A DNA stretch of 64,000 nucleotides from an uncultured Spirochaetota bacterium (lineage in GTDB: Bacteria; Spirochaetota; Spirochaetia; SZUA-6; Fen-1364): positions 64,001-128,000 of the forward strand of contig CAVTHO010000009.1 in assembly GCA_963734545.1 (NCBI GenBank), given 5' to 3'. Each line of letters begins with the position of its first letter. Positions within the stretch are counted from its first letter, which is position 1. This document shows positions 1 to 64,000 of this stretch, piece by piece. The position numbers and the translations under genes were made by a program. Under the pieces are notes generated by a model. It did no database searches. It had not been told where the DNA came from and saw only the letters and a program-made list of their open reading frames with translations.

Positions 1-945
1 GCACGGTCGTGTAGGCGGCGAGCTGTTCCTCTTCCGATGGGAACCGATTGGGCTGGATGAAAAGGAACTCCGAGCGGAACAGCCCGATGCCGTCCGCCCC
101 GTGGGTCAGCACGGCCTCCGCTTCCTCGGGGATCTCGATGTTCGCTTCGATGGAAAGGCGCTTGCCGTCGACGGTCTCCGCGGGCAGATCCCTCTGTTCC
201 TTGAGGAGGATGTATTTCTGCTCCCACACGCGCCTGCGCTCATCGTAGCGGTCCCGCGTGGCCTCGTCCGGGTTGACGATGACGGTGCCCCGGTTGCCGT
301 CCACGATGATCTCGTCCCCGTGTGCACATTGCGGCTGATATCGGAGAGACCGAGCACCGCGGGAATTTCGCTGGCCCGCGCAAGGATGGCGGTGTGGGAG
401 GTCTTGCCGCCGGCGTCCGCCGCGATTCCCAGCACGAGCTTCCTGTCCAGGCTGAGGGTGTCGGACGGCATGAGGTTGCGCGTCACGAGGATGGCCGGCT
501 CACGCATGTCGGAGAGCCGCGCCCGCTCGTGGTACAGCAGACGGGCCAGGATCCTGTTGCCTGCATCATTCAGATCGATGGAGCGCTCGCGCAGGTACTG
601 GCTGTCGGCTGCCGCGAGCTTGCCCGCCATTTCCTCCACGATCTGCAGGACGGCCCATTCCACGTTCCTCCCGTTTTCTTCCAGGGAGCAGCGGACCCTC
701 TTCTTCAGCTCGGGGTCGTCGAACATCAGGAGCTGCGCTTCGAAGAGCGCCGCGTCGCGGCCGGATACAAGGCCTTTCACCTCGGCGGACGCCTTCTCCA
801 GCGCGGCGAGAAACCTCCCGTACTCGAAGTCGACCTGCGAGGGGGCGATATCGTAGCGGGGAACGGAAACCTTGTCTTCCAGGAACAGGAAGGCTTTCCC
901 CCGCGCGATGCCGGGAGAAGCGCTGATTCCCGTGAACTCCATCAT
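1..945 (-). CDS. ptsI: PEP-protein phosphotransferase (PTS enzyme I), 5' part; runs off the window; apparent 1-nt indel near 317
   Basis: N-terminus MEFTGISASPGIARGKA, YLRERSIDL and the active-site GGKTSHTAILAR. The frame resumes as DEIIVDGNRGTVIVNP...GIGLFRSEF after a C-run at 316-319. Confidence 0.93.
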
Positions 946-954
946 GCGGCCATG

Positions 955-983
955 AGTATAGCGGTATTCAATGGGGCTGTCAA
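955..983 (-). promoter_or_regulatory. sigma70-type promoter for ptsI
   Basis: Minus strand TTGACA-N17-TATACT, near-perfect consensus. Confidence 0.8.
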
Positions 984-1007
984 ATTGACCGATCATATGA
1001 ACGAGAG

Positions 1008-1757
1008 ATGGCAAGAAAAAAGGGCTCCCGCGCAAAAGCCGCGCGTCATCGCGGCATCGGATTCCTCTTCTGGCTGTGCCTCGCCGCCATCCTGGTCGTG
1101 GTCGGGTACGTGGCGCAGCCGTCCCTGCGCGCCGCATTCGCACGGCTGACCGGAAACGGCGCCCCCTCCACCCCGTCGCCCGCCCCCTCGGCTCCCCAGG
1201 TGACGATACGCCCGCTGGAAAGGGACCGTCCGCAGGGAACCGACATTCCATCTCCCGCGGCAGAGCCGGCAACGGCGCGCGATGCAGTGAGTGCCGCGGA
1301 AAAGCCGTCGACACCTCCCGCGCAGAAACCTTCCACGCGCAAGGCCCGCCTGTTTTTCGTCTCGGTGGACCCGAACGGCAGACTCTCGTCGAAAAGCGTG
1401 ATCCGTTCCGTGCAGGCGAGCGATTCGCCGCTGCGGGACACGCTGGAAACGCTCCTCAAGGGCCCCACCTCGCCGGAGCTCAACAGCGGACTGCTGACGA
1501 TGATTCCCCTTGAAGCCAGGCTTCTGGGCGTGACTGTCCGCGAGGACACGGCCTACATCGACTTCAGCGAGAGCTTTCGGTTCAACACGCAGGGTACCGA
1601 GGCGCTGGACGCCCAGGTCAAACAGGTGGTGTACGCCGCCACGGAGTTCCCGAACGTGAAGAAGGTTCAAATCCTCATTGAAGGGAAAAAAGTGCGCTCG
1701 CTGGGAGCCGAGGGAACACGGATCGACTCGACACTCACGCGCGCGTCATTCCAGTAG
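1008..1757 (+). CDS. GerMN domain membrane-anchored protein
   Basis: N-terminal TM helix, Pro-rich linker, LETLLKGPT..E, AYIDFS and QVVYAATEFPNVKKVQILIEG typical of GerMN. Confidence 0.88.
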   Translation: MARKKGSRAKAARHRGIGFLFWLCLAAILVVVGYVAQPSLRAAFARLTGNGAPSTPSPAPSAPQVTIRPLERDRPQGTDIPSPAAEPATARDAVSAAEKPSTPPAQKPSTRKARLFFVSVDPNGRLSSKSVIRSVQASDSPLRDTLETLLKGPTSPELNSGLLTMIPLEARLLGVTVREDTAYIDFSESFRFNTQGTEALDAQVKQVVYAATEFPNVKKVQILIEGKKVRSLGAEGTRIDSTLTRASFQ

Positions 1758-2640
1758 AAGCTTTCGCACGATCGAGTCCCTCCCGGCCGCATCCTGGCCT
1801 CCGCCGAGACGAAGAAGAAAGAGAAACTCCCTGTTGCCTTTTCTGCCGCGAAGGGGGGACTCCATCGCGTCCTCCACTCCCACACCTTCGTCCGACAGCC
1901 CTGCAATGAGATCCGTGAGAATATCGCGAAGCGCGCCCTTTCCCTGCACGACCCCCCTGAAGTCCCGGGGCGGGCGCCTGTATTCGAACTGCGGCTTGAC
2001 CAGGAAAATTCCGCGTCTCGCCGCGGTGAGCCCCAATATATGCGCTGCTGCCTGGCGGATCGAGCGGAAAGACAGATCTGCCGCCGCGCTGTCGGGAACA
2101 GGATCAAGGTCAAGAGCCCGCACCGTCATGACGTTCGTGGATTCCATCACGCGCACTCTCAGGTCGGCGCGCAGCCGCCAGTCGAGCTGGTTTTCTCCGA
2201 CATCGATTGCGTACACCAGGGATGCGCCGCGGCGCAGCAGGCAATCGGTGAATCCGCCTGTGGAGCTGCCCGGCATCGATCCAGGTCGTTCCCGCGCAGG
2301 CGATTGCCCACAGGTCGAGGCCCGCCGCGAGCTTCTCCCCGCCGCGGGACACGTAGGGCGGCTTCTCGCGGACGCTGATCGCCGCGTCGGCGTGGACAAG
2401 AGTTCCCGGTTTCACGACCTTCTCTCCCCCCACCAGGACTTCCCCGCGGAGGATCTCCGCGAAAAGCTCCTTCTCGTCACGCGACGGGTAGATGGTCTTG
2501 AGCAGGTCGATGAGGCGGACCCTTCGGCGCGGTCCTCCGTGCATTTCTTCTCGGCGCGGTCCTCCGTGCATTTCTTCTCGGCGCGGTACCCCGCGCATTT
2601 CTTCTCGGCGCGGTACGGCGTGCTCGTTGCGCGGTCTCAC
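1746..2640 (-). CDS. tlyA: TlyA family rRNA (cytidine-2'-O)-methyltransferase; indel near 2270; start uncertain (GTG 2640 or ATG 2598/2571/2544)
   Basis: S4-like RLIDLL, YVSRGGEKL, GSSTGGFTDCLL, DLSFRS, LVKPQFE and SPLRGRKGNREF, split across two frames. Confidence 0.9.
2524..2631. repeat. 4 x 27-bp tandem array of hairpin module D
   Basis: Units tcggcgcggt(c/a)c(t/c)ccg(t/c)gcatttcttc at 2524, 2551, 2578 and a degenerate one at 2605. Confidence 0.95.
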
Positions 2641-2641
2641 G

Positions 2642-3451
2642 TCACACCGAGGACATTTGACGCACCCTCTCGATGCGCACCGCCTTGCCGCTCGCGGCAT
2701 CGATCTCGATCAGCACGCCCTGGATCTCCCCGATGGAGTTCTGCACTTCCATCTTGAGAGGCATCTGGGTGAGGCTGCGCGCGATGGCGGTTTCCTTTTT
2801 CATGCCGATAACACTGTCGACGGGACCCGTCATGCCGATGTCGGTGATGTACGCCGTCCCGCCGGAGAGGATCCGCTCATCCGCGGTCTGCACGTGCGTG
2901 TGGGTTCCGATGACCGCGGAGACTTCGCCGTTGAGGAACAGACCGAGGGCCTCTTTCTCCTCCACTGCTTCCGCGTGGAAATCGACGATCACCGCGTTCA
3001 CTTTGCTGCGGAACTGCTTCAGCAGAGCCTTGCCCACGTGCAGGGGATCCCGCAGAGGAGACAGGTTGACCCGTCCTTCGAGATTGATCACGAGGACGGC
3101 AGCGTCCCGCACGTTCACGATGCAGTGACCCTTGCCGGGAATTGCCCCGGCGCCCTGGATGATCGGATAGTTCTCGGGCCGCAGCAGCGTGTCGTTCGTG
3201 GACAGGAGCGGGAGGATCTCCCGCTTCTGCCAGATGTGGTTTCCCGATGTGATGACGTGCACGCCTGACTTGAACATGCGCTCGGCGATTTCCGGCGTCA
3301 GGCCGAAGCCGTCAGCGGCATTTTCCCCGTTGGCAATGACGAGGTCCGCCCCTACGCGGCGTATCATGTCCGGCAGCCCGATGAAAAGGGCCCTGCATCC
3401 CGGCTGTCCCACGACATCACCCAGGATGAGGGCCTTGATGGCGCGCGTCAC
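2642..3451 (-). CDS. ymdB: TIGR00282/YmdB family metallophosphoesterase
   Basis: GDVVG, ANGENAA, TSGNHIW, DFHAEA, GTHTHVQTADERIL and TDIGMTGP motifs; directly downstream of rny. Confidence 0.93.
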   Translation of the reverse strand: MTRAIKALILGDVVGQPGCRALFIGLPDMIRRVGADLVIANGENAADGFGLTPEIAERMFKSGVHVITSGNHIWQKREILPLLSTNDTLLRPENYPIIQGAGAIPGKGHCIVNVRDAAVLVINLEGRVNLSPLRDPLHVGKALLKQFRSKVNAVIVDFHAEAVEEKEALGLFLNGEVSAVIGTHTHVQTADERILSGGTAYITDIGMTGPVDSVIGMKKETAIARSLTQMPLKMEVQNSIGEIQGVLIEIDAASGKAVRIERVRQMSSV

Positions 3452-3484
3452 TTTGCGCGCGCCCTAGCCCGCACCGCCCGAAGG

Positions 3485-3601
3485 GCGTAGCCAGGGATGG
3501 CGAGGTCGGCCGAGGCCATGGATGGCCGAAAGGCCGACGCGGTATCCGTAGGGCGGCAGGCGCGCAGGGCGCGCAACTCCGCAAGGAGCGGAAGGGAGCC
3601 C
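3485..3601 (+). repeat. Composite REP-like element (modules B+C)
   Basis: GTAGCCAGGGATGGCGAG...AGGGCGGCAG...GGGAGCCC. The same module order occurs inverted at 62920-63020. Confidence 0.75.
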
Positions 3602-3648
3602 ACGCGCCGGGCCTAAATGTCTCTTGCGTGCCATCGCCCTACACGATC

Positions 3649-5175
3649 CTAGCGAGCGTACTCGACGACGCGCATTTCCCGGATTATCGTGACCTTGATC
3701 CTGCCCGGGTACTTCAGCTCGCTCTCGATGCGCTTGGCGATATTCTTCGCGAGCTCCTTGGCCGCGTCGTCGCTTATCTTCTCGTTGTTCACGAGGATGC
3801 GCAGCTCGCGACCGGCCTGTATGGCGTACGCCTTGTCCACTCCCTCGAAGTCTTCCGCAATGGACTCGAGATTCTCGAGCCGCTTGAGATAGTTGTCCAG
3901 GGTCTCCTTGCGCGCGCCGGGCCGTGAGGCGGAGACGGCGTCCGCGATCTGCACGATCACCGCTTCGACGCTCTCCGGCTCCACGTCCCCGTGGTGCGCC
4001 CCGATGGCGTTGAGGACCCGTGGATCTTCCCCGAGCCGCCGCGCGAGATCCATGCCGACCTCGATGTGGTTTCCGTCGCCGTTGGCTTCGACACCCTTGC
4101 CGATATCGTGCAGGAGGGCTGCGCGCTTGGCCAGCTCGACGTTGGCGCCCACCTCGGAGGCAATCATCCCGGCGATGAGAGCGACCTCCTTGGAATGGGC
4201 CAGCACGTTCTGTCCGTAGCTCGTGCGGAAATGAAGGCGTCCCAGCGTGCGGATCGCTTCCGCGCTCATCGTGTGAATTCCCACTTCGAAGAGGACGCGC
4301 TCACCTTCTTCGTAGATGGTCTGGGTGATCTCCTTGGTGACTTTCTGGACGATCTCCTCGATCCGCGCGGGGTGGATCCTCCCGTCCGATATCAGCCGGC
4401 TGAGCGCCGTCTTGGCGATCTCCCGCCGTATGGGGTCGAAGCACGAGATGACGACCGCCTCCGGAGTATCGTCGATGATGATGTCGACTCCCGTCAGCGT
4501 TTCGAGGGTCCTGATGTTGCGCCCCTCGCGGCCGATGATGCGGCCTTTCATCTCGTCATTGGGAAGGCTCACCGTCGTCACCGTCACCTCGGAGGCAACG
4601 TCCGTTGCCAGTCTCTGGATCGTGGTGATGAGGATGTCGCGGGCTTTCTTGTCCGCCGCGAGCCTCGCTTCCTGCTCGATGAGATTGATCGTGACCTGCG
4701 CGTCGTGCCGCGCCTCGTTCTCCAGACTTTGCACGAGAAGCTTCTTTGCTTCCGCCCTGCTGAGACCGGAGACCCTCTCTAGTTCCGCGGCGACCCGCTC
4801 ACCTTCAAGCTGTAGTGCCGCCTCCTTGTCAGCGGCTGACCTCTCCCGGTTGCTGACCGTTCTCTCTTGCTTCTCAAGAGATTCTACGCGCTTTTCTAGG
4901 TTTTCTTCCTTCTGAAGGAGACGCCTTTCAACGCGCTGGAGCTCGATCCGGCGCTCCCGCGTCTCCTTTTCCAGCTGGTTGCGCTCCCGCAACAACTGGT
5001 CCTTGCTTTCAAGTATCGCCTCTTTCTTCTTAGCTTCCGCCTCTCTCAGCGCCTCGCCGACGATACGCGAGGCCTTTTGCTCGGACGATGAAAGCTGAAA
5101 TCGTGCGTAAAACCATCGAATTAGCCAACCTAGAAATACACCGGCGAGAGGAAGAATGAAGTACAGAATTACCAT
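3649..5175 (-). CDS. rny: Ribonuclease Y
   Basis: N-terminal TM, coiled coil, KH motif MKGRIIGREGRNIR, HD motif LLHDIGK, SRPGAR. GGAGG SD precedes ATG 5175. Confidence 0.97.
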   Translation of the reverse strand: MVILYFILPLAGVFLGWLIRWFYARFQLSSSEQKASRIVGEALREAEAKKKEAILESKDQLLRERNQLEKETRERRIELQRVERRLLQKEENLEKRVESLEKQERTVSNRERSAADKEAALQLEGERVAAELERVSGLSRAEAKKLLVQSLENEARHDAQVTINLIEQEARLAADKKARDILITTIQRLATDVASEVTVTTVSLPNDEMKGRIIGREGRNIRTLETLTGVDIIIDDTPEAVVISCFDPIRREIAKTALSRLISDGRIHPARIEEIVQKVTKEITQTIYEEGERVLFEVGIHTMSAEAIRTLGRLHFRTSYGQNVLAHSKEVALIAGMIASEVGANVELAKRAALLHDIGKGVEANGDGNHIEVGMDLARRLGEDPRVLNAIGAHHGDVEPESVEAVIVQIADAVSASRPGARKETLDNYLKRLENLESIAEDFEGVDKAYAIQAGRELRILVNNEKISDDAAKELAKNIAKRIESELKYPGRIKVTIIREMRVVEYAR

Positions 5176-5209
5176 TTCCTTCCTCCACCTGAACTGAATA
5201 TGCAAATAG

Positions 5210-5238
5210 AGATTAAATGAGAATCCTCCCTTTGTCAA
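5210..5238 (-). promoter_or_regulatory. sigma70-type promoter for rny
   Basis: Minus strand TTGACA-N17-TAATCT. Confidence 0.75.
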
Positions 5239-5279
5239 GGACGCCCTGTCGTCCGTCCCCGGACTGGGCGTCCCTCGAC

Positions 5280-5318
5280 ATCCGTAGGGCGGCAGGCGCG
5301 CATGCACGCCGGGAGCCC
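5280..5318 (+). repeat. Module C repeat
   Basis: 23 nt identical to 3544-3566, then GGGAGCCC. Confidence 0.75.
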
Positions 5319-5385
5319 CTGTCTATGGGGTAACGGTTTGCCGTTTTTTTTATTGCCCCTTTTATAGCACTATGAGCGTAACAAT

Positions 5386-8300
5386 TCAACGAACGACAAG
5401 CTTTGCCAGTATCTGGCTTATCACGATCTCGGTTTCGCCCGCAAACCCCAGCAAAAGGTATGCTTCCTGACCTCTGAAGTTTGCCGGGAAGAGCAGCACC
5501 CGCTTCATATATCTCAGGTCATCAGGGTCGATTTTTACCCTGAGGAATGCGACATCAGCCGAGTTCTTGTTCACAGCGAAATATTTCCTGGGCGCGAAAA
5601 GGGACTTGAACGCGGGCTCCCCGGCGCTGAAAGCCAGGGTCCGCACCGTTCTTTCGCTCATCCCGACCGTCAGATCCAGTGCGTAGGTCTGCACTTTCTT
5701 GATGAACAGACCTGCGCTGACTGCCGAAACCCGGCGTGATAATTCAACGAGCGTCTTCATCTGCGTGGTGTGGGTAAAGGAGCGGGGATAGGACGAGAGA
5801 AACTCGTCGTAGTCCAGCCCGTTCCGCTTCAACCGTATCGGGCTTGCGGTCTCCGCCTGCGCGGGAGGGGCCTCTTCGGCAGCCGCCTGATCCCGCAGAA
5901 AATCATCAGAGAGATCGAGGGTATCCTCGGCGCTGATCAGGTCTCCTATGCCGCTCAATCCCGATTCCGCCTCGGCGGGCTGTCCGCCGGAGACTTCACT
6001 CAGCTCTCCCTCCATCTCGTGCTTGACGACTTCCTCCACGATCTGGCGCAGCTTCTCGTCATCGCGATTCTCGCTCGGCTTGTTTCCCGCCGTGTACACT
6101 TCTTCCTTGATACGGAAGAGACCGTCCTCCATGACGATGGCCGACTTGCCCTCTTCCAGAAAGCGCTGAAGCTCCTCCACCGTCCAGATCTTGATCGCGC
6201 CGGAGGCAAGAAGAGCATCAAGGGCCTGCGGGGTGTCGGCTGCCGATGGAACGACCGCGACCTCCTCGACGCTCTCCACCGCTTCTTCTTCAACGCTCTC
6301 CAGCTCTTCGAAATCCACGACTTCTTCGAATGCCAGCTCCGCCGGTTCAACGGGCGTGGGTCTTCCCCGTTCGGGCTCCACCAGGTCCTCGGCCTCCACG
6401 AGCACTTCCGGCTGAATCAGCGGCTCGGGCGGGGGTGCTTCGATCCGCGCGCGCTCTTCGTATTCCTCCGGCTCCACCGTGCGCGATTCAAGGGCCTCGA
6501 TGCGGCCCGATGCCATCGATCCATGCCCATGCGAATCATCGTGCCGCTCTTCGTCGACGACGGGAAGCAGCTCGAGTCCCTCCTCGACGGGCTCCGGGGG
6601 GAGCGGACGGACTTCCGGCAGAGGCTCCAGCTCTTCCAGCAATTCGCCCGACGTGTCGATGGCCTCCGCTTCGAGCGCGAGTGCGAGATCAGAGAACATA
6701 TCGACCGCTTCGCCGGGAACTCGTATCTCGACAAAATCGGTAACGGCGCCGCCCTTCTTCCTGGCCTCGGGTTTCTGGGGAGCTGAAACCGCGGCGACCT
6801 CCGCCTCGTCCTCCATCGGCTCGAGTTCCGCCGGCTCCTCCTCCAGCCCCTCGGGAACTGCCTGCGGCGGGGACAGCCTGCCGGAAGCATCCGACGCAGC
6901 TCCGGTCACGCTCCGCGCTTCGGCCGCGACACCCTCCGGCTCGGGCAGCGCTTCAGCCGGCTCGGCGGGTTCAGCTTCCGCAGTTTCCGCATCTTCGACC
7001 GTCTCGACTTCTTCGATGGTCTCATACTCTTCGACCGCGGCTGCTTCTTCGACAGGCGCGGCTTCTTCGGCCTCTTCGACCGCGGCAGCTTCTTCGACCG
7101 TTTCAGCTTCCTCGACTGCCTCGGCCTCTTCGACTACCTCGGCTTCTTCGACCGTCTCAGCCTCATCAATTGTTTCGACTTCCTCGACTGCCTCGGCCTC
7201 TTCGACCACCTCGGCTTCATCAATTGTTTCGGCTTCCTGGACTTCCTCGATCTCTTCCACCGCTTCAGCTTCTTCGACTTCTTCGGCCGCCGCGGATTGG
7301 CTGACCGCCGCGGGCGCCGGTTTGGCCCGTCTGGCCCCGGGCTCCGCGCTTTCGCTGACTTCCTCCGCCCTGATCTCCTCGACCTGCAGGGCGCGAGCGG
7401 GGGACACTTTCTGTTCGGGCAGAATGAAGTTCGCATTCTTGAGGGCTGCCTGGATCAACGACTCGAGGCGCGAAATGTCGATTGCTCCCGCCGCAGCAGC
7501 GGCAGGAGCTTCGGCGCGCCGGGACACCAGGTCGAGGATTTCGGACCAGCTCTTGGAAAGGTACTCGTCGATTATCGGCTTCTGTTTCTTCGACACGCGG
7601 CCGATTCCGCGCTGGATCTGCCAGGTGATCTCGTCCTTGCGCGACTCCATCTCACCTCGCCATTTGTTCCAGTCCGCGCCCCCGGGGCTTTCCACGAGCT
7701 CGGTGATCAACTGGATCTGGAAGCGCTTCACGCGCTGGCGCAGCACGTCGAGTGGATCGGTCCTGAGATTGAATATCAGATACAGGAAAAGGAAAACAGT
7801 GAGAAAAAACGTCGCGAGCAGCAGACCCTTCATGAGGTCCGCCATCTCGAAAAGCGAGCTCGGTTCCACGAGGCCGGCCATCCCGCCCGCGGCCAGGCGC
7901 TGGGAGAAGACGCGATAGGCGGCCTGCGGCCCGCCCTGGCTCGAAAGGGTAAGCGGCGCGGTAAATGAGGATGATCCGGGATTGCTGTTCCAGATCGCAA
8001 CGAGGTCATCCTCCACCGCCTTCGAGCCGGCGGGGTCGAAATTGATGAGGACGCCGGCACTTCCGACGAGCGCGACCTTCTCCACAGGAACGCCGGGGGT
8101 AACCGTCAATTCGCTGAGAAGCTTCTGCTGGGAAACGTAGAAAAGAAGCGTGCCGAACTGAGGGGGAGAATTCGCCTTTGCCGGCGCCTGCGCCGGCAGC
8201 GCGTAGACGAACCAGCCGTGCGGTCCGTCGATCAGGACCTTCGGCTTCTGATCCGGCGCGGCCGGAAACGCCGTCACGGGAATCGAGGTGTTGTCCTCGT

Positions 8301-8715
8301 TGTAATTCCGGTAGGAGACGCCTCCGGTGAGCTGCTGCTTGACGTCCATGTCGAGGAAGCTGCTGTAGAGTATCCGCTTGGCGTCCGCGCCGAGCAGCCT
8401 GACGCCGAAGAACCCGATCTGGCTCTTGGCGTCCGCCCACGCCTTGAGCGTGGGATCCGACAGGCGCAGGTCGAACGAGGCGGCGATGAAGTCCTTCTTT
8501 GCCGCGTTGGAGAATATCTCGAGATTTGCCTGGTGAAACCGGTCTATGCGGGAAACGAGCCGATCGAGATTGTCCTGATAGACCTGCTCGATCCTCGGCA
8601 GGAAGAAGCTCGTCTGAAGGACGTCGAAAAGCCCTGAGAAGCCGAGCACGGCGAAGCCGGCGAAGAGGAGAAGCGACGCGAGGAGACTGATTGCAATCTT
8701 GAGGCTCTGTCGCAT
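5386..8715 (-). CDS. Large two-TM membrane protein with extracytoplasmic domain, Glu-rich disordered region and C-terminal globular domain; function unknown
   Basis: About 1100-aa ORF with two hydrophobic segments and an (A/V)EE-rich repeat region; codon usage like its neighbours. Confidence 0.8.
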   Translation of the reverse strand: MRQSLKIAISLLASLLLFAGFAVLGFSGLFDVLQTSFFLPRIEQVYQDNLDRLVSRIDRFHQANLEIFSNAAKKDFIAASFDLRLSDPTLKAWADAKSQIGFFGVRLLGADAKRILYSSFLDMDVKQQLTGGVSYRNYNEDNTSIPVTAFPAAPDQKPKVLIDGPHGWFVYALPAQAPAKANSPPQFGTLLFYVSQQKLLSELTVTPGVPVEKVALVGSAGVLINFDPAGSKAVEDDLVAIWNSNPGSSSFTAPLTLSSQGGPQAAYRVFSQRLAAGGMAGLVEPSSLFEMADLMKGLLLATFFLTVFLFLYLIFNLRTDPLDVLRQRVKRFQIQLITELVESPGGADWNKWRGEMESRKDEITWQIQRGIGRVSKKQKPIIDEYLSKSWSEILDLVSRRAEAPAAAAAGAIDISRLESLIQAALKNANFILPEQKVSPARALQVEEIRAEEVSESAEPGARRAKPAPAAVSQSAAAEEVEEAEAVEEIEEVQEAETIDEAEVVEEAEAVEEVETIDEAETVEEAEVVEEAEAVEEAETVEEAAAVEEAEEAAPVEEAAAVEEYETIEEVETVEDAETAEAEPAEPAEALPEPEGVAAEARSVTGAASDASGRLSPPQAVPEGLEEEPAELEPMEDEAEVAAVSAPQKPEARKKGGAVTDFVEIRVPGEAVDMFSDLALALEAEAIDTSGELLEELEPLPEVRPLPPEPVEEGLELLPVVDEERHDDSHGHGSMASGRIEALESRTVEPEEYEERARIEAPPPEPLIQPEVLVEAEDLVEPERGRPTPVEPAELAFEEVVDFEELESVEEEAVESVEEVAVVPSAADTPQALDALLASGAIKIWTVEELQRFLEEGKSAIVMEDGLFRIKEEVYTAGNKPSENRDDEKLRQIVEEVVKHEMEGELSEVSGGQPAEAESGLSGIGDLISAEDTLDLSDDFLRDQAAAEEAPPAQAETASPIRLKRNGLDYDEFLSSYPRSFTHTTQMKTLVELSRRVSAVSAGLFIKKVQTYALDLTVGMSERTVRTLAFSAGEPAFKSLFAPRKYFAVNKNSADVAFLRVKIDPDDLRYMKRVLLFPANFRGQEAYLLLGFAGETEIVISQILAKLVVR
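6990..7285 (-). repeat. Degenerate 18-bp coding tandem repeat (EAEAVE-like hexapeptide)
   Basis: AEAVEE/AETVEE/AEVVEE/AETIDE units repeat through this interval. Confidence 0.85.
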
Positions 8716-8839
8716 GAGAAAACGATGTACCTTCTCACCCAAATATCGGCGTGAAAGGCCCTGCGGCCGAGGCTATTTTCCACTGCCGGACAGGCCGCAG
8801 CTCACGCCCGGCACGGGTGCACGCCCCTGCGCTCAGCTC

Positions 8840-8867
8840 ACCCCCGGCGCGGGTTCACGCCGGGGGT
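8840..8867 (-). terminator. Hairpin after rplQ (putative terminator or mRNA stabiliser)
   Basis: Perfect 10-bp stem ACCCCCGGCG/CGCCGGGGGT 4 nt past the rplQ stop; no clear U-tract. Confidence 0.5.
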
Positions 8868-8871
8868 CGCG

Positions 8872-9285
8872 TCAGCCTTCCTTCGCGGCTTCCTGGGCTT
8901 CCTTCTTCTTCCGCTTGCGCTCCCTTTCCTTCCTGTCGAGAAGCTCGAGGATGACGATTTCGGAGGCGTCCCCGAATCGTCTCCCCATCTTCAGTATGCG
9001 GGTATATCCGCCCGGTCTCTGCGCATACCGGGGGGCGATTTCCGTGAAGAGCTTGTTGAGAATCCGGCCATCGTCGATCGATTTCGCGGCAATCCGTCTG
9101 TTGTGCACGGAATCGACCTTCGCGCGCGTGATGAGCTTTTCCGCCAGCCGGCGGGCGACCTTCGCCTTGGCAACGGTGGTGCGGATCCGCTCGTATCTGA
9201 ACAGGGCTTTCGCCTGGGCTTTCAGAAGGGCCTTGCGGTGGGCCGAAGTCCGGCCCAGCTTGTTGATGCTACTCCGATGATCCAT
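8872..9285 (-). CDS. rplQ: 50S ribosomal protein L17
   Basis: KLGRTSAHRKALL, ERIRTT and RPGGYTRILK. Confidence 0.97.
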   Translation of the reverse strand: MDHRSSINKLGRTSAHRKALLKAQAKALFRYERIRTTVAKAKVARRLAEKLITRAKVDSVHNRRIAAKSIDDGRILNKLFTEIAPRYAQRPGGYTRILKMGRRFGDASEIVILELLDRKERERKRKKKEAQEAAKEG

Positions 9286-10393
9286 TGCCTTCCTTCCCTT
9301 CGCCCTTCTCCGCGTGCCCGACCGCCACGCCGGCAATCGATCCGGCGGCGGCGATCTCTCCGGCAAGCTGCTTCTTGAGCTGCTTCTTCAAGGCGGAGTA
9401 GTCCTTCATACCGAGGTCCAGCCCGCGCGCCTGAAGCTTGTCCCTGATCTCCTGAAGGCTCTTCTTGCCGAAATTCCGTGTCTTGGTGATCTCTTCCTCG
9501 GTCTTCTTCGTGAGGTCGCCGATCGTGCGGATATTGGCGTTCCGCAGACAGTTGCTGGATCGCACCGAGAGCTCCAACTCCTCCACCGGGGTGTCGAGCA
9601 GGGCGCGAATGCGCTCCTCGTCCTCGTCCACCTCGTCGTCTCCTCCCGCCTCCGCCTCGTCGAAGTTGATGAAGATCGTGAAATGGTCCTTGGCGATCTT
9701 CGCCGCCTCCGCAAGCGCGTCATCCGGAGTGATCGTACCGTCGGTCCAGATCTCCAGAAGGAGCTTGTCATAATCGGTACGCTGCCCCACCCGGGTATTC
9801 TCGACGCTGTACTTCACCTTCTGGATGGGAGAGAAGATCGCGTCGATGGGAATGGTCCCGATGACTTCGATATACTTCTCGTTGCGTTCCGCCGGCACGT
9901 ATCCGCGGCCCAGGTTGATCTGGACCTCGAACTCGATGTTGGCCTTTTCCATCAGGGTGGCGATGGGGAAGTCGCCGTTGATGACTTCCACGTCGTTGTC
10001 CACCGCCAGGTCGCGCGCGGTGAGGACCCTGCCCCCCTTGGCCTCGAGCACGATCGTTTTCTCCTCAAGGTCGCCCGAAAGACGGAGCTGCACCTGCTTG
10101 AGGTTGTTGATGAAGTCGGGAGTGTCCTCCACGACCTCGGGGATCGGCTCATACTCGCTGGCGATGATATGCGGCGACCCGTCGTCCTTGTAGGTCGTGA
10201 TCTTGACGGCGGTCACGGCATACCCCTGTATCGAGGAGAGGAGGATCCGGCGCAGCGTATTGCCGATCGTGATGCCATATCCTCTTTCGAACGGATAGGC
10301 CACGAACCGACCGTAGTTGGCCTCCACCTCGCTGTGCTCGAAGGTGATGCCCTTGGGCTTCTTGAAGCCCTTCAGCAGGTTCTTGCGGACCAT
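9269..10393 (-). CDS. rpoA: RNA polymerase alpha subunit
   Basis: PFERGYGITIGNTLRRILLSSI, RVGQRTDYDKL and LELSVRSSNCL. Confidence 0.98.
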   Translation of the reverse strand: MVRKNLLKGFKKPKGITFEHSEVEANYGRFVAYPFERGYGITIGNTLRRILLSSIQGYAVTAVKITTYKDDGSPHIIASEYEPIPEVVEDTPDFINNLKQVQLRLSGDLEEKTIVLEAKGGRVLTARDLAVDNDVEVINGDFPIATLMEKANIEFEVQINLGRGYVPAERNEKYIEVIGTIPIDAIFSPIQKVKYSVENTRVGQRTDYDKLLLEIWTDGTITPDDALAEAAKIAKDHFTIFINFDEAEAGGDDEVDEDEERIRALLDTPVEELELSVRSSNCLRNANIRTIGDLTKKTEEEITKTRNFGKKSLQEIRDKLQARGLDLGMKDYSALKKQLKKQLAGEIAAAGSIAGVAVGHAEKGEGKEGNGSSE

Positions 10394-10403
10394 AAGGGAC
10401 ACC

Positions 10404-11039
10404 TCACTTTGAATACAGCTCGACGATCAGCTGCTCTTTGATGTCCGCGAGATCGGTGATCTCGCTTCTCCGCGGGATGGCGCGCACCTTGCCGACCATC
10501 CTGTCCGGGTCGATTTCCAGCCAGGATACGATCCCCGACTTCGAGTAGTCCTTGAGACTCTCCTTGATCGCCGTGAGCTTGGTGCTCTTCTCCCGCACGG
10601 AGATTTCGTCATTCTCCTTCACCATCTGCGAGGGAATGGAGGCGCCGCGGCCGTTGATCGCGATGTGTCCATGCAGAACCAGCTGCCGGGCGGACTTGCG
10701 CGAGGGGGCCAGGTGCATGCGGTAGACGACATTGTCCAGCCTGCGTTCGAGCATCTGGATGAGATTCTCGCCCGTGATGCCCTTCCGGCGTACCGCCTTG
10801 CCGAAAAACAGGCGGAACTGGCCTTCGAACATCCCGTACATTCTCTTCAGCTTCTGCTTCTCGTGCAGCTGCACCCCGTAATCAGAGATTTTCTTGGTGC
10901 GGCTGCGCGGGCCCTTGCCCGGGGCGCCCTTCTTCCGGGTGACGGGGCATTTGGGCCCCTTGCACCTGTCTCCCTTGAGATAAAGCTTGTACCCATGGCT
11001 TCTGCACAGCCTGCACTGGGGACCGATATTCCTTCCCAC
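10404..11039 (-). CDS. rpsD: 30S ribosomal protein S4 (Zn-ribbon type)
   Basis: CRLCR...C...C, LERRLDNVVYR and IVELYSK. Confidence 0.98.
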   Translation of the reverse strand: MGRNIGPQCRLCRSHGYKLYLKGDRCKGPKCPVTRKKGAPGKGPRSRTKKISDYGVQLHEKQKLKRMYGMFEGQFRLFFGKAVRRKGITGENLIQMLERRLDNVVYRMHLAPSRKSARQLVLHGHIAINGRGASIPSQMVKENDEISVREKSTKLTAIKESLKDYSKSGIVSWLEIDPDRMVGKVRAIPRRSEITDLADIKEQLIVELYSK

Positions 11040-11051
11040 TGTCTGCCCTCC

Positions 11052-11435
11052 CTACACGCGCCGCTTTTTCGGAGGCCGGCACCCGTTGTGCGGGATCGGG
11101 GTGATGTCCTTGATGGAGCGCACCCTGATGCCCAGGACTCCGAAAGCACGAATGGCCGCCTCGCTGCCGACGCCGGGCCCCCTCACGAAAACAACCAGCT
11201 CGTGCAGCCCCTGCTCCATCGCCTTGCTGGCCGCGGACTCCGCCGTCGTCTGGGCGGCGAACGGCGTCGATTTCTTGGCTCCCTTGAACCCGAGGGCCCC
11301 CGCGGAAGCCCAGGATATCGTGTTCCCCATGAGATCGGTGATGGTCACGATGGTATTGTTGAAGGTGGCCTGAATGAATGCCTTGCCTTCCGCTATATTC
11401 TTCTTTTTGTCTTTCTTGCCCTTGGTCTTTGCCAA
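11052..11435 (-). CDS. rpsK: 30S ribosomal protein S11 (TTG start)
   Basis: [20 protein letters not shown] and [15 protein letters not shown]; GGAGG SD before TTG. Confidence 0.97.
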
Positions 11436-11479
11436 AGCTTGGTCCTCCGTTTCGTCCGGCTCTCCCGAACGCGTATGCC

Positions 11480-11560
11480 GACGCGCGGTACGGCGTACTC
11501 GCCGAGCGGGTACACACGCACTCCGCGCATTTGCCCGACGCGCGGTGCACCCCGCGCGCG
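11480..11560. repeat. Intergenic mosaic of truncated module A plus module D hairpins
   Basis: gcgcggtacggcgtactcgccgagcgggtac...actccgcgcattt...gcgcggtgcaccccgcgc. Confidence 0.7.
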
Positions 11561-11566
11561 TGTGCT

Positions 11567-11935
11567 CTACTTCTTCCTCTTCCCTGCCACCGTCTTGCGC
11601 TTGCCCTTGCGGGTGCGCGCGTTCGTCTTTGTCCGCTGGCCGCGCACAGGCAGCCCCCTGCGGTGACGGATTCCCCGATAGCATCCAATGTCCATGAGCC
11701 GCTTGATGTTGAGCGAGACCTCCGTGCGCAGACGCCCTTCCACTCGGAAATCACTCTCGATCACGGTCCGCAGCTTGTTCACTTCGTCAGCCGTAAGATC
11801 GTTGATGCGCTTTTCCGGATCGACACCGGTGGTCGCGCAGATCTTCCGTGCCGACGTGCCGCCGATCCCGAAAATGTAGGTCAGGGCGACGTCCACATGT
11901 TTGTTGGGAAGATCTACGCCCGCAATACGTGCCAT
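11567..11935 (-). CDS. rpsM: 30S ribosomal protein S13
   Basis: [10 protein letters not shown] and [18 protein letters not shown]. Confidence 0.98.
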
Positions 11936-11998
11936 TCCTTCCTCCTCCTAAAATGCGCCTGGCATTTGCCGCGCTCGCGCGGCATGCCAGTCGCTGCC

Positions 11999-12112
11999 CT
12001 ACCGCTGGCGCTGCTTGTGCTTGGGGTTCGTGCAGATAATACGCACCACGCCCCTGCGCCTTATCACTTTGCACTTGTCACAAATAGGCTTCACGCTCAC
12101 GCGCACCTTCAT
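11999..12112 (-). CDS. rpmJ: 50S ribosomal protein L36
   Basis: [37 protein letters not shown]. Confidence 0.98.
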
Positions 12113-12156
12113 ACATCTGCCTCCACTGCCCGGGCTCTCCGCTCTCCTGCCTCGTC

Positions 12157-13479
12157 TCATAGGTTGCGGGAGCGGATCTTGCCGCGTTTCACGATTCCAT
12201 CGTGATGATGCATTCTCAAATAACCTTCGATCTGCGACATCGTGTCCAGGTCGACGCCCACCAGGATCAGCAGCGAGGTACCTCCCATGAGGTAGGCTAC
12301 CGATGAGGGAAAGCTGAACAGGCTCTGCACAAGGGACGGAATGATCGCGATGAACGCGAGGAAAAGTGACCCGGGCAGGATGATGCGGTAGAGGATGCGG
12401 GAGAGATACTCCTCCATCTTCTCGCTCCTGATTCCCGGAATGGACCCGCCGTTCTCGCGGATGTTCTTGGAGATCTCCACGGGGTTCAGTGTGACCTGCG
12501 TGTAGAAGTACGCGAAGAAAATGATGAGCAGGGCATAGGCAACCTCGTAGGCGAATCCGTTGGGCCGCAGCCACGCGGCCAGCCGGGAAAGCCACTCGAT
12601 GCGGGAGCCGAGGCTCTGCGCGATCTGCACCGGAAACAGGAGCACCGAGGAGGCGAAGATGACCGGGATGACGCCCGAGGGATTCACCTTGAAGGGCAGG
12701 TAGGTGTTCTGCGCGCCGTACATCCTGCGGCCGATGACCCGCTTGGCGTAGTGCACGGGGATCTTGCGCTGACCCTGCTGCTCCATGATGACCAGGCCGA
12801 TCACGACGACCCAGAGCGCGAGAACGATGAGCACGAACACCGGGTTCAGCGTGCGCTGCTGGATCATCAGGATGAGCGTCCAGAACGCTCCGGGAATCCT
12901 CGCCACGATGCCGGCGAAAATGATCATCGAGATGCCGTTGCCGATGCCGCGCCGGGTGATCTGGTCTCCCAGCCACATGAGGAACATCGTGCCGGTGGTG
13001 ATCGTCAGCATGGCGAGCAGGGCGAAGGGGAGCCGTCCGATCATGATGGCATCAGGAATACTGTTGGCGTAGACGGTGACCGTGTAGGACTGGATGAGGG
13101 CCACGAGGACGGTGCCGTAGCGCGTCCAGCGGTTGATCTTCTTCTTCCCGCCTTCTTCCTCCTGGATCTTCTTCAGCCGGGGGAACACGATCGTGACGAG
13201 CTGCATGATGATCGACATCGAGATGTAGGGCATGATCGTGAGCATGAAAATGGAGAAGTTCTTGAACGCGCCCCCCGCGAAGAAGTCGAGGAAATCCTCT
13301 ATACCCAGCGCTCCGGCGGTGCCTTGCGCGGCAAAATGGAGCTTCAGCGCGGCAATGTTGATGCCGGGCACCGGGAGGATGGTCCCCATCCGGTAGATCA
13401 CGAGGATGCCGATCGTGAAGAGGATCCGATCCCTGAGTTCCTTGACCCTGAAAATGTCGACCAGCGGGTTTGCCATCAC
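12157..13479 (-). CDS. secY: Preprotein translocase SecY
   Basis: [36 protein letters not shown] and [11 protein letters not shown]. Confidence 0.98.
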
Positions 13480-13961
13480 TTCGCCTCGGCTGCACCCTTG
13501 GCGTCGGCCGGGGCGGTTGCGCTGACTTCCTTCACCACGCCGCCCATTGCGGCGATCTTCTCACGTGCGGAGGCCGACACCTGCACGCCCTGCACCGTGA
13601 GCTTCCGGGTGAGCTCGCCCGAGCCGAGAATCTTCACGAGAACGCCTCTCTTCTTTGCCAGCCCCCTGGCGGCAAGGCTCTCCGGCGTGACGGCATCCCC
13701 GTCCGCGAAGCGATTGAGGTCGGATACGTTGATGACCTGGAATATCTTCTTGAAAGGGTAGTTGGAAAAGCCGCGGCGCGCGATGCGCCTGAAGAGCGGC
13801 ATCTGCCCTCCCTCGAAGCCGAGACGGACCCCGCCGCCCGCGCGGGCCTTCTGGCCTTTCGTGCCTTTGCCGGCGGTCTTTCCATGGCCGGAACCGACCC
13901 CCCGGCCGAGCCTCTTGTTCTTCTTCTGGCCTTTCGGCGCGCGGATATTGAAGCCTTCCAT
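13476..13961 (-). CDS. rplO: 50S ribosomal protein L15
   Basis: GRGVGSGHGKTAGKGTKGQKAR and GFEGGQMPL. Confidence 0.98.
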   Translation of the reverse strand: MEGFNIRAPKGQKKNKRLGRGVGSGHGKTAGKGTKGQKARAGGGVRLGFEGGQMPLFRRIARRGFSNYPFKKIFQVINVSDLNRFADGDAVTPESLAARGLAKKRGVLVKILGSGELTRKLTVQGVQVSASAREKIAAMGGVVKEVSATAPADAKGAAEAK

Positions 13962-13963
13962 AA

Positions 13964-14152
13964 CTAGCTGATCTCCTCCACCTCGAGCAGATAGGAAACT
14001 GCGCGCACCATCCCGAGGATGGCCGGCGACGCGTCATGCTCGACGACGGCATTGAGTCTTCGAAGGCCCAGCGCCTTCACGGTTGCCCGGTGTGCCGGCA
14101 CGCAGCTGATCGGGCTGCGCACGAGCTTGATCTTCAGTTTCTTTCCCGCCAT
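13964..14152 (-). CDS. rpmD: 50S ribosomal protein L30
   Basis: KIKLVRSPI and TVKALGLRR; position between rpsE and rplO. Confidence 0.96.
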   Translation of the reverse strand: MAGKKLKIKLVRSPISCVPAHRATVKALGLRRLNAVVEHDASPAILGMVRAVSYLLEVEEIS

Positions 14153-14157
14153 GGCGC

Positions 14158-14667
14158 TCATCCCCACATGTCCTTCAGCGTTCTGCCCCGGTGCGCGGCG
14201 ATCTCCCGCGGGTCCATGAGCGAGTCCAACCCCTGGAAAACGGCCTTCACCGTGTTGATCGCGTTCGATGAGCCGAGTGACTTGGACAGGACGTCGTGTA
14301 TTCCCGCCGCCTCCATGACGGCGCGCACGGGGCCGCCGGCAATGACGCCGGTTCCCGGCGCCGCGGGCTTCAGGAGCACCTGGGCGCTCTTGAACTTGCC
14401 GAGGACCTGGTGCGGAAGCGTCGTCTTCTTGATGGGAACACGCACCATGCTCCTCTTGGCCTTCTCGATGCTCTTGCGAATGGCATCCGCGACGTCATTC
14501 GCCTTTCCGAACCCGTAGCCCACGCGGCCGGCGCGGTCACCCACTACGGTCAGCGCGGAGAAAGAAAAACGTCGACCGCCCTTGACGACCTTCGCGACCC
14601 GGTTAAGCTTGACGAGTTTCTCGAGAAACTCGCCCTGGTTCCTGTCCCTGTCCTGATCCATTGCCAC
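14158..14667 (-). CDS. rpsE: 30S ribosomal protein S5
   Basis: [15 protein letters not shown] and [12 protein letters not shown]. Confidence 0.98.
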
Positions 14668-14686
14668 TTGCAGCTCTCCTCATCCT

Positions 14687-14734
14687 CGAACGGGTACGGC
14701 CTTCGGGCCGAGCGCGTACTCGCGCACTCCCGTT
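14687..14734. repeat. Module A repeat (branched double hairpin)
   Basis: 14690-14733 matches 24760-24803 at 42 of 44 nt; further copies at 27901-27960 and inverted at 62841-62900. Confidence 0.9.
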
Positions 14735-14749
14735 GTCCGCGTCACTCTT

Positions 14750-15109
14750 CTATAAGCTGATGCCGGCCTTGCGTGCGCCGTCCGCAATCGCCTTTATCTT
14801 GCCGTGATAGCGGTAGCCGTTCCTGTCGAAGACGACCGCCGCGATGTTCTTGGCCTTGAGCCTCTCCCCGATGAGCAGCCCGAGCTTCTCCATTTCCGCG
14901 ACCTTGTTGGCGATGCTCCGATGCTCCTTCTCCAGATTCGAGGCGGTGGCCAGCGTGGCTCCCGCGGCATCGTCGATGGCCTGCACGTAGGTGTAGCGGT
15001 TCGACTTGTACACGGTGAGCCGGGGCCGCTCGGGAGTGCCCTGGATCTTCTTGCGGATGCTCGCCTTTCTCTTCAGACGCTTGCGCGACTTGTCGATGAT
15101 CTTCTTCAC
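14750..15109 (-). CDS. rplR: 50S ribosomal protein L18
   Basis: GTPERPRLTVYKS and VVFDRNGYRYHG. Confidence 0.98.
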   Translation of the reverse strand: MKKIIDKSRKRLKRKASIRKKIQGTPERPRLTVYKSNRYTYVQAIDDAAGATLATASNLEKEHRSIANKVAEMEKLGLLIGERLKAKNIAAVVFDRNGYRYHGKIKAIADGARKAGISL

Positions 15110-15121
15110 CGCTTCATTCTC

Positions 15122-15661
15122 CTACTTGATCCCCGATTTGCCGACCTTGCGGCGCACGTACTCGTTCTCGTACTTGATGCCCTTGCCCTTGTACGGCTCC
15201 ACGGGCCGGAACGAACGGATCTCGGAGGCGATCTGCCCCACCTGCTGTCGATCCGCGCCTTTCACCGTCACCTTGGTGTTCGCCTCGACTTCCATGGTGA
15301 TTCCCGGGGGGATCGGGTACTCGATGGGCGTCGAATAGCCGAGGTTCAGGACCAGGGCCTTGTTCTTTATTTCAGCCTTGTACCCCACCCCGGTGATGAC
15401 GAGTATCTTCGAGAAGCCGTCCGAGAGCCCGATGAGGGTGTTCTTTATCAGGTTGCGGTACAGACCATGGAGGCTCTTCGCCTTCCGCGAATCGTCCGCG
15501 CGCGCAACGACCACCGAATCTCCTTCGATCTTCACCGACACCTCAGGCGCGTACTCCTGGTCGACCTTGCCCTTGGAGCTCTCCAGGAGCACGTGGCCAT
15601 CCTGCACGGAGACCTTGACCCCTTTGGGTATCTTGACCGGTAAACGTCCGATTCGCGACAC
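15122..15661 (-). CDS. rplF: 50S ribosomal protein L6
   Basis: MSRIGRLP and EPYKGKGIKY. Confidence 0.98.
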   Translation of the reverse strand: MSRIGRLPVKIPKGVKVSVQDGHVLLESSKGKVDQEYAPEVSVKIEGDSVVVARADDSRKAKSLHGLYRNLIKNTLIGLSDGFSKILVITGVGYKAEIKNKALVLNLGYSTPIEYPIPPGITMEVEANTKVTVKGADRQQVGQIASEIRSFRPVEPYKGKGIKYENEYVRRKVGKSGIK

Positions 15662-15676
15662 TCGCGTTCTCCTTGC

Positions 15677-16075
15677 CTACCAAATAGTGCAGAGCAGCTC
15701 TCCGCCGGCCTTCTTCTCCAGGGCCTTCTTGCCCGTCGTGACGCCGAGGGAGGTGGTGACGATGAGCGTCCCGAATCCGTTCAGCACCCGGGGAAGGGTC
15801 TTGTAGCCTGCGTACATCCTTCGTCCCGGCGTGGAGATCCGCTTCAAGCCGTGAATGACCGGCTCGTTCTGCCCATCGTACTTCAGGAAAATCCTGATGA
15901 GGTTGCGGCCGTCCTGCGTCACCTTCTTGAAGGTTTTGACGTAGCCCTCATTCTTCAGGATTTTCGTGATCTCAAGCTTCAATTTCGAGGTGGGAATGTC
16001 CACACTCTCGAATCGCGCGCTGCTCGCGTTTCTGACTTTCGTCAGCATATCTGCAACGGGGTCTGACACACTCAT
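15677..16075 (-). CDS. rpsH: 30S ribosomal protein S8
   Basis: [23 protein letters not shown] and GGELLC. Confidence 0.98.
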
Positions 16076-16087
16076 GTCGTGGCTCCC

Positions 16088-16273
16088 TCACCAACTCGAT
16101 TTCGTGACGCCAGGAAGCTTTCCCTGGCTGGCCAGCATGCGGAAACAGATTCGGCACAGTCTGAACTTCCTCATGTAGCCCCTCTGCCGCCCGCAGACAT
16201 TGCATCGATGCGTCCGGCGCGACATGTATTTCTGAGTCGCGTTGGTTTTCTCTATCGCCGCTTTTCTTGCCAT
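16088..16273 (-). CDS. rpsN: 30S ribosomal protein S14, zinc-binding (type Z)
   Basis: 61 aa with CNVCGR...LCRIC and LPGVTKSSW. Confidence 0.97.
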
Positions 16274-16348
16274 TATCCTCTCCGCCTGCCTAAATGCGCT
16301 GCGTACATCGCGCGCGCGCCGCACAAATGCGCTGAGTACATCGCCGGC

Positions 16349-17156
16349 CTATTTTCCGGAACGGCATTCCCAGCCGCGCCAGGAGGCTCCGCGCTTCCTG
16401 GTCCGTCTTCGCGGTGGTCACGACCGCGATATTCATGCCGCTCACCCTTTCGATCTTGTCATAGTCGATCTCGGGAAAGATGATCTGCTCCGTCACCCCG
16501 AGGGAATAGTTCCCGTGCCCGTCGAATGCATTGGGGTTGGCCCCTCGGAAGTCCTTGATCCTCGGCATGGCCACGTTGACCAGCCGGTCCAGGAACTCGT
16601 ACATCACGTTCCCGCGCAGTGTCACCATGGCGCCGACTTCCTGTCCTTGGCGGACCTTGAAGGTCGCGATGGACTTCTTTGCCTTCGTGCGCACCGCTTT
16701 ACGCCCCGTGATCTGCATCATCTCCTGCGTGGCGGAATCGAGAAGCTTCTTGTTCACGATGGCCTCACCGAGACCCATGCTGACGATGATCTTCGATACC
16801 CGCGGTATCTGCATCGTGCTTTTGTAGGAAAATTCTTCCTTCAGGTCTTTTGTCACCGTGTCCAGGAAGAGGGCCTTCAGGCGCGGCTTGTAGCCGGGAG
16901 GATCGGCAACGGGTTTGGCTTTCGGCTTGCTCTCCGCCTCCTGCCGCTGACCCTTCTGGCCCTTGGGCTGCTTGTCGCCCTTGGCAGCTTTCTCGGAACG
17001 GGGAGCCCCTTCCGCCGCGTTCCGCGGGGCCCCGTGACTCTTCTCCCCCTTCGGCTGCCCGGCTTTCTGGCCCTGCTCCTTCACGGGAGCCTGGTCTGCG
17101 GCGGCCTTGGCCTCCGGGGCGGCGCCCTCGGCGCCCGACTGTTTTTCCTTGCTCAC
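16349..17156 (-). CDS. rplE: 50S ribosomal protein L5 with long N-terminal extension; stop probably displaced by a 1-nt indel (ORF as read ends at 16290)
   Basis: [31 protein letters not shown] and GMPFRK. The GTG start overlaps the rplX stop and has a GGAGGAG SD. Confidence 0.95.
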
Positions 17157-17473
17157 AGATCTCCTCCGCACTTGCGGCATACGCGCTTCTTGGCAGTCCC
17201 CTCGACGAGGTACCCGATCCGGGTGGGCCCGCATTTCTTGCACATGATCATCAGCTTGCCGACCGGCAGGGGCGCTTCCACCGAGGTGATGCCGCCCTTC
17301 TGGTTCTGCTTCTTCTGCTTCATGGCCTTCTTCACCATGTTGAGGCCTTCCACCACGGCGCGCATCTTCTCCCGGTCAATGTTCACTATACGGCCGGTCT
17401 TGCCCTTGTCCCGGCCCGCAATGACACGCACCGTGTCGTTCTTGCGCAGCTTGATCCTACCCTTGGTCTCCAT
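17153..17473 (-). CDS. rplX: 50S ribosomal protein L24
   Basis: KOW motif [11 protein letters not shown]; C-terminal CxxC pairs. Confidence 0.97.
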
Positions 17474-17485
17474 ATCACCGTCCTC

Positions 17486-17854
17486 CTACAGGACTTCCGG
17501 GGCGAGGGACACGATCTTCATGAAGTCCTTCTCCCGCAGCTCGCGGGCCACCGGGCCGAAGATACGCTTGCCCTTCGGATTGTTGTTCGCGTCGATGACG
17601 ACGCAGGCGTTGTCATCGAAGCGGATGAAGGTTCCGTCGGGACGGTGGAACTCCTTGCGGGTCCGCACCACCACCGCCTTCTCGATCCCGCCCTTCTTGA
17701 TTGCCGCGTTCGGCAGCGCGTCCTTGACGGCGACCACGATGATGTCCCCGATCCGCGCGTACTTGCGCCGCGTGCCGCCCAGGACCTTGATGCACTGCAC
17801 CTGTTTGGCGCCGCTGTTGTCCGCGACGTTGAGAAGCGTCTTCATCTGTATCAT
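17486..17854 (-). CDS. rplN: 50S ribosomal protein L14
   Basis: [17 protein letters not shown] and IVSLAPEVL. Confidence 0.98.
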
Positions 17855-17865
17855 GACCGGCTCCC

Positions 17866-18156
17866 CTACTTCGCTTTCTCGACTATCTCGACAAGCCGCC
17901 AGCGCTTGTCCTTGCTCAGCGGCCGGGATTCCACCACGCGCACCGTGTCCCCGATCCCGCACTCGTTCTTCTCGTCATGCGCCTTGATCTTCTTTGTCCT
18001 CGTCAGGTATTTCTTGTACAGCCGATGGAGCTTGCGTTGATGGATCTCGACGACGATCGTCTTCTGCATCTTGTTGCTCACGACGCGGCCCTGGAGGACC
18101 TTCTGGACCGGCACGGTATTCCGTGCATTATTTGTCTTCTTTGTCACTTCTTCCAC
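17866..18156 (-). CDS. rpsQ: 30S ribosomal protein S17
   Basis: [19 protein letters not shown] and [12 protein letters not shown]. Confidence 0.97.
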
Positions 18157-18167
18157 GTGCCGCTCTC

Positions 18168-18368
18168 CTAGCGCTTTCTGATTCCGAGGTCGAACTCGCG
18201 GATGATCGATGACACCCGGGCGAGCTTGCGCCGCGCGGTCCGCTTGGAAAGCGGGTTATCCACGTGGCCGATGATCATGTTTGCGCAGACGTCATTGTAC
18301 TGCTTCTTGAGCTCCTCCCGCTTGGCGAGCAGCTCCGGATAACTCAGCTCTTTGAACGAGTCCTTCAT
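18168..18368 (-). CDS. rpmC: 50S ribosomal protein L29
   Basis: ELSYPELL...[15 protein letters not shown]; position between rplP and rpsQ. Confidence 0.93.
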
Positions 18369-18372
18369 ATGC

Positions 18373-18789
18373 CTACTCCACGCTCTCCCGAACCAGGAAC
18401 TTGGTCTTGATGGGCAGCTTGCTGCCGGCACGCTTCATTGCCTCTTCCGCCATCTTGCGGTCGACGCCTCCCAGCTCGAACATCACGGTCCCCGGCTTCA
18501 CCGGCGCGACCCAGTACTCCGGTGCTCCCTTGCCTTTTCCCATGCGGGTCTCGGCAGGCTTCTTCGTGAACGGCTTGTCGGGGAATATCCGTATCCATAC
18601 CTTCCCGCCGCGCTTGACGTGACGGGTAATGGCGATACGGCACGCCTCGATCTGGCGGTTGGTGATCCACTCTCTCTCAAGGGCCACCAGGCCGAAGTCG
18701 CCGAAGGATATCTCCGTGCAGCGGGTGGCCCTGCCCTTCATGACCCCGCGCATCTGCTTCCTGTATTTCGTTCTCTTGGGGCTCAGCAT
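18373..18789 (-). CDS. rplP: 50S ribosomal protein L16
   Basis: [11 protein letters not shown] and RMGKGKG. Confidence 0.98.
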
Positions 18790-18795
18790 GATTGA

Positions 18796-19560
18796 CTACT
18801 CCTGCCCTCTCTCGCGGCCTCGGAGGTCCCGGCCGTCGCGGCTGTCCCTGCCGTCCCGGTCTTCCCGGGCGTCGCGGCCTTCACGGCCACGGCGCACGAG
18901 GAGGCCGGCATCGTCTTTCTTCGCCGGCCCGTACACTTCTCCGTTGAAAATCCAGACCTTGATGCCGACGCACCCGAACGTGGTGATTGCCGTGGCCGTG
19001 CCATAGTCGATGTCCGCCCGGAAGGTATGAAGGGGAATTCTCCCCTCCTTGAACTCCTCCCGGCGGGCCATTTCCGCTCCGGAGAGCCGGCCGGAAATCT
19101 TCACCTTGATTCCCTGCACGCCCGTCTTCATGGCGTTCAGGATGGCCATCTTGCAGGCCCTTCTATAGGAGGCGCGCGCCTTGATCTGGCGGGAGATGTT
19201 CTCCGCCACAAGCTTTGCGTTCGTCTCGGGACGCTTGATCTCCTTGATGCGGAGCTGAATCTTCTTGCCGATGCTTTTCTGCAGCTTGCCGCCCAGCTTC
19301 TCGATGTTGGCGCCCTTGGCGCCGATAAGGACCCCGGGCCGCCCGGTGTGGATGATCACGGTCACCCTCTGCGGGTGGCGGATGATCTCCACTTCCGCAA
19401 TGTCCGCTCCCTTTGTTTCCTCCGCGTCCAGGATGATTTTTCGGAGACGCAGATCCTCATGCAGAGTTGCGGCATAGAGCTTGGGATCCACGAACCAGCG
19501 CGACGACCAGGTCTTGTTGATCCCCAGCCGCAGCCCTATCGGGTTAACCTTCTGACCCAT
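18796..19560 (-). CDS. rpsC: 30S ribosomal protein S3
   Basis: [24 protein letters not shown] and [14 protein letters not shown]. Confidence 0.98.
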
Positions 19561-19999
19561 TGGCTACCTCTTTTGCACCGATCTCGTCGACGACCACGGA
19601 TATGTGGCAGGATCTCTTGATGAGCCTGTCCGCGCGGCCGCGGCCGCGGGCCCACATCCTCTTCATCGAGGGCCCCACGTCGACCAGGAGCTCCTTCACG
19701 TACAGCATCTGCTCGTCGAGGTTCTTGTTCTTCGCCAGCGCGTTCGCGGCGGCCGACTGGATGAGCTTCGACAGGAGCCGGGCACCCTTGTGGGGCAACA
19801 CGCCCAGCAACGCCATGGCCTCCACGTACGGCTTGCGGCGGACATTATCGGCAATGCGCCTCACCTTTGTCGCTGACACCCTCTGAAAGGGTACGCTGGC
19901 GCGGTACCCCGTGGTGATCTTGCGGGGCGGCCGCGTCTTCCTGACGGGCTTGCTGCCGGGCTCGCGCGCCGCTTTGAGCTTCTTCGGTGCATCGCTCAT
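19544..19999 (-). CDS. rplV: 50S ribosomal protein L22 with N-terminal extension
   Basis: [15 protein letters not shown] and [15 protein letters not shown]. Confidence 0.96.
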
Positions 20000-20277
20000 T
20001 TCTTTACTACCTTCTTGTCAGAGCCCGAATGCCCCCGAAAGATCCGCGTAGGGGCGAACTCCCCGAGCTTGTGGCCGACGAGGTTTTCCGTGACGTACAC
20101 GGGAACCCAGGTCTTGCCGTTGTACACGGAGATCGTGTAGCCCACCATCTCGGGGATGATCGTGGAGGTTCGTGAGTATGTCTTCACCATCCGCTTCTCG
20201 CCGCTCTTGTTCATGTCGACGACCTGCTTGTACAGGCTTTTCGCGATGAACGGTCCCTTCTTGATCGATCGTGACAC
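19996..20277 (-). CDS. rpsS: 30S ribosomal protein S19
   Basis: RSIKKGPF and [12 protein letters not shown]. Confidence 0.98.
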
Positions 20278-20289
20278 GCTCCGGCCCCC

Positions 20290-21117
20290 CTATTTCCTTC
20301 GATCCTTCACGATGAAGCGGCTCGTGGTGTTGCGCTTCTTGCGGGTCTTGTACCCCTTGGTCGGCTGACCCCAGGGACTGACGGGATGCCGTCCGCCCTT
20401 GGTCTTTCCCTCTCCACCGCCGTGCGGGTGGTCGACAGGGTTCATCGCCGTGCCGCGCACCTTCGGCCGCTTGCCCAGCCACCGGCTGCGCCCCGCCTTG
20501 CCGAGGGACACGTTCATATGGTCCTTGTTTCCCAGCTCGCCGATTGTGGCATAGCAGCGCTCGTTCACCATCCGCATCTCGCCCGAAGGAAGCCGCACGG
20601 TCACGTACAGCCCCTCTTTGGCCACCACGGTGGCGCTGGTCCCGGCGGAGCGGACCATCTGCCCTCCCCTGCCGAGATTGAGCTCTATGTTGTGAATCTG
20701 CATCCCCAGGGGAACCTTGCCCAGGGGAAGAGCGTTACCGGGTTCGAACCCGACGTCAGGTCCGCTCACGACGGTCTTCCCCACGGTGAGGCCCTCGGGC
20801 GCAAGGATGTAGCGCTTCTCCCCGTCCTTGTACACGATCAGGGCGATGAATGAGCTGCGGTTCGGGTCGTATTCGATGGCGCTCACCCTGCCAGGAATGC
20901 CGATCTTGTCACGGCGGAAATCGATCTGTCGGTACGCCTTCTTGTGGCCGCCGCCCTTGCGTCGGACGCTGATCCTGCCGCCCGCTCCACGACCCGCGTG
21001 CTTCGACTTGCCCTTGGTCAGTGCCTTTTCCGGAGACTTCTTGGTGATCTCTTCGAAGGTGAGACCCGTCTTGAACCGCAGTCCGGGGGTTAAAGGCCGG
21101 TATTTCTTGATTGCCAT
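20290..21117 (-). CDS. rplB: 50S ribosomal protein L2
   Basis: IEYDPNRS and [14 protein letters not shown]. Confidence 0.98.
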
Positions 21118-21137
21118 GAATGCTTCCTGCCCTTTCC

Positions 21138-21506
21138 TTAGACGCCCTCGAAGATGGCGATCTTTTCCTCAGGGGCGATCGTGATGATCGCCTTCTTCCA
21201 GGACGCGGTATAGCCGAGCCTGTAGCGCACCCTCTTGGGCTTTGTCGCCGTCTTCAGCACGTTACACTTGAGGGGATGCACGTTGTAGAGCTTGCGCACA
21301 GCGTCCATGATCTGGTACTTGTTCGCCCGGCTGTCCACCTTGAACACGTACTTGTGGCTTTCCCGCATCACGTTCGTCTTCTCGGTCACCACCGGCTCGA
21401 TGACGATTCTCTCGATCCGGTGCGGTACGCCGTGCGTTTCCGGCTGGCGCGGTACTCCGCGCGTTTCTGGCCGGCGCGGTACTCCGCGCATTTCTTCTGG
21501 CGTCAT
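21138..21506 (-). CDS. rplW: 50S ribosomal protein L23 with repeat-derived N-terminal insertion
   Basis: PVVTEK, YVFKVD..ANK and WKKAII; ATGA overlap with the rplD stop. Confidence 0.96.
21418..21498. repeat. 3 x 27-bp tandem array of module D inside rplW
   Basis: Units at 21418, 21445 and 21472; 21471-21497 matches the tlyA unit 2578-2604 at 25 of 27 nt. Confidence 0.95.
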
Positions 21507-22276
21507 TTGTCCGCCCCCTTTGCCTTGGCGGCTTTCCGCGCCCGGGGAGCCGGTGCGGCGGCGGCTTTCGCCTTGGGCCTGGTCCTGGTCTCGGCGGCGC
21601 CGCGCGCGGTCGCGCGCTCAGCGGAACCGTGCGGCACTGCCTCGGCGGAGCCCTCTGCCCCATAGAAATTGTTGAGCTTGGTGGCCGCGGTTTCCAGCAG
21701 AAGCAGCTTCTGACAATAGAAGAGCGCGTGCGCCGTCAGCCTGTTGAAGCTGAGAAAGTCCAGCCACGGGACGTTTCGACCGGCTCTCCGGGTCATCGCA
21801 TCGTCGTCCTTGAGAATGACCACGGTGCGCTCCTGCGCGGCGAGATTCTTCAATAAAAGTACCAGGTCCTTGGTCTTTCCGCTCTCCACGGTGAAATCCG
21901 TGACCACGCGCAGCTTGTCCTCTTTCGCCTTCAGGGAGAGAATGGAGAGGAGGGCCAGCCGCTTCACCTTGCGGGGAAGCTTGTAACTGTAGTCGCGCGG
22001 CCGGGGCCCGAAAATCTTTCCGCCGCCCACCCAGACGGGTGAGGTTCTCTGGCCCGCGCGCGCGCGGCCCGTGCCCTTCTGTTTCCACGGCTTCTTGTTG
22101 CTGCCATGCACCTCGCCGCGATCCTTGATCTTCGCGGTGCCGAGACGGCGGTTGGCCAGCTCGTTCCTGATGGCGTGATAGATGGAGCCCTCGCTCACAT
22201 CGCGGCCGAACACCACGTCGGAGAGCTCGATCTCGCGCAGCGCCTTGCCGTCCAGTCCGTAGACCTGTGTCTTCAT
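21503..22276 (-). CDS. rplD: 50S ribosomal protein L4 with C-terminal Ala/Lys/Arg tail
   Basis: [14 protein letters not shown] and [13 protein letters not shown]. Confidence 0.97.
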
Positions 22277-22286
22277 CGTTTTCGCC

Positions 22287-22904
22287 CTACTTCTTTCCGG
22301 CCTTGAGCACGACGACAAAGCCGCCGCGTCTGCCGGGCACGGCGCCGTTGATCAGCAGCAGGCCCTTTTCCTTGTCCACTTTGAAGAGTCGCAGGTTCTG
22401 CACGGTGAGGCGCGCGTTGCCCATGCGCCCCGGCATCTTCGAGCCCTTGACGATCTTGCGGAACGCGCCGGTGCCGACCGAGCCCATTTCGCGGTGAAAC
22501 TTCGAGCCGTGGGCCCCGGGGCCGCCCGCGAACTTGTGCCGCCGGACAACTCCCTGGAAACCCTTGCCCTTGGTGGTGCCGCGGACGTCGACGTACCGCA
22601 CGCCCTCGAAGATTTCCACGCCGACCTTGTCGCCGACCTTGCACTCCTTCTCGAAGTCCTTGAACTCGAGGAGGAACCGCGTCGGGTCCGTGCCCTCGGG
22701 GAACTGCCCCGCGTAGGGTTTGCGGACGCGCGTCTTCTTCAACGGGTCTGCGCCGAGAACCATGGCGCTGTACCCGTTCTTTTCCGCCGTGCGTTCCCGC
22801 ACGACCACGTTCGGCTCCACCTGTATCACGCTGAGCGGGATTCTCATCCCCTCCTCGTTGAACAGCTGGGTCATGCCGATCTTTTTGCCGATTAGCGCAA
22901 GCAT
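22287..22904 (-). CDS. rplC: 50S ribosomal protein L3
   Basis: [20 protein letters not shown] and KMPGRMG. Confidence 0.98.
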
Positions 22905-22918
22905 TCCTGCAGCCTCAC

Positions 22919-22993
22919 TGCGACGCGGTACGCCGCGTCATTCGTTGCGACGCGGTACGCCGCGTCATTCGTTGCGACGCGATACGCCGCGTC
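22919..22993. repeat. ~3 x 27-bp tandem array of module D (rpsJ-rplC spacer)
   Basis: tgcgacgcggtacgccgcgtcattcgt x2 plus a partial third copy. Confidence 0.95.
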
Positions 22994-22995
22994 GC

Positions 22996-23304
22996 TCATT
23001 GCTTGATTTCGACGTCCACGCCGGCGGGCAGCTCCAGACGCATGAGGGCGTCCATGACCGCGGGGGTGGGCTCGAGGATGTCGATCAGCCTCTTGTGGGT
23101 CCGCATCTCGAATTGCTCGCGCGATTTCTTGTGCACGTGCGGCGAGCGCAGGACCGTGAACTTGTTGATCCTCATGGGAAGCGGGATGGGGCCCGAGACC
23201 CGAGATCCCGCCTTCAGCACCGTCTGCACGATGGACTTCGCGCTCTGATCGATGAGCTCGATGTCGAAACCCCGCAGGCGCACTCGAATCCTTTCCCTGG
23301 CCAT
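22996..23304 (-). CDS. rpsJ: 30S ribosomal protein S10
   Basis: GPIPLP and [21 protein letters not shown]. Confidence 0.98.
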
Positions 23305-23317
23305 TCTCTTACTCCGT

Positions 23318-23367
23318 CCGGTCACGGTACCCCGTGACATTCCCGGTCACGGTACCCCGTGACGTTC
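23318..23367. repeat. 2 x 25-bp tandem array of module D variant (tuf-rpsJ spacer)
   Basis: ccggtcacggtaccccgtgac(a/g)ttc x2. Confidence 0.92.
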
Positions 23368-23423
23368 CTTCGCGCCGTGCCGGCAGCACGCCGGGCGTTA
23401 CATCCGCGTCTTCGCGCGGCGCC

Positions 23424-24617
23424 CTACTCAATGATGTCCGTTACCTGTCCTGCCCCGACCGTCTTGCCGCCTTCCCGGATGGCGAACTGAAGCCCCTTGT
23501 CCATGGCGATGGGGTAGATCAGCTCGACAGCGAGATCGGTGATATGGTCGCCGGGCATGACCATCTGCTTGCCTTCGGGCAGCGTGACGGACGCCGTGAC
23601 GTCCGTGGTGCGGAAGTAGAACTGGGGCCGGTATCCCGTAAAGAACGGAGAGTGCCGCCCGCCCTCTTCCTTGGTCAGCGCCACGACGGTGCACTTGAAC
23701 TTCTTGTGCGGCGTGATCGAGCCCGGCTTGGCAAGGACCTGTCCGCGCTCGACGTCGTCTTTTTCTATGCCGCGCAGAAGGGTGCCGATATTGTCGCCCG
23801 CCTGCCCCTCGTCCAGAAGCTTGTTGAACATTTCGACACCGGTCACGACCGTCTTGCGCGTGTCCTTGATGCCGACGATTTCGCATTCGTCTCCGACATG
23901 CACGACACCCGTTGCCACGCGTCCGGTGACCACGGTTCCGCGTCCGGAAATGGAGAACACGTCTTCGATGGGCATCAGGTACGGCTTGTCAACCGGTCGC
24001 GGCGGAATGGGGAAATACTCGTCCATCGTGGTGAGAAGCTCCTCGATGCACTTGGTGTTCTCCGCCACCTCGGGATGCTCCATTGCCTTGAGCGCCGAGC
24101 CCTTGATGATGGGGATCTTGTCGCCGGGGAAGTTGTAGAATTTCAGGACGTCCCGAATCTCCACCTCGACCAGCTCGATGAGCTCCTTGTCGTCCACCAT
24201 GTCGATCTTGTTCAGGAATACGACGATGGCGGGCACACCGACCTGCCGGGCCAGGAGAATGTGCTCCCGGGTCTGCGGCATCACGGAATCAGGCGCGGAC
24301 ACGACGAGCACGGCACCGTCCATCTGGGCGGCTCCCGTGATCATGTTCTTTATATAGTCCGCATGCCCCGGGCAGTCGATGTGGGCATAGTGGCGCTTTT
24401 CCGACTGGTACTCCACATGCCGGGTGTTGATGGTGATCCCCCTCGCCTTCTCTTCGGGGGCATTATCGATGTCCTCATACTTCATCAGCTTGTCGCCGTA
24501 CTTCTTCGCGCAGTACATGGTGATCGCAGCCGTGAGCGTGGTCTTGCCGTGGTCGATGTGACCGATGGTGCCCACATTGATATGAGGCTTCGACCGGACA
24601 AATTTCTCCTTCGCCAT
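23424..24617 (-). CDS. tuf: Elongation factor Tu
   Basis: [27 protein letters not shown] and FAIREGG. Confidence 0.99.
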
Positions 24618-24658
24618 AAAACTCCTCCTTGCAGTTTCCTGACGCGCTCAAATTCCCT

Positions 24659-24803
24659 GCGCGGTACCCCGCGCCTTTTTTTCCTGTGCGCGGTACCTTG
24701 CACGGTAACCCGTGCAGTTTCGCGCTTTTTTCCCCACCGCAGTACGGCGTACCCGCTACACGGGTACGGCCTCCGGGCCGAGCGCGTGCTCGCGCACTCC
24801 CGT
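24659..24803. repeat. Intergenic mosaic: three module D hairpins plus module A (fusA-tuf spacer)
   Basis: gcgcggtaccccgcgc (24659), gcgcggtacc (24688), tgcacggtaacccgtgca (24699), module A at 24744-24803. Confidence 0.9.
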
Positions 24804-24846
24804 CCTCCGCGCTTCTCTGTTCCGCCCCGCTCGCTCAAATCCCCGG

Positions 24847-26934
24847 CTATTTTTTCGAGCCGCGGGTCTTGGTCACAAGCTCTTCCTGGATCGATCGAGG
24901 GGTGTCCTGGTAATGGGAGAATTGCATGGTGTGTGACGCGCGCCCCTTGGTCATGGAACGCAGCGTCGTCACGTACCCGAACATGGAACGCAAGGGTACG
25001 AGGGCTTTCACCACCTTACTCCCAGGCCGATCTTCGATTCCCTCTACGTGGCCCATTCGCGCGCCGAAGTCCGAGATGACATCCCCGAGGTGCTCCTCGG
25101 GAGTCGCGCACTCCACGGCCATGATCGGTTCAAGGATAGTCGGTTTGGCTTTTGCACAGCCCGACTTGTATGCCATCGATGCCGCCACTTTGAAGGCCAT
25201 TTCGCTGGAGTCCACGTCATGGTAGGACCCGTCCAGCAGCGATGCCCGGAAGTCCACCATCGGGTAGCCTCCCAGCACCCCGTTTTCCATGGCTTCCTTG
25301 ATGCCCTTCTCCACCGCGGGAACATATTCCCGCGGCACGCGGCCGCCGATGACCTTGTTCTCGAAAATGAACCCCGTTCCGGCAGGGAGAGGCTCGAAGC
25401 TCATGATCACGTGCCCATAGGCCCCGTGGCCGCCGGTCTGCTTCACGAACTTGCCCTCCGCCTCGGCGCTGGCCCGGATGGTTTCGCGGTAGGCAACCTC
25501 GGGTGTTCCGACGTTCGCCCCCACGTTGAACTCGCGGAACATCCGTTCCACGAGGACCTCCAGGTGCAGCTCGCCCATGCCCCAGATGATCGTCTGGCCC
25601 GTTTCCTTGTCGAAACGCACCTTGAACGTCGGGTCCTCCTCCGAGAGCTTGTGCAGGGCCGAGGAGAGCTTCTCCTCGTCTTCCCTGGTCTTCGGCTCGA
25701 TGGAGACGGAAACAACCGGGTCGGGAAAGACCATGGATTCCAGGATGACCTGCCGCTCTTCGTCGCACAGCGTGTCACCCGTGGTGGTCTTTTTCAGACC
25801 CACGGCTGCCGCGATGTCACCCGGATAAACGGCCTTGATCTCTTCCCGCTCGTTCGCGTGCATCCTCAGTATCCGTGTCACCCGCTCCCGCCTGTCAGCG
25901 GTCGAGTTGTAGATGTACGACCCCGCCGTCAGCGTTCCCGAATACACACGGATGAAAGTCAGCTTCCCCACAAAGGGGTCCGTCATGATCTTGAATGCAA
26001 GCGCCGCGAAAGGCTCGTCATCCCTGGGAAAGCGCTGGATATAGTCCCCGCTGCTGGGGACCGTTCCCATGGTCGGCGGAACGTCCGCCGGCGAGGGAAG
26101 GTAGTCCACGACTGCGTCAAGAAGAGGCTGGATGCCCTTGTTCTTGAATGCGCTTCCGCACACGACAGGGAATATCCTGCCGCTCACCGTGGCTGTCCGC
26201 AGGGCCGTTCTGATGGCATCTTCGCCGATTTCTTTGCCGTCGACGTAGTCCGCCATCATTGCGTCGTCCGTCTCTGCCAGCTTCTCCACCATCGTAGCCC
26301 GCGCCGCTTGGGCGGCTTTCATGACCTTGGCGGGGATCTCCACCTCACGGAATTGCGCCCCGAGAACGTCTTCGTCCCAGATCAATCCGCGCATCCGGAC
26401 CAGGTCCACCAGCCCGGCAAAATCCCCCTCGATTCCGATGGGAACCTGTATGGCGACCGCGTTTGCCCCGAGCTTGGCGTGCATTTCCTCCACGACTTCC
26501 TCGAAGCGCGCTCCGGTCCTGTCCATCTTGTTGATGAACGCCACACGGGGGACGTTGTATCGGTTGGCCTGCTTCCAGACCGTCTCGCTCTGAGGCTCGA
26601 CGCCTTCGACGGCCGAGAAAACCCCGATTGCTCCGTCCAAAACTCTCAAAGAACGTTCCACTTCGACAGTAAAGTCGACGTGTCCCGGCGTGTCGATGAT
26701 GTTGATCTGCACGCCGCGCCATTCACAGAAGGTCGCGGCCGCCGTGATGGTGATGCCGCGCTCCTTCTCCAGATCCATCCAGTCCATCTTGGCTTCGCCA
26801 TCATGGACTTCACCGATCTTGTGTGTCCTGCCGGTATAGTACAAAACCCGTTCTGTCGTCGTCGTCTTACCGGCGTCAATATGGGCCATTATCCCGATAT
26901 TGCGTGTCGACGACAGGGGATACCGCGATTCCAT
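24847..26934 (-). CDS. fusA: Elongation factor G
   Basis: [31 protein letters not shown] and GMGELHL. Confidence 0.98.
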
Positions 26935-26955
26935 AAGGTGAGCGTGCTTGCCGTT

Positions 26956-27429
26956 CTACCAGCGGTAGTGGGCAAAAGCCTTGTTCGCCTCCGCCATCTT
27001 ATGGGTATCTTCCTTCTTCTTGATCGCGGAACCGGTGTTGTTGAAAGCGTCGACGAGCTCGGCCGCGAGCTTCTCCGCCATCGACCTTCCGTGCCGGCTG
27101 CGCGAATATCCTATGATCCAGCGCATGGCCAACGCGTCCCTGCGCTCTTCCCGGATCTCCACCGGGACCTGGAGGGTCGCCCCTCCCACCCTGCGCGACT
27201 TCACCTCCACCACGGGCTTGACGTTTTCCAGCGCCTTCTGGAAGACTTCCACAGGATCCTTGCCCGAAACCTTCTGGGCAATGATGTCGAGCGCCGAATA
27301 GATGCTCCCGTAGGAGATGCTCTTCTTGCCCTGCTCCATCATGCGGGCGACGAATTTCCCGATGACCGGGTTCTTGTACTTGGGATCCAGGAGGATCCTT
27401 TTTTTCCGAATCAACTGCCCTCTCGGCAT
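26956..27429 (-). CDS. rpsG: 30S ribosomal protein S7
   Basis: [15 protein letters not shown] and [15 protein letters not shown]. Confidence 0.98.
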
Positions 27430-27448
27430 CTCGTTTCCTTCTCCTATG

Positions 27449-27499
27449 GGCTCGCTTTAGTGCATCCCTGCACTCGCTCGCCCTCGCCTTCCGTGGCTA
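27449..27499 (-). repeat. Module B repeat overlapping the rpsL stop codon
   Basis: catccctg...ctcgccttccgtggcta; homologous to 62981-63017 and to the reverse complement of 3487-3525. Confidence 0.7.
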
Positions 27500-27871
27500 T
27501 GCCTTCGGTCTCTTGGTGCCGTACTTGGACCGGGCCTTCTTGCGGTCTTCAACGCCGAGGGTATCCTTGGCACCGCGAATGATGTGGTAGCGGACGCCGG
27601 GGAGGTCTTTCACTTTTCCGCCGCGGATGAGCACCACGGAGTGCTCCTGAAGGTTGTGGCCGATGCCGGGGATGTACGCCGTGACGTCTATCCCGTTGGT
27701 CAACCGCACGCGGGCAACCTTGCGGAGAGCCGAGTTCGGCTTCTTGGGGGTTACGGTCATGACACGCGTGCACACTCCCCTTTTCTGAGGGCAGTTCTGG
27801 AGGGCCGGGGACTTCGTCTTCTTGCGGACCGCCTTGCGTCCCATCCTCACCAGCTGGTTGATCGTCGGCAT
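27497..27871 (-). CDS. rpsL: 30S ribosomal protein S12
   Basis: [20 protein letters not shown] and DLPGVRYH. Confidence 0.99.
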
Positions 27872-27900
27872 AAACCCTTCCTGCTACCTTTCTCTTCTTG

Positions 27901-27960
27901 ACGGCGTTCGCGCCGAACGGGTACAGCCTCACGCCGAGCGCGTACTCGCCCACTCCCGCA
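27901..27960. repeat. Module A repeat in the rpsL 5' UTR
   Basis: acggcgttcgcgccgaacgggtacagcctcacgccgagcgcgtactcgcccactcccg. Confidence 0.85.
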
Positions 27961-27997
27961 GCGTATCTCTTCCTGATTCACAGACACGCGGATTTGA

Positions 27998-28026
27998 ACG
28001 TTACTATTCTGCAAAAAAAAAGTCAA
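27998..28026 (-). promoter_or_regulatory. sigma70-type promoter of the str operon
   Basis: Minus strand TTGACT-N17-TAACGT. Confidence 0.7.
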
Positions 28027-28244
28027 CCCCTCATAACCGGTATCCGGGGCTTTGAGATCGTTCCTGTTGCCGTCCCCGTCCCTTTACGCCGGATGTCTCG
28101 TCCGGCGTTCCGAATGCCGCGAGCCCGCGAAACCCTTCAAACCCGCGGATGCCTCGGATCCCCTCCCAGAACGAGCCCACTCTATCACCGGCGAGCGTGC
28201 ATGTCCAGAGGCAGCACCACCCGCCGAATGACAATCGATACGTC

Positions 28245-31200
28245 TCAGTCTACCGCGAGGACGCTTTCCGCGGAGGGCATCTGGGCCCGCTCGGCCTCCA
28301 GCATGGCCTTCAGCTCGCGCTCCTTGCGCTTTTCCTCGATGATCCGGTTGATGGAGATATCGAGGTCCTCCATGTTCTCGTCGTAGAGCTTGATCTCCCG
28401 GTACTTCCGCATGCCCGTCCCCGCGGGGATCAGGTGGCCGATGATGACGTTCTCCTTCAGCCCGCGCAGGTGGTCCACGCTCCCCGAGATGGACGCGTTG
28501 GTGAGGACGCGTGTCGTCTCCTGGAAGGAGGCGGCCGACAGCCACGAGTCGATGTTCAGCGACACGCGGGTGATGCCCAGCAGGATGGGCCGCGCGACCG
28601 ACGGCTGTCCGCCCTCCCGCAGGGTCTTCCTGTTCTCCTCGTGGAACTTGAACCTGTCCACCTGCTGTCCGTAGATGAACGGCGTATCTCCCACGTCCAC
28701 GATCTCCACCTTCTTCATCATCTGGCGGATGATCACGCCGATGTGCTTGTCGTTGATGCGGACGCCCTGCAGACGGTACACCTCCTGGATCTCGTTCAGG
28801 AGGTAGCTGTGCAGCTCGGTTTCCCCCAGGATCTGCAGGATGTCGTGCGGGTCCTTCGGTCCATCGCAGAGCATGTCGCCGGCGTTCACCTCGTCCGCCT
28901 CGCGCACGAGGAGGTGTTTGCCCATGGGCACCAGGTGCTTGAACTCCCGGTCGAACGGGTCGGTGACCACGATGACGCGCTTGCCCTTCACAATGCCCTT
29001 GAATGACACCCGTCCGCTGACCTTCGCCAGCACCGAGGGGTTCTTCGGCTTCCGCGCTTCGAACAGCTCGCCGACGCGCGGCAGACCGCCCGTTATGTCG
29101 CTCGTCTTGACGCTTTCCCGCAGCAGCTTGGCGATGATCCTGCCCGCCTTCACCTCCTCCCCCTCGTCCACGTTGAGATAGGCGCTCCCGGGGAGGAAAT
29201 AGGCGGCAAGCTCGGTCCCCTTGCTGTCCTCGATGGTGATTCGCGGCTGGAGGGTCTCGAGGGTGTATTCGGTGATCTTCTTCTCGATCTTGCCCGGTGT
29301 CCTCGTTGACCTCCTCCTTCAGCGTGGTGCCCAGCACGATATCGTGGAATTTCAGCACGCCGGCGGCCTCCGCGATGATGGGCTCGCTGAACGGGTCGAA
29401 GAAGGCGATTGTCTCGTCCGCGGGCACCATGTCGTTCTCTTTCGCCACGACCTCCGCGCCGTTCCTGATGTCGATGTGCTGCGGCTGCGCGATCAGCAGC
29501 AGCCGGTCGGGGAGGAGCTTCACGTAGCAGATCTCCGAGCTGGTGAGCGTCTCTCCCTTCCTCTGGATGACCGGCTCGGGCCCGTGCTTGAGCAGCCGCT
29601 GCCCGTCCTTGACCAGCAGCTTGTCGCCCTTCTGCAGCTCGTAGCTCTGCAGGATGCGGCGCACCGTGATCGTGCCCTTGCGGGTGAAGAGCATGTTGCC
29701 ATTATCGATCTTCACCATGCTGCCTTTGATCTTCTCCACGTACACGGGGTACTTGAGGAAGATCCTGTTCTCCTCGCTGATCTTGGTCGCCGCGCCGCCG
29801 ATGTGGAAGGTCCTCATCGTGAGCTGGGTGCCGGGCTGCCCGATGGACTGCGCGGCGATGATGCCGACCGCCTCGCCGATCTCGATGGGCTTGTAGGTGG
29901 CCAGGTTGCGCCCGTAACAGCGCCCGCACACCCCGTACTTCGAGTCACAGGTGAGCACGGAGCGGATGCGCACGCCCTCGATTCCCGCTTCCTCGATTGC
30001 CTGGGAAATCTCGTCGGTGATCTCCTCGTTGACGTCGACGATCAGCTCGCCCGTGATCGGGTGCTTCACCTTTTCCAGGGAGAAGCGGCCGGAGATCCGG
30101 TCGTGCAGGTGCTCGACGATATCCTCGCCGTCCTTGATCGCCTTTCTCTCGATGCCGTTGATCGTCCCGCAGTCCTCCTCGGAGATGACCACGTCCTGCG
30201 CAATGTCCACGAGCCGCCGCGTGAGATAGCCGGCGTCCGCGGTCTTGAGCGCCGTGTCGGCAAGGCCCTTGCGCGCGCCGTTCGTGGAGATGAAAAACTC
30301 GATGACCGAGAGGCCTTCCTTGAAATTCGACCTGATGGGCAGCTCGATGATGTCGCCGGAAGGCTTGGCCATGAGTCCGCGCATGCCCGCGAGCTGGCGG
30401 ATCTGGCTCCTGCTTCCGCGGGCCCCCGAATGCGCCATCATGTAGACGGGATTGAAGCCGTCGTGGTCTTTCTTCAGCTCGTCCATCAGCTCATTGGTGA
30501 TCAGCTCGTTCGTGGAGCTCCACACCTCGATGACCCGGTTGTAGCGCTCCTCGTTGGTGATGTGTCCCTGGAGGTACTGGCGCTGGATCTCGTCGACCTG
30601 GGAGTTGGCCTCCTTGATCAGGGCCTTCTTCGCGCCGGGGATGACGATGTCATCCATGCCGATGGTGGCGCCGAACAGGGTGGCGTACTTGAACCCGAGG
30701 TCCTTCACCGCATCCAGCATTCTCACCGTGACCGCCGGACCCTTGTCCTTGTAGCACTGGGCAATAAGGTTCAGAAGCTCCTTCTCACCCATGGGATAGT
30801 TGAGGAATCCGAGGTCCCGGGGAATGTTGTCATTGAGGATGATGCGCCCGGGCGTTGTCTGCACCCAGTTTCCGTCGATCTTGACCTTGACCTGCGCCTG
30901 ATAGTCCACGCCCTTGGCGTCGACCGCGAGGATGCACTCGTCCGGCGAAGAGAAATGCTTGCCCTCCCCCTTCGCCCCGGCGCGCTCACGGGTGAGGTAG
31001 TTGATCCCCAGCACCATGTCCTGGGTGGGCACCGCAATGGGGTGACCGCTGGCAGGGTTGAGGAGGTTCTTGGAGGACAGGAGCAGCGTCCAGCACTCGG
31101 TCTGGGCCTCGGGCGTCAGGGGAACGTGCACCGCCATCTGGTCGCCGTCGAAGTCGGCATTGAACGCGTGGCAGACCAGTGGATGCAGCTTGATGGCCTT

Positions 31201-32499
31201 TCCCTCGACGAGGATCGGCTCGAATGCCTGGATGCCGAGCCTGTGCAGGGTGGGGGCCCGGTTCAGCATGATGGGGTGCTCCTGCACGACCTCTTCGAGC
31301 ACGGCCCAGACCTCGGGGCTCTCCTGCTCCACGAGGGTCTTGGCCTTCTTGATGTTGTACACGACATCCTTCTGCACGAGCTTGCGCATGATGAAGGGCT
31401 TGAAGAGCTCGAGGGCCATCTTGGAGGGCAGGCCGCACTGGTGCAGCTTCAGCTCGGGGCCGACCACGATGACGGACCTTCCCGAGTAGTCCACGCGCTT
31501 TCCCAGGAGGTTCTGCCGGAATCGTCCCTGCTTTCCCTTGAGCATGTCCGAAAGGGACTTGAGGGGCCTGTTGGCCGCTCCCTTCACGACGCGCTTCTTC
31601 TTCGAGTTGTCGAAAAGGGCGTCCACCGCCTCCTGGAGCATCCGCTTCTCGTTCCTGATGATGATGTCGGGCGCGTTGAGCGCGAGCAGCCTCTTGAGCC
31701 TGTTGTTGCGGTTGATGACGCGGCGATACAGGTCATTCAGGTCCGATGTCGCGAACCGCCCGCCATCGAGCTGGACCATGGGCCGCAGCTCGGGGGGAAT
31801 CACGGGGATGACCTCGAGAATCATCCACTCGGGCTTGTTCGACGAGGCCCGGAATTTCTCGATCAGCTCGATGCGCTTCAGCAGGCGCTTGTCCGCCTTG
31901 GCGCCCTTGTCGATCATCTTCCGGCGCAGCTCTTCGGCCAGCGTGTCGCTGTCCACGGACTCGAGCAGGGTGCGGACCGCCTCGGCGCCCATGCCGGCGG
32001 TGAAGGACATGCCGTAGCGCTCGCGCGCCTCCAGGTACTCCTCCTCCGTGAGGATCTGCATCCTCTTCAGCTCGGTGTCACCCGGGTCGATGACGATGTA
32101 CTTCTCATAGAAGAGAATGGATCGGAGCGCCGCGATCTGGAGGTCGAGGAACAGCCCGATGCGGGACGGCACGGAACGGTAGTACCAGATGTGGGCCACG
32201 GGCGCGGCCAGCTCGATGTGGCCCATGCGCTCCCGGCGGACCTTGAAATGGGTGACTTCCACGCCGCAGCGGTCGCAGATCACGCCCTTGTACCGGATGG
32301 ACTTGAACTTCCCGCAGTAGCACTCCCATTCCTTGGTGGTGCCGAAGATGCGCTCGCAGAAGAGTCCGTCTTTTTCCGGCCGGAGGGTCCGATAGTTGAT
32401 GGTTTCGGGCTTCTTCACCTCGCCGTATGACCATGCCCGGACCTGGTCCGGAGACGCAAGCTTGATGTTTATGTGATCGAAATCCTGGAGATTTCTCAT
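28245..32499 (-). CDS. rpoC: RNA polymerase beta' subunit; apparent 1-nt indel near 29294
   Basis: NADFDGDQM catalytic motif, [10 protein letters not shown] and TQLTMRTFH; C-terminal DITGGLPRV and SAASFQETT lie in the second frame. Confidence 0.98.
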
Positions 32500-32520
32500 T
32501 CGTGCCTCCGTGCTCAGGGC

Positions 32521-36018
<3,498 letters not shown>

Positions 36019-36032
36019 TCAGCCCCCCTCAC

Positions 36033-36078
36033 AATGAACCGACCACCGGGGACACGTCTCCCCGGCGGTTCGGTCATG
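36033..36078 (-). terminator. Long hairpin in the rplL-rpoB spacer (attenuator or processing-site candidate)
   Basis: Imperfect inverted repeat atgaaccgaccaccgggga...tccccggcggttcggtcat. Confidence 0.45.
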
Positions 36079-36147
36079 AGTCGACAACTTGCGCGGGTGA
36101 ATCCCGCTGCTTTCACGGCGCGTGATGCGCCACTGTGTGCGCGTGCG

Positions 36148-36531
36148 CTATTGAATCTCAACAACCCCGCCAGCCGCTTCGAGCTGCTGCTTGATTTTCG
36201 CGGCTTCTTCCTTGGAGACGTTCTCCTTGAGGGTCTTGCCGCCCGCCTCCACCATGTCCTTTGCTTCTTTCAGGCCCAGCCCGGTAATGGCCCGGACCTC
36301 CTTGATGACGGGGATCTTTTTCGCCTCGTCATAGCTCTTGAGAACAACGGTGAACTCCGTCTGTTCCTCGGCCGCGGGCGCGGCCGCTGCGGCGGGCCCC
36401 GCCGCCATGGCCATGGGTGCCGCCGCGGTGACACCGAACTTTTCCTCCATAGCCTTGACGAGCTCGGAGACTTCGAGGACCGTCATCGAGGAAATCGAAT
36501 CGAGAATCTGCTCCTTGGTCATAGCTGCCAT
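36148..36531 (-). CDS. rplL: 50S ribosomal protein L7/L12
   Basis: [11 protein letters not shown] and [12 protein letters not shown]. Confidence 0.98.
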
Positions 36532-36597
36532 TTATCTTCCTCCTTGTGTGGATTTTTCCGAGCGAACCAGCTGGCTGAGCTGAGAAGACTGGTATCG

Positions 36598-37140
36598 CTA
36601 ATGTGCTTCTTTTCCCTTCTTGTCGGCAACCGCCGCCAGCGTGCGCACGAGCTTGGACGCCACGCCGTTCATCGCGTACATCATGTTGCGGATGGGCGCG
36701 TTCATCGTGCCCATGAGCATTGCCAGGAGCTCCAGACGGCCGGGCAGCCGGGAGAGCGCCTCGATATCCTTGGAGCTGAACAGCTTGCCGTCGATCACGC
36801 CGCCCTTGATCGTGAGCGGGGCGGTCTTCATGAAGTCGATCATGACCTTTGCCGCCGGGCTGGGGTCCTTGCCGAGGAACGCAAGAGCGGTGGGCCCCTC
36901 GAGCATCGCCGATGCGTCCGGCAGTCCCGCGTCCTTCATGGCAATCCGCGCGAACGTGTTGCGCACCACGCGGTAGGCGGCGCGCTTGTCGGTGAGCTTT
37001 GCACGCAGCTCGGTCATCTGGGGAAACGTGAGCCCGCGAAAGTCCGAGAATATCAGGTCCGGGGCCGCGGTGAACTGCTCTTTCAGCTTCGTGACCGCGT
37101 CCACCTTGTACTGCTGTACCTTCTTTGCCGTTTGTGCCAT
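36598..37140 (-). CDS. rplJ: 50S ribosomal protein L10
   Basis: DFRGLT, VVRNTFARIA, GPTA and LSRLPGR. Confidence 0.97.
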   Translation of the reverse strand: MAQTAKKVQQYKVDAVTKLKEQFTAAPDLIFSDFRGLTFPQMTELRAKLTDKRAAYRVVRNTFARIAMKDAGLPDASAMLEGPTALAFLGKDPSPAAKVMIDFMKTAPLTIKGGVIDGKLFSSKDIEALSRLPGRLELLAMLMGTMNAPIRNMMYAMNGVASKLVRTLAAVADKKGKEAH

Positions 37141-37154
37141 TTCGTGTGCGCTCC

Positions 37155-37844
37155 TTACGCGACGAACGCCTTGTCCTTGGGGGACAAGCGTATGCCGGGG
37201 CCCATGGTGGAGGAGAGCACGATGGACTGCACGTAGTCTCCCTTGAGATCCGATGGCCTCTTGCGGACCACCTCCTGGATGAATGCGGTCGCGTTGGCGG
37301 CGATCTGGTCCTTGCCCATGGAGAGCTTGGCCACCGCGAGGTGCACCACCCCGCCCTTGTCCGCCCTGAACTCCACGCGGCCCTTCTTCAGCTCATCAAG
37401 AGCTTCCTTGATGTTGAACGTCACCGTCTGCGTCTTCGGGTTGGGCATGAGCCCGCGGCGGCCCAGGATCTGCCCGAGCTTGCCGACGTCCTTCATCATG
37501 TCGGGCGTGGCCACGGCGATGTCGAAGTCCAGCCACCCGCCCTTGATCTTCTCTATCAGGTCGGCGTCACCGACGTACGCGGCTCCCGCCTTGCGCGCCT
37601 CCTCGGCCTTGTCGCCTTTTGCGAACACAAGAATCCGCTTGTCCTTGCCGAAGAGGTGCGGCAGCGCCATCACGTCCCGGATGGTGTGCTTGCTCTTGAT
37701 GTTCAGCTTCATCGAGACTTCCACCGTCTCGTCGAACTTCGCATACGCGAGCTCTTTGACCAGGTCCACCGCCTTCTCCAGCGGGTAGGTCTCGGCGTGG
37801 TCGTACTTCTCCACAGATGCCCTGTATTTCTTTCCGTGCGCCAT
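37155..37844 (-). CDS. rplA: 50S ribosomal protein L1
   Basis: AKFDETVE, GLMPNPK and SSTMGPG. Confidence 0.98.
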   Translation of the reverse strand: MAHGKKYRASVEKYDHAETYPLEKAVDLVKELAYAKFDETVEVSMKLNIKSKHTIRDVMALPHLFGKDKRILVFAKGDKAEEARKAGAAYVGDADLIEKIKGGWLDFDIAVATPDMMKDVGKLGQILGRRGLMPNPKTQTVTFNIKEALDELKKGRVEFRADKGGVVHLAVAKLSMGKDQIAANATAFIQEVVRKRPSDLKGDYVQSIVLSSTMGPGIRLSPKDKAFVA

Positions 37845-37847
37845 GGC

Positions 37848-38279
37848 CTAGCCCTCCACCGTCACGCCCATGCTCCGGGCGGTTCCCGCAATGATCTTCA
37901 TTGCGGCCTCCACGTCCTTCGCGGTGAGGTCCGGCATCTTCTGCTCGGCGATTGCCTTCAGCTTGTCCCGGGTGAGGACGCCCACCTTGGTCTTGTTCGG
38001 CTCTCCGCTGCCCTTCTCGAGGCCGAGCGCCTTCTTGATGAGAACCGCCGCGGGAGGAGTCTTGGTGACGAAGGTGAAGCTCTTGTCCGTGTAGATCGTG
38101 ATGACCACCGGAATGAGCACGCCTTCTTCCTGCTTGCGCGTCCTCTCATTGAACTGCTGGCAGAACTGCGCGGCCTGCACGCCGTGCGGCCCCAGCGCCG
38201 GTCCGACCGGGGGCGCCGGGGTGGCCTTGCCCGCCGGCACCTGCAGCTTGACCAGTGCCTTGACTGTCTTTTTCGCCAT
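37848..38279 (-). CDS. rplK: 50S ribosomal protein L11
   Basis: [12 protein letters not shown] and IAGTARSMG. Confidence 0.98.
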
Positions 38280-38294
38280 ATTGCCTTTACCTCC

Positions 38295-38331
38295 GTGGTC
38301 CTATCGCCCTCCGCACGGGGAGAGCTCCCAT
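38295..38331 (-). promoter_or_regulatory. Putative L1-responsive leader upstream of rplK
   Basis: Minus strand UGGGAG-stem-loop-GACCAC immediately before the GGAGG SD, resembling L1-binding mRNA motifs. Confidence 0.45.
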
Positions 38332-38386
38332 TCGGGACACCGCCGCGCGCGACGCGCCGAGGCCGTGCCCCATGAGGGTTCGTATG

Positions 38387-38940
38387 TCAAATCTTCTCCA
38401 CCTGGAGAAAATCCACCTCGACCGGTGTCGACCGGCCGAATATTCCCACCATCACACGGAGCTTGCCCTTCTCCGTGTTTACCTCTTCGATGCTTCCCGT
38501 GAAGGAATCGAACGGACCGTCGATGATCCGCACCATCTCTCCCATCGAGAAGCTCTGCCGCGGCTTGAGAACACGGTCCGCCTTGATCTCGCCCGCCTTC
38601 TGGAGTATCCCGCGCGCCTCGTCCTGGGAGATGGGCTGTGGCTTCTGATTGCGGTTGGACCCCACGAAACCCGTGACACCGGGGATCTTGCGGATCTCCT
38701 GGCAGACCTCTTTCCACCCGGGTCCGGAAGGTCCATTTCCACCATGATGTAGCCGGGAAGGAACTTCTTGGTGGACACCTTTTTGTGCCCGTCCTTGATC
38801 TCGACGACCTCTTCCGAGGGCACCTTCACGTCGAAGACGTGGTCCTTGAGCGTTCCCTTGTCGACGAGCATGCGCACGTGCTTCTGGACCTTGTTCTCAT
38901 ACCCGGAATAGGTATGCACGACATACCACGCCTTTGACAT
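38387..38940 (-). CDS. nusG: Transcription elongation factor NusG; apparent indel near 38718
   Basis: WYVVHTYSGYENKV and FLPGY; KOW part IIDGPF...IFGRSTPVEVDF in the second frame. Confidence 0.97.
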
Positions 38941-38952
38941 GCCGCCTCTTGC

Positions 38953-39133
38953 CTAAAAGATCCAGTCAACGAGCTTGAAGAGGATGAAGTCCACCGCCCC
39001 GAGCATGAGCGCAATGAGGATCGTGGAGACCAGGACCACCCTCGTGGACGCGAGGGCCTCCTCCCGGCTGGGCCATGTCACCTTCTTGAGCTCCGCGTAG
39101 CTTTCCTGAAAGAACGAAATAATTCTTCTTCAT
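38953..39133 (-). CDS. secE: Preprotein translocase SecE; apparent extra A near 39123
   Basis: Corrected frame MKKIISFFQESYAELKKVTWPSREE plus a TM helix; located between tRNA-Trp and nusG. Confidence 0.93.
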
Positions 39134-39166
39134 GTCCTCCGTCCCTCGGATGTCCCTTTCCCCATT

Positions 39167-39239
39167 CAGGCCAGGCAGGACTCGAACCCGCAACATCCGG
39201 TTTTGGAGACCGGCGCTCTACCATTAGAGCTACTGGCCT
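39167..39239 (-). tRNA. trnW: tRNA-Trp (CCA)
   Basis: Cloverleaf AGGCCAG...CCGGT-CTCCAAA-ACCGG...TTCGAGT...CTGGCCT; 3' CCA not encoded. Confidence 0.97.
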
Positions 39240-39285
39240 ATGCACTCGCACCTGCGTTGTCGCTGTCCCTCGCCGTAGAAAAGCC

Positions 39286-39462
39286 TTACTTTACCTTCAC
39301 TTCCTTGTGGAGAGTGTGCTTCCTGTCCCACCGGCAGTACTTGGTGAACTCCAGCTTGCCCTGGGTATTCTTGCGATTCTTCGTCGTGGTGTAGTTCCGC
39401 CGATCGCACTCGCTGCACTGCAAGGCGACAAGCTCCTGGTTCTTCGCTTTACCTTTGGCCAT
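39286..39462 (-). CDS. rpmG: 50S ribosomal protein L33 (58 aa, not in the ORF track)
   Basis: [58 protein letters not shown]. Confidence 0.96.
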
Positions 39463-39496
39463 CGGGATCTCCCTGGAGTGAGTACCGCCACGGCGC

Positions 39497-39512
39497 GCAC
39501 GGTACCCCGCGC
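39497..39512. repeat. Single module D hairpin in the rpmG leader
   Basis: gcacgg-tacc-ccgcgc. Confidence 0.75.
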
Positions 39513-39540
39513 GATTTACGTGGCATTCGTATGGAGCGCA

Positions 39541-39568
39541 AATTTACAATGTGCCCCATTTGTGTCAA
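39541..39568 (-). promoter_or_regulatory. sigma70-type promoter for rpmG-trnW-secE-nusG
   Basis: Minus strand TTGACA-N16-TAAATT. Confidence 0.6.
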
Positions 39569-39633
39569 GTGGTACGAGAATCAAGCAGTTGTCCGGACCG
39601 GCGCGATCCCTTCCATCGCGCAGGCCTGTGTCG

Positions 39634-39706
39634 AGCCCTCGACCGGATTTGAACCGGTGACCCCGTCCTTACCAAGGACGTGCTCTACCAACTGAGCTAC
39701 AAGGGC
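39634..39706 (-). tRNA. trnT: tRNA-Thr (GGT)
   Basis: Cloverleaf GCCCTTG...CGTCC-TTGGTAA-GGACG...TTCAAAT...CGAGGGC. Confidence 0.97.
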
Positions 39707-39730
39707 GTAGCCATATCCCCGATGGCCGGC

Positions 39731-39760
39731 ATCCTACCAAACCCCCCGAGCGGGCGTCAA
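39731..39760 (-). promoter_or_regulatory. tRNA-Thr promoter with GC-rich discriminator
   Basis: TTGACG-N18-TAGGAT with an extended -10 TG, followed by GCCGGCC. Confidence 0.7.
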
Positions 39761-39904
39761 GACACGACCGCCCTTCCCCAAAAACTCCAGGCCCTCACGC
39801 CGCAATGGCGAAAACAGGGAATTTAGAAGTGACACTTCTGAATTCCCCAAAATCGCCAGGTTTTCGGTGTCCTTCCCAAACCTGTCTTGACAACCCTCTC
39901 GTTC

Positions 39905-40441
39905 TCACTCCCCTTCGCGTCTGAAGAACAGCAGAAGGGATTGGCCGTATTCTCTCCGATCGGTGAGGACCAGGCCCGGCCTCTCGGTAGGGAGCTTCTC
40001 TGCCCGGTGCAGGTGCATGATCGCGAGGCCTCCCGGGGAGAGGTGGGGAGCGGCGCATGCCTGATCCAGAGCAGCGGCCTTGCCCTCGAAATCAAATGGG
40101 GGATCGAGGAAAACGATGTCCCAGGACCGCTGATTCGTCTTCAGAAACCTCTCCACCGGAGCAACGACGAGGTCGATTTGACTTTGCACGAATCTGATGT
40201 TTTTCAGTATCGTCGGCTTCTTCCTCGGGTCCTTCTCCACGAGGAGCACCGGATCAGCGCCTCGGGAGGCTGCCTCCACCCCGAGAATACCGGTGCCGCT
40301 GAACAGGTCCAGAAACGAGATTCCTTCCAGGTCGCCCAGGATGGAGAAAAGGGACTGCCTCATCCGATCCATGGACGGCCTGATCACTCCCGGCGGGCAG
40401 AGTATGGTGCGCCCCCGGTAGATGCCGCCGGTTATCCGCAC
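39905..40441 (-). CDS. rsmD: 16S rRNA m2G966 methyltransferase
   Basis: MRITGG.YRGR, LDLFSGTG and VFLDPPF. Confidence 0.93.
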   Translation of the reverse strand: MRITGGIYRGRTILCPPGVIRPSMDRMRQSLFSILGDLEGISFLDLFSGTGILGVEAASRGADPVLLVEKDPRKKPTILKNIRFVQSQIDLVVAPVERFLKTNQRSWDIVFLDPPFDFEGKAAALDQACAAPHLSPGGLAIMHLHRAEKLPTERPGLVLTDRREYGQSLLLFFRREGE

Positions 40442-40442
40442 C

Positions 40443-42525
40443 TCATCCCCCCTCGAGCACGCTTTCGAACCGGGTGATCCACGGAGCAGGCACCGTCCCC
40501 GCCAGCACCCTGCCTATGATTGCATGGGCAGGCAGCAGAAAGCCGGAATCCTCCGCCAGGAGACGAATCGCATCGTCCCTCGCCTGCAGCAGCAGGGGCC
40601 CGTGCACGAGGAGATCCGCGACCTGGAAGCTCAGAAATCCGGTTTGCCGCACGCCGAGAAGCTCGCCGGGTCCGCGGAGCTGCATGTCCTTCTCCGCTAT
40701 CCGGAATCCGTCGGTGGTCTCTTTCATGATCTTCAGCCTTTCAATCCCTTCATCGGTGAGCTTCGTGCCGTACACGAGGAACGCATAGGACTGGTCCGGG
40801 CCGCGCCCCACCCTGCCGCGAAGCTGGTGCAGGGTGGAGAGCCCGAAGCGCTCCGCGTGCTCGACGACCATGCACGTGGCGTTGGCCACGTCCACGCCCA
40901 CCTCCACGACGCTCGTGGCGACAAGGACCTTCAGTGTGCCTCCGGCAAACCCCGCCATTGCGCGCTCCATTTCTTCTTCCGGCACGCGCGAATGGATCAG
41001 GGCCACGGGGAGGTCCGGAAAGACCTTTTCTTTCAATTCACGGTAGGCGGATTCCGCGTCCTTCACGGCGAGGGCGCCGGACTCCTCGATGAGCGGGTAC
41101 ACGAAATAGGCCTGCCTGCCCTTTTCGAGCTCCTCCCGCACCCGACGGTAGACTTTCTCCTCGTTGCCCTCCCGGGCAAGGTGCGTGACCACGGGCTTCC
41201 GCCCGGCCGGGCATGGTCCTGATGGAAGAAACATCCAGGTCTCCGAAAGCGGTAAGAGCCAGTGTCCGCGGGATCGGGGTTGCCGTCATGAGCAGGAGGT
41301 CCGGTGCCTCTCCCTTCCTGAGAAGCGCCTGCCTTTGCAGAACGCCGAACTTGTGCTGCTCGTCCACGATCACGAGCCCCAGAGCGCGAAAGGCCACCTC
41401 CTCGGAAAACAGCGCGTGCGTGCCAAAGAGCAGGTCCACCTCTCCGGCTTTCAAGGCGGCCAGGAGAAGCGCGCGCGGCTCGCCCGTCACGGACCCGGAG
41501 AGGAAAGCGATTCTGACTCCGAGCGGCTCGAGAAGCCTCGCCGCGTTCTCCGCGTGCTGCCGGGCCAGAAGCTCGGTCGGCGCCAGGAATGCCGCCTGCT
41601 CGCCGCCTGCCGTGACCAGCAGCGCGGAGAGCAGCGCAACCAGGGTCTTGCCGCATCCCACGTCTCCCTGCAGCAGCCGCGCCATGGGGACGGCCGAAGA
41701 GAGATCCGCCTCGATCTCCCCCATGACGGCTGCCTGGTCACTGGTAAGGGCAAAGGGGAGCCGGCTGATGAGCGCGTCGCGCATCCCGGGGCCGAGGGCG
41801 CGCTTCCTCGGCCGGCGCGCTGCAAGGGCCCGCTTGCGCCGGAGGACCGCGATCTCGAAATAGAAGAGCTCTTCGTAGGCGAGCGCGCTGCGATATCTCT
41901 GCGCCGCCTCCACGCTCGGGGGAAAATGAACGCCGCCAAGGGTTTCCCGGGGACCGGGAAGCGCCCGGTCCCTCAGAAGAGACTCGGGAAGACTCGGCTC
42001 GATGGAGGGAAGCACGGACGCCAGCGCGTGCTCGACGATCCTGCGCATGGCGGTCTGTGTGAGACCTTCCGTGAGAGGATAAACGGGAAGGATCCTGCCG
42101 AAACCAGCGGGGCGTTCGCTCCATGGCTCCAGCTCGAAGTCGGAGCACTCGAGCTCTCCCCTCCTGAGCCGGAAGCTTCCCCAGATGAAGAACCGCGCGC
42201 CCGGCTGGAGCACGCTGCGAAGAAAGGGCCTGCCAAAGCACAGGAGAACCGCTTCGACGGTTCCGTCGGAAACAACCGCCTTCGGCGTCCGCCGGGCCCC
42301 CCAGCCGACGTCGGTCGTCGATACAACGGTCGCCACCACGCACACCTTGTCCACTCCGGCGGCGCGCGAGAGGGGAATCGTGGTCGAGCGATCCTCGTAT
42401 GCGCGGGGCAGAAGGAGCAGAAGATCCCGCACCGTCGAGACGCCGAGCCGCTGCAGGCGCTCGGCAAAACGCGGCCCCACGCCGCGCAGGGAGGAGATGC
42501 TCTGGGTCAGCTCGCCAAGGAACAC
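40443..42525 (-). CDS. recG: ATP-dependent DNA helicase RecG; apparent indel near 41210
   Basis: RLLQGDVGCGKT, DEQHKFG and MTATPIPRTL; second frame has ERFGLSTLHQLRGRVGRG and DGFRIAEKDMQLRGPG. Confidence 0.96.
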
Positions 42526-42554
42526 GGGGGTGCTCCGTGTGGCTCCCGTCCCCG

Positions 42555-43142
42555 TCAGATGGGAAGCATCTGAAAAGCGAAGACTATGTAGTGCACAACG
42601 GCCTCACCGAAGAGCCACGCAACAAGAAGGAGGCCTATGGTAAGGAGCAGGTGCTGGGTATAGCCTGAGCCCCGGCCCAGCCTGAAGAGCTTCGTCACCC
42701 ACGCGACGATCGGCTGTATGATGGTGTCCGCCACTTTCCAGATCGCGGATCCGGCCGGTGAGCGGAGCAGAAACGGTATGATCCGCAGCACGCCGACGAT
42801 GAGGAACAACAGCAGGATGAACCGCGCGCCCGACCATGCCGCGGAGAACACGGAGGCGAGGAAGAAGCCGAGCGTGATGCGGCCGTAGTACAGAAGCTGG
42901 TTCACCAGATCGAGGACAACGACGAGGCCGAGGATCGCTGCCAGGGGCGAGAAATCGAAGAGACTGCCGCGGAGGAATCGGATGCGGCTGAAGAGGTCGA
43001 GGTACGGATCGGTGGCGCCTGCAAGCAGGTTCCATGCTTTTCCCAGCGCCCGGGGTGCGAACCAGCCAAGGACGATCCGAAGGGAAAGAATGAAGAGATA
43101 CGCGATCAGGACAACGTTGATGATGGTGAGAGCAATCAGCAC
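42555..43142 (-). CDS. yggT: YggT family membrane protein
   Basis: LRIVLGWF, ATDPYL and DFSPLAAIL; hydrophobic; SD before GTG 43142. Confidence 0.8.
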   Translation of the reverse strand: MLIALTIINVVLIAYLFILSLRIVLGWFAPRALGKAWNLLAGATDPYLDLFSRIRFLRGSLFDFSPLAAILGLVVVLDLVNQLLYYGRITLGFFLASVFSAAWSGARFILLLFLIVGVLRIIPFLLRSPAGSAIWKVADTIIQPIVAWVTKLFRLGRGSGYTQHLLLTIGLLLVAWLFGEAVVHYIVFAFQMLPI

Positions 43143-43191
43143 GAAAGGCCTCCTCAAGTGTGGCGGCACGAGCGCACGGGCGCCCGGCGCG

Positions 43192-43857
43192 CTATGCGAA
43201 AAACGTAGACGGGACGAGCTTCTCCACGAGGGAGATCATCGTCTTGTTGATTCGTTCCAGCTCGTCCGCAGTGAGCCCGGAGCCGAAGGCCACCTTCTCC
43301 CGCCAGTTCGGCGTGAGTATGTCGGACGCAGAATGGGCGTCGGAATCGACGACCATGGAGGCTCCCGCCTCGCGCGCGAGGGCCACGACCCTGCCGTTTC
43401 CCAGGCCGTGCGAGAAGCGCGCGGACACCTCCAGGTGCACGCCGTTGGCGGCCGCCAGGCGTACTTCTTCCTCTGATATAAGCCCGGGGTGGGCGAGAAT
43501 GTCTACCCCCGCCTCGATGCCGGCCCTGTTGGTCCCGAGCGCCACGGGTTCGCAGACGGTTTCCCCGTGCAGGACCACCAGGCGCGCCCCGAGCTGCCGC
43601 GCGCGGCGCACCAGGCCCGCGATCTGGCCGGGCGGGACATGCGTCAGCTCCACGCCGGGAATGATGCGGATCTTCACGAAGGGCTGCGTCTCCCGGGCAA
43701 ACTGGACCACTGCCGAGAGCAGGCTGTCCAGATTGGACGCGTCGGCGTGGTCCGTGATGCCGATTGCCCGGTAACCGGCGTGCTCGGCGCGCCGGATCAG
43801 CTCGCCCGGGGACAGAGCTCCGTCGCTCAGAAACGTGTGCGTGTGCAGATCGATCAT
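43192..43857 (-). CDS. PHP domain protein (histidinol-phosphatase-like)
   Basis: DLHTHTFLSDG, ITDH, GVELTH, LAHPG and DSDAH. Confidence 0.9.
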   Translation of the reverse strand: MIDLHTHTFLSDGALSPGELIRRAEHAGYRAIGITDHADASNLDSLLSAVVQFARETQPFVKIRIIPGVELTHVPPGQIAGLVRRARQLGARLVVLHGETVCEPVALGTNRAGIEAGVDILAHPGLISEEEVRLAAANGVHLEVSARFSHGLGNGRVVALAREAGASMVVDSDAHSASDILTPNWREKVAFGSGLTADELERINKTMISLVEKLVPSTFFA

Positions 43858-45158
43858 TGCCCCCCTCCCCCGGGCATGGCCAGGACCCTGAAGTAGCGCG
43901 ACTCGGGATAGATCCCGTCCGAAGATACTATCTTGGCAAGGGCCGCGCGCACCTGCGCCTCCTCGGCCTCGTCCACGAGCATGAACAGATCCGAGGGTTT
44001 GGTCTTGTCCTCCCATTTCTGGTGCACGCTCTCGATATTGATGGCGTTCTCCGCGCAGATGCGGGTGACGAGGGCCCAGATGCCGGGCCTGTTTGCGGTG
44101 ACGAAATGAAAATAGCACTTGTTCACCATGCGTGCGGCGGGGAACGGTTGCATGCAGGCAAGTGCGGGAAGAGGAGCCCGCGGCACCTGCCGGGAGAGGA
44201 TGGTCTTCAGCACGTCCCCCAGGTCCGATGCCAGTGAAGAGGCGGTGGGGCTCCCGCCGGCCCCTTTTCCCTCATAGACCGATGCGCCGAGGAAATCGGA
44301 GTCCACGAGCACTCCGTTGAACTCGTCACGGACGCCGGCAAGGGGATGGTCCAGCGGCACCAGCGCCGGGTAGACGGTGACCAGCGGCGCCCCTTCCATC
44401 ATGCGGGCCTGCGCAACGAGCTTGAACACGAACCCGCTGGAAAGGCAGAACTCGATGTCCTTCTGCGTCACGCCGGCAATTCCTTCGCACAGGATGTCGC
44501 GCGGCTCGATCCAGCAGTCGAACGCGAGGCTGGCGAGAAGCCCGATCTTCTGCGCGGCGTCGCCGCCGCTCACGTCGAGCGTCGGGTCCGCCTCGGCAAA
44601 CCCCTTTTGCTGGGCCTGCGCAAGGGCGTCGGCAAAGGAAAGTTTCTCCTCGGTCATGCGCGTGAGAATATAGTTGGTGGTTCCATTGACGATGCCGACG
44701 ATGCTTCTCACCCGGTTTCCCATGAGGCTCTCGCGCAGGACCTTGATGATCGGTATGCCGCCGCACACGGCGGCCTCGAACTTCAGCTCCACGCCGCGCG
44801 CGCCGGCGAGCGCAAGGAGCTCCCGTCCGTGCGCGGAGAGAAGCGCCTTGTTCGCCGTGATCACGTGCTTGCCGCGGTTCAGCGCCTCGCGGACCAACGG
44901 GAGGGGTGCATCCGCCCCGCCGGTGAGCTCCACGACGATAGGCACGGAAGGGTCATCCAGGATTTCGTTCCATCCGCTCACCACGCGGGTGCCCGGTCCC
45001 ACGCGGCGCTTCCGGGAGGCGTCCCGGACGCCGACCCAGGGAACTTCGATCGTCACCCCCAGCCGCCGCCCGAACTCGGCCGCGTTGCGCGTCAGCAGGT
45101 TGTAGAAGCTCTCCCCCACCGTGCCGAAGCCGACGAGACCGATTCTTACTCTGTCCAT
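43854..45158 (-). CDS. hom: Homoserine dehydrogenase with C-terminal ACT domain
   Basis: GFGTVG, TANKAL, FEAAVCGGIP, NGTTNYIL, AEADPTLDV and GAGG.PTAS. Confidence 0.95.
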   Translation of the reverse strand: MDRVRIGLVGFGTVGESFYNLLTRNAAEFGRRLGVTIEVPWVGVRDASRKRRVGPGTRVVSGWNEILDDPSVPIVVELTGGADAPLPLVREALNRGKHVITANKALLSAHGRELLALAGARGVELKFEAAVCGGIPIIKVLRESLMGNRVRSIVGIVNGTTNYILTRMTEEKLSFADALAQAQQKGFAEADPTLDVSGGDAAQKIGLLASLAFDCWIEPRDILCEGIAGVTQKDIEFCLSSGFVFKLVAQARMMEGAPLVTVYPALVPLDHPLAGVRDEFNGVLVDSDFLGASVYEGKGAGGSPTASSLASDLGDVLKTILSRQVPRAPLPALACMQPFPAARMVNKCYFHFVTANRPGIWALVTRICAENAINIESVHQKWEDKTKPSDLFMLVDEAEEAQVRAALAKIVSSDGIYPESRYFRVLAMPGGGGQ

Positions 45159-48100
45159 ACGTCGGCCACCTGCGGGTATTCACGCAGGCCGGCGAGCACC
45201 TCCTCGGCATGCGCGACCCTGATCTGCGACGAGGCTTCCACGACGATCTCCCGGCCGTTGCCGCTTCCGAGGTGGAAGAAGAGCGAGCAGCCGCCCCGCC
45301 TGTCCAGCAGGAATTCACGGATCTTGTGAAGGCTCTCCTCGGTGCCTACTTCTTCGTTGAGCCTGACGTGCACCGCCTGCGCCGGCTTCTGCGGCAGCGC
45401 TCCCGGCGCCATGATGTCCTCTACCTTCACTTTCGCCTCTCCCCTCGTGGTATCGATCTTTCCCCTGACCCCGACGATGGAGTCATTCGCAATGAGCGCG
45501 CGTCTCGCATCATAGACATCCGAAAAAATGATCAGCTCGATGGAACCGCGGTAGTCCTCCAGCCGGGCAAAGGCCATGGTCCTGCCGTTGCGGGTGCGTA
45601 TTTCCCGCAGCTCGCTCAGGATCCCGACCAGGTTGCAGGCCCGCTCGTTGGAAAGGCTCTCCTTTGCGGAGAGGTCCACCGTCACGGTGCGCGCAATGAG
45701 CTCCCGCCAGGCATCCAGCGGGTGCCCGGAAAAGAAGAAGCCGAGGTTCTCCTTTTCCGACTCCAGGAGTTTTGCCGCCGGCAGCTCCGGCTGGCGCTCG
45801 AGATCCATGGCTGCGGCGGGCGCGTCGGCAGCCCCTTCGAACAGCGACACCTGGCCGTAGCGCGCAGCTTCCCGCTGTTTCGCGCAGAGCTCCATGACCT
45901 TCGCCATGTTGTGCAGGAGGGTGGCGCGTGTCTCCCCCAGGCGGTCGAACGCCCCCGTGATCACCAGGCTCTCCGCCACTTTGCGGTTCACCTCGTGCGA
46001 GTCGATCCGGTTGAAGAAATCCAGGAAGCCGGCGAATGGGCCGTTCTTCTCCCGCTCACCGATGATGGCGTCCACCGCCCCGGCGCCCACGTTCTTGATG
46101 CCCAGAAGACCGAAAACGATCTTCCCCTTCTCGACCGTAAAGTCTTTCTGCGAGAGGTTGACATCCGGAGGGAGCACCTCGATGCCCATCTCACGCGCCT
46201 CGTGGATGAGCTGGGCCATGCGGTCCGTGTCGCTCATCTCGTTCGTGCAGTTGGCCGCGATGAACTCCGCCGGGTGGTTGGCCTTGAGCCAGATCGTATG
46301 ATAGGCGGGGATGGTGTATGCGGCGGCATGGCTCTTGTTGAACCCGTAGCCGCTGAACGCAAAGAGGAGCTCGAATATCCTTTCCGACGTGGCGGCGTCA
46401 TAGCCGTTGGCTTTGGACCCGGTGAGGAACTTCTCCTTCATCTTGAGCATTTCCTCGGGCTTCTTCTTTCCCATTGCCCTGCGGAGGATGTCGGCCTGGC
46501 CCAGTGTAAACCCCGCCACGACCTGGGCCATCTCCATGACCTGCTCCTGGTAGACCGGGACGCCGTAGGTCTCCTTCAGGACGCTCTCCAGCTCCGGCAG
46601 CGGGTACTCGATCCGCTTCCGGCCGGACTTGTTTTCCACGAATGTGTCGATGTGGTCCATGGCCCCGGGCCGGTACAGCGCGTTCAAGGCGATAAGGTCC
46701 TCGATCTTGCCCGGCCGCGCCTTCTTCAATACGCCCTGCATGCCCGAGCTTTCGAACTGGAAGGCTCCCGTGCTCTTGCCCTCGCAGAACATTCTGAAGG
46801 TGGCGGGGTCATCCTCGGGAATGGATTTCAGCTCGATGGCAACACCCTTTTTCCGCACGAGCGCGAGGGCGTCCTCGATCACCGTGAGCGTCTTCAGGCC
46901 GAGGAAATCCATCTTGACCAGCCCGCACTCCTCGAGGAAATCCATTGTGTACTGGGTGGAAACGAGACCCGTCTTGGGATCGCGATACAGCGGCACGTAC
47001 CGCACGAGCGGCTCCCTGCCGACCACGATGCCCGCCGCGTGCGTGGAGGCGTGCCGGTGCAGACCCTCCAGCTTCAGGCTGATCTCGATCAGCTCCTTGT
47101 ACTGCGGCCCGCGGTTGGCCACCTCCTCCAGCTTCGGGTTTTCCTTCAGCGCCGTGTCCAGGTCGATCTTGGGGCCTTCGGGAACGAGCTTGGCGATGGC
47201 GTCCGCTTCGTCGTAGGGAAGGTCGAGGACACGCGCCACGTCGCGGATCACCGCGCGGGCCTTCAGCGTGCCGAACGTGATGATCTGGCCGACCTTGTCC
47301 TCACCGTATTTGCGGGTGACGTAGGAGATGACCTCATCCCTTCGGCGATGGCAGAAATCGATGTCGAAGTCGGGCATGGACACCCGTTCGGGATTGAGGA
47401 ACCGCTCGAAGAGCAGGCCGTACTTCAATGGATCGATGTCGGTGATCTTGAGGCTGTACGCCACGAGGGAGCCCGCACCGGAGCCCCGGCCCGGGCCCAC
47501 GGCGATGCCGTTCTCCTTGGCGTAGTGGATGAAGTCCCAGACGATGAGGAAGTAGCCGGTGAAGCCCATGGAGGTGATGATGGAAAGCTCGTATTCGAGC
47601 CGCTTCGCAGTCTCCGGAGGCACCGGGTCGAACCTCTCTGCGAGCCCCTTGCGGGCGAGGTCCGTGAGGTAGCCTTCCGGCGTGGTGCCGGCCGGCACCA
47701 CGTACACGGGAAACTGCGGGCTGAGGCTCGGTATCTCCAGGGTGCATGACTCGGCGATCGCCACCGTGTTCGCGATGGCCTCGGGCAGCTCGGCGAATAC
47801 ATTCGCCATCTCGTCCCCGGACTTGAAGTAGAACTCGGGGTGCTCGAACTTCATCCGCTTGCCCTCGGACACCTTCTTGCCGGTGCCGATGCAGATGAGC
47901 ACGTCCTGCGCGCGCGCGTCCTCCCGGGCGGTGTAGTGCACGTCATTCGTGGCGACGAGCGGGATACCCGTTTCACGGGAAAGCTTCACGAGCTCCTTGT
48001 TCACGAGCGCCTGTTCGGGGATCCCGTGGTCCTGCAGCTCCAGGTAGAAGCCGTCCGGCCCGAAAAGCTCCCGGTAGTACAGCGCGCGCGTCCGGGCCTC

Positions 48101-48562
48101 GTCCGGCTGGCCATTCAGGATCGCGGCAGGGATGTCGCCGGCAAGGCAGGCGCTGAGGGCGATGAGCCCTTCGTGGTGCTGCTCGAGGAGCTCGTCGTCG
48201 ATGCGGGGCTTGTAGTAGAAGCCTTCCGTGTACCCCAGGGAGCTGAGCGCGAGAAGGTTCTCGTACCCTTTCAGGTTGCGGGCGAGAAGCACGAGGTGAT
48301 GATGCCGCGTGCCCTTCTCACTGCCCGACTTTTCGCGGCGTGACCGGGGCGCCTTGTAGCATTCGGAGCCGATGATGGGCGCGACGCCCCCCTTCCTGCA
48401 TTCCTTGTAAAACGCGAGTGATCCGAACATGTTGCCATGGTCGGTCAGCGCAAGATGAGACATGCCCAGGTGTTTCGCGCGGGCCACCAGGGCTTCTATG
48501 GAGGAAGCGCCGTCAAGGAGAGAGAAATCCGAATGGCAATGCAGGTGCACGAACGGTGTCAC
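45146..48562 (-). CDS. dnaE: DNA polymerase III alpha subunit
   Basis: HLHCHSDFSLLDG, GRGSGAGS, MPDFDIDF, KMDFLGL and YGFNKSHAAAY; no intein visible. Confidence 0.98.
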   Translation of the reverse strand: MTPFVHLHCHSDFSLLDGASSIEALVARAKHLGMSHLALTDHGNMFGSLAFYKECRKGGVAPIIGSECYKAPRSRREKSGSEKGTRHHHLVLLARNLKGYENLLALSSLGYTEGFYYKPRIDDELLEQHHEGLIALSACLAGDIPAAILNGQPDEARTRALYYRELFGPDGFYLELQDHGIPEQALVNKELVKLSRETGIPLVATNDVHYTAREDARAQDVLICIGTGKKVSEGKRMKFEHPEFYFKSGDEMANVFAELPEAIANTVAIAESCTLEIPSLSPQFPVYVVPAGTTPEGYLTDLARKGLAERFDPVPPETAKRLEYELSIITSMGFTGYFLIVWDFIHYAKENGIAVGPGRGSGAGSLVAYSLKITDIDPLKYGLLFERFLNPERVSMPDFDIDFCHRRRDEVISYVTRKYGEDKVGQIITFGTLKARAVIRDVARVLDLPYDEADAIAKLVPEGPKIDLDTALKENPKLEEVANRGPQYKELIEISLKLEGLHRHASTHAAGIVVGREPLVRYVPLYRDPKTGLVSTQYTMDFLEECGLVKMDFLGLKTLTVIEDALALVRKKGVAIELKSIPEDDPATFRMFCEGKSTGAFQFESSGMQGVLKKARPGKIEDLIALNALYRPGAMDHIDTFVENKSGRKRIEYPLPELESVLKETYGVPVYQEQVMEMAQVVAGFTLGQADILRRAMGKKKPEEMLKMKEKFLTGSKANGYDAATSERIFELLFAFSGYGFNKSHAAAYTIPAYHTIWLKANHPAEFIAANCTNEMSDTDRMAQLIHEAREMGIEVLPPDVNLSQKDFTVEKGKIVFGLLGIKNVGAGAVDAIIGEREKNGPFAGFLDFFNRIDSHEVNRKVAESLVITGAFDRLGETRATLLHNMAKVMELCAKQREAARYGQVSLFEGAADAPAAAMDLERQPELPAAKLLESEKENLGFFFSGHPLDAWRELIARTVTVDLSAKESLSNERACNLVGILSELREIRTRNGRTMAFARLEDYRGSIELIIFSDVYDARRALIANDSIVGVRGKIDTTRGEAKVKVEDIMAPGALPQKPAQAVHVRLNEEVGTEESLHKIREFLLDRRGGCSLFFHLGSGNGREIVVEASSQIRVAHAEEVLAGLREYPQVADVWTE

Positions 48563-48680
48563 GCGACGCGGGCCCCCTCCCTAGGCATGGACGCCGAGGG
48601 CGCGCGAGTGCAGGGATGTACTTTAGCGCGCCAGCCCCGACATGATAACCGTGCGCGCACTCCGTGTAAAGAGAACCCGT

Positions 48681-48696
48681 GCACGGTATCCCGTGC
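48681..48696. repeat. Single module D hairpin just past the aminotransferase stop
   Basis: gcacgg-tatc-ccgtgc. Confidence 0.75.
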
Positions 48697-48697
48697 G

Positions 48698-49885
48698 TCA
48701 CCGGCGGCAGGCTTCTCCGACTTCCACGACCGCGCGGATGACCCGTGCGACCTCCTGGTCGGTGAGCGAGGCGCTCAGGGGAAGGCTGATGCAGGAGCGA
48801 AAGCACCGCAGCGCGGAGGGGAAGTCATCCGGCTTCAGGGAATACTTGTCCCGATAGTAGGACATGAGGTGCAGGGGAATGAAATGGACCGAGACGCCTA
48901 TTCCCCGCTTCACGAGCTCCTCGATGAAGCCGTCCCTGTCGATGGACAGCTTTGCTTCCCTGATTCTGATGATGAAAAGGTGCCAGGCGTGGTTGTCCGA
49001 CCGGGGAGGCACCTGCAGGAAATCGAGGCCCCCGAATGCCGCCAGGTATTTCAACGCAACGGCGCGGCGCTGCAGAAGAAGGGTTTCCGCCTTCTGGAGC
49101 TGCACCCTTCCGATGGCGGCGGCGAGATCCGTGAGATTGTACTTGTAGCCCGGTGCCACGACATCGTACCTCCACGTGGCCCCCGGATCCGTGTACCGCT
49201 TCCAGACGTCCCTGTCGATCCCGTGCAGGCGCATGACGCGGATGCGCCGCGCCAGCTCATCCCTGTCGGTGACGACCATTCCCCCTTCTCCCGTGGTGAT
49301 GGTTTTGGTTGCATAGAAGGAGAAGACCCCTGCATCGCCCAGCGTGCCCAGAAACCGGTTTCCCATGCGCACGGGGAACGCGTGTGCGGCGTCTTCCACC
49401 ACCGGTACGCCGTAGGTGACGGAGAGACGGCCAATGGCCTCCATGTCGCAGGGCAGTCCGGCCAGATGCACGGGAATGATGGCGGACACCCGCCGCCCCG
49501 CCCGTGCCATCCGGTCCAGCGTCTCCTCCAGGCGGGAGACGTCGATGTTCAGCGTGGCGGGGTCGATGTCGACAAAGACGGGATCCGCGCCGAGATAACG
49601 AACGACCTCGGCCGTTGCCGCGAAAGTGAACGGCGTGGTGAGCACGACGCTGCCCGGGCTCACGCCGAGTGATTCGAGGGCCAGGTGCAGACCGGCGGTG
49701 GCGGAATTGAGGGCAATCGCGTGCCGGGAGCCCGCGTATGCGGCGAACTCCGATTCGAACCGCGCCGCCACGTCGCCCGTCGTGAGCCACCCGGACCGCA
49801 TCACGGCAAGGACGGCATCCTCCTCCTCCTTGCCAAGGGACGGACGGGAGAAGGGAACAAATGGGGCGGACGGAACTTCACTCAC
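48698..49885 (-). CDS. DegT/DnrJ/EryC1/StrS PLP-dependent sugar aminotransferase
   Basis: SGWLTTG, NSATAGLHL, VEDAAHA and FSFYATKTITTGEGGM. Confidence 0.94.
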   Translation of the reverse strand: MSEVPSAPFVPFSRPSLGKEEEDAVLAVMRSGWLTTGDVAARFESEFAAYAGSRHAIALNSATAGLHLALESLGVSPGSVVLTTPFTFAATAEVVRYLGADPVFVDIDPATLNIDVSRLEETLDRMARAGRRVSAIIPVHLAGLPCDMEAIGRLSVTYGVPVVEDAAHAFPVRMGNRFLGTLGDAGVFSFYATKTITTGEGGMVVTDRDELARRIRVMRLHGIDRDVWKRYTDPGATWRYDVVAPGYKYNLTDLAAAIGRVQLQKAETLLLQRRAVALKYLAAFGGLDFLQVPPRSDNHAWHLFIIRIREAKLSIDRDGFIEELVKRGIGVSVHFIPLHLMSYYRDKYSLKPDDFPSALRCFRSCISLPLSASLTDQEVARVIRAVVEVGEACRR

Positions 49886-49899
49886 CGTGCTTCCCTGGC

Positions 49900-49917
49900 G
49901 GCGCGGCACTCCGCGCC
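49900..49917. repeat. Single module D hairpin between the two sugar genes
   Basis: ggcgcgg-cact-ccgcgcc. Confidence 0.75.
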
Positions 49918-49925
49918 TCGTCAAG

Positions 49926-51437
49926 TCAGAACTCCTTCTCTTCATGCGCGGGACCGATGCCCGGGATCACCTCCTGCAGCACCGCGCGCAGCGCGCGCTT
50001 GTTGCGGAAGAGCGCGGCACATTGCGCGTCGCGGAAACAAATCGGCCGAAGCCGCTCCAGGACCGTGACAATCCTGCCGTTTATGAGAGTCTTCCTCCTG
50101 AGCTTGAGGATCTTGGGATGCTCGGTTTTTTCCGGTGTCTCGGTATCGGCGTACAGCTTTTCCAGCAGCTTTTCGCCCTTGCGGAGACCGGTATACAGGA
50201 GGGGGATATCGTTGCCCGGCTCGTAGCCGTAGAACCGGATCATCTGCTCGGCCAGATCCTTGATGGAGACGCTCTCTCCCATGTCGAGGAGGTAGACCTC
50301 ACCTCCGGATCCGACGCCTCCTGCTTTCAAGACCAGGGAAGAGGCCTCGGGGATGGTCATGAAGTATCGCCGGGCTTCCGGATGCGTGACCGTCACCGGC
50401 CCGCCCTTGAGGATCTGGCGGCGGAAAAGGGGCAGGATGCTGCCGCTGGAGCCCAGGACATTGCCGAATCGGACGACCAGGAAGTGAAGGCCGTTCCTGC
50501 CCTCTCGCAGGACGATCTCCTCCGCCAGCAGCTTGGAGGCGCCGTACACGGAGCTGGGCTCCACCGCCTTGTCCGTGGAGATGAGCACAAACCTCTCCAC
50601 GCCGCTCTTTCTGGACGCATCCACGATGTTCCTGGTTCCGAAGACATTGTTCTTCACCGCCTCGACGGGATTGGCCTCCATCAACGGCACGTGCTTGTGG
50701 GCGGCGGTGTGGAACACGACGTGCGCGCGCGTGCGGGACAGGATGAAGTGCAGGTAGTCCCCATCCTGCATCTCGCCGATTATCGGCACGATGGTCGCTT
50801 TCTCCCCGACGCCCTCTTCCTGGAGCAGGCGCAGCTCGTGCTCGATCTTGTAGATGCTGTTCTCCCCGTGGCCGAACAGGTACAACCTCTCCGCGCCGCC
50901 CTCCAGGAGCTGGCGGCAGAGCTCGGACCCGATGCTCCCGCCGGCGCCGGTCACGAGCACTCTCTTCCCCCGCACGTAGGCGAGGCTCTTTTTCAAATTC
51001 ACGCGCACCGGGTCGCGCGCCAGGAAGTCCTCGGGATCGATCTCGCGCGCCTGGATGAGGTGCGCCTCGCCGTCGAGTATCTGCGCGATCTGGGGCACGA
51101 TGCGGATCCTGGCGAACCGGGCCCGACGGAGGATGGCGTAGATCTTGGCGAGCTGTTCGCGTGTCGCGCTGGGAATCGCGATGATCGCCTCGTCTGCCGG
51201 CGTGGTCTTGATCATGCGGGCGGCCGCCTCGATGGGCCCCAGCACCGGGATCCCGTCGATACGCCTGCCGATCTTCGCCGGGTCGTCGTCCAGGAATGCG
51301 ACCACACGGCCGAAGACCCTCTTGGTCCTGATCTCGGCCGCAATCGTGATGCCCGTGAAGCCCGCGCCGATCACGTAGATGGTGTTGCGCGAATCGTCCG
51401 CCATTACTATGAATGTCGGAAGGTTTGAGACGCGCAT
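49926..51437 (-). CDS. Nucleotide-sugar 4,6-dehydratase (CapD/PglF/WbpM-like, lacking the N-terminal TM region)
   Basis: VTGAGGSIGSELCRQ, AAHKHVPLME, ISTDKAV, YGASK, VRFGNVLGS and GLRKGEKL. Confidence 0.93.
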   Translation of the reverse strand: MRVSNLPTFIVMADDSRNTIYVIGAGFTGITIAAEIRTKRVFGRVVAFLDDDPAKIGRRIDGIPVLGPIEAAARMIKTTPADEAIIAIPSATREQLAKIYAILRRARFARIRIVPQIAQILDGEAHLIQAREIDPEDFLARDPVRVNLKKSLAYVRGKRVLVTGAGGSIGSELCRQLLEGGAERLYLFGHGENSIYKIEHELRLLQEEGVGEKATIVPIIGEMQDGDYLHFILSRTRAHVVFHTAAHKHVPLMEANPVEAVKNNVFGTRNIVDASRKSGVERFVLISTDKAVEPSSVYGASKLLAEEIVLREGRNGLHFLVVRFGNVLGSSGSILPLFRRQILKGGPVTVTHPEARRYFMTIPEASSLVLKAGGVGSGGEVYLLDMGESVSIKDLAEQMIRFYGYEPGNDIPLLYTGLRKGEKLLEKLYADTETPEKTEHPKILKLRRKTLINGRIVTVLERLRPICFRDAQCAALFRNKRALRAVLQEVIPGIGPAHEEKEF

Positions 51438-51455
51438 GAGCGGACGCGGTGCTCG

Positions 51456-52007
51456 CTAGCCGGGCTGCGGCGCCCCCGGGGGGGGCCCTCCCTCCACGCG
51501 CGCTTCCAGCGAATCGAACCCGAAGTCCACCTCGAACGAGTTGTCGTACATCGCCAGGCGCACCTTGGCGCGCCCCTTGCGGCGGTCCACCCGGACAATC
51601 ATCCCCTCCAGGCCTTTGAGCGGGCCCGAGACGATTCTGATGCTCTTGTTCTCGTCGAAGTATGCCACGGATTTCTTCACGATTTCCCCGAAGGAGAGAA
51701 AGTGGGAAAGAAGGTCCTGGTCCCTTTTCTCCAAAGGCGCGATCTTCTCATTCGACGGAAGAAATCGGATGAAACCGGGAGCGCGTTTCAGGCCGGCGTA
51801 GAGGGCGGGGCCGACGGAATCCGCCTGCAGGAACACATAGCTGGGAAAGATGGGGGCGAGAGAGTCGTGCCACGCGCCCAGTCTTCTGATGCGCAGGCTG
51901 CGCCGCGGCCACAGCAGCCGCGCGTCTGCCCCCCGAAGCCTCTGCTCGGCAAGTGCGAGAAAACGGGCTTCGCTTCCTGTCCAGATCTGAAGGGCGTAAT
52001 AGGCCAT
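51456..52007 (-). CDS. NusG paralog antiterminator (LoaP/UpxY-like)
   Basis: YYALQIWTGSE, PIFPSYVF and KOW motif IVSGPLKGLEG...RRKGRAKV; heads sugar-biosynthesis genes. Confidence 0.88.
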   Translation of the reverse strand: MAYYALQIWTGSEARFLALAEQRLRGADARLLWPRRSLRIRRLGAWHDSLAPIFPSYVFLQADSVGPALYAGLKRAPGFIRFLPSNEKIAPLEKRDQDLLSHFLSFGEIVKKSVAYFDENKSIRIVSGPLKGLEGMIVRVDRRKGRAKVRLAMYDNSFEVDFGFDSLEARVEGGPPPGAPQPG

Positions 52008-52027
52008 GTGACCCTGTCGGTTCGCCG

Positions 52028-52056
52028 ACGGTATCACCGTGGGCACGCCTCATCAA
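52028..52056 (-). promoter_or_regulatory. Putative promoter of the NusG paralog
   Basis: TTGATG-N17-TACCGT with an extended -10 TG. Confidence 0.5.
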
Positions 52057-52126
52057 GCCCTGTCATGAAAGCCCACGCATGGGCTGAACATCGGGCGGTG
52101 CCGATAATCGAGTGCAAGGAGTACAC

Positions 52127-52624
52127 ATGTTCAGGCGATTGCTCCCCCTGTTCTGGATGGTCCTCATCGGCGCCGTGCCGCTTGCCGCAGAGACCGTTCT
52201 GCTGGTCGTGCAGGAAAGAATCGACGGGAAACCTCTCCCTCCGCCGCTGGCGGCCAAGGAAGGGCTCGGAAGCGGCCTCTTCGACGCGGGCTTCATCGTT
52301 CTGGAGTTCCCCGACTCTGACCGGGCTCCTGACCAGGCGGCCGTGACACATACGGCGCGCTCGGCCGGAGCCGACCTGATATTGACCGTCTCCGTCGAGT
52401 ACACCGAGACCGCGGTCAGCGCGAACCTCTTCGGTCGCTCGGCACGCGCTGTCTATGCCCTCACGAACGCGGCCAACGGCATGGTCCGCGTAAAAGGGAT
52501 GCAGAACGTATCGAACAAGGACAGGGAGGCGGAGGTTGATCGACGCGCCCTCGGGGAGGAATTGGGCGCGCTCATCGCGAAGAAGGTTGCCGAGGCGCTC
52601 ACAGCAGCCGCGCCGGCGTCCTGA
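52127..52624 (+). CDS. Hypothetical exported protein
   Basis: AAGGAG SD and signal peptide MFRRLLPLFWMVLIGAVPLAA. Confidence 0.7.
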   Translation: MFRRLLPLFWMVLIGAVPLAAETVLLVVQERIDGKPLPPPLAAKEGLGSGLFDAGFIVLEFPDSDRAPDQAAVTHTARSAGADLILTVSVEYTETAVSANLFGRSARAVYALTNAANGMVRVKGMQNVSNKDREAEVDRRALGEELGALIAKKVAEALTAAAPAS

Positions 52625-52745
52625 GGGATGGCCTCGCACGCGCCCCGATTCTCCGCTATAATTGAAGAGTAATGCGCCGCATGGGTGAAAATTCTCGTCG
52701 GAGACTCCCCCTTTTTTCCGATCATGAAAGGAGGAGAACCTCCGT

Positions 52746-54146
52746 ATGAAGAGATGGATCGGGCTTTCCCTGCTCCTCGTGCCTCTCCTCGTGTCCGCCG
52801 CGGGCTTCTGGGACGGGAACGCCGCCCTGCAGAGGGGCGATGCTGCCTTCGAGAGCGGCCTGTACGCCGCATCCAACTCGTTCCCGAAAGACACGCGCAT
52901 CCTCATCGAAAACCTCGACACAGGAAAGACAGCCACAGCGACAATCACGGATCGGATCGAAGGGCGGTCCGACATCCTTGTTCTGCTGTCGCCGAAAACA
53001 GCCGAAGCGCTCGGCATTCCGCAGGGGACGCTTGCCAGCGTACGGGTGACGGTCACGTCCTCCCCGAGCGCCGTGACTGCGCAGCCTTCTGAGCGGGCCT
53101 ACAGCCCCGACCCGGATCTCAATCCCGCGGCAGCGTATCCCGCCGATGAAAGGGCTCGTTCGGCAGACACGAGCACCGCTTCGATGGAGAGCCTGCCTGC
53201 CCCGCAGGCGCCGGCTGCTCCCGCGCAGGCGCCGACCACGCTCGCCGAGGCGCCGCTGCCAGTCGGCACTGAGAGCCCCCCGGCCGAGAAGCCGCCGGAC
53301 CAGCAGGTCGCGGATCAGAAGGCAACGGATCAGAAGACGGCAGACCAGAAGGCGGCGGACCAAAAGGCAGCGGAACAGAAAGCGGCGGACCAGCAGGCTG
53401 ACGAGGCGATCATCGCCGCGGCAGCCGCGCGCACGCCACAAAAGCAGCTCTTCCTTCCCCCGCGGGAGGACGAGAAGTTCGTCTATCACAAGCCTGTCGA
53501 AACCACTGCAACGCAGACGGTCCAGGCTACCGCGGCGGAAACCCAGCCGCGCATCACCTCGGTCATCGGTGAGCCTGCTGCCGCGCCTGCCCCTGCCGGC
53601 ACGGGTGATATGCCGCTTGCCGAGGCCACGGCCCCGGAGGAATCTCGCGCGCAGGAGATCGTCAGCGCGGGGCCCGCGACCCCCCCCATGGGAACCGGCG
53701 GGGAATCCGCGGCTCTCGCCGCGCCCGAGCTGCTGACGGAAGGGCAGCCGGCTGTTGCGCAGGAGCCGGTGCAGACAGAGGTGAGCAGCCCCGTCGTGAC
53801 CCCGTCGACGGCGCAGGAAGCGCCGAAGCTCGCCCTCGTCGCCCCCGAGGCGCCGTCAGCCGTGCAGGCAGCGGTTGCTCCTGTGGTCAAGGCCGCGACC
53901 ATCCCCCGGATCGCAAAGACTGAAACATACTATCTCCAGCTCGGTGCCTACGCCTCGGAAAAGGTGGCGCAGGACCTTGCGGCGAGCCTCCCCTCGACGT
54001 ACCCCACGCTGGTTGTCGCGCCCGCGGGCGCGGGAACGGGGATGTTCAGGGTCCTGATAGGACCGCTCAACCGGGCCGAGAGCGGTACCGTGCTCACCCG
54101 ATTCCGCTACCGCGGATTCCCGGATGCGTTCCTGAAGCAGGAGTAG
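52746..54146 (+). CDS. SPOR domain protein (signal peptide, RlpA-like N-terminal domain, low-complexity linker)
   Basis: C-terminal YYLQLGAY...FRVLIGPL...GFPDAFLK; N-terminal AASNSFP.DT.I.IENL.TGK. Confidence 0.85.
   Translation: MKRWIGLSLLLVPLLVSAAGFWDGNAALQRGDAAFESGLYAASNSFPKDTRILIENLDTGKTATATITDRIEGRSDILVLLSPKTAEALGIPQGTLASVRVTVTSSPSAVTAQPSERAYSPDPDLNPAAAYPADERARSADTSTASMESLPAPQAPAAPAQAPTTLAEAPLPVGTESPPAEKPPDQQVADQKATDQKTADQKAADQKAAEQKAADQQADEAIIAAAAARTPQKQLFLPPREDEKFVYHKPVETTATQTVQATAAETQPRITSVIGEPAAAPAPAGTGDMPLAEATAPEESRAQEIVSAGPATPPMGTGGESAALAAPELLTEGQPAVAQEPVQTEVSSPVVTPSTAQEAPKLALVAPEAPSAVQAAVAPVVKAATIPRIAKTETYYLQLGAYASEKVAQDLAASLPSTYPTLVVAPAGAGTGMFRVLIGPLNRAESGTVLTRFRYRGFPDAFLKQE
53298..53402 (+). 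repeat. 7 x 15-bp coding tandem repeat (DQKAA-like)
   Basis: DQQVA DQKAT DQKTA DQKAA DQKAA EQKAA DQQAD. Confidence 0.9.
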
Positions 54147-54154
54147 CCGCTCTC

Positions 54155-54203
54155 CCGCCCGCACGGCACTCCGTGCAATTTCTCCGCCCGCACGGTACTC
54201 CGA
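54155..54203. repeat. 2 x 29-bp module D array upstream of ligA
   Basis: ccgcccgcacgg(c/t)actccg repeated at 54155 and 54184. Confidence 0.85.
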
Positions 54204-54257
54204 TTTCGCAGCGCGGGCGCTTGATTTCCCCCGCTGACAGTTGCACTATTGGCATGG

Positions 54258-56312
54258 ATGCCCATGACGCGTAAGGCAGCGGAGAAGCGGGCCGCCGAGC
54301 TTTCCCAGCTTCTCAGGGAGTACCAGCGTGCGTACTACGTCGAGAGCCGTCCGCTCGTCTCGGACAGCGAGTTCGACGTTCTGTTCGATGAGCTGCTCGC
54401 CATTGAGCAGGAGCACCCGGATCTCGCCCTTCCCGATTCCCCCACGCGGCGTGTCGGCTCAGACCTCACCCAGGAGCTTCCCGAAGCGGCGCATACCATC
54501 CCCGTTCTCAGCCTGGATAAGTCCTACACGGGAGAGGAGCTCGCGGCGTGGACCGCGAAAACCGCCCGCAATGCCGGCGAAGAGCTTTCCTTCGTCTGCG
54601 AGCAGAAGATAGACGGTGCGTCCATGGTCCTTTACTACGAGGAGGGAACCCTGGCCCGGGCTGTGACCAGGGGCAATGGCCTCGTGGGCAATGACGTCAC
54701 GGGGAACGTGAAGACCATCGGCGCTGTCCCGCTGCGCCTCGCCCAGCCCGTGACGGTCGCGGTGCGCGGGGAGGTATTTCTGGCGCACAGCCTTTTCGCA
54801 TCGATCAATGCGAAGCTGGATGAGCCATATGCCAATCCGCGCAACTTCGCATCCGGAACGCTGCGGAGGGTCAAGAGCAGCGAGGTGGCGGGAGTTCCGC
54901 TCAGCATCTATGTATACGAGGGCTTTTTCGAGAAACAGCCGGACACGCACCACGAGATACTGGAGCAGCTCGAGGATCTCGGTTTCCGCCTCAACCCGCA
55001 CGTGGGATTCTTCTCGGACGGTCCGTCGCTCTCATCGGTGAAAAGCCGGCATCCGGCCTGGCGCACCGGGTCCCTGAAGGATATCCCCGACTTCCTCGAG
55101 GCTGAAAGAAAGGGTCGCAGGAGCCTGGACTACGAGATCGACGGAATCGTGGTCAAGGTGGACGAGGTTTCCGTCCGTGAGAGGCTGGGGTACACGGGCC
55201 ACCATCCCCGCTGGGCAATCGCGTTCAAGTTCGAGTCTCCCGAGGGGGCCACGACCGTCAAGGCAATCGAGGTCCAGGTGGGCAGGACGGGGAGAGTCAC
55301 TCCCGTGGCTCGGGTGGAGCCGGTCAAGATCTCGGGCGCCACCATCGCGAATGTCACGCTGCACAACCAGGAATACATCGACATGCTCGAGCTGGCCGTG
55401 GGAGACCGGGTGGCCGTCTCGCGCAGGGGTGACGTCATTCCCGCGGTGGAGCGGGTGCTGGAAAAGAACGAGACGGGCGCCGCCACCTGGAAGCTGCCCG
55501 AATCCTGCCCGACGTGCGGAACGGGGCTCGTGAAGCAGGGCGCGCATCATTTCTGCCCCAACGCGGCCTGCCCGGACCAGGTGCGGGGCAGGCTGAATTT
55601 TTTCGTCGGCAGGGGACAGATGGACATCGAGGGACTCGGTCCGGAAACCGTCGATGTGCTCATCAAGAACGGATTGGCGCGTGATGTCGATGACCTATAC
55701 TTTTTCGATCCTGACAAGCTTCTGGATCTCCCTGGATTCGGAGAGAAGAAAGTGGCGCAGATCAGGGAGGGAATCGAGAAGAGCAAGGAGCAGCCATTTC
55801 ACGTCGTGCTTCCATCGCTCGGGATTCCCGACATCGGCCAGAAAGTGACCGAGCTTCTGATCGAGGCCGGCTACACGGGAATCGATTCACTGGTCGCGCT
55901 TGCCGCGGCGGGAGACCCCGCGCCGTTTCTGGCCATCCACGGAATCGGCGAGCGCACGGCAGAGATCCTGATGCGGGAGCTGCGAAAGAAGGGGATGAAG
56001 CGGCTCATCGAGAGACTGCGCAAGGCGGGTCTGAACCTCGAGGAAAAGGCGCAGCCGCAGCGCGCGGACCTGCCGCAGACGTTTGCCGGCCAGACCTGGT
56101 GCGTCACCGGCAGCTTCGCCAGCTTCAGCCCCCGCGAGAAGGCGATGGAAGAGGTGACCCTGCGGGGCGGAAAAGCGGTTGATTCGGTGACGTCGAAAAC
56201 CACACACCTGTTAGTCGGCGGGAGCCCCGGGAGCAAGCTGCAGAAGGCGCAGAAGCTCGGCGTCAAGATCGTGAATGAAGACGAGTTTCTCGCGCTGCTT
56301 CGGAAGTCTTGA
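54258..56312 (+). CDS. ligA: NAD-dependent DNA ligase
   Basis: EQKIDG, TRGNG, NPRN, EIDGIVVK, VGRTG, Zn finger and C-terminal BRCT domain. Confidence 0.97.
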   Translation: MPMTRKAAEKRAAELSQLLREYQRAYYVESRPLVSDSEFDVLFDELLAIEQEHPDLALPDSPTRRVGSDLTQELPEAAHTIPVLSLDKSYTGEELAAWTAKTARNAGEELSFVCEQKIDGASMVLYYEEGTLARAVTRGNGLVGNDVTGNVKTIGAVPLRLAQPVTVAVRGEVFLAHSLFASINAKLDEPYANPRNFASGTLRRVKSSEVAGVPLSIYVYEGFFEKQPDTHHEILEQLEDLGFRLNPHVGFFSDGPSLSSVKSRHPAWRTGSLKDIPDFLEAERKGRRSLDYEIDGIVVKVDEVSVRERLGYTGHHPRWAIAFKFESPEGATTVKAIEVQVGRTGRVTPVARVEPVKISGATIANVTLHNQEYIDMLELAVGDRVAVSRRGDVIPAVERVLEKNETGAATWKLPESCPTCGTGLVKQGAHHFCPNAACPDQVRGRLNFFVGRGQMDIEGLGPETVDVLIKNGLARDVDDLYFFDPDKLLDLPGFGEKKVAQIREGIEKSKEQPFHVVLPSLGIPDIGQKVTELLIEAGYTGIDSLVALAAAGDPAPFLAIHGIGERTAEILMRELRKKGMKRLIERLRKAGLNLEEKAQPQRADLPQTFAGQTWCVTGSFASFSPREKAMEEVTLRGGKAVDSVTSKTTHLLVGGSPGSKLQKAQKLGVKIVNEDEFLALLRKS

Positions 56313-56337
56313 CTTCCCCCCCGGCCGGACTTAGAGT
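56309..56337 (+). promoter_or_regulatory. sigma70-type promoter of the BMP/ABC operon
   Basis: TTGACT-N17-TAGAGT. Confidence 0.65.
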
Positions 56338-56369
56338 AGTGCGAGATATCAGACATCAAGGAGGTTTCC

Positions 56370-57504
56370 ATGAAGCGATTTTATCTGCTGGCCGCGGTGG
56401 CGCTCAGCGTCGCTCTCCTGTTGACAGGGTGCGCGCAGAAGGCAAAGACGGCTGCCAAGGGAAAGATCGGTCTCGTGTTCGACCTCGCGGGCAGGGGCGA
56501 CAACTCGTTCAACGATTCCGCCTACAACGGGCTCGTCAACCTGGCCAAGGAGTACAAGGGCTGGATCGAGGGAGACCCGAGCAAGGTGAACTTCGGCAAC
56601 CAGCTTCAGCTCAAGTACGCTGAGCCGAAGGGCGGCGGCCAGGACCGTGAGACCCTGATGCGTGCGCTCGCGGAAGAAGGCTACAATCCCATCTTCGGGA
56701 TCGGGTTCGCGTTCGGTGACTCCATCGCCAAGGTGGCAAAGGACTTCCCGAAGATCCACTTCGTCGGCATCGACGTGTTCCTCCCAGACCTGAAGGCGGA
56801 CGGCAACATCCTTTGCGCGGGCTTCACCGAGAACGAAGGGTCCTTCCTCGTCGGCGCGCTGGCCGCTCTCAAAGCGGACGGCAAGAAGATCGGCTTCATG
56901 GGCGGCGTGGACATCGGTCTCATCCACAGGTTCGAGAACGGGTTCCGCGCGGGGGCCATGTACGACAACCCGGCCTACCGCAAGCCCGGCGCAGTCCTCG
57001 TGCAGTACATCAGCAAGGAGTTCACCGGCTTCAACGACCCCAAGGGCGGGTATGACGTGTCCATGAACCTCTACAAGCAGGGCGCGGACATTGTCTACCA
57101 CGCGGCAGGCGGCTCGGGAGATGGCCTGTTCAAGGCTGCCATGGAGACCGGCAAGCTCGGCATCGGAGTGGACTCCGACCAGGCGCTGGTGTACGCTGCG
57201 GCAACCGACCCGGGCGGTCCAGGGCAGGGCGAAGTTCGTCATGACCTCGATGCTCAAGAGGGTGGACAATGCCGTGTTCGCCATCGGCAAAGAGTTCATC
57301 GACAAGGGCACAATCGCCGGTGGCTACCAGACATTCAACCTTGCATCGGACGGCGTGGGCTATGCGCTGAACGACCTGAACAAGGCAGACCTGGCGCAGT
57401 ACGGCGACAAGATGCAGGAGCTGAGGACAAAGATCATCGACGGCACGATCAAGGTGCCTGATGAGAACGTCGACGTTGCCGCATGGGCAAAGACGCTGAA
57501 GTAG
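56370..57504 (+). CDS. BMP family ABC substrate-binding lipoprotein (nucleoside-type); apparent indel near 57214
   Basis: Lipobox LTGC, GDNSFNDSA, ENEGSFLVG and GIGVDSDQ; second frame TSMLKRVD. Confidence 0.92.
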
Positions 57505-57517
57505 ACGGGTTTTGATC

Positions 57518-57547
57518 AGGCGGGAGCGGAAGCTCCCGCCTTTTTTT
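57518..57547 (+). terminator. Rho-independent terminator between the binding protein and ATPase genes
   Basis: 10-bp stem AGGCGGGAGC/GCTCCCGCCT, GGAA loop, T-tract. Confidence 0.9.
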
Positions 57548-57602
57548 CTCACAGGGGCCGCCCGTGACGACATGTGCGGCCCCAAGCGGAGAATCCATCG
57601 CC

Positions 57603-59123
57603 ATGTCTGAGAATCTTCTGGAGATGAAAGGGATCACAAAGCGTTTCCCGGGAGTGACGGCAAACGACGGTATCTCCTTCGACCTGCGCCCCGGGGAGGT
57701 CCATGCGCTTGTCGGGGAGAATGGTGCAGGCAAAACAACCTTGATGAAGATTCTCTACGGACTGCACCGTCCAGATGCGGGGAGCATTCTCGTTCGCGGA
57801 GCTCCTGTGTCCATACGCGGTCCCCGGGAGGCCATCCGCCTGGGCATCGGTATGGTGCATCAGCACTTCATGCTCTTCGCCCCTTTCAGCGTCCTTGAAA
57901 ATGTCATCCTCGGGGAAGAGACCCACACGGCAGGGGTGCTCCGAAACGCCGGACCTCGACAGAAGATCGCCTCGCTGGTCGAGGAAAACCGGCTGGCCGT
58001 GGATCCTGACTCCCTGGTGGAGGACCTCTCCGTCGGCATCCAGCAGCGCGTGGAAATTCTGAAGATCCTCTACCGGGGAGCCGTCATCCTTGTATTCGAC
58101 GAGCCGACCGCGGTGCTCACACCGCAGGAGTCCAGTGAGCTCTTCAAGACATTCCGTGAGATGGAGCGGCAGGGAAAGGGCGTCATTTTCATCAGCCACA
58201 AGCTGGACGAGGTCCTGGAAGTCGCGGACCGGATCACCGTCATCCGTCAGGGCAAGGTCGTGCAGACCATGGACCGGGCCGATGCCACGAAGCAGAAGAT
58301 CGCCACGCTGATGGTGGGCAAGCCCGTTCTCCTGGAAGTGGACCGGGCTGCCCGGGAGCCCGGCAAGATCGTCCTCGATGTAAAGAACCTTCGAATGAAA
58401 AGCCCCCGTGGATATGCCGCGGTGGACGGACTTTCCTTGACCGTGCATGCCGGTGAGATCTACGGAGTGGCCGGCGTGGAGGGAAACGGGCAGACCGAGC
58501 TCGTCAAGGCCATCGCCGAAGGGGCGGAAGCGGAGTCCGGCGATATTCTCCTGTCGGGTGAGGACATCACGCACCTGAGCGTGCGGGAGCGGCGCGCGCG
58601 CGGCATTTCCCACATACCGGAGGACCGGCAAAAGGAGGGCCTGCTGATGCCGTTCTCGGTGGCATGGAACATCGCACTGGGGCAGCACTACCTGCAGCCG
58701 TACGCGTCGCGGTTCCAGATCATCAAGAAGAAGGCCATCCGGGAGCACGCGCGGCAGGTGATCGCCCAGTACGACATACGTACGCCCTCGGAGGAGACGC
58801 CGGCAAACGCGCTCTCCGGCGGAAACCAGCAGAAAGCGGTGGTGGCACGGGAGATCGGCACGGGAGATGTCCTGCTCGTTGCCGCCCAACCCACCCGCGG
58901 CGTCGACATCGGGGCCACGGAGTTCATCCACAAACAGCTCCTGGCTGCGCGGGCTGCAGGGCGCGCGGTCCTCCTGGTCTCCGCGGATCTGGACGAGCTT
59001 CTTTCCCTGTCCGATCGGATCGGTGTCATCTTCAAGGGGAAGATCATCAAGGAGTTCACCCACGACCAGGCAGTGAGAGAAGAGGTCGGTCTGTACATGA
59101 CGGGGGAGAAATCGAATGCGTAA
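57603..59123 (+). CDS. ABC transporter ATP-binding protein (CUT2 type, two domains)
   Basis: GENGAGKTT, FDEPT, LSGGNQQK and QPTRGVD. Confidence 0.95.
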   Translation: MSENLLEMKGITKRFPGVTANDGISFDLRPGEVHALVGENGAGKTTLMKILYGLHRPDAGSILVRGAPVSIRGPREAIRLGIGMVHQHFMLFAPFSVLENVILGEETHTAGVLRNAGPRQKIASLVEENRLAVDPDSLVEDLSVGIQQRVEILKILYRGAVILVFDEPTAVLTPQESSELFKTFREMERQGKGVIFISHKLDEVLEVADRITVIRQGKVVQTMDRADATKQKIATLMVGKPVLLEVDRAAREPGKIVLDVKNLRMKSPRGYAAVDGLSLTVHAGEIYGVAGVEGNGQTELVKAIAEGAEAESGDILLSGEDITHLSVRERRARGISHIPEDRQKEGLLMPFSVAWNIALGQHYLQPYASRFQIIKKKAIREHARQVIAQYDIRTPSEETPANALSGGNQQKAVVAREIGTGDVLLVAAQPTRGVDIGATEFIHKQLLAARAAGRAVLLVSADLDELLSLSDRIGVIFKGKIIKEFTHDQAVREEVGLYMTGEKSNA

Positions 59124-60217
59124 GCTCGGTTCAGTTCGCTTCACCCTGCTGGAAAGGTCGGCCCCGTTCATCGGTTTCCTGGCCTCCGCGGTGGTGCTCA
59201 TCCTGATCGTCATCGTGCTTGGTGAATATCCCGGGACCGCGCTGGGCGCCATCTACAAATTCACTCTCCAGACGAGCGCCAAGCTCGCCCAGGTCCTGTC
59301 TATCTCCATACCCTTCTACCTCTCGGGCCTCGCAGTGGCCATCGCGTTCAAAGCCGGCGTCTTCAATATCGGGGTGGAGGGGCAGTACTTCGTCGGCGGC
59401 TTCACGGCGGCGCTTGTCGGGATTTATCTCAAAGTGCCGCCGGCAATCCATGTTCCCCTCATCGTGCTTGCCGCCATGCTGGGAGGGGGACTCTGGGCAT
59501 TCGTGCCGGCAATCCTGAAAGTGCGGCGCGGGATACACGAGGTCATCACGACCATCCTGTTCAACAACATCGCAATCGCGCTCGTGACCTATTTCGTGAA
59601 CAACCCCTTTTCGGGTCTCCAGAAGGGCCAGAGCCTGGAGCCTCAGACCCGTAAAATCATGTCTACCGCGGTCTTCGAAAAGCTGAACGGCTTCTTCCGT
59701 GCCATCGGCTGGAACGTGCCCGACTACGTGTATCTCGACTACAGCCTGATCGTGGCGGTGGTTTTCGGGCTGCTGATCTGGTTCCTGCTCTCCCGCACCC
59801 GCTACGGGTTCGAGATCCGGGCGGTCGGCACCTCAATGGATGTCTCCCGATACGCAGGGGTCAAAGTGAACAGGGTCCAGATAGGCGCCTTCGTGGCAAG
59901 CGGCGCCCTTGCCGGGCTCATCGGACTGCAGGAGATTTTTGCCATCCGCGGCTTCTATACCTACAGCCTGGCCTCAGGGCTTGGGCTTCGACGGTATCGC
60001 GATCTCCCTGATCGGAAGAAACTCGCCGATTGGCGTCATCTTTTCCGCGGGACTTTTCGGATTCCTCAGACAGGCAGGCTACGGCCTGCAGCTCTTCACC
60101 AAGGTCCCCAACTCCGTCACATACGCCATCCAGGGTCTCATGATTCTTTTCATCGTGGTCATCAACGAAGTGATGGTGCGCGTCGTGCGAGGGCTGCGGA
60201 AGAAGGAGGTGGGCTGA
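59116..60217 (+). CDS. ABC transporter permease 1; apparent indel near 59984
   Basis: FNIGVEGQ, HEVITTILFN and GFEIRAVG; second frame GFDGIAISLIG. Confidence 0.92.
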
Positions 60218-61093
60218 TGGACTTCTCATTTGTCACCTTCTTCCTGGTCAAGGGGCTGGAGATCTCCTCCCCCATCGCCTTTGCCGCTCTGGGCGGCGTC
60301 TTTTCGGAGCGCGGCGGAGTGGTCAACATCGCCCTGGAAGGGATCATGACCGTGACCGCCCTCACGCTCGTCTGGGGCGCCATCACGTTCCACAGCATCT
60401 GGATGGGGCTGCTCGTCGCCGTGATCTCCGGCATGCTCATGGGGCTCATCCACGCGCTGGTCACCGTGACGTTCAAGGTGGACCACGTGGTGAGCGGCGT
60501 GGCGATCAACATCTTTGCCATCGGCCTTACGCGGTTCCTCAGCCAGAGCTGGTTCGGCCAGGAGACGCAGTCCGCAATCAACTCCCGGCTTTTCCCGAGC
60601 TGGCTGGGCATCAATTCGCTGGCCTTCTGGCTGATCCCGCTAACGGCGCGTTGCCTGGTTCGCCATCAACCGCACGGTCTTCGGGCTGCGGCTGCGCAGC
60701 GTGGGGGAAAACCCCGAAGCCGCCGACACGCTGGGCGTCAACGTCTACTTCATGCGCTACGCGGGCGTGATCATCTGCGGCGCGCTGTGCGGCCTCGGCT
60801 CGGCCACCCTGTTTGCCGACAAGTGGATCAGCGGCATGGTGGCGGGACGCGGCTTCATCGCGCTGGCGGCCGTGATATTCGGCCGATGGAATCCGATCGG
60901 AGCGGTGCTCGCCTCGCTGCTCTTCGGCTACGCGGACACCGTCAGGATCGTGTTCGAGACCCGGATCCCCATCCCGGTCCAGTTCGTGCAGATGTTCCCG
61001 TACATTCTGGCACTCGTGGTGCTGGCAGGGCTTGCCGGCCGCGCCCGCGCGCCTGCCGCGGACGGAAGGGCGTTCGAGAAGGGCGAGGGGTAG
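60217..61093 (+). CDS. ABC transporter permease 2; apparent indel near 60650
   Basis: SERGGVVNIALEG; second frame GENPEAADTLGV and GRGFIALAA. Confidence 0.92.
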
Positions 61094-61239
61094 AGCACGC
61101 GGCCGAAGGCCGCGTGCTAAAGGGGCCCCAGGGCGGCAGCCGGCTGCGGAGCAGACGGCGGGAGCCCTGGGGGGAGCACCCTTGCCGAAGGCCGCGTGCG
61201 AGAGGGGGGGCGCCCTTGGGAAGGCCGCGTGCGAGAGGG
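61090..61239. repeat. REP-like GTAG hairpin, module C and a 20-bp direct repeat between convergent genes
   Basis: GTAG-AGCACGCGGCC-GAA-GGCCGCGTGCT; module C at 61130-61167; gaaggccgcgtgcgagaggg at 61187 and 61220. Confidence 0.8.
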
Positions 61240-61246
61240 CCGAGTA

Positions 61247-62777
61247 TCAGCCCTGTCTCCTGCGTTCGATTCCGTGCCAGGGCGCGCCTGCGCGCCGCTT
61301 CCTCCTGTTTCGCTGCGTCCGCATGATTCGATTGATGCCGGGCACCTCCTCGAAGAACAGAGGCAGAAGGAAGGGCCTTTCTTCTTCCCGCAGGCCGCCG
61401 GTGACCCTGATCCTGGGTATCAGGGCGAACGTGGTGACGAGCCTGAGAATGAACGAGGCGACAAAAAGGAGAGGAAAAGCGCTCACCGCGAGACCGAGAA
61501 CGGTGATCGAACGCTCCCCCATGAGATTGAGGAAACCCCCCGGCAATGAGCGATGCCAGGCCGCCGGCAATGCTTCCCACCATCGTCGAGACAGCCATGT
61601 ACATTCCGCTTTCTTCGGGAGAAGGAAAACGGGTCACGAGCTTCACCCCCGCATTGGTCGCCGCCGGGGGGAAAATGCCCCCGATGAGGCCGGCGAGACC
61701 GACCCAGAGGATGGCGGTGCGCGGAGTCGCGAACAGCCAGATTGCGGGAATCAGGCACCAGAAAGAATAGCCGATGAGGAGAACCCGCTTGACGCCGATC
61801 CTGTCGACCATTCTGCCGACGGTTCGGGCAGCCAGAAAGGTCCCCACCAGGGCGGTCGCGCTTACCGCGAACATTCCTCCGAGGAGATCATTCTTGAATT
61901 GGAGATTCTCCATGAAGTAAAGGACGCAGAGCGCTCCCCCCAGGCCCATGCTCAGGTTCCAGCTTGCCGTGAAGAGCAGCCAGGGGCGGAAACTCTTGTC
62001 CCGCAGGGGCACGAGCATGCCGCTCAAGGATCCGCCGGAGGGCTTTCCTTCGAGCGGCGGCTCGGGGATGGTGCCGTGGATGAAGATGTCGACCAGACCG
62101 AGAACGCTGGCCGCGGCGAGAATCGCGGCGGCAATTTCGAGCTTTCCGCCCGGGGGAATCAGATCCATCAACAGACCGGAAGGGAGGATCACTGCGATCA
62201 CGACGAGTGAAATCCAGCTGTCTCTCCTTCCCCAGAATGTGCCCTGCACCTCCCGGGGAATAATTGTCGTCAGCCAGCCGAACCATGGTCCCGGAGAGAG
62301 GTTGCCGATGAGCGTGGCGACGCAGATTCCCAGCATGAAGACGAGGTACGCGGCGGGATGACCGGCTCTCCAGAGCAGGAAGGCGACAGTGATCCCTACG
62401 AGCCGCAGGACCCTGTCCGTGAGAGCTGTCCAGAACCAGACGAGCTTGCGCGACCCGGCCCTTTCCCCGAGCATTGCCCCCAGCGGCTGAACCACCACGA
62501 CCCAGGCAGCGAGCGCGCCGAGGACCCCCCACTGGAATTGCGTCATTCCGATTGCGTTGCCGAAGTAGACGTAAATGATGCCGGTGATGACCGCACCCCA
62601 GGCGGAGCCGAGAGTGCCGGTGAAGATGTGCTTTCTCATCAGGGACGGCAGCTCGCCGGTCTGCACAGGCCTGCGAAGAAAGTATTTCACTCGGCTCTTT
62701 GGCGCCGAAGCAATGGGCGGAACCGAATGGCGCGGAATACCGCGCCGAGATGGCGGGAAGCTCTGCTGGCTCATCAT
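61247..62777 (-). CDS. MFS transporter; apparent indel near 61538; start uncertain
   Basis: Many TM helices and MFS motif A GRMVDRIGVKR. Confidence 0.88.
62729..62746. repeat. Module D hairpin (inverted orientation) in the 5' end of the MFS ORF
   Basis: Minus strand ggcgcgg-tatt-ccgcgcc, encoding RRGIPR. Confidence 0.7.
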
Positions 62778-62840
62778 TTTCCCAGTTCAACCAATGAGAA
62801 TTGATCTCTCAACCGATGATTGTCAATACAACTCGCGGTT

Positions 62841-63117
62841 GCGGGAGTGCGCGAGTACGCCCTCGGCCCGAAGGCGGTACCCGTTCGGCGAGTACGCCGT
62901 CTGCGGGGCCTCCTTTCGCAGGCTCTCGCCGTCTGCTACGCAGACGGCTGCCGCCCTTCGCACGCCTTCAGCGTGCTACGCATCCCTGTGCTCGTCGGCC
63001 CTCGCCCTCCGTGGCTACGGCCCCTTGAAACGGACCGCTGTTTTCCGCTATCCTCCCGATCGCTTTTCCAACTCTGCGCGGTACCCCGCGCGTTCATTGC
63101 TGCGCGGTATGCCGCGC
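62841..63117. repeat. BIME-like mosaic containing modules A, C, B and D
   Basis: A at 62841-62900, C at 62920-62957, B at 62981-63020, D twice at 63076 and 63102. Confidence 0.88.
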
Positions 63118-63137
63118 AGCTACTCCGGAGGTGCGCG

Positions 63138-63722
63138 ATGGCTTCACACCTGGTCGCTGACGTGATCCGCCCCACGGGCACAAGGACCGCGTGGATATAT
63201 GACGCCGCTCTCGTGGCCGGCTTTTCATTGGTCATCGCGCTGTGCGCGCAGGTCGCCATCCCCCTCCCCTTCACTCCCGTGCCCGTCACTCTCCAGACCC
63301 TGGCGGTGCTCATGGCCGGCTGTCTCCTGGGAAGCGGCCGCGGCGCGCTGGCCGTGCTTGCCTACCTGGGTGAGGGCTTTGCCGGTCTGCCCGTCTTCTC
63401 CGCCGGCAGGGCGGGAATCGCCCACCTGCTGGGACCTACCGGCGGTTACCTGCTCGGATTCGTCGCGGCCGCGTTCATCGTCGGCATGTTTGCCGAGCGC
63501 GGCGCGGGCCGGTCATGGCAGGGCACCCTCGTGATGCTGATCGTCGGAAACGTCGTCCTCTACGTGCCGGGCGTCCTGTGGCTGGGCGCATACACGGGCA
63601 TGGACCGCGCGGTCACCCTCGGGTTCCTTCCGTTCGTGGTCGGAGATCTGTTGAAAACAGCGGCGGGCTGGGGAATCCTCTCCGGCGCTGCCCTCGCAAC
63701 GGGAAGAGCGCGCAGGACCTGA
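63138..63722 (+). CDS. bioY: Biotin transporter BioY
   Basis: PVPVTLQTLAV, GLPVFS and GPTGGYLLGF; GGAGGT SD. Confidence 0.95.
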   Translation: MASHLVADVIRPTGTRTAWIYDAALVAGFSLVIALCAQVAIPLPFTPVPVTLQTLAVLMAGCLLGSGRGALAVLAYLGEGFAGLPVFSAGRAGIAHLLGPTGGYLLGFVAAAFIVGMFAERGAGRSWQGTLVMLIVGNVVLYVPGVLWLGAYTGMDRAVTLGFLPFVVGDLLKTAAGWGILSGAALATGRARRT

Positions 63723-63757
63723 TGCTTTCCCGCCGTCGGTCGAGGGGAAAGACCTAA

Positions 63758-64000
63758 GTGATCCTCGCCTACGACATCGGCACGACCAACCTGAAAGGCG
63801 CGCTGGTGAGCAAGGAGGGCAACGTCCTTGCCCGTGCGCAGGTCCCGGTTCGCATGGTGCCGAGCAGGGATCCGGACCTGTGGGAGTGCGACTCGAACAC
63901 GTGGCTTTCCGGTCTGGCGCTGGTGACCGCCCAGCTCGGCCTGCGGGAGAAGGGCCGCATACGCGCGGTGGTGGTGAGCGCGAACGGTCCCACGCTCGTG
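63758..64000 (+). CDS. FGGY family carbohydrate kinase, 5' part
   Basis: ILAYDIGTTNLKGALV...VSANGPTLV; runs off the window. Confidence 0.85.
   Translation, partial: MILAYDIGTTNLKGALVSKEGNVLARAQVPVRMVPSRDPDLWECDSNTWLSGLALVTAQLGLREKGRIRAVVVSANGPTLV

Follow-up and report, generated by a model that had tools for sequence, protein, structure and literature searches.

Module D, a putative genus-restricted family of very small REP-like repeats in an uncultured Spirochaetota bacterium

Hairpin repeats in the 64-kb window

The window, which is the whole 64-kb stretch of DNA analysed here, belongs to the 5.1-Mb genome of an uncultured Spirochaetota bacterium (G000) and carries a short repeat, module D, that sits within the S10/spc/str ribosomal operons. 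The unit is a 16-nt hairpin with a 6-bp stem SCRCSG and a loop TAYN, followed by a 3-nt ATT tail. The initial annotation had counted about 25 copies; about 26 were found, many of them degenerate, truncated or variant. Copies counted as perfect, with a 6-bp Watson-Crick stem closing on the 4-nt loop TAYN or on its complement, begin at 2581, 18111, 21447, 21474, 22923, 22950, 23322, 23347, 24659, 24700, 48681, 62730 (opposite strand), 63076 and 63102. TRF reported arrays at 2524-2614 (period 27, 3.4 copies), 21417-21495 (27, 2.9), 22919-22993 (27, 2.8) and 23318-23368 (25, 2.0). The features are as follows.

2524..2631, plus strand: array of three 27-nt units and a truncated fourth, with a perfect GCGCGG-TACC-CCGCGC at 2581-2596, degenerate copies at 2527 and 2554 (loop TCCT, G.T pairs) and a half unit at 2608
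11483..11560, plus strand: module D hairpin GCGCGG...CCGCGC with a 30-nt double-hairpin insert after loop TA (11483-11531), and just after it a variant hairpin with a longer loop (11541)
14687..14733, plus strand: nested composite CGGG-TAC-[GGCC TTCG GGCC]-GAG-[CGCG TACT CGCG]-CACT-CCCG, three-way fold (z -2.7)
18111..18126, plus strand: single hairpin GCACGG-TATT-CCGTGC in the S17 coding sequence
21418..21501, plus strand: 84-nt in-frame insertion in rplW (L23), three 27-nt units plus 3 nt, with a degenerate copy with G.T pairs at 21420
22914..23002, plus strand: three 27-nt units from the rpsJ stop to the rplC start, with a one-mismatch copy at 22977
23318..23368, plus strand: tuf-rpsJ spacer with two units of 25 nt, GTCACGG-TACC-CCGTGAC
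24659..24807, plus strand: fusA-tuf spacer cluster comprising one hairpin (24659), a nested pair in which GCACGG-TAAC-CCGTGC occupies the loop of a GCGCGG hairpin (24683-24727), and a composite module (24742-24807)
27443..27501, plus strand: a different dispersed module (complement TAGCCACGGAAGGCGAGGGCGAGCGAG...) in the rpsL-rpsG spacer
27893..27959, plus strand: composite nested module upstream of rpsL, mostly absent from the relative G014
39497..39512, plus strand: hairpin GCACGG-TACC-CCGCGC (5/6 pairs) between two tRNA genes
48681..48696, plus strand: hairpin GCACGG-TATC-CCGTGC in the spacer of the minus-strand ORFs 45146-48562 and 48698-49909
49899..49916, plus strand: variant hairpin GGCGCGG-CACT-CCGCGCC with loop CACT
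54155..54203, plus strand: variant GCACGG-CACT-CCGTGC with a truncated second unit (54187) in the spacer of a SPOR-domain gene and ligA
62730..62745, minus strand: opposite-orientation hairpin, reading GCGCGG-AATA-CCGCGC on the plus strand
62842..63020, minus strand: composite nested module (62842-62901), then a GTAG-containing mosaic (62906-63020)
63076..63117, plus strand: hairpins GCGCGG-TACC-CCGCGC and GCGCGG-TATG-CCGCGC, 26 nt apart

By Pfam matches of the neighbouring genes, the spacer that holds the first array separates ymdB (2642-3451) from an FtsJ-like methyltransferase gene (1746-2399), both on the minus strand, and ORF 2110-2700, which spans this array, gave no Pfam match. The feature at 11483..11560 lies between the minus-strand ORFs 11567-11935 and 11052-11435, probably rpsM and rpsK, candidates by size and operon position, and the composite at 14687..14733 lies between the minus-strand ORFs 14750-15109 and 14158-14667. 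Both units at 23318..23368 precede the conserved start of rpsJ, ATGGCCAGGGAAAGG, and stay outside the protein. The tRNA-flanked hairpin is upstream of a small minus-strand ORF (39286-39462), and that at 62730..62745 falls close to the 5' end of a long ORF on the minus strand that matches MFS weakly. The hairpin at 49899..49916 likely stands between an upstream stop (49926) and the presumed GTG start of a DegT-type aminotransferase, in whose longest ORF the Pfam domain starts at residue 36. Likewise, the pair at 63076..63117 likely belongs to the 5' leader of bioY and not to the protein, with a start formed by GGAGG and an ATG near 63138; the longest ORF has its BioY domain from residue 151 onwards. 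Much as had been proposed, copies in the window occupy spacers or, in L23 and S17, the first 30 codons of the gene, and even the most conserved operons tolerate them.

Further dispersed modules, also part of the initial annotation, were recovered at 3483-3595, 5272-5323, 27443-27501, 48582-48632, 61083-61240 and 62906-63020, together with the nested composite module at 11483, 14687, 24742, 27900 and 62842, each having 6-34 further loci in the genome. The module at 27443..27501 has 25 other loci, 23 of them intergenic, and its copy at 48582-48632 adjoins the hairpin at 48681. Compared with G014 it is a 52-nt insertion with flanks TATG...CTATG, the empty site reading CTACG.

Excess, structure and arrangement across the genome

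Module D occupies about 350 loci in G000, far in excess of controls, with 357 counted genome-wide (286 solo copies and 71 arrays of two to six units). By itself, the 10-nt core CGGTAYNCCG was not enriched (226 sites vs 31-237 for permuted loops). Three extra Watson-Crick pairs extended 207 of the 412 CGG-N4-CCG cores with loop TAYN/NRTA, compared with 160 of 5047 with other loops; perfect G-TANN-C hairpins made up 322 of 22,619 sites (1.4%) vs 0.18-0.23% in three control loop classes; and N6-TAYN-N6-ATT was fully paired at 130 of 1150 sites, while seven alternative 3-nt tails gave 0-4 of 254-2869. With the motif present at every site cited initially and this enrichment well over controls, the repeat family is real.

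Among 89 independent loci representing nine stem types, stem pairs 2, 4 and 6 are invariant and pairs 1 (CG 72/GC 16), 3 (GC 70/AT 19) and 5 (GC 71/CG 17) vary on both arms. In the loop-TAYN strand G.T pairs outnumber A.C pairs (29 vs 7 loci), an excess depending on one subfamily of 13 loci, TCGCGG/CCGCGG: the core set of CGG/CCG-closed hairpins has 18 G.T vs 5 A.C, and 5 vs 5 once this subfamily is left out. Single-sequence folding energies are ordinary for this G+C content (z -0.9 to -2.7), and an Rfam search returned no match. The complementary stems could reflect template-switch correction of quasi-palindromes and not selection or copying. One explanation dispenses with a dedicated enzyme altogether: hairpins would arise by slippage between short direct repeats plus template switching, which at quasi-palindromes also preserves arm complementarity, and would spread by gene conversion or fragment capture in repair. 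We consider this unlikely, as slippage leaves the common TAYN loop, the CGG/CCG closing and the ATT tail of some 350 loci unexplained.

Arrays run head-to-tail with periods of 23-28 nt (15, 14, 17 and 14 direct neighbours at spacings of 24, 25, 26 and 27 nt), and close pairs comprise 6 in opposite orientation vs about 80 direct ones. Units are near identical within one array and separate arrays differ from each other, a pattern that suits an enzyme-free origin. So does the lack of target duplication at solo copies: flanking direct repeats of at least 4 nt occur at only 4 of 131 solo hairpins, those four being array remnants, and there is therefore no classical insertion signature. Nesting points the other way. 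Arm-matched interrupted or neighbouring hairpins number 140 vs 2 in the control; the 30-nt insert after loop TA was found in seven clean cases, two of them inverted, doubly nested hairpins of about 60 nt in two cases, and one inner hairpin in three different host hairpins. Nested hairpins and the 30-nt double-hairpin unit stand directly after the conserved loop TA in either orientation, and slippage does not explain how the same 30-nt unit and a heterologous hairpin came to lie in the loops of different hosts.

With respect to genes, 184 of the 320 strict copies are outside gene calls, which are rough and cover 82-90% of each contig. In the window's minus-strand operon block all perfect copies share one orientation, giving an mRNA hairpin with no U-rich tail after it. 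This would agree with host-selected elements, such as mRNA stabilisers or processing sites, binding sites for nucleoid or RNA-binding proteins, or weak terminators; such roles are described for REPs of other bacteria (PMC2817692, PMC3733652). Genome-wide, however, there is no orientation preference relative to flanking genes (20 same and 19 opposite in co-directional short spacers; 46 convergent and 38 divergent loci) and no association with GC skew or with the replichore switch on contig C7, making host function a rather doubtful explanation.

Variation among relatives and inside proteins

A tandem pattern of the repeat gave 62 matches in G000 and occurred in 15 of the 20 genomes from the same genus, the other five having none. 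Outside the genus, one genome among 20 from other genera of the order had a single match, and 3 of the 400 genomes in a phylum sample had 1-2 matches each; controls gave 0-1. Confinement to part of one genus is not accounted for by slippage, and the five genomes with no tandem matches argue against host function. An artefactual origin of the arrays, through assembly or consensus errors in a metagenome-assembled genome, is hardly credible: the family occurs in those 15 independently assembled relatives, often at identical junctions, as well as in contigs from four independent metagenome runs, and in-gene arrays keep the reading frame. Set against this, the genome is 89% complete and one flaA gene looks frameshifted, so that the assembly has its flaws, and no sequencing run holds at least half of the stretch's sampled words, so that the G000 arrays are not checkable read by read.

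Relatives 89-91% identical to G000 differ from it at module D sites, and new copies and arrays arose after G000 split from them. At the rpsJ/rplC junction nine genomes are empty and nine, including G000, are filled with one to three units or a nested unit. In the window's array there, the coding strand of every unit repeats the (AA)TGA context of the stop codon. The hairpins are kept in eight relatives and their stems differ on both arms (GACGCGG/CCGCGTC vs GGCGCGG/CCGCGCC). Orthologous sites in different species retain module D, with changes in copy number and on both stem arms. Such persistence would also fit a selected function; against it, close relatives have no copies at the same junctions and their operons are intact, copy number is freely variable, copies lie within unrelated proteins too, and Rfam holds no match.

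Over 45 kb, 18 of the 28 indels of at least 9 nt between G000 and G014 involve these hairpins by our reading. The G014 insertion at window position 15109 supplies a left arm and a loop, and the right arm is recruited from adjoining sequence that was already there (CCGCTTC in G000, CCGCTGC in G014), again in keeping with an enzyme-free origin. Three arrays have shorter forms in contigs from four wetland metagenome runs; an X1 contig skips 57 nt at the rplW array, and X3 and X4 contigs skip 81 and 90 nt at rpsJ/rplC. These copy-number variants and the differences between close relatives support the proposal of a family with recent dynamics. Clean insertions at rplW and rpsJ/rplC have no obvious common target, and array spacers there resemble the adjoining flank, which local duplication, and with it the enzyme-free account, also explains. 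Aligned junctions comprise empty and filled sites and changes in copy number.

Inside genes, the clearest case is rplW, where an in-frame stretch of 84 nt following codon 2 encodes 28 residues on the minus strand; the insertion is an exact gap in the alignment with G014 and, among 16 genomes, is found in G000 only, being absent from all 15 relatives. The S17 hairpin lies about 10 codons past the conserved GTG start at 18156, the S17 domain begins at residue 23, and orthologues have no unit (G006, G017), one (G014) or two (G002, G019), in frame in every orthologue compared. A histidine kinase carries four units inside its HATPase_c ATPase domain, with 0, 2 or 4 across orthologues, so that the proposed avoidance of conserved protein cores stands within the window and fails once genome-wide. 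Inside ORFs, 24 and 27 nt are almost the only array periods. Of adjacent pairs deep in ORFs, 19 of 20 are spaced by a multiple of three, as are 7 of 8 close to C-termini and 3 of 3 close to N-termini, vs 13 of 39 beyond ORFs and 4 of 21 at ORF edges; in 7 of 10 host ORFs (L044, L045, L047, L050-L053) Pfam domains flank the array on both sides. The repeats are nearly stop-free in all six frames and are therefore translated as tandem peptides of 8 or 9 residues in L23, S17 and the histidine kinase. New peptide sequence is thus created in L23, S17 and other proteins; N-terminal entry into rpsJ, bioY, the DegT aminotransferase and ORF 2110-2700 was rejected as a longest-ORF artefact.

Mobilisation and comparison with REP systems

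Taken together, we favour, with a probability of about 0.5, the reading of module D as a family of very small, REP-like repeats restricted to one genus, that is, non-autonomous selfish DNA with a putative mobiliser. A trans-acting activity would recognise the CGG-TA-YN-CCG hairpin and make new copies, and may prefer the hairpin loop as target, giving nesting and tandem growth; arrays would later grow or shrink by slippage or unequal exchange. Selection would act as a filter only: spacer copies could survive in any orientation, and within genes only frame-keeping units of 24 or 27 nt would survive, at tolerant N-termini, linkers and loops.

The initial annotation had instead suggested REP/BIME or REPIN elements spread by a RAYT Y1 transposase, which would now have to be missing from an assembly that is 89% complete or recently lost. 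GC-rich hairpins, high copy number, mostly extragenic placement and species specificity are in line with this, as is a subfamily of 20 loci with an unpaired GTAG-type tag, cGTAGCCCTT-CCGCGG TAYN CCGCGG-AGTTGGATGGCGAG; further GTAG-containing modules are scattered over the genome, some of them adjoining its single Y1 gene. That gene, however, is a low-G+C transposase of the IS200 type whose end hairpins, CCACCGCC-NNNN-GGCGGTGG, are unrelated to module D, and the eight Y1 copies whose flanks were read, one per genome in eight genomes of the genus, are all IS200-type. Nor does Y1 presence track the repeats: G002 (96% complete) and G010 have 53 and 20 tandem matches and no Y1 hit, and arrays are lacking from G008 and G015 despite their 4 and 2 Y1 genes. 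A PF01797 match was obtained in the E. coli control genome, presumably the RAYT gene that strain K-12 carries, so that RAYTs would be within reach of the search. As most module D copies also carry no GTAG tag, this mechanism appears quite improbable. No DDE_3 or DDE_Tnp_1 match was found, and none of 25 genes flanked by inverted copies was paralogous or transposase-like (mutual blastp and reading of the first 90 residues); the want of a transposase candidate counts for an enzyme-free origin.

The suggestion that no such family had been described in Spirochaetota needs a caveat, since CGTC-tagged REPs are listed for five phyla, Spirochaetes being one of them, by Di Nocera et al. 2013 (PMC3733652). 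Module D does not match that family, and it differs from REP/BIME elements in that its copies are direct tandem repeats and not alternating or inverted pairs.

The hairpin unit and its placement

The genome under study (G000; 5.14 Mb, 62% G+C, 10 contigs, with the window at G000:C9:64001-128000) carries the str/S10/spc ribosomal operons on the minus strand of window bases 1-39000, and the ORFs of this block include rpoB/rpoC-sized ones, fusA, tuf, rpsJ, rplC, rplD, rplW, rplB and the gene for S17. It also encodes the spirochaete flagellar sheath family FlaA, which is matched by none of 14 control genomes and is consistent with the phylum Spirochaetota. The flaA match (C7:717611-718355) shifts from one frame to another near 717984-717994, at a point free of hairpin repeats, and the gene is either a pseudogene or carries an assembly indel error.

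Module D, a 16-nt palindrome with a 4-nt loop, was present at every site that the initial annotation had listed for it. Pattern searches with controls gave the genome consensus G-CCRCGG-TAYT-CCGYGG-ATTT. On its own, the 10-nt core is not enriched in G000. Three extra Watson-Crick pairs, however, extend 207 of the 412 CGG-TAYN/NRTA-CCG cores of this genome versus 160 of 5047 cores with other loops, and perfect 6-bp hairpins make up 1.4% of the G-TANN-C sites compared with about 0.2% for three control loop classes. With the stem left unconstrained (N6-TAYN-N6-ATT), 130 of 1150 sites are fully paired, versus 0-4 with seven other tails. Nine stem types occur at 89 independent loci, pairs 1, 3 and 5 changing on both sides and pairs 2, 4 and 6 being invariant, while a seventh position is paired in just 50 of 185 copies, which is the chance level. 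Since single-sequence folding energies are ordinary for the G+C content (z -0.9 to -2.7), the case for a hairpin rests on this covariation between loci. At the gathering score, Rfam 15 matched two tRNAs in the window and nothing in module D. Two further candidate features were dropped: an excess in wobble-pair strand asymmetry was not robust after removal of one subfamily, and a start codon within the unit, suggested by the CAT (ATG on the coding strand) that follows the window copies, does not apply generally, as the tail consensus of the genome is ATT after G.

A relaxed census counted 464 hairpins at 357 loci in G000, 286 of them single and 71 forming arrays of 2-6 units. The array units measure 23-28 nt and are near-identical within each array, with stem and spacer varying between arrays. 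Head-to-tail neighbours are spaced 24, 25, 26 and 27 nt apart 15, 14, 17 and 14 times, respectively. Among strict copies less than 300 nt apart, 6 pairs of opposite orientation face about 80 of the same orientation, and 60 direct pairs lie at 24-27 nt. Outside gene calls, which cover 82-90% of each contig, we found 184 of the 320 strict copies.

A host function for the hairpins is possible, although their placement and orientation give it no support. Neither local GC skew (84/80 vs 69/60) nor, on contig C7, the switch in GC skew and gene strand taken as the replichore switch is linked to copy orientation, and a replication-strand bias was rejected. Relative to the flanking genes there is no orientation bias either (20 same versus 19 opposite in co-directional short spacers), and loci lie between convergent genes in 46 and between divergent genes in 38 cases. 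A role as intrinsic terminator was rejected on account of the tail, which is ATT(T/C) and not a T run, the random orientation and the 38 loci between divergent genes. In the operon block of the window all perfect copies share one orientation; the other is represented by imperfect copies at 16296 and 16329 and by a copy at 15109 in the relative G014. With 14 strict copies, the window exceeds the mean of about 3.7 per 64 kb, yet another bin also holds 14, so that a special enrichment in ribosomal operons was discarded; by loci, other 50-kb bins of the genome reach 12. Inside called genes the hairpin is antisense at 104 loci and sense at 58, a bias not seen in spacers.

A TAG stands 4-5 nt 5' of the first hairpin at 31 of 218 loci, and TGA and TAA are almost absent there. 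Examples are:

G000 C3:422154, module D locus preceded by TAG
G000 C8:154858, module D locus preceded by TAG
G000 C7:243762, module D array preceded by TAG

Twenty of the 31 form a subfamily with the tag (c)GTAG(C/G/A)CCTT, which at two of them (C9 191712 and C5 518351) reads ATAG or TTAG instead of GTAG; the ~85% of loci outside the 31 carry no such tag. At 10 of the 11 TAG loci outside the subfamily, a co-oriented gene ends with this TAG. This may stem from a preferred target or from a stop codon that the element brings with it. For the stop codon as a target, three (L092-L094) of five regions (L092-L096) were searched in five relatives and one array, C7:243762, was aligned; there the site has strongly diverged, with an inverted imperfect unit in G002 and half units in G014.

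Variation among relatives and entry into proteins

The tandem pattern of neighbouring direct copies gave 62 matches in G000 and was present in 15 of 20 same-genus genomes, with zero matches in G006, G007, G008, G015 and G020. Beyond the genus, a single match came from one of 20 genomes of other genera in the order, and 1-2 matches each from three of 400 genomes in a phylum sample. Nine genomes have just 8-13 nt (TGAGGC...ATG) at the rpsJ|rplC junction, and in nine others, including G000, it is filled by a nested unit or by one to three units. Where it is filled, the last codon is CAA throughout and each unit repeats the (AA)TGA context, and the stems differ on both sides between lineages. Over 45 kb aligned between G000 and G014 (87-89% identity), 18 of 28 indels of at least 9 nt involve these hairpins by our reading. 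Contigs of related strains from four wetland metagenome runs skip 57 nt in the rplW array and 81 or 90 nt at rpsJ|rplC, and have one unit instead of two upstream of rpsJ; these Logan contigs represent related strains and not the G000 strain, none crosses a whole G000-type array, and uncovered parts do not count as evidence. Orthologous junctions, proposed in the initial annotation as the place to look for empty sites, thus exist in empty, single and multi-unit states, and its description of the family as recently active agrees with the copy numbers and filled or empty states that differ between G000 and close relatives.

Relatives also carry a second tandem hairpin family, (TGA)AATGTCGC-CAGGA-GCGAC, which fills operon junctions likewise, with TGA/ATG contexts:

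L29|S17 spacer of G019 and G017
rplC|rplD junction of G001, G016 and G011
fusA|tuf junction of G017 and G018

Two tandem repeats of the window are of another kind. The minus-strand ORF 5386-8742 (1118 residues) has coding repeats of 9, 18 and 54 nt at 6949-7288, a tract with four 9-18-nt indels relative to G014 and unrelated to the hairpin family, and a 15-nt repeat (7.5 copies) lies at 53287-53398 within a SPOR-domain gene.

Entry of the repeats into protein N-termini, as originally proposed, is supported at the sequence level for L23 and S17. In all 15 relatives compared, rplW starts with ATGAC(N)(M)T(N)GA(R)AG(R)ATC, encoding MT(L/I/M)ERIII and overlapping the rplD stop; an in-frame insert of 84 nt behind codon 2 occurs only in G000, and no start codon is present between this insert and the conserved L23 core. 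The S17 start, GGAG-N-GTG-GAA-GAA, is conserved in six of six genomes and is followed after about codon 9 by units that are always in frame: G006 and G017 lack them, G000 and G014 have one, and G002 and G019 two. In the filled genomes, a GTG in the 3' arm of the hairpin could serve as an alternative S17 start. The same proposal did not hold for the long ORFs upstream of rpsJ, bioY and the DegT gene or for ORF 2110-2700, which are artefacts.

The copies were also said to spare conserved protein cores, which holds in the window but fails once genome-wide, in a histidine kinase with four 24-nt units (NPRDTATP) between the N box and G1 box of its HATPase_c domain in G000; orthologues have two units in G014 and none in G002, G017 and G005. 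Pfam domains flank the array on both sides in 7 of 10 host ORFs. Inside called ORFs, 29 of 31 adjacent pairs have an array period divisible by three, versus 17 of 60 outside or at ORF edges, an excess that follows partly from the definition of an ORF and fits with selection against frame-breaking insertions. Two single ORFs join different proteins: in L044 (G000 C7:117720-121370) an ABC permease is joined to a rhamnosidase through an array, and in L047 (G000 C4:201430-204096) an ABC ATPase to a permease. Both may be gene fusions, or stop codons may have been lost at the repeat sites. Even if the family were merely slippage-driven satellite DNA, it would still be an annotation hazard, because longest-ORF calls run through the arrays, inventing N-termini and gene fusions.

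Nested hairpins and the search for a mobiliser

The mosaics of modules noted in the initial annotation largely consist of hairpins within the loops of other hairpins. A 30-nt unit, C-GGCG TACT CGCC-GAA-CGGG TACT CCCG-TA, directly follows the TA of a host loop in seven clean cases, window 11483 being one of them and two of the seven being inverted. A second-level insert, GGCC TTC GGGCC-GAG-CGCG TACT CGCG, leads to a 60-nt composite, and three different hosts enclose a heterologous hairpin, CCTT-GCACGG-TAAC-CCGTGC-AGTT. There are 140 interrupted or neighbouring hairpins with matched arms, versus 2 in a reversed-arm control. The composite and the other dispersed modules were located as follows:

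14687, 24742, 27900 and 62842 (window), 60-nt composite, with further loci elsewhere in G000
3483-3595, 5272-5323, 27443-27501, 48582-48632, 61083-61240 and 62906-63020 (window), other dispersed GC-rich modules

Many of these other modules contain GTAG/CTAC, and each has 6-34 further loci, mostly intergenic. One copy, 27445-27496, is missing in G014, and its flanks in G000 read TATG...CTATG.

The initial annotation had modelled the spread on RAYT transposases, and our results speak against this route: the arrays are direct and not inverted, and no Y1 gene was found between two cognate inverted copies of module D, either in G000 or at eight Y1 loci of the genus, which on inspection are all of the IS200 type. 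The only PF01797 (Y1) match of G000 is flanked by hairpins of the form CCACCGCC-NNNN-GGCGGTGG, which are not module D:

G000 C4:159537-160019, IS200-type Y1 transposase gene, visibly low in G+C, with its own end hairpins

GTAG-containing modules lie just downstream of this gene. Between inverted D copies we found 25 genes, with no paralogue among them by blastp and none transposase-like in the first 90 residues. Y1 presence does not track the repeat load, as G002 and G010 (53 and 20 tandem matches) have no Y1 match whereas G008 and G015 have zero arrays despite 4 and 2 Y1 genes, several of the compared genomes being incomplete. A RAYT that was lost or left unassembled is a less likely rival. 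Among MITE features, neither the target duplication that had been suggested as a check nor other flanking direct repeats were found at solo hairpins, and G000 has no IS630-type or IS4/IS5-type transposase (DDE_3, DDE_Tnp_1); in four of its seven clean cases, the nested 30-nt unit has TA...TA at its borders.

The failed RAYT tests, together with the lack of these DDE transposases in G000 and of target duplications at solo copies, favour the reading of module D as a non-autonomous element. A putative trans-acting mobiliser would target the element's own loop, and arrays would grow locally. More specifically, we consider with a probability of roughly 0.3 that module D is a RAYT-less, self-targeting hairpin that uses the TA of its own tetraloop as preferred insertion site in an ongoing process. 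Hairpins and a 28-30-nt double-hairpin unit would then insert, in both orientations, into loops of other copies, building nested three-way structures and head-to-tail arrays, and adding 8-9-residue repeats to the essential L23 and S17 and to a catalytic domain. If true, this implies an unrecognised enzyme or enzyme-free, replication-based copying; an enzyme-free replication route for the spread of the hairpins is also a less likely rival explanation to the favoured one.

What we describe is a recently dynamic, dense family in a wetland spirochaete genus, with direct arrays, loop-in-loop nesting and no RAYT detected, and with apparently natural and ongoing in-frame insertions into two ribosomal proteins and an ATPase domain. 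Relatives in which the same sites are empty or hold one or several units make it a workable system for questions of transposase-free repeat movement, the tolerance of essential proteins to peptide insertion and the use of arrays as strain markers.

Comparison with known repeat systems

Small palindromic repeats are known mainly from Proteobacteria, and the RAYT transposase is their best-understood route of spread. Bertels and Rainey reportedly described in 2011 REPINs, in which two REPs are inverted around a spacer and mobilised by a RAYT. REP/BIME elements are defined as short GC-rich palindromes in more than 100 copies, mainly extragenic, with a RAYT that is flanked by inverted cognate REPs and whose presence goes along with REP abundance; in BIMEs, the REPs are regularly spaced and alternate in orientation (Nunvar 2010, PMC2817692). 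Module D resembles REP/BIME/REPIN elements in being a short GC-rich hairpin of high copy number (more than 100), restricted to a species or genus, located mostly outside genes, persistent at orthologous sites and clustered. In contrast to them, it has a 6-bp stem in a 16-nt hairpin and no RAYT flanked by its repeats, it clusters head-to-tail and not alternately or in inverted pairs, and most copies lack GTAG.

The GTAG and CGTC superfamilies consist of a stem-loop plus a 3-nt unpaired tail, with intragenic units; the CGTC REPs have no dedicated transposase, and Spirochaetes are one of five phyla from which they were reported (Di Nocera et al. 2013, PMC3733652). Module D shares the stem-loop, the 3-nt unpaired tail and the intragenic units with both, the lack of a transposase with CGTC REPs and, in a 20-locus subfamily, a GTAG-type tag. 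CGTC families have 8-9 bp stems in which A/T pairs come first; their tail is CCA, and their dimers are mainly head-to-head, head-to-tail ones being negligible (PMC3733652). In comparison, module D has a 6-bp stem that is all G/C at the loop end, an ATT tail and dominant head-to-tail order, and in stem, tail and orientation it falls outside the CGTC superfamily. The initial statement that no such family was known from Spirochaetota agrees, for module D, with our finding no account of it in the literature on REPs in spirochaetes or, among the matches listed, on RAYTs in spirochaetes; it does not hold for CGTC REPs, given their reported presence in Spirochaetes (PMC3733652).

Like RPEs, module D would be a selfish palindrome that survives in frame in coding genes and adds peptide, also at gene 5'/3' ends. 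RPEs are single and about 100-150 bp long, whereas the units of module D measure 24 or 27 nt (8-9 residues) and are tandemly amplified. In-frame insertion of this kind is seen at the sequence level in the genes of L23, S17 and the histidine kinase, each against insert-free orthologues. Delihas 2011 (PMC3184786) describes in-frame repeats such as RPE (Rickettsia), BRE (Bordetella) and pneumococcal BOX/RUP, also at gene 5'/3' ends, and RPE-4 and RPE-6 are by sequence of the CGTC type according to PMC3733652.

Taken together, we regard module D as a genuine repeat system, specific to its lineage and of the same kind as REP, RPE and MIRU, which is unusually organised and for which no driver was found. 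Mycobacterial interspersed repetitive units (MIRUs), as covered in PMC3184786, are 40-100 bp long, occur in about 40-50 copies per genome as direct tandems in operon spacers, and at filled sites show tetranucleotide direct repeats, with unit ends that overlap or copy the neighbouring stop or start context. Module D differs in its 23-28-nt units around one hairpin, its ~350 loci and its solo copies without a flanking direct repeat; it shares with MIRUs the direct tandem arrangement between cistrons, the copy number that varies between strains and, in the rpsJ|rplC unit, the (AA)TGA that the unit carries.

Follow-up and report, generated by a model that had tools for sequence, protein, structure and literature searches.

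An in-frame array of REP-like hairpin repeats behind the start codon of rplW in an uncultured spirochete, probably read through as a tolerated N-terminal tail of uL23

The rplW gene of an uncultured spirochete raises the question of how a tandem array of short DNA repeats came to lie directly behind the start codon of a universally conserved ribosomal protein gene, whether it is translated there, and whether the ribosome makes any use of the product. The locus was analysed within a window of 64,000 nt (the whole stretch of DNA studied), which belongs to the genome here called G000. We consider it quite probable that a REP-like repeat was inserted into rplW and is read through as a 28-residue unstructured N-terminal tail of uL23, which is most likely tolerated.

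The identity of the gene was established from its product, which matched Pfam PF00276 over residues 34–117 (profile positions 2–85 of 86, E 2e-26) with 92.6 bits against a cut-off of 30.8, and the NCBIfam L23 equivalog NF004363 with 97.6 bits against a cut-off of 81. Its position is that expected for uL23, between rplD and rplB in an S10-type cluster on the minus strand with the order tuf-rpsJ-rplC-rplD-rplW-rplB-rpsS-rplV-rpsC, where L4 and S10 were identified by Pfam and the remaining neighbours were read from their translations. The overlap of the rplW ATG with the rplD stop codon, described in the initial annotation, was confirmed. The same annotation had proposed an insertion of 3 x 9 aa; the array is indeed in frame, but its size is 84 nt or 28 codons rather than 81 nt, made up of 3 x 27 + 3 nt with no stop codon. 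Tandem Repeats Finder (TRF) reported it at 21417–21495 with a period of 27, 2.9 copies and 86% matches. The units share a 6-bp GC stem with a 4-nt loop (GCGCGG-TACT-CCGCGC on the plus strand) and are mutually identical at 19–22 of 27 positions. Unit 3 carries two C-to-T changes on the plus strand, giving G-T pairs on that strand and C-A mismatches in the mRNA. Coordinates are collected in Table 1.

Table 1. Positions in the window of the rplW array, its expression signals and related repeat features
Feature	Position	Strand	Remarks
rplW (uL23) CDS	21138..21506	-	122 codons; from ORF list
In-frame insertion	21417..21500	-	84 nt, 28 codons; between codon 2 (ACG) and codon 3 (ATC); junction defined against 13 congener loci
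Unit 1, 5'-most in mRNA	21474..21500	-	hairpin core 21474-21489; in-frame ATG (Met6)
Unit 2	21447..21473	-	hairpin core 21447-21462
Unit 3	21420..21446	-	degenerate hairpin core 21420-21435
Extra CGG after unit 3	21417-21419	-	3 nt; part of the 84-nt insert
rplW start ATG	21504..21506	-	ATGA overlap with rplD stop TGA (21503-21505); conserved in congeners
Shine-Dalgarno-like AAGGGGG	21514..21520	-	7 nt upstream of rplW ATG, within rplD 3' end; sequence reading
rplD (uL4)	21503..22318	-	upstream gene; PF00573, E 8.7e-60
Sister array, rpsJ-rplC junction	22914..23002	-	period 27, 3.3 copies
ORF through rpsJ-rplC array	22892-22999	-	35 codons; ATG overlaps rpsJ TGA; stops 10 nt past rplC ATG
Sister array, tuf-rpsJ	23318..23368	-	period 25, 2 copies
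Sister array, tlyA 5' end	2524..2614	-	period 27, 3.4 copies; in-frame ATG in each unit
Single family hairpin, tuf leader	24659..24674	-	core match

To place the insertion, the rplW genes of the genus were compared in a set of 21 species that includes G000. Of the 20 other species, 17 yielded the gene; the remaining three, which gave no match, have genomes that are 69–84% complete. All 17 begin with M-T-[I/L]-[EDQ]-R-I-[IV]-[IL]-E-P-V-V-T-E-K behind the same ATGA overlap, and none of them carries the array. Purine-rich boxes resembling the AAGGGGG of G000 also precede rplW in congeners, and in the two closest species the DNA matching both flanks of the array is contiguous. Since the congeners have no array and the flanks are adjacent in the two closest of them, the G000 gene carries an 84-nt insertion exactly between codons 2 and 3. 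The proposal that removal of the array would leave a canonical N-terminus held for the ancestral form MT|IERI; the P-E of the 'MTPE' suggested at first belongs to the insert. Some congener matches to positions 8–14 of the L23 query were traced to the 3' end of rplD read through in another frame and were discarded as arrays.

A search of 5.8 billion proteins returned 177 L23 homologues, of which the best 120 were inspected. These were 78–98 residues long, and among them neither the extension nor a protein identical to the uL23 of the window was found, so the extended form is rare. Two of the homologues listed are labelled 'Spirochaetia bacterium' and 'Spirochaetes bacterium'. In solved structures of bacterial uL23, 13 of 14 chains have 2–6 residues ahead of the core, which indicates that the N-terminus of the protein is normally short.

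A tandem array in a metagenome-assembled genome may also be produced by the assembly or binning itself, through collapse or expansion of repeats or through a chimeric join. The assembly of this ~5-Mb genome comprises 10 contigs, is 89% complete and 4.9% contaminated, and the tlyA gene of the same window appears frameshifted; repeats in general are prone to assembly error. Logan contigs from four DNA metagenome runs were therefore mapped to the locus at a likeness of at least 85%. None of the public runs contained half or more of the sampled words of the stretch, the best reaching 0.47, and two RNA runs contained 0.05–0.10 of them. A contig of 321 nt from run X4 (record 27) covered 21308–21627 with 17 differences and one 3-nt deletion, and a contig of 113 nt from run X1 (record 5) covered 21414–21529. 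Both of these, from other runs and other studies, bridge the array into its unique flanks, which argues that the array is not an assembly artefact; being only required to be at least 85% alike, they may derive from sister strains or species and demonstrate the presence of the array, not its frequency. The preserved frame and the divergence of the three units, which are not identical copies, point the same way, and an artefact is considered very improbable. An unmodified second rplW, a possibility raised in the initial annotation, was not seen: the family search of the whole 89%-complete assembly gave a single L23 gene, and a second copy could lie only outside it.

The contigs also revealed other alleles. 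In a contig of run X3, position 21437 was joined directly to 21495, so that 57 nt are missing and a single 27-nt unit remains. A loose end from X3 at 21416, read in the sense of the gene, showed ATG-ACC followed directly by ATC-GAG, corresponding to the zero-unit form. The copy number of the rplW array therefore varies among related populations, with 0, 1 and 3 units. All length differences in array-spanning contigs were multiples of three (57 nt and 3 nt). With a unit of 27 nt and allelic differences that stay in frame, the array does not behave as a phase-variable contingency repeat. Stretches that no contig covered, and indels of 1 nt at 21462–21472 at depths of 80–120, were attributed to other family copies mapping there and were uninformative on rplW. 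The initial annotation had called the insertion obligatory, which is too strong: related populations have alleles with no unit or with one, and the array is missing from all 17 congeners in which rplW was found, so that the ribosome does not need it.

The sequence of the units was then followed through the genome. Within the window, the 16-nt hairpin core occurred at 27 places with three or fewer mismatches, where 2.2 would be expected; in 100 shuffled sequences the count of 27 was never reached. A search with nhmmer from a nine-unit seed was of little use on a motif of this length, its E-values being weak (137 matches at E <= 10, the best 1e-4), and family members were counted instead with structure-aware regular expressions and controls. 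Perfect hairpins of the form N4-GG-TAYN-CC-N4' numbered 214 in the genome compared with 8 in the reversed-sequence control, which bears out the initial claim that a dispersed DNA repeat makes up the insertion, as in the Rickettsia RPEs. The commonest unit was GCGCCGCGG-TAYN-CCGCGG-ATTC, arranged head-to-tail with periods of 23–31 nt, and 46 family arrays were found by TRF. Among all GG-N4-CC hairpins the loops TACT/AGTA, TATT/AATA and TACC/GGTA predominated. Based on the crude in-house codon-usage caller that supplied gene calls outside the window, 112 of 217 family loci were intergenic, although ~86% of the genome is coding. Many arrays begin 4 nt past a TAG stop codon.

A related sub-family, with AGTTGG directly behind the hairpin, was entirely intergenic among the loci listed, and in 17 of its 33 loci GTAG was present 5 nt upstream of the hairpin. 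For the rplW-type loci, which have an 'ATTx' spacer, GTAG within 10 nt upstream was found in only 1 of 82, and CGTC on either side accompanied 5 of the 217 family loci. The strict family pattern was present in 15 of 20 congeners and in none of 20 genomes from other genera of the order, with controls at zero; the counts were highest in G002 (65), G000 (53) and G014 (52).

No mobilizing enzyme of the RAYT type was detected, as a search of the 89%-complete genome with NF047646 gave nothing above the cut-off. The one Y1_Tnp gene was tried as a candidate and rejected, since it is of the IS200 type (145.6 bits) and reached 35 bits as a RAYT against a cut-off of 80; no family hairpin was present in the 1.8-kb stretch scanned around this transposase. 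Rfam covariance models gave no match at E <= 1 between positions 17000 and 26000 of the window. A terminator scan gave no ground for assigning such a role: one unit on the plus strand was terminator-like, but the count of 2 was below the shuffled mean of 3.0. The orientation of the repeats relative to transcription showed no useful bias, with 27 versus 35 loci between co-directional genes, and stems with one mismatch (52 G-T and 32 C-A, compared with 14 and 15 in the control) were too weak an indicator of the folding strand.

Further copies were found close to rplW (Table 1). The closest matches to unit 1 were in the array at tlyA; the initial annotation had reported a 25/27 match there, and comparison of the 5'-most rplW unit with the three units at 2525–2605 gave 25/27, 25/27 and 26/27. 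The arrays of the S10 cluster differ from one another in their stem variant, in keeping with amplification at each site. The true rpsJ start (MARERIRV...) is probably downstream of the array between tuf and rpsJ, the Pfam S10 match beginning at residue 19 of the long ORF. At the rpsJ/rplC junction, the ORF bridging the array may be incidental, since its ATG belongs to the conserved ...CAATGA end of rpsJ. Relatives also carry family hairpins at this junction, and the equivalent ORF of G016 and G001 shares the frame of rplC. In G017, two units of 27 nt were found in frame after codon 5 of rplV (uL22), just behind an ATGA overlap. A hairpin-like match in the N-terminus of the G000 rplV (19899) was not accepted as a copy, as it corresponds to conserved G-Y-R codons that also occur outside the genus.

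Of 19 arrays inside predicted ORFs, 16 had a period that is a multiple of three, compared with 8 of 27 at ORF edges or in intergenic DNA (Fisher p = 0.0003), a test that is partly circular because an out-of-frame array ends the ORF call and is then scored as 'edge'. Ten array-bearing ORFs were scanned against Pfam, one of them giving no match. The HATPase_c domain of a hybrid histidine kinase contains one array, with 145 residues aligned to 108 profile positions; another is situated within a MacB periplasmic domain (MacB_PCD), and a third in the linker joining two glyoxalase domains. A histidine kinase, Lnt and a PLP enzyme each have an array in the C-terminal tail, a TPR protein has one at its N-terminus, and an FtsQ-like protein has two; in an ORF of 1330 codons, an ABC permease fragment is followed by an array and then by a rhamnosidase. 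In-frame copies of the repeat are therefore not unique to L23 but also occur in several other G000 proteins and in the uL22 of G017.

Taken together, a sequence of events can be proposed. A REP-like hairpin unit of ~24–27 nt, in which a 6-bp GC stem closed by a TAYN loop is joined to a T-rich spacer, would have seeded the rplD/rplW junction, the copy in rplW landing just after codon 2. It would then have been duplicated in tandem to three 27-nt units, presumably via slippage or recombination between units. In an essential operon with coupled genes, the insertions expected to survive would be those that keep the frame, contain no stop codon and leave the start signals untouched, as the copy in rplW does on all three counts. 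Ribosomes starting at the normal ATG would read the array and yield a uL23 with a 28-residue tail ahead of the canonical fold. Such read-through is to be expected because units of 27 nt preserve the frame, no stop is present and the upstream start signals are untouched.

The initial annotation went further and stated that the repeat must be translated. The open frame behind intact start signals was confirmed, and because the ATG, the ATGA overlap and the upstream AAGGGGG all remain, translation of the array from the ancestral ATG is most likely, as deduced from the sequence rather than observed. It was also correct that no in-frame ATG, GTG or TTG occurs from the array to the GTG-GTG of the P-V-V-T-E-K core. 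The region of 151 nt in the mRNA folds at -63.8 kcal/mol (z = -2.99). With hairpins beginning 16 nt past the ATG, initiation could be reduced, and it probably leans on coupling with the termination of rplD.

A different outcome would result if the functional uL23 began past the array, either at the GTGs of Val39/Val40 or at a non-canonical ATC, or if the tail were cleaved after translation. Processing of this kind has a precedent in bL27 of Firmicutes, which undergoes N-terminal processing. The two GTGs of P-V-V are in frame downstream of the array, but by sequence reading no Shine-Dalgarno-like box precedes them, and a start there would cost the protein its conserved IERIVIEP segment, to which the first beta-strand of the structural model belongs. 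The main text of PMC3733652 does describe N-terminal intragenic REPs as frequent artefacts of annotation. In rplW, however, the ATG, ATGA and Shine-Dalgarno-like signals are intact and in frame, so that the long form would still be produced, and a protein lacking the tail by either route is thought unlikely.

For the read-through product, AlphaFold2 modelling with 28 homologues, as proposed in the initial annotation, gave residues 1–35 without secondary structure (block pLDDT 46–57) and a normal, intact L23 fold from residue 36. Based on this model, the 28-residue tail is most likely disordered. It is basic and proline-rich, and ends ~12 residues before the conserved glutamate of T-E-K, which we take to be the docking residue for trigger factor and SRP. 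This location raises the alternative that the tail has been co-opted, tuning the binding of chaperones or targeting factors at the tunnel exit, or that the hairpins in the mRNA set the uL4:uL23 ratio. The units have diverged and the frame nevertheless stays open, which suggests that the insert is not brand new and is what would be expected of a retained sequence. Two or more other runs also have contigs with the array, proteins of the exit tunnel were struck twice in the genus (uL23 in G000 and uL22 in G017), and P38, T41, E42 and K43, just downstream of the tail, are invariant. Set against these points are the zero- and one-unit alleles, the 17 array-free congeners among the 17 with rplW, the occurrence of the repeat in unrelated proteins in all reading frames, and the predicted disorder of the peptide. 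Co-option is accordingly rated as improbable. Doubt attaches equally to the broader proposal that the arrays are an undescribed MIRU-like expandable class for coupled junctions, which would write N-terminal peptides onto exit-tunnel proteins (uL23, uL22 and possibly uL3), with the uL23 tail selected and altering contact with trigger factor, SRP or the translocon.

The insert was instead interpreted as a Pro/Arg/Glu-rich N-terminal extension that is most likely tolerated and not needed. Neutrality is favoured over function because zero- and one-unit alleles exist, no congener was seen to have the array, and in unrelated proteins this DNA is read in every frame. Tolerance is plausible since the tail would sit on the free N-terminus of a surface protein of which the zero- and one-unit alleles are found.

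On this reading of the insert as a tolerated tail, a selfish repeat array can be taken up, with the frame kept, even by a tunnel-exit ribosomal protein that is universally conserved and encoded by a single gene, which illustrates a route by which repeat families survive in tightly coupled operons. The 0/1/3-unit alleles form a natural series of a 9-residue module that could be used to study the tolerance of the uL23 N-terminus beside the docking site for chaperones and targeting factors. The locus is also a caution for annotation pipelines. The repeat itself represents a new type of small repeat, built of head-to-tail hairpin units of 24–27 nt, with periods inside genes that are mostly multiples of three, confined to one genus and found without a RAYT.

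Long N-terminal extensions ahead of the same core are borne by archaeal and eukaryotic uL23, such as yeast L25 and L23a, and are functional in the ribosome. Those extensions are ancient and conserved, whereas the G000 tail is restricted to the species level, derived from a repeat and polymorphic.

Among bacterial repeats, the G000 family resembles REPs, which are palindromes of 20–40 bp, in several respects: it is a short, GC-rich, palindromic stem-loop, dispersed in many copies, mainly extragenic and often abutting stop codons, as REPs are described in the main text of PMC3733652. According to the same text, intragenic REPs occur as singles, dimers and clusters that encode 20–30 residues in several phyla, often at protein ends, and those placed at either terminus are regarded as harmless (Di Nocera et al. 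2013, PMC3733652). The word 'ribosomal' is absent from that main text, to which the search was confined, the supplementary table of target ORFs being separate. The AGTTGG sub-family with its GTAG resembles the classical GTAG-tagged REPs. The rplW-type units differ from GTAG/CGTC REPs in being untagged and arranged head-to-tail, with a T-rich spacer and a 6-bp stem, and in having no RAYT found with them.

The Rickettsia RPEs provide the precedent for in-frame palindromic insertions in functional genes (Ogata et al. 2000, as cited in PMC3733652 and PMC3184786). Going by the passages on them in those papers, the two families are alike in being palindromic, in frame within intact ORFs, a source of extra peptide, lineage-restricted and also intergenic; in-frame copies of the G000 type were found in rplW, in HATPase_c and MacB_PCD domains, in C-terminal tails and in the uL22 of G017. 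The RPEs are given as ~105–146 bp in the relevant part of PMC3184786 and are single elements of an obligate intracellular alphaproteobacterium, whereas the units here are 24–27 nt, tandem, and belong to a free-living-type spirochete with a 5-Mb genome, a comparison made by size and description and not by sequence.

MIRUs, in the summaries given by parts of PMC3184786 and PMC12548453, consist of tandem units of 40–100 bp at operon junctions with strain-variable copy number, and their open frames overlap the stop and start codons of the neighbouring genes (Supply et al. 1997). The MIRU section of the 2025 review (PMC12548453) adds that start codons are their insertion sites, with a -4 overlap, so that they disturb expression little. 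Judged against those accounts, the G000 arrays are similar in being tandem, copy-variable and located at the junctions rpsJ/rplC, tuf/rpsJ and rplD/rplW. The rpsJ/rplC ORF, running from an ATGA overlap through the array, is compatible with the MIRU pattern, no more, given that its ATG is part of the end of rpsJ itself. The array in rplW departs from the pattern, as it lies past the start codon and contains no stop, and is therefore a fusion with the gene, not a coupled element.

In the literature listings and passages covered, the main text of PMC3733652 among them, no report was found of a repeat insertion in bacterial L23 or another ribosomal protein, nor of this repeat family in spirochetes. 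The rplW array is an extension of a known phenomenon and does not found a new one, being an in-frame insertion of the REP/RPE/MIRU type in an unusual host gene. What sets it apart from the known systems is the absence of any RAYT found, its restriction to one uncultured genus of Spirochaetia, the architecture of its units and the host gene itself.

In the sister species G017, rplV (uL22) has an insertion of two 27-nt hairpin-family units, in frame after codon 5; the gene's start overlaps the end of rpsS as ATGA. After uL23, uL22 of G017 is the second ribosomal protein at the exit tunnel to carry the repeat. Genus-wide, the N-terminus of uL22 is also extended by about 30 residues of basic character, a segment missing in genomes outside the genus (loci L022 and L024).

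Two further ribosomal proteins in the window have C-terminal tails. The uS3 protein closes with an Arg/Asp/Gly-rich tail, encoded by a 9/18-nt tandem repeat with no relation to the hairpin family. In uL4 the Pfam domain stops at residue 216 of 271 and is followed by a C-terminal extension of about 55 residues with a high content of Ala, Lys and Arg; this extension differs among congeners in both length and sequence.

Location of the features

Feature	Position	Strand	Basis or detail
tlyA	window 1746-2700	-
tlyA, FtsJ-like methyltransferase part	window 1746-2399	-	ORF reading
tlyA, S4-like N-terminal part	window 2110-2700	-	ORF reading
tlyA, hairpin-family array	window 2524-2614		3.4 units
Tandem repeat	window 7027-7288		TRF (tandem repeat finder), periods 18/54/72 nt
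uS3	window 18796-19560	-
Tandem repeat of uS3 tail	window 18826-18888
uL22	window 19544-19999	-
uL4 C-terminal extension	window 21503-21670	-
Tandem repeat	window 53287-53398		TRF, periods 15/45 nt
Hairpin pair	window 63076-63117		26 nt apart
ORF with hairpin pair	C9:126821-127723		crude codon-usage gene caller
Histidine kinase, L032	G000:C9:197076-199700
Two-part frame, L033	G000:C7:117720-121715
GTAG-tagged examples	C5:332447, C7:158176, C7:943508
rplV repeat units of G017	L004 (G017:C2) about 2960-3040

The tlyA gene appears to be divided between two frames. As its halves fall in two overlapping ORFs, a frameshift is placed within the overlap, at about 2110-2400; the split could reflect a pseudogene or an error of assembly. 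The hairpin-family array at the 5' end of the gene contains three in-frame ATGs. The two TRF repeats do not belong to the hairpin family and probably represent low-complexity coding sequence.

Elsewhere in the source genome (G000), a hybrid histidine kinase contains four 24-nt units at residues 617-649, inside the HATPase_c domain, translated as NPRDTATP repeats; this domain is stretched, with 145 residues on 108 profile positions. A single open frame of 1330 codons holds a 3.5-unit array between an ABC-permease fragment (residues 206-325) and a complete alpha-L-rhamnosidase (449-1300), and may represent a fusion or else two genes that the repeat has linked. Within the window, a predicted 300-codon ORF also contains two family hairpins, with a period that is not a multiple of three.

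In a second sub-family of G000, the hairpin core is the same one, preceded at a distance of 5 nt by a GTAG tag and followed by the tail AGTTGGATGGCGAGG. Genome-wide, its members are intergenic and mostly singletons. This sub-family resembles the classical GTAG-type REP; no RAYT (REP-associated tyrosine transposase) was found in the G000 assembly.
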